Source of the DNA: a virus | Taxonomy: Duplodnaviria; Caudoviricetes | Strand: one strand, 5' to 3' | Length of the DNA: 25,343 nt | Virus record (IMG/VR): IMGVR_UViG_3300025015_000105 | Coordinates: 1 to 25,343 of that record | Shown here: piece by piece, positions 1 to 25,343 of the stretch | Numbering within the stretch: the stretch's first letter is position 1 | Layout of the letters: each line of letters begins with the position of its first letter | Translations under genes and position numbers: made by a program | The notes under the pieces: model-generated | The model's input: only the letters and a program-made list of their open reading frames with translations | Database searches by the model: none | Told to the model about the DNA's origin: nothing

Positions 1-2
1 TG

Positions 3-539
3 GGTGGTAATGTGTTTGGTGGTCAATCAGTTAAAGATAATATTCCTGTAATGCTAACAAACGGTGAATATGTTATAAAAAAAGATACTGTAGATAAATT
101 TGGAAAAACTTTTTTTGATAATATAAATGCTGGTAAAAATCCAAGGGGTTATACGGGCGGGGGTTTAGTTAACCAGGATTATGGAATAAATAATAATACC
201 CAAAACTTCCAATACAATAATAGAATTATTTCTTTATTAGAGAGTATAAATGTTAATTTTTCTAATAATAGGGCGGAAAATGTTAATCAACCAAATAATA
301 ATGTTTCCGCCCCTATTGTTAATATAACTAATAATTTTAATATGGATAGAAGTGGAAATGTAACTTCTGATGCTAATGTTACTTCCAGTAACCAAAATGA
401 TAAAAACAAAAACAACAATAATGAAAAATCAGATCAAGAAAATTTACAAAAATTTGGAGATTTGATGCGTAATATTACTTTACAAGAGATTATTAAACAA
501 AATAAACCAGGAGGATTATTAAATATTAAATATGGATAA
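3..539 (+). CDS. Tail tape-measure-like protein, C-terminal part (5' truncated by the window edge)
   Basis: Frame is open from the window start (GGNVFGGQSVKDNIPVMLTNGEYVIKK...KFG..FF..IN.G...Y.GGGLV), the GG-x-DxVPxMLxxGEYV motif typical of tape-measure C-termini; ends with I.KQ.KPGGLL. Confidence 0.7.
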   Translation, partial: GGNVFGGQSVKDNIPVMLTNGEYVIKKDTVDKFGKTFFDNINAGKNPRGYTGGGLVNQDYGINNNTQNFQYNNRIISLLESINVNFSNNRAENVNQPNNNVSAPIVNITNNFNMDRSGNVTSDANVTSSNQNDKNKNNNNEKSDQENLQKFGDLMRNITLQEIIKQNKPGGLLNIKYG

Positions 540-574
540 TTCAACTTTTTAATAAGTAAATCAGATAATAAATA

Positions 575-1933
575 TTAAAAAATTAAAAATCCTTCCGAAA
601 CCCCCGTTTGATTAATATTTAATAATCCCGACATATAAAAACCTTTTTCAGTAAAATTCTCAGAATCTAATTCCACCCTAAATCCTATATTAGCTGTTTT
701 ACTAGGACCAATATCAGAAGAGTAAGAAATAGATTCAAATTTAGCTCTTTTGAAATCATATTGAACGGCGGTTCCTTGTGGCACAGCTTTTCTTGGCTGT
801 GCAATTTTAATAGCTATATTATAATCATCATTATTGTTTAAATAATTAGCTATACTTCCTGATTTCTCATCACCAACAATAGTATTAACTGTCAAATCAA
901 CATAACTCGGAAACGTTATTCTTCTATCCACAGGTAATCTATAACCCAAACTATTCAAAGCTTCTCTATTAAGAGGTAAATTGATATCATAAGATTGAAT
1001 TTTAATATCTGTGAAATCTACACCTAAATCTGGAATATCGATTCTCGATGTCCTTGAAAATCCCGTTCCAAAAATTGCCGAAACTCCAGTCAATTCTGGA
1101 AGAGCAGTAAAATTCATGGTAATATCTCCAGGAAGTAGAGCAGAAACTAATCCCGACCCCAAAAATGTAGTTGGTAAAGTGAATAAAACATTTCCAGTTG
1201 GTAATCTTGTTTTAGGATCTAAATATGGAGATAGAACCCCCGATCCTGACATATTAATTTGCATGTTTTCACAAATATAAGAAACGTTACATTTAGGAAA
1301 ATTACCCACAGAAGCATTAGTAGAATAATTAGTTAAATAACAATTTCCAAAAGAATAAGTATGTAACAATGGAGAATTAGGATCTATTCCAGAATAATAA
1401 AAATCATTATTTAAATCTTGTCCTTCGGGGGCAACGGCAATATATAAATTTCTCTTATCTTTTGATATAAAAGGATGTTGAGCCATAAACAATCCAGACC
1501 CTAAATCTATTTGTCTAGTATCAGATCTATCAACAAATCCCGATAAAATAAAAACCCCCGTATTATTAGTATATCTTGCTAATCCAGAATTTTGACCTAT
1601 TTCTATTGTATAATTAGTATTAAATCCTATTTCAAATTCATTGTAAACTCCATTTTGAAGATAATCTAAACTTAAATTTACTGTGGGCGGATCTATGATA
1701 GGTCGGGCAATTAAACCTAATTTGCCCAATTGCTTAACTTCTACTCTATTTATATTTACAGAATAATTAGCTGATTGAACTCTAGTAATAGGAGTAATTA
1801 AATTATGATTAGTTCCTGGGGCGGGAAAATCATTATTTAATATTCCGGCGCTATTAATTTGGTTATAACCGCTAGAATTATTGCCGCCAATATATACAGA
1901 CCAAATTTGATAAATTTCGCGATTACGACTCAT
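575..1933 (-). CDS. Putative virion structural protein (tail tube-like)
   Basis: 452 aa, beta-rich pattern (RVQSANYSVNINRVEVKQLG; IQSYDINLPLNREALNSLG), lies between portal and tape-measure genes. Family recalled, not searched. Confidence 0.5.
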   Translation of the reverse strand: MSRNREIYQIWSVYIGGNNSSGYNQINSAGILNNDFPAPGTNHNLITPITRVQSANYSVNINRVEVKQLGKLGLIARPIIDPPTVNLSLDYLQNGVYNEFEIGFNTNYTIEIGQNSGLARYTNNTGVFILSGFVDRSDTRQIDLGSGLFMAQHPFISKDKRNLYIAVAPEGQDLNNDFYYSGIDPNSPLLHTYSFGNCYLTNYSTNASVGNFPKCNVSYICENMQINMSGSGVLSPYLDPKTRLPTGNVLFTLPTTFLGSGLVSALLPGDITMNFTALPELTGVSAIFGTGFSRTSRIDIPDLGVDFTDIKIQSYDINLPLNREALNSLGYRLPVDRRITFPSYVDLTVNTIVGDEKSGSIANYLNNNDDYNIAIKIAQPRKAVPQGTAVQYDFKRAKFESISYSSDIGPSKTANIGFRVELDSENFTEKGFYMSGLLNINQTGVSEGFLIF

Positions 1934-4163
1934 TAATTATTTCTGTTTTACTATTTAATAATACCCCTGCTAAAAACTCATTAATTCCATGATTATAAGA
2001 TATTTCCCATTTTTCTTCATTTCTTTCTTCTACAATTTTATTATCTATGTTGTTTTTTAGATTGTTTAAATATCCTTTTACAATATTTTTATCCCCCCAA
2101 TTCTTTGGTTCTTCGTTAGTAATTATTAAATTAATTAAATCGTCTTTTGTTTCTTTTTGGGTAGCGTTTAATTCTTTTAATTTAAAGTCTTCTAATAATT
2201 CTGATTCTAACTCTTTATCTAATTTATCCGCTAATATCATATTGTCTTTTATTTTAGTTAAAGAATAAATTGTTTCAGATTCATCTTCGCCGCGAGATGT
2301 TCCAACAGGGCTAACTTTTTTAGTTGATTGCGGGGATCGGCTTCCTGCCGGACGCCCATTTGGACCTTTTAATTTAATATTTGGCGCATTTATATGTATT
2401 GCGGGCGGATTGGGAGGTGGTGGATTAGCCGCGTCATGTTTTCTTTGTTTATCTGATTGTTTAGTATCGTGTTCTTGTTGAGAATCCTGCAAACTCATTT
2501 GTTGTTTGCCCGCTTCTTTTGCTAATTTTAATTGATCAAATGGGGCGGCGGTAATAGGTTGATATAAACCTTTATCTTTGTATTCTCTAAATTTTTCTTG
2601 ACTTTCTAAACTTTCTTCTTTACTTGGTAATCTTCCAGTTTGAAATGCGGCTACTCCTTCTTCTGCTGTAAGTACACCTAGCTGAACAAGTTGTGCATAC
2701 AAACGTCCCCATATTGTTTCATCTTTCAAATTTAAATCTTCAAATTTAGGAGTGGGATAATTCTTAAATCCCATTATTAAAGAAATTCTTTTTATTTCAG
2801 GAATTAAAAATTCATTCAAAAATTGTTCGCGAATTTGTTTTAATCGTTCTATAAATATTTGAATTTTAATGGAGGTATTAGAAAATTTTTCACCATCTTG
2901 AGAATTAAATAAAATAGCATTTAAACCTTCGCGAATATCCCTGTCGACCACGGCATATTTAGCCTCATTTAATATATCTGCAATTTTTGGAATTACCCAC
3001 TCAGCTTTTGTCGAAAAATCTGATACTAAAACTCTTCCAATACTTTGATTTTGAAATAAAGTATTTAAAGCATCTAGGACTTTTTGATTAACCCCACCTT
3101 TATCAGGTTCATTTCCGTGAGTTACTAATAAAATAACATTTTGTAATGTTCTTATAATAGCTGCGTCAGCTTTCTTTAATTCGCTTTTATATTCTAAATC
3201 ATCTAAAATAGAATAGGTAAAAGGAATAGAAAAAGCCTCATAATCTTGTTTTTTATAAAACATTGTTGTTACTAAATCAGGATTTAATGGCAATAATATG
3301 CTAATAGATTTGTTTTTTATTAATTTTTTCGTTTCTTCTGGTAAACTATCATAAATTTCTTTATCTTCGGGTGTTTTAGGATTTTTTAATGCAGCAATTT
3401 CATAATCATTTAATTGTTTATATAAACTGTTAGTAGAGAACCACGCTCCTGATGTTATAGCTATCTGTGCAGAATCTAATACTATATATCTAATAGGCAA
3501 TTTAACTCCATATTTTGGTAATGTATCATCTTTCGCCCCAAATACTTGAGATATTTTTATCATTTCGGCGGGATTTACCGTTCCTTGCATTTTATAAATA
3601 TAAAGATTTCCCGATCTATAAAGTTCTCTAAAACATTGATCTTGTAAACTGTCCAAGTTTATTTTGTTAAATAGGGCGATAAAAAATTTCTTAGATTTTT
3701 CACTTCCACCCGTTAAAAACACTTTAGCACAAGAGAATTCAACCATAATTTCTATAACATTTCTCACAATTGAAAATCCAAAATATGCTTTTCTGCTTAA
3801 GATAACAACGTCTGTCATTGAAATATAATTAGTTCCTCCAATTCCACTGTATTTATAGGGTAATTTAATACTATCAATATTTATGAAACGATCTGAACGC
3901 TCAATCGTAGTTGCGCTATTTCTCCTAACAGAAGTAGACCCTCTTGTTTCTTCCATGTTAGAGGAAAGTGGCGTAATTTCTTGATTATTAACAAATTGTG
4001 TTAAAGAAACCACATTATTTTGGGCGGGCGACGGACGATTTCCTATAACAATTTCTCCATTATCAGATTTATAACCTTGTAATTGTCCGCGCTTATATTG
4101 TGAATAAATAGTTTGGTAACTTTTGTTCTGTTCTTTAGCAAATTCTGATAACGTTTTACTCAT
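1923..4163 (-). CDS. Putative portal protein with N-terminal HTH
   Basis: 746 aa with portal-like landmarks (AY..FSIVRNVIEIMVEFS; FRELYRSGNLYIY; IPFTYSILDDL; KY..VD.DI.EGL; P.PKFEDLNL), low-complexity Pro/Gln C-terminal linker, located near the terminase. Confidence 0.75.
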   Translation of the reverse strand: MSKTLSEFAKEQNKSYQTIYSQYKRGQLQGYKSDNGEIVIGNRPSPAQNNVVSLTQFVNNQEITPLSSNMEETRGSTSVRRNSATTIERSDRFINIDSIKLPYKYSGIGGTNYISMTDVVILSRKAYFGFSIVRNVIEIMVEFSCAKVFLTGGSEKSKKFFIALFNKINLDSLQDQCFRELYRSGNLYIYKMQGTVNPAEMIKISQVFGAKDDTLPKYGVKLPIRYIVLDSAQIAITSGAWFSTNSLYKQLNDYEIAALKNPKTPEDKEIYDSLPEETKKLIKNKSISILLPLNPDLVTTMFYKKQDYEAFSIPFTYSILDDLEYKSELKKADAAIIRTLQNVILLVTHGNEPDKGGVNQKVLDALNTLFQNQSIGRVLVSDFSTKAEWVIPKIADILNEAKYAVVDRDIREGLNAILFNSQDGEKFSNTSIKIQIFIERLKQIREQFLNEFLIPEIKRISLIMGFKNYPTPKFEDLNLKDETIWGRLYAQLVQLGVLTAEEGVAAFQTGRLPSKEESLESQEKFREYKDKGLYQPITAAPFDQLKLAKEAGKQQMSLQDSQQEHDTKQSDKQRKHDAANPPPPNPPAIHINAPNIKLKGPNGRPAGSRSPQSTKKVSPVGTSRGEDESETIYSLTKIKDNMILADKLDKELESELLEDFKLKELNATQKETKDDLINLIITNEEPKNWGDKNIVKGYLNNLKNNIDNKIVEERNEEKWEISYNHGINEFLAGVLLNSKTEIINES

Positions 4164-4171
4164 ATAAACAC

Positions 4172-4239
4172 TTTACACATAATTTTGCATAGTTTTGCAT
4201 AATTGTTTTTAATTTAAAAATTTATGCAATTTGTGTAAA
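4172..4239. promoter_or_regulatory. Divergent, near-symmetric control region with a TGTGTAAA motif facing each gene
   Basis: TTTACACA 4172-4179 (8 nt before the portal ATG) and TGTGTAAA 4232-4239; inner inverted repeat TTGCATAA 4195-4202 / TTATGCAA 4222-4229. Confidence 0.45.
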
Positions 4240-4258
4240 CAATATTAAATAAAAATCT

Positions 4259-4480
4259 ATGCCACTACCAGCGCCATCAAAAAAGCAAGACAAAAATTCA
4301 TTTATTTCTTCTTGTGTCTCGTCTGACGTAATGAAAAAAGAATTTCCAGATATGAAAAGGCGTTTAGCCGTATGTTTTTCGCAATTTAAAAGAAAAAAGA
4401 AACAAAAACAAGCTAATGGATTTAACGAAGATCCAACATGGAAAGAAGTAGAACAAGAACCAGTTTTATATTTAGATTAA
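4259..4480 (+). CDS. Small phage protein (MPLP..FISSC...M..EFPD...R.AVC.SQ type)
   Basis: 73 aa; motif resembles small proteins I recall next to phage head genes; function unknown. Confidence 0.65.
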   Translation: MPLPAPSKKQDKNSFISSCVSSDVMKKEFPDMKRRLAVCFSQFKRKKKQKQANGFNEDPTWKEVEQEPVLYLD

Positions 4481-4504
4481 TAAAAACAATCTTGAATTTA
4501 ATTT

Positions 4505-5401
4505 TTAAAAATTAAAACCTAAAAACTTAAGGCATTCTAATTTCTGTTCTGGTGTCAAATTTTTAGCACGAATTCCATTAGCAAGAAAATCATTTTTCTC
4601 TAAATTGTTTTTTTCCCATAATGGTTGAAAATTAGTATAATGAAAACATATTTTTTGTTGATTAAAATCTTTTAAATCAAATAGTTCTATTGGTAAAATA
4701 TGATCTAAATTCCATTTTCCGTTTCCTTTCCCCCAGTTTTGCCAATTCATTCCCGATTGCCATTTTTGTTGTATATATTTTTTAAAATCTTCAATAGAAA
4801 TTCCTAATAGTTTTATAGCTGAAGAATATTTATATCCATAAACTATAGATGCCCATAAAGACGTGCGCAAAGAACATTTTATTTTGTATCCAATATCATA
4901 TTTTTTTCTTTTTTCCAAATATTCTCTTACTCTTTTATTAATCAAATCTTTATTTTTTACTTTATATATTCTATAATATTGTTCGAAATTCTCTTTATGG
5001 AAATATCTATATTTTTTGCTTTTTTCTTTAATAATGCTAAAATTATTTTTACGATATTCGTAACACCTATTTAAAATACAATTTTTATTATCAATATAAT
5101 ATTGTTTCTTCTGTAATGAAATTTTATTTTTATTTGAATTTTTATATATATAATAACAATCTTTACATTCCACCCTTCCTTTATAAAAATATTTTATTGT
5201 TTTTAATGTTTTACATTTAGAACAAATCTTTTCAATTAAACCAATATGACTATTTCTATCTCTAGCTTTTCGATTATCACATAATTTACATAAAATTTTT
5301 CTATAAAACGTTCCAGATTTATTTTTGATTGTTGTTAATGTAAAATTTTCAATACTTTTTATTTGGCTACAAATTTTACATTGTTTATTTTCGTTAATCA
5401 T
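4505..5401 (-). CDS. HNH-type (endonuclease VII-like) homing endonuclease
   Basis: N-terminal CxxC pairs, basic helical linker, C-terminal GMNWQNWG..W.LDHI.PI..F......Q..CFHYTN.QPLW..NN..K. ATG at 5401 preferred over the TTG at 5428 that overlaps the upstream gene. Confidence 0.85.
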   Translation of the reverse strand: MINENKQCKICSQIKSIENFTLTTIKNKSGTFYRKILCKLCDNRKARDRNSHIGLIEKICSKCKTLKTIKYFYKGRVECKDCYYIYKNSNKNKISLQKKQYYIDNKNCILNRCYEYRKNNFSIIKEKSKKYRYFHKENFEQYYRIYKVKNKDLINKRVREYLEKRKKYDIGYKIKCSLRTSLWASIVYGYKYSSAIKLLGISIEDFKKYIQQKWQSGMNWQNWGKGNGKWNLDHILPIELFDLKDFNQQKICFHYTNFQPLWEKNNLEKNDFLANGIRAKNLTPEQKLECLKFLGFNF

Positions 5402-5412
5402 AATTTTTGTTT

Positions 5413-6342
5413 TTATAAATACTGGCAATTATAATAGTACTGTAAATCTATTTCCTTTATATCTCCCTTATATTTAAATATTTTATCAACTAATTTAATA
5501 GCTTCCCTTTTTCCATCTGAGCATAAAAACTGAATATTCAAAGGATATCTTTGTATTAAATCACGAATTCTAAAAAAAATATAATCGAATGAACAGCGAG
5601 TATACTTCATATACGGCAAAAATGGAAAAGATAATAACTTGTCGTATTTTTCTATTATAAGAATAATTAAATAATTATTATCATTTTTACACCTTTCTAT
5701 TTCTTGTGTAAATCTATTATATCCTTTTGATAATGTGGAAATTGCATCAGAAAGAGATTTTTTTTCTATATATATTTCATTGTTTTCCATAATAGAATAA
5801 TCTCCATAATTAAGTTTTTTTACCTTAAATTTTGGTATTTTTAAAATATTCTGCTCTCTTGTGTCACAAATATAATTTAGTTCTTTATTGTCATCAAATT
5901 CTAATTGTCTATTATAATTATACCTATTAATCAATCCAACTTCAGTGTTTATTCTATTGTAACTCCCCGCTCCAAATTCTTTTTCAAAATAAATAGGGGC
6001 GGGGATTATAAGACTTTTAGCCTCAAAAGTCGACAAAGCATATTTTAAGTTCTTTTTTTCCTTCCTTTTTAATAATAATTCTTTACAAAACGCCCATTTT
6101 TCTTCTTTAGTTTTTAATCCATCCAAATACATTCTTAAATTAACTCTAGAGATAAAATCTGTTAAAAAATAGTTTTCCTGGTTTTTAAATGATAATTGTT
6201 CGTGAGAAAATAAATCATATTTTGGGTGGTATTTTTCGTAATAATCTTTTATTTTTATTTTATGTATTTCCCAAGGGTGTTTTGTAGTAACTTGTTCGCC
6301 ACAAATTTGACAGGGTGGAATTAATAAAAAAGAACTTGACAT
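5413..6342 (-). CDS. ERCC4-domain nuclease with N-terminal C2H2-like Zn finger
   Basis: DTREQ...KL.YGDYS...IEKKSLSD..STL..G.NRF..EIER matches ERCC4/XPF nuclease motifs; CQIC...H...H at the N-terminus. Confidence 0.85.
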   Translation of the reverse strand: MSSSFLLIPPCQICGEQVTTKHPWEIHKIKIKDYYEKYHPKYDLFSHEQLSFKNQENYFLTDFISRVNLRMYLDGLKTKEEKWAFCKELLLKRKEKKNLKYALSTFEAKSLIIPAPIYFEKEFGAGSYNRINTEVGLINRYNYNRQLEFDDNKELNYICDTREQNILKIPKFKVKKLNYGDYSIMENNEIYIEKKSLSDAISTLSKGYNRFTQEIERCKNDNNYLIILIIEKYDKLLSFPFLPYMKYTRCSFDYIFFRIRDLIQRYPLNIQFLCSDGKREAIKLVDKIFKYKGDIKEIDLQYYYNCQYL

Positions 6343-6364
6343 CCTTAATTATTATAGATAAAAT
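6336..6364 (+). promoter_or_regulatory. sigma70-type promoter
   Basis: TTGACA (6336-6341), 17 nt, TAAAAT (6359-6364); ATG of the next gene 8 nt later. Confidence 0.65.
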
Positions 6365-6372
6365 ATAAAAAG

Positions 6373-6588
6373 ATGAAACAAAAACTTTCACATCAAAAAA
6401 AAGCATTAATTATGGCTATAAAAACATTAGAATTTTATGCAGACCCAAGCAATTATCATGCAATATCTATTGTATACGATTCGCCTGCTGGAAATTTTAT
6501 AAAAGATTTTGATTTTGTACCATATTATAATAGAAAAATGCCAGGAAAAATGGCGCGTAAAGCCCTATATAAAATACAAAAATTTTAA
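6373..6588 (+). CDS. Hypothetical protein
   Basis: 71 aa ORF directly behind the promoter; LEFYAD...G..AR.AL pattern common in phage small proteins. Confidence 0.7.
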   Translation: MKQKLSHQKKALIMAIKTLEFYADPSNYHAISIVYDSPAGNFIKDFDFVPYYNRKMPGKMARKALYKIQKF

Positions 6589-6597
6589 CATAAAAAT

Positions 6598-7035
6598 ATG
6601 AAAAGAGAAATAAAATTTAGAGTTTGGTCTAAAAAACATAGTCAATGGATGAATCATTGTGCGGTTATTGATTGTAATGGAAATATTGGTAGTCGTTTTA
6701 TTGAAGTTAAACCAAACCAAGAAATAGTTGAACATATCGTTAATTTATCGCCTGATGAAAATATAATTCAATTATTTACTGGTTTATTAGACAAAAACAA
6801 CAAACCAATTTATGAAGGTGATATAGTAGAATACAATAGTAAATGTGATATTACTTATAGTAAACCCGGAATTGTTTCAATTGGAGAATATTTTAATGGC
6901 GGCGGAACAGATAAAATTTATCATTATGGAGTAAGAGTAAAAAGATTAGATATGAAAGATTGTTATTTCGGACTAAACGAAAAAGATAAAAATTATTTAA
7001 TTATAGGAAATATATTTCAAAATCCAGAATTATAA
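6598..7035 (+). CDS. yopX: YopX family protein
   Basis: MKREIKFRVW ... QLFTGLLDKNNKPIYEGDIV ... IIGNIFQNPEL, the YopX signature. Confidence 0.9.
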   Translation: MKREIKFRVWSKKHSQWMNHCAVIDCNGNIGSRFIEVKPNQEIVEHIVNLSPDENIIQLFTGLLDKNNKPIYEGDIVEYNSKCDITYSKPGIVSIGEYFNGGGTDKIYHYGVRVKRLDMKDCYFGLNEKDKNYLIIGNIFQNPEL

Positions 7036-7253
7036 AAACGATATCTAAACTAAATAAAAAACTAATAAATTCTACTAAAATTTATTGGATTAAACAAATC
7101 AAAGATTTTACTAATTGCCCGTTATGTAAATCTAAATTAAAAGGTTGCACTATTGGAGATTACTGTTCCAATAAAAAATGCACTTATTCAGATGGTTCAG
7201 CAAGATTAACTAAAAAAGAAATCGTTAAATATAAAAACAAAATAATTAAATAA
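7032..7253 (+). CDS. Uncalled Zn-ribbon protein ORF without a standard start codon
   Basis: 73 codons IKTISKL...CPLCKSKLKGCTIGDYCSNKKC...KIIK* exactly fill the gap between the yopX genes; begins at an ATA overlapping the upstream TAA. Confidence 0.5.
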   Translation: MKTISKLNKKLINSTKIYWIKQIKDFTNCPLCKSKLKGCTIGDYCSNKKCTYSDGSARLTKKEIVKYKNKIIK

Positions 7254-7254
7254 T

Positions 7255-7638
7255 ATGAAAAATATTTTAAAATTTAGATATTATAATTTTAAATTAAAAA
7301 AATTTATTTATAGCAACGATTATAATTTAGAAACACAACTTTTTAGATTAAAAAAATTTTTTACAGAAGCGTCTAATGAATTTTATGATGTAATTATTCA
7401 ACAATCTACTGGATTAAAAGATAAAAATAATATTGAAATATATGAAGGTGATATAATTAAATACAGGTTTCCAGAATTAGGAAAAAATATATCTTTAGTT
7501 AGATGGAGTAAAAATGATGAAGACAATCACCCTGGCTTCCACATGAAAGATGAAATAACTGAATACGGAAAAATAGAAATAATTGGTAATATTTTTGAAA
7601 ATCCAAAACTTATCGATTCCCGACAAAAAATGGCATAA
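7255..7638 (+). CDS. yopX: YopX family protein
   Basis: LKFRYY ... QQSTGLKDKNNIEIYEGDII ... EIIGNIFENPKL. Confidence 0.9.
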   Translation: MKNILKFRYYNFKLKKFIYSNDYNLETQLFRLKKFFTEASNEFYDVIIQQSTGLKDKNNIEIYEGDIIKYRFPELGKNISLVRWSKNDEDNHPGFHMKDEITEYGKIEIIGNIFENPKLIDSRQKMA

Positions 7639-9526
7639 AATAAGCCTGTACTTTTTCTTCTTCTGTATAAATCATATCTAAATAACATTTTGCCGCCCAA
7701 TTACCCATGACAATACAAGAAACCAAATCTTTTCTAGGTCTTCCAGGAGATTTAAGCATTTTTAATCTTTGTGGTAATTGAAATGTCATATTCCCCGTGG
7801 AAGAAACTTTAGGTTCTATTAATGCTAATTGAGATTTAGTTTCTAATAATAAATAATCTTGCCAAGCCATGAAATCTAATAATCCCATTTTAATATCGGT
7901 TTTAGGATCTTTAATTTCTATTATAGGAGTGCTGCCTTTTTGTTCTTCGTCTACGGCTTTTTGAACCATTATACTATGACTACAAACAGGTGAAGCAAAA
8001 TGAATTTTTCCATATTCAATTTGTGCTTTTAAGTATTCATAACCCCTACGAATCCAATCACTTTGCCAAACTTGTCTATAACAAATTTTTTTATCATATC
8101 GGTTATAACTATTTTTTGCTATTTTTAATTCATTTAAATATTCTGCCTCGTTATCAAAATCTCCTTCCATAAATTTAAGTCTGACATTAGAATTAACAAA
8201 AATAACTGATTCGTTTGCAGATAATATAAAATTACTGCCTTCTCCGGCCAAGTCTGCAGATATAAATACAATATTAAAATTCATTAACAAATAATGAAAA
8301 TAATTAATATGATCTATTAAATTTCCGCCCGAAACTCCATAAGAATGAACTTGTGTTAAAGATCTAGCATCTTTGTTTAATAAATAAACCCCCATAGCAA
8401 ACATATCTGAAGATGCGGAATCAGAAAAACTAGGATCAACAGCTAAAATATATTCACTTTTTGGATCTCCTTTTAGCTGAACACAAGGTAATTCTCCGTT
8501 TGGAACCGTGCTTTGGTTTAATCTTCTTATATTAAAATAACCATCGGAACCAGATATAAATTTAGCCATTAATTCTCTTTGATAATGGATTGTATTCTCC
8601 CCGCCCGATCTCATTTCTTTTACCACCTCTTCTTCTAACATTTCTTCTGGAATTGCTTTGCAACTAATTCTAGCAACAAAGTATTTTTTTCTCAAATCGA
8701 CGAGGGCCATTTCATCTGTTATATTATCCACCCATTCTTTAAACAATTTATAAGCAAATTCAAAATCAAAACAAGCAGAAGTCAAAGCTATGATTTTTTT
8801 CTCACTCGCTAAAATTGTTCGTTGATCTTCTGTTAATTGTCCCGCCTCAATTAAAGCTCCCTCTCTTTCTTTTATTCTTAATTGTTCAGATATATTACTT
8901 TTAGCCATAAGAAAGGGCACTAAAACACTTTTGTAAATATCTTCAGGTATCATTAAAAACTCATCGCAAATCAATAAATCAGCACGACTACCACGAATTT
9001 TTTCATTTAATGGTAAAGCTGTTATACTTCCTTCATTAATAAAAGTGGTCCATTCATCACCCCTTTTATACATTTTTAATTTTCCTCCATCTAATTCACA
9101 ACACCCCCTTAATAATTGACATTTTTTATCATTAACTGTAAGTTCTATTTGATTAACTAATCGACGGGAAGAACGAAAAGAATTAGAAGCTATAATTATT
9201 TTTTTACCTTTATTAAAAATTAAATATAACCAACAAAAAATAGCCGTCAACCAAGTTTTAGAACCCCCACGGGAAATAACAAGCATATTAAAATTATGAT
9301 TAAACATATTTCTTAATAATATTTCTTGAAATGGAAACAATCGAATAGTTCCACCCGTTAATAAAAAAACAGTAAAACCCAAATTATCATATAAAAAATT
9401 TGCTAATGTTTCTTTAGCTAATCTTTCTTCTAAATAACCAGATAATTCTTTGTATTTGGTATTAGAATGGGGCGGAATAATAATTCCTTTCTTTTCTTTT
9501 TTAGTAAAATTATTGTAATAAATCAT
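7610..9526 (-). CDS. terL: Terminase large subunit
   Basis: LFPFQ adenine-binding motif, Walker A SRGGSKT, RGSRA..LICDE Walker B, ALTSA coupling motif, nuclease motifs LAVDP..S..SD and RKDL. Confidence 0.9.
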   Translation of the reverse strand: MIYYNNFTKKEKKGIIIPPHSNTKYKELSGYLEERLAKETLANFLYDNLGFTVFLLTGGTIRLFPFQEILLRNMFNHNFNMLVISRGGSKTWLTAIFCWLYLIFNKGKKIIIASNSFRSSRRLVNQIELTVNDKKCQLLRGCCELDGGKLKMYKRGDEWTTFINEGSITALPLNEKIRGSRADLLICDEFLMIPEDIYKSVLVPFLMAKSNISEQLRIKEREGALIEAGQLTEDQRTILASEKKIIALTSACFDFEFAYKLFKEWVDNITDEMALVDLRKKYFVARISCKAIPEEMLEEEVVKEMRSGGENTIHYQRELMAKFISGSDGYFNIRRLNQSTVPNGELPCVQLKGDPKSEYILAVDPSFSDSASSDMFAMGVYLLNKDARSLTQVHSYGVSGGNLIDHINYFHYLLMNFNIVFISADLAGEGSNFILSANESVIFVNSNVRLKFMEGDFDNEAEYLNELKIAKNSYNRYDKKICYRQVWQSDWIRRGYEYLKAQIEYGKIHFASPVCSHSIMVQKAVDEEQKGSTPIIEIKDPKTDIKMGLLDFMAWQDYLLLETKSQLALIEPKVSSTGNMTFQLPQRLKMLKSPGRPRKDLVSCIVMGNWAAKCYLDMIYTEEEKVQAYFMPFFVGNR

Positions 9527-9532
9527 GTCAAA

Positions 9533-10753
9533 TTAAAGAATAAAATCATCCTTATTCACTCCATAAATTTCCGCCACAATATCATCCATTGTTTCAATCT
9601 TCTTTAATTCGTTATTGACTGTTTTTCTAAGTTTTTCGGCCTGTTCTAATAATCTCTTTCTTGATTCCGCTTCCCGCCACATGTCCACAAGATTACTAAC
9701 AGAAGCAGTATCTTTGCTTTTCATGTTTAATCTTTGACTTCTTTTACCTGTTAAGTCACTAATTAAGTCTTGTTGACGTTTTACGGAAGAATTATATTCT
9801 TTTCGGGCGTCAGCAATAGCTTCTACTAATCCTAATCTTATTTTTGGATCTTCTTGTTCTGTTTCTGTAGTTAATAGGTTTTCTAAAGTCTGAATATGAA
9901 CCAAAATATTAGAAGAAATAACCACTTCATTAGACAAAACAATGTATTGGTCTAATTCTTCTGGCTCCAAATCGGGCTTATTGTAAACATAAGAAATAAA
10001 AGAAGACTCACACAATTCTCTATCGGTTATTTTTTTATAACCATTCATTTGATGAACAAGTCTGTAATTATTTAAATAACCAATAAATTTAAACATTTGT
10101 TCTTTAACTTTACTACCCATTTTATCTTCGCTTTCAGAAATTCCGCTATCAATATATCTATTTATTCTACGGACTGCTTTATTTATGGTTTTAGGAGCAA
10201 TATAAATTCCATCAGGAATATTGCTTTGATCTCCTACTGTTTTTATATTAGAAGGTAAAGATTCAAGATATTGTTTTACTTTTCTGTGTTCTAAACAATT
10301 GGGCGGGACTGGGCGCATATTGAATAATTCCGCCGTCATTTCTACAGAATTCATATTTTCACAATTATTAGAAATATATTCTTTTTGTTCTTGTGTTAAA
10401 ACCAAATCTCTTTTGTCGTGTGAAGCAGATTTCACAACAATATTTTGTTCAGATAAAAATTTTTTAATTGCTATTGATTCTGGAGAACGCCCATCTTTTA
10501 CTCCTGAAAAAATTAAATTTAACAATTCTTGGATTGACGGCGGATCTTTTGTTATATCATTCCAGCGTTCTAATATTTTTAGTTTTTGTTCATCTGTTAA
10601 AATAACAGTTTCTCTTTTTTCGTATTCACCTTTAAATTTGATTTTCTTTACTTCAACATTTTCTTTAGTATTATTTTTAACTAAATCAGAAAGAAAAGAT
10701 TTATAACTTTTATTTTCTTTTTCCTTTTTAGACTCTTTTACTTCTTCTGTCAT
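9533..10753 (-). CDS. Helical/coiled-coil protein, possible terminase small subunit
   Basis: 406 aa immediately upstream of terL; two LT.EQK HTH-like repeats and a C-terminal coiled coil. The TerS role is positional inference only. Confidence 0.45.
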   Translation of the reverse strand: MTEEVKESKKEKENKSYKSFLSDLVKNNTKENVEVKKIKFKGEYEKRETVILTDEQKLKILERWNDITKDPPSIQELLNLIFSGVKDGRSPESIAIKKFLSEQNIVVKSASHDKRDLVLTQEQKEYISNNCENMNSVEMTAELFNMRPVPPNCLEHRKVKQYLESLPSNIKTVGDQSNIPDGIYIAPKTINKAVRRINRYIDSGISESEDKMGSKVKEQMFKFIGYLNNYRLVHQMNGYKKITDRELCESSFISYVYNKPDLEPEELDQYIVLSNEVVISSNILVHIQTLENLLTTETEQEDPKIRLGLVEAIADARKEYNSSVKRQQDLISDLTGKRSQRLNMKSKDTASVSNLVDMWREAESRKRLLEQAEKLRKTVNNELKKIETMDDIVAEIYGVNKDDFIL

Positions 10754-10779
10754 AATAATATTTATACTAAAATTTATTT

Positions 10780-11463
10780 TTAGTGAACAATATCAACAAA
10801 TCCTTCATATACAATTTCCCGCCCTTTTTGTAATATTATTTTTTTTACTTTAGCTATGCTAGCATAACCAGCCATTCTTCCCTTTTCAGAAGATTTATAA
10901 CCCATCAATTTAGCGGTTTCAGCATCAGTTTTATTTTCCATATATAAATATTTATAAATCTTATATTGTAAAAGAGTTAAATGTTTTTTAATTTCTAAAT
11001 GAAAGGCGTCACTACTTCTTTGAATATCAATAGAATTTTCATATGGTTTTTCATATACTTCTTGAACATGATTTTCTATTGTCACCGGTAATTTAATATT
11101 AAAAGCAGATTCTTTAGTTTTCTTCCATTTTGCAAATAATGGACAAGAATCACAAATTTTTCCATAAATATCACAACCCCCATTTCCATCATAAGCGCGA
11201 CATTTAAGACAAATTAAACTGTAATTACCATATTTATCTCTTATTAAATTTATCATTTGACTATTTATTACTTTATTGACCCAAGGTAAAAGTGATCGCT
11301 CATGATTATAAAGATGCCATTTTTTATAAATATGATTAAAGATTATCATTCTTACATCATCCCAATCCATATAAGAAATAGCAAACAAAGTCCAACGCCC
11401 CTTACGTTTAGTTATTTCATTAAAAATAATATTTGCTTGAGATTCAAATGTTGGTTTTATCAA
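10780..11463 (-). CDS. Phage-encoded sigma70-like RNA polymerase sigma factor with Cys-rich insert
   Basis: Region 2-like DWDDV..II..HIYKKW.LY......PW.N.VI..QM.N.IR; region 4-like LT..QY.IY..LY.E.KTD.E.AK.MGY; CLKC...C....C..C insertion. Confidence 0.7.
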   Translation of the reverse strand: MIKPTFESQANIIFNEITKRKGRWTLFAISYMDWDDVRMIIFNHIYKKWHLYNHERSLLPWVNKVINSQMINLIRDKYGNYSLICLKCRAYDGNGGCDIYGKICDSCPLFAKWKKTKESAFNIKLPVTIENHVQEVYEKPYENSIDIQRSSDAFHLEIKKHLTLLQYKIYKYLYMENKTDAETAKLMGYKSSEKGRMAGYASIAKVKKIILQKGREIVYEGFVDIVH

Positions 11464-11498
11464 TCTATATATATTATATAGAAAAGTAAATAAAATAA

Positions 11499-11828
11499 TT
11501 ACAACTTTTTAAAATAAGCTATTTTAGACAAAAAGTTTATATAATTATTAAATTTAATATTTTGAGTTTTTATAGTTAGAGGATAATTATAATCAGTATC
11601 AATTCTTATTCCAAATTCTTTTTCTGGTGGTGTTATCAACTGTTCACAAAAATCAAGAAATCCACGGGGTTTTAAGTAATTATAATAAATATCTTTGTAT
11701 TCTTGTTCTACTTCTATCAATATATTTAATAATAATCTACTTTTACAAACCATCTCCAAAGAGCGAACAGCTAAAGAATCTGTGGGTGGATTCAATATAT
11801 CAGCAATAATAATTAAATTAGATTGCAT
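11499..11828 (-). CDS. Hypothetical protein
   Basis: 109 aa ORF, co-oriented with the sigma and terminase genes, preceded by TGTGTAAA. Confidence 0.7.
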   Translation of the reverse strand: MQSNLIIIADILNPPTDSLAVRSLEMVCKSRLLLNILIEVEQEYKDIYYNYLKPRGFLDFCEQLITPPEKEFGIRIDTDYNYPLTIKTQNIKFNNYINFLSKIAYFKKL

Positions 11829-11837
11829 TTATTTAAA

Positions 11838-11884
11838 TTTACACAACTAAAAACCTTGCATTTTGTGTAAAAAAGTTATATAAT
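11838..11884. promoter_or_regulatory. Divergent promoter region
   Basis: TTTACACA 11838-11845 and TGTGTAAA 11864-11871; on the + strand TTGCAT (11856-11861), 17 nt, TATAAT (11879-11884). Confidence 0.5.
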
Positions 11885-11889
11885 GAAAC

Positions 11890-12057
11890 GTGAGTAAACT
11901 AAAAAAATATACTAAAAAATTAATTTTAGAAAAAATAATGATAGCTAAATCTGTTTCTAAACTAAAATCATTACCAAAAGAAGAATGTGCGAAAATAATG
12001 CAAGAACTATTAAATCAAAAAATAGATGATTATATCAAAAACATGGCAATGTTATAA
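11890..12057 (+). CDS. Small hypothetical protein (55 aa, below the ORF-track cutoff)
   Basis: GTG start 5 nt after TATAAT; MSKLKKYTKKLILEKIMIAK...KNMAML*. Confidence 0.45.
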   Translation: MSKLKKYTKKLILEKIMIAKSVSKLKSLPKEECAKIMQELLNQKIDDYIKNMAML

Positions 12058-12388
12058 ACCTAAATATAGCAATCAAAGTAAAGTCAAATTGTCTATAATT
12101 GTAGGAATTTTGATAATAATCACTGGTGTATGTGATTTATTTCGGCAGGACTTAGAAAGTTATGATTTCATGTCATATAATGTAAACACAAAATCTACTA
12201 TTTACATTAATAGTTATATTAAATCTCTTGAAAAAATATCAAAAGAATTCATACATAAAGAAAATTATGTAATTTACGAAAAACTTAGTTTTTTATATGA
12301 AAAAAGGGGGGAATATAAAAAAGCATTAGATAATGCGCGGAAAGCTTTTAAATTTAGAGAAAAACATGATTCCGATTGGAACGATTAA
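12026..12388 (+). CDS. Membrane-anchored protein with one TPR-like repeat
   Basis: Hydrophobic LSIIVGILIIITGVC and C-terminal IYEKLSFLYEKRGEYKKALDNARKAF. Confidence 0.6.
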   Translation: MIISKTWQCYKPKYSNQSKVKLSIIVGILIIITGVCDLFRQDLESYDFMSYNVNTKSTIYINSYIKSLEKISKEFIHKENYVIYEKLSFLYEKRGEYKKALDNARKAFKFREKHDSDWND

Positions 12389-12601
12389 TCATAATAATTT
12401 TTTCGCATCTTCTTTATAAACGACAAAATAACAAATACAAAAACCATTATTGTCTTTTCTTATTGTACTTGCTATAAGACAAGGATATTTTTGGGGCGGA
12501 CAATTAATAGAATAAAATGGATAAGGTTCTAATTTTTTTTCTTGTAAAATTTGATATTTTTTAAAAGATTTGGATGTTTTTAAAAGAATAAAATTATTCA
12601 T
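12389..12601 (-). CDS. Hypothetical protein
   Basis: 70 aa, tightly packed at the end of the leftward operon. Confidence 0.65.
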   Translation of the reverse strand: MNNFILLKTSKSFKKYQILQEKKLEPYPFYSINCPPQKYPCLIASTIRKDNNGFCICYFVVYKEDAKKLL

Positions 12602-12603
12602 AT

Positions 12604-12801
12604 TTAAACTTTATGCTTGTTTTGTTTTCCACATTTAGAACAGGTTGAAAGATAAACATCTCCAATATCACTTCTCAACGCCAAGAATGTGTTAAAACTG
12701 TGATTACAATTATATTGTGGTGATTTTTCTATATGGTTAATCCATTTATACAAGATAAATGTCAAACATAAAACAGAAACAATTAATGATACAATTAACA
12801 T
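12604..12801 (-). CDS. Small membrane protein with C-x-H...CxxC motif
   Basis: N-terminal hydrophobic helix; CNHSF...CSKCGK. Confidence 0.65.
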   Translation of the reverse strand: MLIVSLIVSVLCLTFILYKWINHIEKSPQYNCNHSFNTFLALRSDIGDVYLSTCSKCGKQNKHKV

Positions 12802-12802
12802 A

Positions 12803-13207
12803 TTATTTTTGTGAATCTCCGGGTTCTATTCTTATAGAATCATTAGAATCATCCATAGTAGAAACTTCCATAATAGAACCAGCTTTTATACATTTTATTT
12901 GATGCGGTAAACCGTTGGGAACATGATAACAATCACCTTCTTTAAAACTTAATTCTATTTTTTTTGCATCTTTAGGATTTGTAATAATTAATTTATATTC
13001 GCCGGATAAAACTCTCCACGTTTCTATCTTATTGACATGTAAATGATTAGAAAATTTACAACCATTATTAAAATATAAAATTTTTCCACAATATAAATTT
13101 GAGTTATATATTAATTCTTCTGTCCCCCAACCTTTTTTAATAATAATTCCTTTATAAGTTTTATCAATATAAGAAGATTTATATGTAATAGGAATAGGTG
13201 TAGACAT
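12803..13207 (-). CDS. Cupin domain protein (mannose-6-phosphate isomerase-like)
   Basis: KGWG.E......YCGK.L......FS.H.H..K.ETW.VL.G ... P.GLPHQ ... MEVST.D...DS.R..PGD. Confidence 0.85.
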   Translation of the reverse strand: MSTPIPITYKSSYIDKTYKGIIIKKGWGTEELIYNSNLYCGKILYFNNGCKFSNHLHVNKIETWRVLSGEYKLIITNPKDAKKIELSFKEGDCYHVPNGLPHQIKCIKAGSIMEVSTMDDSNDSIRIEPGDSQK

Positions 13208-13209
13208 AA

Positions 13210-13554
13210 TTAAAAATTAACCACGGTGACTCTTTTGTTACTTTTTCTAGCTAAATCTATTGAATGGGCGGTTCCTTTCGAACCATTAGTAAAAGCAATA
13301 ACTTCGTCAGAATTTTTTATAATATCTATATTTCTTTTAAATCCCGCAACTTTTCCAAACCGCCCCCAATCAGGATAAAATATTAACATTTTTATATTAT
13401 ATTCTTTACTAAAAATTTCTGAAAGTTTATCAGCACCAACCGCCCCGCCCGAAACAATTAATTCTATATCATTAATATCATAATTTTCTAAAATCTTTTG
13501 TTTTAATAAATTATAATCATTAAAGGTTCTAGAACCTACAATAGCTAATTTCAT
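13210..13554 (-). CDS. YspA/SLOG family (DUF2493-like) protein
   Basis: KLAIVGSRTF.DY ... IVSGGA.GAD ... PDW.RFGK.AG..RN ... IAF..GSKGT. Confidence 0.85.
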   Translation of the reverse strand: MKLAIVGSRTFNDYNLLKQKILENYDINDIELIVSGGAVGADKLSEIFSKEYNIKMLIFYPDWGRFGKVAGFKRNIDIIKNSDEVIAFTNGSKGTAHSIDLARKSNKRVTVVNF

Positions 13555-13649
13555 ATTTTTTATTTTTTATATATATTTTTTTGTAAAAAAACAAAGTAAT
13601 AAAAGAACAATTAAAGCAGGTATTAAAAAAAAACAATAAAAATCATAAT

Positions 13650-13802
13650 TTAAGAAAAAATCCACGCAATTAATAATGCAAAAGCAAAAAACAATATAAT
13701 ACAACTCGTTGTATTAGCTAGAATATTATAGAAAGTATTATTGTCGTACCGCTCCCAACATAACCACGCTCCATATAATAATACTGCTATAAAAAATATC
13801 AT
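13650..13802 (-). CDS. Small two-TM membrane protein (50 aa, not in the ORF track)
   Basis: MIFFIAVLLYGAWLCWERYDNNTFYNILANTTSCIILFFAFALLIAWIFS*; fills an operon gap. Confidence 0.55.
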   Translation of the reverse strand: MIFFIAVLLYGAWLCWERYDNNTFYNILANTTSCIILFFAFALLIAWIFS

Positions 13803-13819
13803 TTATAATAAAAATAACA

Positions 13820-14041
13820 CTATTTTGGATATAAAACAACCGCCAATTTTGTACCATATTCTTCACATTCTTCATCCATGAAAATAATTTCTCCATTATC
13901 ATCTTGTAAATATTTAGTGTCAGTACCAAAAGAAACTTCGTCTAAAATATGATAACTATTTCCTTCTGCATCAGAAGCTAAGATAACTTCTAAATCTGAA
14001 TCTAATTTATTTAATTCTTTTATTAATTTTTTAATCTTCAT
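13820..14041 (-). CDS. Hypothetical phage protein
   Basis: MKIKKLI.EL..LD.D.EVILASD.EGN.Y ... VVLYP pattern, common in phages. Confidence 0.75.
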   Translation of the reverse strand: MKIKKLIKELNKLDSDLEVILASDAEGNSYHILDEVSFGTDTKYLQDDNGEIIFMDEECEEYGTKLAVVLYPK

Positions 14042-14222
14042 TTTTTCTTTCCAAATCTTCCTTAACCCGTTGTTTTAAATCTTTTATTTTATTATCAAAA
14101 ATGTCATAAATAAATTTTGCAAATTTTTTAATTTCGTCTTCTTCTTTTATATCTTTAGAAAGAACAAAATCGTGGTACTTTATATGATTTTTCCAAAGTG
14201 AATTAAATTGTATTGTTGTCAT
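14031..14222 (-). CDS. Hypothetical protein
   Basis: 63 aa, overlapping-operon arrangement. Confidence 0.6.
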   Translation of the reverse strand: MTTIQFNSLWKNHIKYHDFVLSKDIKEEDEIKKFAKFIYDIFDNKIKDLKQRVKEDLERKNED

Positions 14223-14224
14223 AA

Positions 14225-14719
14225 TTATTCTGAGTATTTATAAATAATACCGTCTTTTATGTTTTTTACTTTTTGTTTATTAGGAAATAGATTTTCTATT
14301 TCGAATAGAGAATAAGGAAAAAAAACAGGATTGTCAAGATTTTTTATCTCAAAATCAAAAATGGTCAAATATAATTCTGAACATAATTTTAATAATTGTC
14401 TATAAGTATCTCTTCCTCCACAAACAATAAAATCTTTACAATATTTCAAAAAATCTATCGGATCTAAAAATTTTGCAAAACAAAAATATTCTCCACCATT
14501 AAATTTTTTATCAATTAAATTTAAATCTCTAGTCAAAACATGAATATACCTATTTTCTAAAAATGGAAGATTATCATAGGTTTTTCGTCCAACTATTATA
14601 TCTTTATGCCAAGTTATACTACGAAAAAATTGTAAATCATTTTTATTTTTCCAAGGAATCTTACCAGTATTTTCATCTCCAATAACCCAATTTTTTGATA
14701 CGGCTGCTAATCCAATCAT
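14225..14719 (-). CDS. folA: Dihydrofolate reductase
   Basis: AAVS.N.VIG....IPW...DL.FF..IT.....IVGRKTY..LP.L.NR...VLTR ... VCGG...Y. ATG at 14719 (ATGA overlap with the upstream stop) preferred over TTG at 14743. Confidence 0.9.
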   Translation of the reverse strand: MIGLAAVSKNWVIGDENTGKIPWKNKNDLQFFRSITWHKDIIVGRKTYDNLPFLENRYIHVLTRDLNLIDKKFNGGEYFCFAKFLDPIDFLKYCKDFIVCGGRDTYRQLLKLCSELYLTIFDFEIKNLDNPVFFPYSLFEIENLFPNKQKVKNIKDGIIYKYSE

Positions 14720-14976
14720 ATTTTTGTCAATAAAATTCCACAATCATTTTTATCCAAAATCTCTACTTTTGTTATTCCTACAAAAGCATTTAAAAGATTT
14801 TCGCCCATTTTCTCCGGATACCAAATAGTATATTTTTGAATATAATTGTTAATAAATTCTATAATATCATACTTATCATCCTGGCAAAAATAAAGTTCTT
14901 TTCTCCAAACTCTAATTTTAATTTCTTTAGTTGGAGAAATATATTTAATTATACTTTCCACTAATATTTCTGACAT
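14716..14976 (-). CDS. Hypothetical protein
   Basis: 86 aa, its stop is coupled to the DHFR start. Confidence 0.65.
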   Translation of the reverse strand: MSEILVESIIKYISPTKEIKIRVWRKELYFCQDDKYDIIEFINNYIQKYTIWYPEKMGENLLNAFVGITKVEILDKNDCGILLTKI

Positions 14977-15121
14977 AATCGTTGTTGTTTTCTTGTTTTA
15001 GTTCTTTTATTTTTTTATTATTATTCCAATTAATTTCTAAATAATTAATCCAATAATCATAATATTTGGTGGGGCGGAATCTAGAACCTTTTCCGGACTG
15101 CATTTTATTATCAATTATCAC
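14945..15121 (-). CDS. Small hypothetical protein (58 aa, not in the ORF track)
   Basis: GTGA-coupled start; contains GKGSRFRP...Y..NY..I.W, resembling a small-protein motif I recall from phages. Confidence 0.55.
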   Translation of the reverse strand: MIIDNKMQSGKGSRFRPTKYYDYWINYLEINWNNNKKIKELKQENNNDYVRNISGKYN

Positions 15122-15297
15122 AATTTTCTTATTTTTCCCATTATAGATAACCTAAATATAATTCCCTCAATTCTTTCGTCCATACCATAAGTTCCCACAC
15201 CTAATTGATTTTCTTTTAGTATCTCTAATATTTTCATTTTACAATTATTCCAACCTTTATCATAATTTTTGATTTTATTGTCTTGATTATTTTTCAT
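15118..15297 (-). CDS. Small hypothetical protein (59 aa, not in the ORF track)
   Basis: MKNNQDNKIKNYDKGWNNCKMKILEILK...KIRKL*; fills the gap and overlaps both neighbours. Confidence 0.55.
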   Translation of the reverse strand: MKNNQDNKIKNYDKGWNNCKMKILEILKENQLGVGTYGMDERIEGIIFRLSIMGKIRKL

Positions 15298-15622
15298 TAT
15301 TTTGTCTATGTTTTTTTGCCCAAAGTTTTTTATATTCTTTTATTTTCCCTTTGTTTTCTTCTTTGTTTTGCCATTCTCTGGTTTTGGCCAATCTAATTTG
15401 TTTGTTTGTTTGATAATCTTTTTTATCAAGTCCGCCCCTTTTACATTCTATACAAACATAAGTAAAACAATATTTAATATTGTCTTTTTTATCTTCGGGC
15501 GGGGTTCTACGATAAAAGTTTTCTTTATTTAATTCTTTTACTTTTCCACAATGACTACAACGACGAACATCAGATAAATTATATTCGTGTGCATTAGTTG
15601 GATTATAGTTTTGTTGTGACAT
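15287..15622 (-). CDS. Zn-finger protein resembling the N-terminal domain of phage HNH endonucleases
   Basis: CSHC..VKEL..ENFY ... CIEC followed by a basic helix; no nuclease motif seen. Confidence 0.65.
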   Translation of the reverse strand: MSQQNYNPTNAHEYNLSDVRRCSHCGKVKELNKENFYRRTPPEDKKDNIKYCFTYVCIECKRGGLDKKDYQTNKQIRLAKTREWQNKEENKGKIKEYKKLWAKKHRQNNEK

Positions 15623-15649
15623 ATAGTATAAAATATTATTTAAAAATAT

Positions 15650-16036
15650 TTATTTTTCTGTTTCGTGATATTCTATTTCTTTATTTATTAATTCTTGTAA
15701 CTCTAATTTAATCTCTAAAATAAGATTTTGTTTTAATTTTAATTCTTCTAATTTTTTATTTTTATTGTCAAATTCTTTTTGTAATCTATTAATAATATTA
15801 GAATATAATTCTGAAAAACCACCCATTCGATCTGGTAAATCTTTGTATTGTTCAATTATATTATTATATTCTTTGGTTTGTATTTTTTCTATACTTTCTA
15901 TTTTTTTATAGATTTTAGATAAAGATTCGCAAACTTTACACCCTTTCATAAAAAAAATTTTAGAAGTGCTAAAAACCGTAAACGAACATAATAACAATAA
16001 ATATATAATAATAACTATTGGCTTTTTAACATTCAT
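15650..16036 (-). CDS. Hypothetical protein (hydrophobic N-terminus, CxxC, coiled coil)
   Basis: ATGA-coupled start, 128 aa. Confidence 0.6.
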   Translation of the reverse strand: MNVKKPIVIIIYLLLLCSFTVFSTSKIFFMKGCKVCESLSKIYKKIESIEKIQTKEYNNIIEQYKDLPDRMGGFSELYSNIINRLQKEFDNKNKKLEELKLKQNLILEIKLELQELINKEIEYHETEK

Positions 16037-16395
16037 AAAAACATTTTTCTTTCTATATCACTCAATTTTTTTTGTTTGTTTAATTTTTTCCAATCAATTT
16101 TTTTTATTCCTAAAGGAATAGTTTCTAAAATATGTTTTTTTATTCTTAAACATTTATGATAAATATTTTTTTCTTTATCTGTCAAATAATTTTCCACCCT
16201 TATATTATAAGAATGAAATTCATTAAAATCATTATTACATTTTTTGCATCCCGCCCCATTACAAGAAGTTCCTAAACATTTAGGATTCAAACAAGCAATA
16301 CAGGCAGAATCACATAAACTACACCATGTTATAACATATTTATTTTTCCATTTTTCTGCAAAAATTTCAGATAATAATTTTTCTTCTTTGTTCAT
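16033..16395 (-). CDS. Cys-rich hypothetical protein
   Basis: WCSLC...IAC....C.GTSCNG.GC..C. Confidence 0.7.
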   Translation of the reverse strand: MNKEEKLLSEIFAEKWKNKYVITWCSLCDSACIACLNPKCLGTSCNGAGCKKCNNDFNEFHSYNIRVENYLTDKEKNIYHKCLRIKKHILETIPLGIKKIDWKKLNKQKKLSDIERKMFL

Positions 16396-16400
16396 AATTT

Positions 16401-16922
16401 TTAATTTCCCGCCCTAATTTTTTTAACATTAATAGATTCTATTTCTATATAATCTCCGAAAATATCGTTTTTTATTGGTTCTGTTCTAATATATAATATA
16501 ACATGAGATTTTTCATTTGTTAAATAGGGTGGGGAATAATAATCTCCTTCACAATCCTCACGACCATAATTATAATCACCAGATTTAACTATTTTTTTAC
16601 TAATAATTGTTCCAAAATTATCTTTATATTCTGGTTTATTTTCCGTATGTATTCTTCTTTCTTTCCCACCAAATCTTTTTTTCTTTAATTTATAATAAGC
16701 TAAATTATCCAGCATTTTTTCATAAATACTAAAATAATCTATGTCTTCTACAAACGCACACCCTAATAAATTGGCAATTTTTTGTCTTTCTTCAGCGGTT
16801 ATTTCTTTATTTTTTATATCTTCTTTGGCTAAAGGATAACCACAACGAACAAAAATTTCAGGATTAATGATTTGAACTTTATCGTTTATTCTAAAAATTT
16901 CTTTGTTTATTTTTTTTACCAT
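16401..16922 (-). CDS. Hypothetical protein
   Basis: 173 aa ORF in the operon. Confidence 0.75.
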   Translation of the reverse strand: MVKKINKEIFRINDKVQIINPEIFVRCGYPLAKEDIKNKEITAEERQKIANLLGCAFVEDIDYFSIYEKMLDNLAYYKLKKKRFGGKERRIHTENKPEYKDNFGTIISKKIVKSGDYNYGREDCEGDYYSPPYLTNEKSHVILYIRTEPIKNDIFGDYIEIESINVKKIRAGN

Positions 16923-16929
16923 AAAATTA

Positions 16930-17366
16930 TTATTTTATAATTGCTTTATTCATTATAACTTGTTTTGCGCTGATAACTTTATTTACATTAATTTTTATTT
17001 TATTATCCGCCCTTAACCACCCTTTATAATGTAATCTTTTTCCGCCCAAAACTTCTGCAAAATGATATTTAGCATTTTTATCCAACTCAGGATGTCTTAA
17101 ACAAAATTCTGTAATAGATTGGGCGGTTTCAGATTCTTGATTTTTGTAATATCTTAAGCAAATTTTTTTATTCCATCTTTTTTTATTACAACAACTCTTA
17201 CATAATTTACTAATATATATTGTTTTGTTTCTTTTTATACTAGATTTTTTTTGTTTGCAATTTTTACAAGTATAATTATGATATAGTCTTTTTTACCTTT
17301 AGTTATTAAAAAACCAATAGATTTGTATTGTTTTAATTTGTTAGAATTTTTTACTTTTTTTATCAT
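16930..17366 (-). pseudogene. Frameshifted Zn-finger plus NUMOD1/IENR1-like DNA-binding protein
   Basis: The ATG 17366 frame stops early; a second frame opens at GGTAAAAAAG and runs 120 codons (17292-16930) with CKNC/CKSC and SITEFC..H..L.....FAEVL.GKRLHYKGW. Confidence 0.55.
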
Positions 17367-17372
17367 CAAAAT

Positions 17373-17401
17373 ATCTTACCTAAAATCGCCCACCCTGTCA
17401 A
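17373..17401 (-). promoter_or_regulatory. sigma70-type promoter for the leftward accessory operon
   Basis: TTGACA, 17 nt, TAAGAT; ATG 6 nt downstream. Confidence 0.7.
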
Positions 17402-17462
17402 TAGAAAAATAATTTTATTTTTAACTAAAAAACAAAAATGATTTTATTTTACTTCCAGAATG

Positions 17463-17847
17463 ATAGATTTTAGAATATTTTTCTTTTTTAAAAAGGTCCG
17501 CCCCCGATTTTTCAAATATTGTATTTTTAGTTTTGTTTAAAAATTGATTTTTATGTTTTTTTATTTTATTTATATAAAAAAATAGATTTTAGGTTTTTTT
17601 TTAATAAACAATAATATTTTTTTTTAATAAACAATAATGTAATAAGATAATAAAATAAATGTTATGTTATAGAAATATAATATATAAAACAAATAATAAT
17701 AATAAATAGAAAATATAGATTTTAGAATATTTGTTTTGTTTTTAATTACTCAAACCGTTTTTGTAATAATAAAGAACATATATAAAGAATAAAGTAACGA
17801 TGGAATATAGAGATAATAAGAAAAATAAAAAAATATATAGATTTTAG
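17463..17847 (+). repeat. Four spaced ATAGATTTTAG direct repeats in an extremely AT-rich non-coding tract
   Basis: Copies at 17463, 17582, 17715 and 17837; also a 22-bp tandem duplication at 17594-17638. Confidence 0.7.
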
Positions 17848-17905
17848 AAGATTTAATGATTTTAGATATTGTGGATATGGAAATGGGTTCCCCGGCGGCG
17901 TGGCG

Positions 17906-17922
17906 AGCATGAATCGTGCCAA
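17906..17922 (-). promoter_or_regulatory. sigma54-like -24/-12 element
   Basis: Minus strand reads TTGGCACGATTCATGCT, i.e. GG-N10-GC, one mismatch from TTGGCACG-N4-TTGCW. Confidence 0.45.
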
Positions 17923-18134
17923 GCTTTTTACATAAACTGTGTCATTTTGGCACGCGCGTATTTGAGCAGATTTGCCCTTTCCTTTAATTAAACTTTGCTT
18001 CCCTTATCACCATAGCCAAAAAATTACTTTATCGATATTTATTGGCTTTTATCGATAAAATGAATTGTGACTTAGGCACCTTAAATCGGCGTATAAAGAG
18101 ATTTTTTGAATGAAAAATTTGATATATAGACACG

Positions 18135-18161
18135 AAAAAGCGGACTCTTATGAGTCCGCTT
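18135..18161 (-). terminator. Rho-independent terminator of the parB-like gene
   Basis: Minus strand AAGCGGACTC-ATAA-GAGTCCGCTT running into a T tract, 16 nt past the stop codon. Confidence 0.75.
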
Positions 18162-18177
18162 GTGTTAGATTGTTCGG

Positions 18178-19599
18178 CTAAATAGGCGTCTGATTTTCGC
18201 TTGCTGCTTGTAATACCGCTTTCTTAGCGTCAACTTCTTTGTGGATTTGATTCACAATAGATTTTTCAACATAGGGCGGAATTGCAGCGAAAGATTCGAT
18301 CCTTTGAGAGTCTTTTGATTTGCTTTGGAATTCTGCGCAACGAGTCAGCATTCCAATGAGTCCAGATTGTTCCGTCTCTGGCAGCAGACTTTCAACGCGA
18401 TTAATCATCAGGACTGTATCGCTCACAATCTGATTCGCCAAATGGCGAATATGCAGTAGTTCAGATAATTCCTCAATAGTCACAGTTGGTATTCTCTTGT
18501 CAATCGGACCTGATGAACTGCGAGAATTTGCAGACTTTTTCCGAAAATCAGCCAAGGTCTTTAAATTCTTGGCGTAAAGTTCTGCCTGCTTTACAGCTAT
18601 TTCATCGGCTTCCGTCTTGGCCGCTTCCGCCTTGGCCGCTTCCGCCTTGGCCGCTTCCGCCTTGGCCGCTTCCGCCTTGGCCGCTTCCGCCTTGACTTCA
18701 TTAGTGGGATCGTCATTGGCTGCTTTATCCGCTTCCGCCTTGGCCGCTTCCGCCTTGGCCGCTTCCGCCTTGGCCGCTTCATGAATTTTGGCCGCTTTTG
18801 CCTTGGCCGCTTCCGCCTTGGCCGCTTCCGCCTTGGCCGCTTCCGCCTTGGCCGCTTCCGCCTTGGCCGCTTCCGCCTTGGCCGCTTCCGCCTTGGCCGC
18901 TTCCGCTTTGGCCGTTTCCGCCTCGACCGCTTCCGCCTCGGCGGCATCGGCATCGATTTTGGATTTGAAATATTGAGAAAAGTCTGCCTTTGTAACGGAA
19001 ACCCCTTTCTCTAATTTTTCTTTCAGAAGTGCCCAAGCTTTATTCCAGTCACTTTGCTCTTTATGGTAGATTTCCAACGCCAATGTTGCGCTTAACTTTT
19101 CTGCCACTATGTGATCGACGATTTCTTCCGGGGCAGAAATAAGTGTTTGCAGCAGAGACACTTCTGTTTGTGTAATCTGCATTTTTTTTGCAATCTTTTT
19201 CGGTGTCCAACCGGCCTTAATTCTACGATCTACCAAGACCGCTTTCTCCATGCGCGTCAAATTTTTAGCATGTAAGTTGGATCTATAAAGATCCATTTCG
19301 TAATCTTCTTCTGTCCACTCCTTTGGACAGATTACGCATTCCACTTCTTCGATTGGAATACCATTTTTTTTCGCCAATTGGAAGGCGAAAAATCTTCGAT
19401 GTCCCCTTACCAAGATCAAAGTCCCGTCTGATTCTTGGCGAAGCCAGAGCCTTTCCATTCCTTTTATCCCATTAACTTTAATGTCCTTGGCAATCTCGTC
19501 AACGTTGCCATAGTCTAATCGGACGTTGTAACCATCCTTAATCGCAATGTCGGTTAATTTAATTTTGTGAATCTCGCTTTCGTTCAGTAATGTCGTCAT
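18178..19599 (-). CDS. parB: ParB/Spo0J-like protein with (AEAAK)n helical repeat
   Basis: NVR.DYG...EIA.DI..NG ... LVRGHRRFFA (GxRR motif), LT.MEKA ... GW....IAKK.......VS HTH; no parA in the window. Confidence 0.85.
   Translation of the reverse strand: MTTLLNESEIHKIKLTDIAIKDGYNVRLDYGNVDEIAKDIKVNGIKGMERLWLRQESDGTLILVRGHRRFFAFQLAKKNGIPIEEVECVICPKEWTEEDYEMDLYRSNLHAKNLTRMEKAVLVDRRIKAGWTPKKIAKKMQITQTEVSLLQTLISAPEEIVDHIVAEKLSATLALEIYHKEQSDWNKAWALLKEKLEKGVSVTKADFSQYFKSKIDADAAEAEAVEAETAKAEAAKAEAAKAEAAKAEAAKAEAAKAEAAKAEAAKAKAAKIHEAAKAEAAKAEAAKAEADKAANDDPTNEVKAEAAKAEAAKAEAAKAEAAKAEAAKTEADEIAVKQAELYAKNLKTLADFRKKSANSRSSSGPIDKRIPTVTIEELSELLHIRHLANQIVSDTVLMINRVESLLPETEQSGLIGMLTRCAEFQSKSKDSQRIESFAAIPPYVEKSIVNQIHKEVDAKKAVLQAASENQTPI
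18616..18921 (-). repeat. 15-bp coding tandem repeat GCGGAAGCGGCCAAG (AEAAK)
   Basis: Perfect blocks of 5 (18616-18690), 2 (18739-18768) and 7 (18802-18906) units, plus degenerate copies. Confidence 0.95.
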
Positions 19600-19625
19600 A
19601 ACTTTATTTTTCTTTCTTTGTTTTT

Positions 19626-19883
19626 TTATTTTGTTTTTTTTATCCGATCACTAGGATGTAACTCATCCTGGTAATCCCGCCAATCGGCGAGAGTTACCGA
19701 ATCCTTCATTTCTTCTTCGTAACACGCCACCTTCGTCATCAGAGCATACTGCTCCTTAATCTTTTCTTCTTTGCTTTTTTTCGTTACTGGTTTTCTCATA
19801 TATCCTTTTTCTCTAACGTCGTTCCTATTGTCGACTGGTTTTTCTTTATCTAATATCATTTTTTTTGTTTTCTGTTTTTTCAT
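19626..19883 (-). CDS. Hypothetical protein
   Basis: ORF upstream of parB; ATG 19883 preferred because ATG 19892 lies inside the -10 box. The true start could be further downstream. Confidence 0.55.
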   Translation of the reverse strand: MKKQKTKKMILDKEKPVDNRNDVREKGYMRKPVTKKSKEEKIKEQYALMTKVACYEEEMKDSVTLADWRDYQDELHPSDRIKKTK

Positions 19884-19890
19884 TGTCAAC

Positions 19891-19919
19891 ATCTTAACTC
19901 ATTAACTCCTAAAAGTCAA
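19891..19919 (-). promoter_or_regulatory. sigma70-type early promoter
   Basis: TTGACT, 17 nt, TAAGAT. Confidence 0.7.
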
Positions 19920-20055
19920 TAAATCTTTTTTTTTCTCAAAACAATTTTTTTCATTCTCTTGTATCCTGGTGAACTAAGATTTTTTTTCTAAAAAACATTT
20001 TCCAACTCTAGCTATATATACTGTCTTCATTTTCTAAAACCAATCCTAAGTGTTT

Positions 20056-20127
20056 TAATCATGATTGAAATAATCATGATTGATTTAGTCAAGATTCAAA
20101 TTTTTTCTAAGTTAAAATCTGACTAAA
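20056..20127. repeat. Tandem palindromes and an inverted repeat (operator-like)
   Basis: TAATCATGATTGA at 20056 and 20071; TTTAGTCAAGATT (20084-20096) pairs imperfectly with AATCTGACTAAA (20116-20127). Confidence 0.5.
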
Positions 20128-20274
20128 ACAATCAAGATTAGGGCGGGTTAAACAAAATCCTTAACCCTGAAATAGAAAGTTTTAGAAAAAATAAAATCTT
20201 TTTACGTGTGTTACCTTATTACGCCCAAAGTCATTAAACTTTGACTTTTTTGTTTTTCTTATATTGTGTTATTA

Positions 20275-20478
20275 TTATATATTATTTAAAAAATTAAGAG
20301 AATTAAGAGAATTTCTAAAATTTTTAATATTCCATTTCTCCTTTTTTATCTTGAATTTTTTGATATCCGTATTAAGGATATCTGCTATTTTTTTTACTTC
20401 TTCTTTAATTCCAGTTTTATCACCAGAAAGGTAAAAAGTAATTTGAAAATTATCAAGACTAGGAATTTTTTTGTTCAT
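20275..20478 (-). CDS. Hypothetical protein
   Basis: 67 aa behind its own promoter. Confidence 0.65.
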   Translation of the reverse strand: MNKKIPSLDNFQITFYLSGDKTGIKEEVKKIADILNTDIKKFKIKKEKWNIKNFRNSLNSLNFLNNI

Positions 20479-20510
20479 ATTTTTTTTACTTAATTTTCTT
20501 AACTCCTTAC

Positions 20511-20539
20511 ATATTAAGATATTAAGTACTAAAAGTCAA
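20511..20539 (-). promoter_or_regulatory. sigma70-type early promoter
   Basis: TTGACT, 17 nt, TAATAT. Confidence 0.7.
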
Positions 20540-20723
20540 TACTTTTCTTTTTCTTTATTTTTTCTAAATTTCTTAAAAGTTTTACAATCTTCTCACTTTG
20601 TTTTACAATTTTTCTATTTTTGTATTTTATTCTTTGGCTAGTAAAAAAAATTCTGACACTAACCAAACCTATTTCTAAATAATTTGCCAAGATTGTTAAA
20701 ACCAAATAAATCTTTCTAAACAT
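20529..20723 (-). CDS. Hypothetical protein, possibly membrane-associated
   Basis: 64 aa, hydrophobic N-terminal half; 3' end overlaps the next -35 box. Confidence 0.55.
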   Translation of the reverse strand: MFRKIYLVLTILANYLEIGLVSVRIFFTSQRIKYKNRKIVKQSEKIVKLLRNLEKIKKKKSIDF

Positions 20724-20764
20724 AATTCTTCTTTCGTTACACCATATTTCTTTGTTTAATAAGG

Positions 20765-20797
20765 TTTCCGCCCCAAGTATTTAATTTGGGGCGGAAA
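20765..20797. repeat. Perfect 12-bp inverted repeat (hairpin)
   Basis: TTTCCGCCCCAA-N9-TTGGGGCGGAAA. Confidence 0.8.
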
Positions 20798-20815
20798 ATG
20801 AGGATTCTGGCGGGT

Positions 20816-21046
20816 TTACTGAATTCTCCTTATAGAAATTGTTTTGGATTGCAGAGCATACCACTCCGCAGAATCATGACAATTTGTCGCAGAGGTCGCA
20901 TCAAAAATTCTGCAACCAATTGTTGTCAATCCAACGACTTTTCCCGATTTAATAATTTCAGTCTTTTTTTCAGACTGTTTAATTGCCATTACAAAATCCC
21001 CGATTTTTACATCGGAACCATTAACTGTCACAGTCTTATTTACCAT
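20816..21046 (-). CDS. Hypothetical protein (SH3-like beta pattern)
   Basis: 76 aa, A-rich leader AAAAAAAATTATG. Confidence 0.7.
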   Translation of the reverse strand: MVNKTVTVNGSDVKIGDFVMAIKQSEKKTEIIKSGKVVGLTTIGCRIFDATSATNCHDSAEWYALQSKTISIRRIQ

Positions 21047-21091
21047 AATTTTTTTTGTTTTACTGATTTTTTATTTTACTGAAATTTTATT

Positions 21092-21283
21092 TTACTGAAA
21101 TTTTGAATAATTTTTGCAATTCTTATTACAATAAATATTTCCACACGTTGCGATTTGTGCAGTCTTCTGTTTGCCCGTGAACCATTGGAAATGGCCACAA
21201 TTGAGACGGATTCTCCACAAACACCCACCGCCATGAATTAGTTTGATTTTTTCAAATTTTTTTTGTATCTCTTTCATTCTCAA
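21092..21283 (-). CDS. Small Cys/His-rich hypothetical protein
   Basis: LNCGH...TCGNIYC. Confidence 0.6.
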   Translation of the reverse strand: MRMKEIQKKFEKIKLIHGGGCLWRIRLNCGHFQWFTGKQKTAQIATCGNIYCNKNCKNYSKFQ

Positions 21284-21297
21284 TATCTTAAAAAATA

Positions 21298-21525
21298 TTA
21301 ATTATTTTGAAAATTATTTTTCAAAATATACTTCTGTCCTTTCCCTATTCCAAGCCCAACTCCGTATTTTGCAAAACAATCTGTGCAAAGATTTGCCCAC
21401 GAGCCAAACGAAGTTTTGCAATCGTAAATGACTTTAGTATCGTTCTTACATATTTCGCAAACGCTATCTTTCGAAAATTCCTTCCCCGACATACTTCCGC
21501 CGTCTTCTTGTATATATGTTGCCAT
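21298..21525 (-). CDS. Small phage Zn-binding protein
   Basis: CEIC.....YD.KT..GSWANLC.DCF...GVGLG.G.GQKY. Confidence 0.75.
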   Translation of the reverse strand: MATYIQEDGGSMSGKEFSKDSVCEICKNDTKVIYDCKTSFGSWANLCTDCFAKYGVGLGIGKGQKYILKNNFQNN

Positions 21526-21563
21526 AATTTTTTTTGTTAGTTGTCTTACTTAATTCTCCTTAT

Positions 21564-21592
21564 ATCCTAACATATTAACTCCTAAAAGTCAA
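21564..21592 (-). promoter_or_regulatory. sigma70-type early promoter
   Basis: TTGACT, 17 nt, TAGGAT; shares 22 identical bp with the promoter at 19.9 kb. Confidence 0.7.
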
Positions 21593-21629
21593 TAAGTTTA
21601 AAAAATAAATAGAACAAACTAAAAACGAT

Positions 21630-21866
21630 TTAAAGAAAAAAATCTTCACCGTAATGATACTCCTCTGGGAAGTTGTCATTCCTTAAAAAACTTACAACCT
21701 TAATCCCTGTGTCGTAGGGATTTTGCCCCACCAACTTCTTATGAGTATCTAAAAATCTTTCAATAATTTCAATTGAAAGATTTTTGTAATTCTTGATTAA
21801 ATTTTTTGCTTCAGAATGGGTATTAACTAATCTTTTAGATCCGGCGGGATTAGATATGTTTATCAT
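21630..21866 (-). CDS. Hypothetical protein
   Basis: 78 aa, A-rich leader. Confidence 0.65.
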   Translation of the reverse strand: MINISNPAGSKRLVNTHSEAKNLIKNYKNLSIEIIERFLDTHKKLVGQNPYDTGIKVVSFLRNDNFPEEYHYGEDFFL

Positions 21867-21878
21867 ATATTTTTTTGA

Positions 21879-22082
21879 TTAAAAATTTTTGTCGTTTCCG
21901 ACAATTTCCGAAACTATAAACCCTTGTTTTCTTAAAGATTCTGCCATTCTTACTTTATGTTGGGCGGATTTTAGGTTTTTCATAAGCTTAGTATTATTTT
22001 GAAAAGTAGAGGAATTTTCTCCAATCCCCCGCTTTGTGGCTTCTAAAACCACATTTTCAGCAATGGTAAAAACAACAAACAT
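21879..22082 (-). CDS. Hypothetical protein
   Basis: 67 aa. Confidence 0.65.
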   Translation of the reverse strand: MFVVFTIAENVVLEATKRGIGENSSTFQNNTKLMKNLKSAQHKVRMAESLRKQGFIVSEIVGNDKNF

Positions 22083-22167
22083 AATTTTAATGATTAAGAA
22101 ATTCTTCTTTCATTTATTTTATCCCCAACTTCCAAACTTTTTTTGTTTTCTTTTTTTTACTATACTG

Positions 22168-22198
22168 ATTATAAACATAAATAACTATTAAAAGTCAA
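22168..22198 (-). promoter_or_regulatory. Possible early promoter with a suboptimal spacer
   Basis: TTGACTTTTA as in the other copies, but TATAAT is 19 nt away. Confidence 0.4.
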
Positions 22199-22199
22199 T

Positions 22200-22361
22200 T
22201 TAATTATTATTTATTTTATATTCTAATTCGTAAATTTTTGCAAAAGAATGACTTCCAAAAATAATTTTATGATGCAAAGACCAGTCATAAAATCTATCTT
22301 GACAGAAATTAAAACAATCCATGTATGTCCAATCATCTGGAAAATAAACAATAAATATCAT
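22200..22361 (-). CDS. Small hypothetical protein (53 aa, not in the ORF track)
   Basis: MIFIVYFPDDWTYMDCFNFCQDRFYDWSLHHKIIFGSHSFAKIYELEYKINNN*. Confidence 0.55.
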   Translation of the reverse strand: MIFIVYFPDDWTYMDCFNFCQDRFYDWSLHHKIIFGSHSFAKIYELEYKINNN

Positions 22362-22378
22362 ATTTTTATTTTTTTTAT

Positions 22379-22705
22379 TTAAATAACTTTTTTACTTAAT
22401 AATTTTGTTTTTAATTGTTCTATATAGCATTTTTTACAAAGACTTTGGTTTTCTCTATATATTATTATTTCATTCCAACATTCTGAACAAGTCCCACGCT
22501 TTCTTTTTTTTTGAGATTATAATTTTTTTGAATCTTTTCGTTTTTCTTTATTGTGTTTTTTGAAACAATCTGGACATCTTTTATTTCCAATAGGGCGGGG
22601 ATTATTACAATTAATACAATTAAGATTTTTAATTTTATATTGCCTTTTAGTTTTATGAACAGCTTTGATTATTTCTGCTAAATCCTTTTTGCTTTTTATT
22701 TTCAT
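22379..22705 (-). pseudogene. Tandem Zn-finger protein interrupted by one in-frame TAA
   Basis: ORF 22517-22705 (CINC..CPDC) continues in frame past the TAA for 45 codons with a second CSEC..CKKC finger. Confidence 0.55.
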
Positions 22706-22851
22706 GATATGGTTTACATAAAAATAATGTTAATCATCGATTGCAACACAGGACACAATTCTATTTACCCCTGTACAAAAATGACTTTGATAAAAAAAAA
22801 TATCAAAAAAAGCCAATGAAATGACTCTTTTTGATTGCAACACAGTATTTT

Positions 22852-23079
22852 TCAATCCCTTAAAAGAAAAAAAATCTCTGTGTTTTCCCAGTTCACTGAC
22901 ATAGGAGTTATACTTATTTCTTCTTTTATTTCTTTTTTTTCTGTTTTTTGTTCTAAATTTTTAAGGATTTGTGCGGCGCATTGGCCACAAATTCCGTGGC
23001 TTATTTGACCGTCATAGCCACGAATTTTTAGAATTTTTGGAAACAAATGGTGAAGATTCCAATTACAAATTGTTGTCAT
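22852..23079 (-). CDS. Hypothetical protein (ISHGICxxC motif)
   Basis: 75 aa, ATGA-coupled start. Confidence 0.65.
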   Translation of the reverse strand: MTTICNWNLHHLFPKILKIRGYDGQISHGICGQCAAQILKNLEQKTEKKEIKEEISITPMSVNWENTEIFFLLRD

Positions 23080-23198
23080 AATTCAACAAATTCTAATCCA
23101 TTTTTGTCATAGACAACAAAAAATGAAAATGAAAATTCATATTCTTTCAATATAAAAATCATATTTTCCCATGTCATAAACGGAATGTAGATGCTCAT
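23076..23198 (-). CDS. Small hypothetical protein
   Basis: The track start (TTG 23264) is the -35 box; ATG 23198 with an A-rich leader is preferred. Confidence 0.5.
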   Translation of the reverse strand: MSIYIPFMTWENMIFILKEYEFSFSFFVVYDKNGLEFVEL

Positions 23199-23235
23199 AA
23201 ATTTTTTTGTAAGTTTTTCTCTTTCAACTAGATAC

Positions 23236-23264
23236 ATTATATAATAAAAATTCCTAAAAGTCAA
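23236..23264 (-). promoter_or_regulatory. sigma70-type early promoter
   Basis: TTGACT, 17 nt, TATAAT. Confidence 0.75.
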
Positions 23265-23311
23265 ACATTATTATTTTTTTTTATTTTTGATAAATTTTGT
23301 TTTTTTAATTA

Positions 23312-23396
23312 CAACTGTCGATTTTTGAACACGGTGTATAAAAAGCTACAATAACTTCAACTGTCGATTTTTGACCACACTGTATAAAAAGAGACA
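23312..23396 (+). repeat. Two imperfect 39-bp direct repeats, 46-bp period
   Basis: CAACTGTCGATTTTTGAACACGGTGTATAAAAAGCTACA and CAACTGTCGATTTTTGACCACACTGTATAAAAAGAGACA. Confidence 0.85.
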
Positions 23397-23867
23397 GTTA
23401 ATTACTATTAAAGAGAAAAAAATCAAAGAAAACACAAAAATCTTTTTATTTAATTAAAAAAAAATAAATACATTATATTTACCTTATATTTACCTTATAT
23501 TTACATCTTATATTATCTTCTATCCTTATTCAACTCCGTTATTATTTCTACCTTCTTTTTTTTTCTCTTTTAACTTTTTTAATCCCTTACTAACGAGAAT
23601 ATTACATTATTTTTTTTTATTTTTTTATTTTTATTTATTTATTCTATTTTAATTTTTATACAATTAAAACAATTTTATGTTTTATATCCCTTATAATTCA
23701 TATACATACAAAACCATGCCTTATTTCGCCCAAGCCTATTCAATTTTGGGTTTTTGTTTTAATAGGGGCGGGAATAGAAAAACCCCCAAAAGGTTATTAT
23801 TCTTTGGGGCGGGATGGGAAATATTCATAAAATCATAAATAAAGATATTTATGATTATTTATGATAA

Positions 23868-24110
23868 TTATACTGGCAAAATAAATACTTTTTTAGGATT
23901 TATTCTTTTTCGCGGAATTATTTCAATTTTGTCATACACAGAAATTCCACAGTCTTGTAAAAAGGAAATTAAATCCTTTGTTGTTCTGGAATAATAATAT
24001 CTTTTCTGCCGACCTCTTTGCATTATTATTTCCCAACACTCTTCTTCTTCTGCCTTACCACGAATTTTCAGCAAGGCAAATCTATCGTGCTTTGATATTT
24101 TTTTAATCAT
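23868..24110 (-). CDS. Hypothetical protein
   Basis: 80 aa. Confidence 0.65.
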   Translation of the reverse strand: MIKKISKHDRFALLKIRGKAEEEECWEIIMQRGRQKRYYYSRTTKDLISFLQDCGISVYDKIEIIPRKRINPKKVFILPV

Positions 24111-24119
24111 AAATGTTTT

Positions 24120-24314
24120 CTAGTTAAAATTAATTGAATATTTTCCAACCGATAATGCAGACATCAATTTTTCGTCCATATTATCTAAATTTCCTTTCAA
24201 ATTTTTTCTAATTAAATTTTTTATTTCTGCCTCAGTTTCAGTCATAGTTATTTCCCTATTTAAACCGTAATGTAATCTAATTTTTCTTTGGGCGGTTTTT
24301 AATATTTTAGTCAT
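24120..24314 (-). CDS. Hypothetical protein
   Basis: 64 aa, overlaps the upstream stop. Confidence 0.65.
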   Translation of the reverse strand: MTKILKTAQRKIRLHYGLNREITMTETEAEIKNLIRKNLKGNLDNMDEKLMSALSVGKYSINFN

Positions 24315-24612
24315 ATTTATTATATTGTTTTATTTTTGATACTGTAATAAAATTTTCTCTTATTCTTTTAAAAAAATTATCTTTTTGTTCCGCCCTAACC
24401 ATATTAAGAAAATATTCTTTATTATCATAAACATCGGGAAAACTATCTACATTTCTTTTAGGTGTTTTAAACACCTTGGGCGTTATTGCCACTATTCTCA
24501 AAGGAGAATTTTTAAGAACAATAACACCAAAAGAATCAAATAAATCTTTTTTGTTATAGACTATTTGACTTACATGATATCCGTATTTGGACTGACATTG
24601 TTCAATTTTCAT
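24307..24612 (-). CDS. Hypothetical protein
   Basis: 101 aa. Confidence 0.7.
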   Translation of the reverse strand: MKIEQCQSKYGYHVSQIVYNKKDLFDSFGVIVLKNSPLRIVAITPKVFKTPKRNVDSFPDVYDNKEYFLNMVRAEQKDNFFKRIRENFITVSKIKQYNKYD

Positions 24613-24618
24613 AATTCT

Positions 24619-24861
24619 TTACTTTTGTTCCATATCTAGGGCGGTTTGGCAAACTAACCGTCTATTGATTTGTCTATTATCAAATCCCATCAAGTTAGGG
24701 CGGGCTTTATTCGATAAAGCAATAGCTAAATCTAAAATCTTTAAAAAATCATTTTTATCCAAAAAATATTTTGGATTTAATTTTTCGTGGCTTAGAAAAT
24801 TAGCCCAAATATCGATAGTGCTTTTCATTTTTTTTATTTGAGTGTCGTTATTGATTATCAC
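24619..24861 (-). CDS. Hypothetical protein
   Basis: 80 aa, GTG start, first gene after the promoter at 24.9 kb. Confidence 0.6.
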   Translation of the reverse strand: MIINNDTQIKKMKSTIDIWANFLSHEKLNPKYFLDKNDFLKILDLAIALSNKARPNLMGFDNRQINRRLVCQTALDMEQK

Positions 24862-24901
24862 ACTTTTGTAAAAGTATTTTCACATACCATACTATATTTA
24901 T

Positions 24902-24930
24902 ATTGTACAGTAAAAATTACTAAAAGTCAA
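24902..24930 (-). promoter_or_regulatory. sigma70-type early promoter
   Basis: TTGACT, 17 nt, TACAAT. Confidence 0.75.
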
Positions 24931-25059
24931 TATTTATTTTTGTTTTATTAGTTATTTTTATTTGGCTAAACATTACTAAACACATAAACACTATACAAAA
25001 AAAAATTATTTAATTAAAAAAAACATTGTGCGAATAAAATAATCAAAGTTAACGCATCT

Positions 25060-25102
25060 ATACCTAACACTTCTATGTATCATACCTAACACTTCTATGT
25101 AT
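25060..25102 (+). repeat. 21-bp tandem duplication
   Basis: ATACCTAACACTTCTATGTAT at 25060 and 25082. Confidence 0.9.
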
Positions 25103-25343
25103 GATTCATAAATTTTCTATTACTAAATTTTCTATTTTTTCTATTATCTATATTTCCTATCATCTTCTTTTCTTTATTCTTTATTTATGTATAAATAATT
25201 CTTAAAACAATATTTAAAATTCTTTTGTATCCTCTTATTATTACTATACTTACCTTATTAAAAAAATGTTCGAACAAATTTTAAAAAAAATTATTCAATA
25301 AAAAAAATCTACTGAACAAAACAAAAATCTTATTTGGAAAAAA

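Follow-up and report, generated by a model that had tools for sequence, protein, structure and literature searches.

GGGCGG, a dispersed DNA-level word in an AT-rich groundwater phage and a possible Chi-like signal

Why would an AT-rich phage carry one and the same all-GC hexamer about once in every 600 bases? The question is raised by a stretch of 25,343 nucleotides, here called the window, from a large, uncultured phage from groundwater, ~85% of whose genome lies outside this stretch. The window has a GC content of 27.5% and contains GGGCGG or its complement CCGCCC 41 times in 25.3 kb, a density of 1.6 per kb. A preliminary description had listed 25 and 16 positions for the two orientations, and all of them match a recount.

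155..24703, plus strand: GGGCGG, 25 copies, at 155, 271, 1685, 1819, 2403, 2543, 4022, 5997, 9470, 10301, 12494, 13266, 15072, 15497, 17121, 18274, 20141, 20789, 21962, 22593, 23766, 23807, 24290, 24639 and 24698
307..24395, minus strand: GGGCGG, read as CCGCCC, 16 copies, at 307, 7693, 8325, 8601, 10819, 13360, 13440, 13445, 15432, 16251, 16409, 17007, 17042, 17498, 20768 and 24390
17121..23812, either strand: the 7 non-coding copies, outside the gene set used, at 17121, 17498, 20141, 20768, 20789, 23766 and 23807, 3 of them in short doubtful ORFs

Base composition alone predicts 0.34 copies; the figure of ~0.2 given earlier was somewhat low, while the strong excess over chance that it expressed stands. 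An order-2 Markov model predicts 3.3 copies, and GGGCGG is the first-ranking hexamer under this null and under synonymous shuffling alike. When the ParB-like gene is left aside, 33 coding copies are found against 2.9 expected from a per-gene synonymous shuffle (maximum 9 in 500) and 1.2 from a pooled one (maximum 5). A shuffle that additionally keeps the codon-junction context gives 31 against 3.9 for an automatic ORF set (maximum 10 in 300). The excess over synonymous shuffles is thus 11- to 28-fold in coding DNA, and it is ~100-fold in the 4,044 bp of non-coding DNA, with 7 copies against 0.07. Since the excess survives every Markov and codon-shuffled null, neither base composition nor codon usage nor the junctions between codons can account for it. 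The 34 coding copies are spread over all six frames (CCGCCC 7, 9 and 3; GGGCGG 2, 7 and 6). Together with the synonymous shuffles and the non-coding excess, this upholds the earlier view of a frame-independent constraint at the DNA level. Other all-GC hexamers, which would be equally frequent if the word were nothing special, are frequent only when they overlap GGGCGG or the repeat of the ParB-like gene. An out-of-sample test is offered by contig L001, which represents the same phage (99.9% identity) and reaches 1,112 bp past the window, where it has 3 further copies. Altogether, these observations point to a constraint acting on the DNA. The reading preferred here, at a probability of roughly 0.4, is that GGGCGG is recognised, in the manner of Chi, by a helicase-nuclease of the host or of the phage.

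Within the proteins, the word occupies 42% of the places where the amino acid sequence permits it. Four genes of the window bear on its distribution or on its possible readers.

1923..4163, minus strand: probable portal protein, so assigned by its location and size; its N-terminus carries an HTH-like extension (~4010-4163), and it is a weakly disfavoured candidate for the reader
7610..9526, minus strand: terminase large subunit, with copies in 4 of the 10 places permitted
13210..13554, minus strand: SLOG-family gene, 4 copies in 5 permitted places, those at 13440 and 13445 overlapping in tandem
18178..19599, minus strand: ParB-like gene with an Ala/Glu/Lys repeat and GC3 0.48, with a copy in 1 of the 2 places permitted; a disfavoured candidate for the reader

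The absence of copies from the HNH gene and the single copy in the GC-richest stretch, both pointed out before, are real and carry little information, as the HNH gene has 0 copies in 1 permitted place and the ParB-like gene 1 in 2. Across the whole window proteome Pro-Pro occurs 14 times against 6.6 expected, with no excess of Arg-Pro or Gly-Arg, and a comparison of the terminase with 30 homologues reveals no rewriting of peptides.

The variant spectrum, compared with that of shuffled sequences, reveals a strict core in which positions 2, 3 and 5 are fixed, position 4 is C or T and the ends are looser. Variants at positions 3 and 5 are near background, and of those at position 4 GGGTGG alone is enriched, being the commonest one-mismatch variant. 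Its earlier count is the same on recount.

2..17395, either strand: GGGTGG or CCACCC, 14 copies, 11 of them coding against 2.9 expected

The 5′ flank of GGGCGG is T-rich (position -2, z 3.6). The phage shows no enrichment of AGCGG (9 vs 11), and the trinucleotide GCG occurs 243 times in the window.

Models of methylation with biased repair or conversion have been proposed for HIP1, and GGGCGG could similarly be the footprint of cytosine methylation combined with biased repair or gene conversion. GGGTGG is the deamination product expected from a methylated C in the G-rich strand, and GGGCGG has no strand preference. Moreover, one of the two complete distant relatives examined, G001, encodes a C5 methyltransferase, and in both of them, G001 and G002, a small nuclease-like gene adjoins a RecA-like gene; to us this nuclease looks Vsr-like, while Pfam offers only DUF2726 (E 0.02). 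However, GGGCAG, the product of deamination on the opposite strand, is missing from coding DNA (0 vs 2.2 expected), and G001 has 20 copies of GGGCGG against 16 expected, i.e., no excess, in spite of its methyltransferase. G002 encodes none of three methyltransferase families and nevertheless has a genome-wide excess of TGCGG (539 vs 281). In addition, the words of HIP1-like systems are palindromic, whereas GGGCGG is asymmetric, and repair acting at a single position would hardly fix four strict ones. The footprint, one of three options in the preliminary description, thus finds little support, given the four strict inner positions and the lack of a methyltransferase among the 32 of 88 window ORFs that were scanned, and is considered very unlikely.

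Both strands are used about equally, as the orientation ratio is 27:17 in the window and the L001 extension together (p 0.17-0.21). The copies are randomly rather than evenly spaced (CV 0.95 vs 0.96), and neither helical phasing nor regular spacing is found in the window. Only one pair of copies was noted to be opposed so as to form a hairpin.

20765..20797, strand not assigned: opposed GGGCGG pair, a perfect inverted repeat whose 14-pair stem has a folding energy of -14.2 kcal/mol as DNA (z -6.3) and does not figure among the listed terminators

A repeat element, a promoter or a terminator is ruled out, since the flanks vary, 34 of the 41 copies are coding and only this pair folds. Likewise, with 34 of 41 copies coding and a single hairpin, the pattern of a stem and U-run after genes, as in intrinsic terminators and uptake-sequence hairpins, is not found. 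GGGCGG is not part of any terminator-like site detected between 16.9 and 25.3 kb.

Uptake sequences often lie in terminators. This bears on the idea that a word similar in kind to uptake sequences or HIP1 is hyper-abundant in the host, whose machinery writes it into any resident DNA, and that the phage shares it passively. As far as the accessible text goes, DNA uptake sequences resemble GGGCGG in their frame-independent saturation, lack of strand bias, graded near-matches and effect on peptides, and the 42% saturation, the excess of Pro-Pro and related peptides and the near-matches seen here recall the drive described for them (PMC1939737). On the other hand, only a single hairpin pair is present and no terminator-like site in the region surveyed uses the word, and for the window phage there is no sign of a prophage state or of a host; a host search in GTDB contigs gave no match, the protein clusters carried no names and the atlas taxa did not point to a host. 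Uptake sequences and HIP1 are, in the descriptions available, cellular chromosomal words of 8-10 bases, that of HIP1 being palindromic, in contrast to the non-palindromic phage hexamer. This is the least probable of the readings weighed here.

For the comparison with relatives, the terminase large subunit served as the marker with which they were found and a tree was built. Terminases P0008, P0018, P0020, P0031, P0039 and P0045 of this clade are borne by contigs of 160-216 kb, and that of the window by one of 47 kb. The exact hexamer is nearly lineage-specific, as most relatives lack an enrichment; this goes against the expectation that related phages would share the word, which holds for its five-base core GGCGG in the nearest clade. 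In five closer relatives GGCGG is found 126 times against 61.7 expected, about twofold and in all six frames, with no general same-codon-pair excess in these relatives (513 vs 536). The core is a clade trait. Its ratio is highest in the window (8.8), L149 (3.9) and L151 (2.3), and amounts to 1.8-2.2 in L145, L147 and L150, L147 taken alone being weak (20 vs 14, rank 23 of 512). Two outer lineages have a GGCGG O/E of 2.1. In L151, with 51% terminase identity, GGGCGG is absent altogether. The sites themselves are not conserved by position, since those of five genes are not retained in L149 or L151. Among 18 distant lineages the excess of GGCGG is 1.3-fold (335 vs 260). The GCGG excess of distant relatives is discounted, because part of it can be explained by compensation for restriction-site avoidance: CCGG is missing in G001, G003, G006, G007 and G008 and GCGC in G002, whereas the window and the near clade contain both. 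A scan of IMG/VR with a two-copy pattern returned 6 loci, 5 of them without strong excess and the sixth, L162, an unrelated small element; scans with the right-end gene and a tape-measure fragment returned no further contig of the window phage. No strain difference falls inside a copy among the 40 listed of 246, where only ~0.7 would be expected, so that this comparison carries no weight. Two soil-labelled runs yielded only short pieces, of at most 523 bases among those tabulated, and no habitat is deduced from them. In the main texts of the literature covered, which included few subscription journals, no account was found of GGGCGG in phages or of this phage family.

The density of GGCGG is held at 1.4-2.5 per kb across the clade despite a GC content ranging from 27 to 42%. 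Such constancy would suit a word at which a DnaG-type primase encoded by the phage preferentially starts its primers; this primase was not among the options of the preliminary description. The G-C-G core with its G/T-rich 5′ side would yield primers pppGCCC, or pppACCC from GGGTGG, and one site per ~1.2 kb per strand would come near Okazaki spacing, with sites on both strands as forks run both ways. G001 and G002 encode a DnaG-like primase beside DnaB, with an N-terminal domain without zinc-binding cysteines, and G002 encodes DnaE as well. The putative initiating base is only C or T, as befits a pyrimidine position, with a strict G on each side, and the T-rich 5′ flank fits too. In the portions of the sources available, the T7 and NrS-1 primase sites are G/T-rich and continue with G, pyrimidine and purine, as GGGCGG does, the T7 site (G/T)2GTC having the same shape (PMC12839067; PMC7102993). 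Known primase sites are, however, barely enriched: in T7 the enrichment of pentamers does not exceed 1.6-fold, and in NrS-1 the 8-nt site occurs just twice according to the accessible text (PMC7102993). Okazaki length is reportedly independent of site number, as far as that source could be consulted (PMC12839067). Furthermore, a primase reading a trinucleotide has no shortage of sites with 243 GCG, the GGGCGG copies are not evenly spaced, and the window stops short of the replication region and does not contain the primase gene of this phage. Priming is therefore regarded as unlikely.

A dispersed site for a DNA-binding protein of the phage, serving packaging, compaction or anti-silencing, was also proposed, with the HTH-like head of the portal, the 406-aa protein, ParB or an unseen protein as candidate binders; it is quite improbable. 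The three lineages with the HTH-like portal head, i.e., the window phage, L149 and L151, also rank first to third in GGCGG ratio; the sequence of the head varies from one to another, and so do the flanks of their words. Of the 150 portal clusters listed, 25 have the head, and the one opposed pair of copies is a perfect inverted repeat. However, the head is missing in L145, L148 and L150, which belong to lineages with a GGCGG excess, and ratios of 1.8-2.2 are nevertheless reached in L145, L147 and L150; the portal as reader is thus weakly disfavoured. Searches with the head in Pfam and PDB sequences gave no identification, nor did the whole portal protein match Pfam or PHROGs. The copies show neither helical phasing nor regular spacing. 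ParB, another candidate named earlier, is an unlikely reader because it probably arrived after GGGCGG had accumulated, judging from its foreign composition (GC3 0.48 vs about 0.10-0.25 in most genes) and the lack of a homologue in the related loci compared; a search detected no longer homologue beyond its own cluster. ParB/parS sites are few, clustered, palindromic and about 16 bp long, unlike the 41 randomly spaced, asymmetric hexamers scattered over the window. Upstream of the ParB-like gene lies a cluster of palindromic repeats, which would be a more natural site.

The Chi-like reading, a candidate only, is the best supported of the three options that had been put forward. Like a Chi site, GGGCGG is short, asymmetric and G-rich, and in excess beyond codon usage (33 vs 1.2-2.9 in coding and 7 vs 0.07 in non-coding DNA). 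In the parts of the reports available, the Chi-rich phages P1, LLS and MD8 share such a word with enriched one-mismatch relatives (PMC12315714; PMC3784561), and LLS has 23 Chi sites against 0.85 by chance, ~27-fold, Chi being its top k-mer of that length (PMC12315714). The AddAB hosts B. subtilis (AGCGG) and S. aureus (GAAGCGG) have equally short sites with the same 3′ GCGG core, and the pair GGCGG/GGTGG parallels GCTGGCGG/GCTGGTGG, as described in the accessible text (10.1101/2020.08.13.249359). In P1, Chi lies on both strands (31:19), as does GGGCGG (27:17). The lambdoid phages differ in that their Chi is polarised (20/23 in LLS and 32/32 in MD8, in the text available; PMC12315714; PMC3784561). 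Prophage-type SPbetaL5 has AGCGG polarised 23:1 without net excess. Chi of LLS and P1 has 8 bases and 0.53 sites per kb, against 6 bases and a three times higher density here, and, unlike in Chi-rich phages, GGGCGG draws on GC-ending codons, which are rare in this genome of 27% GC. The O/E of GCGG is 0.46-1.09 in T7, T5, NrS-1, SPbetaL5 and one Clostridioides phage, and slightly raised in PhiSepi-HH3 (1.16); T5 has no Chi excess within the 50 kb tested. Chi-rich phages are mostly without a Rec module, whereas genes for a RecA-like protein and for a PD-(D/E)XK nuclease are present in both distant relatives, G001 and G002; of the best 120 of 658 RecA-like matches, none could be tied to the window's clade. 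The lack of clear polarisation, the high density, the RecA-like and nuclease genes of distant relatives, the absence of GGGCGG from L151, the weak signal of L147, the O/E of 2.1 in two outer lineages and the T5 result all weaken the Chi reading.

If GGGCGG is a Chi-like signal, it would be read by a RecBCD/AddAB-type helicase-nuclease of the host, or by the PD-(D/E)XK nuclease of the family, during degradation from an end or a break. Degradation would stop at the site and leave a recombinogenic end, which may help circularisation, concatemer formation or survival of cuts. Because an AT-rich genome has almost no sites by chance (0.34 per 25 kb), selection would have to build them wherever Gly, Pro, Ala or Arg codons permit, and conversion during repair, favouring site-bearing alleles, may add to this. 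Both orientations would be useful if genome ends are permuted, as in P1, and the differing flanks in sister lineages would mirror different hosts or a drifting reader.

A GC-rich signal so far above background in an AT-rich phage could serve to uncover the Chi words used by uncultured groups of hosts and aid in host assignment. If the reader is an enzyme of the phage, the word would represent a novel type of signal for self-recognition or replication. It is suggested, tentatively and with more doubt than confidence, that the phages of an undescribed family, roughly 200 kb in size, write a self-signal for an enzyme of their own, either the zinc-less DnaG-type primase or the adjoining PD-(D/E)XK nuclease. 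The word would co-evolve with this enzyme, being GGGCGG here and TGGCGGC in L151, and would be strong enough in the most AT-rich lineage to fill 42% of the permitted sites and to shift proteins. The related words of the clade are a natural test of such co-evolution between reader and word. As a caution, codon and peptide usage in such phages is set in part by signals at the DNA level. If the self-signal is real, it would amount either to a Chi system encoded by the phage itself or to the first demonstrated case of a primase site moulding a genome.

The preliminary description listed 41 copies of GGGCGG or its complement CCGCCC in the window, and every position proved correct on recount; base composition predicts 0.34 copies and an order-2 model 3.3. 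The enrichment survives synonymous shuffling of 47 hand-chosen genes (the ParB-like gene left out), with 33 coding copies against 2.9 or 1.2 expected, and under a stricter codon shuffle that keeps the junction context the count is 31 against 3.9. Non-coding DNA holds 7 copies against 0.07. Among all-GC hexamers, 16 of 36 classes have zero copies. The proteins permit the hexamer at 79 places, 33 of which (42%) are filled. Some peptides occur more often than expected in the window: Pro-Pro 14 times against 6.6, [SPTA]A[LPHQR] 18 times against 9.0, and Gly-Gly 26 times against 17.1. Neither Arg-Pro nor Gly-Arg shows this, and the terminase alone has no excess of these peptides over 30 homologues. 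A second locus of the same phage (L001, 99.9% identity) extends the window by 1,112 bp and adds three copies.

The anatomy of the word follows from its one-mismatch variants in coding DNA. Those at the 5′ end (CGGCGG, 8 vs. 1.5; TGGCGG, 8 vs. 3.4), at position 4 (GGGTGG, 11 vs. 2.9) and at the 3′ end (GGGCGA, 4 vs. 1.4; GGGCGT, 6 vs. 2.0) exceed expectation, and those at positions 2, 3 and 5 number 0–3 each, about as expected. GGGCGG therefore has a strict core, C or T at position 4 and loose ends; next to it, G is preferred on both sides (-1, +1) and T one base further 5′ (-2). Both this variant spectrum and the density of the word would suit a primase site. However, it fails two positive controls: the enrichment of T7 primase pentamers does not exceed 1.6-fold, and phage NrS-1 has two copies of its own primase site (PMC7102993). 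A primase site is therefore unlikely, although it leads the alternatives. A methylation footprint would account for GGGTGG but leaves four strict positions unexplained, and is less probable still. Among the five records searched, one C5 methyltransferase was found, in the complete distant relative G001, and no N6/N4 or D12 methyltransferase; G001 has no GGGCGG excess. Plus- and minus-strand copies of the word stand at 25:16 in the window, or 27:17 once the L001 extension is counted (p 0.17), and 15 coding copies lie on the coding strand and 19 on the template strand. Spacing in the window is random, without helical phase, and a single opposed pair forms a hairpin that is not terminator-like.

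Terminase and portal scans yielded loci L001–L156 and L163–L213, of which 120 were 10 kb or longer and carried a terminase; these reduced to 22 lineages, and L150 (8.4 kb) was added by hand. The expected recurrence of the word in relatives holds for the core, GGCGG, in the nearest clade and fails for the exact hexamer in distant relatives. Three complete distant genomes have 29, 81 and 11 copies of GGGCGG against 35, 89 and 12 of reversed-word controls. Locus L149 is mildly enriched (5 vs. 0.6) and L151 has zero copies. The GGCGG excess tracks the clade of the window, L149, L151, L145 and L147 (support 100/100), with which L150, outside the tree, was grouped by 46% identity. The ratios are 8.8, 3.9, 2.3, 2.2, 1.8 and 2.1, respectively, and 0.7–2.1 in 18 outer lineages. 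Pooled, the five clade relatives have 126 copies against 61.7, with all six frames represented, and the outer lineages 335 against 260; L147 by itself is weak (rank 23 of 512). The excess in clade relatives is mostly GGCGGC/CGGCGG, and other same-codon pairs show none there (513 vs. 536). Since site positions are not conserved among relatives, flanks differ and the clade shares the core, the word turns over site by site, with drifting flanks and a persisting core. That it is a host word passively inherited is the least probable of the named explanations. The DNA-level force proposed in the preliminary description is borne out by the shuffled and non-coding counts; it is inherited within the clade, strand-neutral and sequence-specific, and acts across the region.

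Other preferences were seen as well. Across its whole locus the sister lineage L151 prefers TGGCGGC, almost without GGGCG (3 of 124 GGCG have a preceding G); GGG is scarce overall in this locus, and its preference is opposite to that of the window. A distant lineage (L152–L156) prefers TGGCGCT with a T-rich 5′ flank (in L154, GGCGCT 20 vs. 3.6). L162 (1-6046) is a 6-kb, unrelated element; by our reading its ends match and one of its ORFs is integrase-like. It holds 17 GGGCGG copies, six of which cluster at 2547-2849 as (A/G)GGGCGGAAA and are perhaps iterons.

GGGCGG might also be a dispersed protein-binding site; two candidate readers in the window, and a repeat cluster upstream of the gene of one of them, are:

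4010-4163, minus strand: HTH-like head of about 45 residues at the start of the probable portal protein
18178-19599, minus strand: ParB-like gene with a long Ala-Glu-Ala-Ala-Lys repeat and a GC3 of 0.48
20037-20140: inverted-repeat cluster upstream of the ParB-like gene

The portal head presumably recalls MerR/IS607-type heads. It has no match in Pfam or PDB sequence searches, and occurs in L149, L151 and 25 of 150 among the portal clusters listed. The ParB-like protein has no homologue in related loci, and its gene is apparently a recent acquisition. Against a dispersed site stand the foreign composition of ParB and the lineages without a portal head, and we place its likelihood between those of a primase site and a methylation footprint. 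In the repeat cluster, the palindrome ATCATGAT occurs twice (20058 and 20073), with no other copy in the window; the cluster is a candidate operator, parS-like site or origin.

The window itself is a tailed-phage fragment (25.3 kb, 27.5% GC) from groundwater-labelled runs, encoding a terminase large subunit, a tape-measure end, an ERCC4-type nuclease, a sigma-70-like factor, DHFR, cupin, SLOG and ParB-like proteins. As homologous terminases (50–56% identity) sit on contigs of up to 216 kb, we infer that the genome is close to 200 kb long and that the window covers ~13% of it. Near-consensus sigma-70 promoters starting TTGACT precede several small genes at 19891-24930 (minus strand), resembling an early-gene array. 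A weak NCBIfam match to a secretion needle-tip family at 15650-16036 (minus strand; E 0.002; 17.5 bits, where the cut-off is 219) is probably a coiled-coil chance match. The literature searched holds no account of the GGGCGG word in phages, nor of this phage family.

In G002, a complete relative, a scan covering 119 of its 202 larger ORFs identified DnaE, DnaB, a RecA-like protein, a DnaG-like primase and a PD-(D/E)XK nuclease. The corresponding primase, nuclease, helicase-like and RecA-like genes are present in G001. None of the best 120 of 658 RecA-like hits could be linked to the clade of the window. The primase (L240:10001-11128; L241:1393-2427) lacks the zinc-binding-domain cysteines, its N-terminus aligning weakly with that domain. 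A small nuclease-like gene with only a weak DUF2726 match adjoins the RecA-like gene in G002 (L240:7841-8245), and a G001 gene is placed similarly. Certain restriction-type sites are missing altogether from coding DNA: CCGG in five records (G001, G003, G006, G007, G008), and GATC and GCGC in G002. The TGCGG excess of G002 (539 vs. 281) may in part make up for the total absence of GCGC there.

A Chi-like helicase-nuclease signal with a putative reader is ranked first, at a probability of roughly 0.40, on three grounds. Firstly, to our knowledge no cause other than Chi has been documented for an asymmetric, G-rich word being enriched in this way in phages. Secondly, known Chi words match the GGGCGG core (10.1101/2020.08.13.249359). 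Thirdly, P1 is a precedent for two strands, its 50 Chi sites (31:19, orientations interspersed) resembling the 27:17 found here; in contrast, LLS (23 sites vs. 0.85 by chance, 20 sharing one orientation) and MD8 (32 sites, single orientation throughout) are strongly one-oriented, and the median Chi O/E of Rec-minus lambdoids is 3.1 (PMC12315714 and PMC3784561; LLS, PMC12315714). The absence of polarity therefore counts against Chi of the lambdoid type, not against that of the P1 type. In 50 kb of SPbetaL5, B. subtilis Chi is polarised 23:1 without net excess, and none of the Chi-type words examined in T5, PhiSepi-HH3 and a Clostridioides phage is in excess. Against a Chi-like signal stand the high density of the word and the recombination genes that the family itself encodes; the probability left over is assigned to causes not thought of. 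Classed by resemblance, the enrichment of GGGCGG would behave in this phage like that of Chi.
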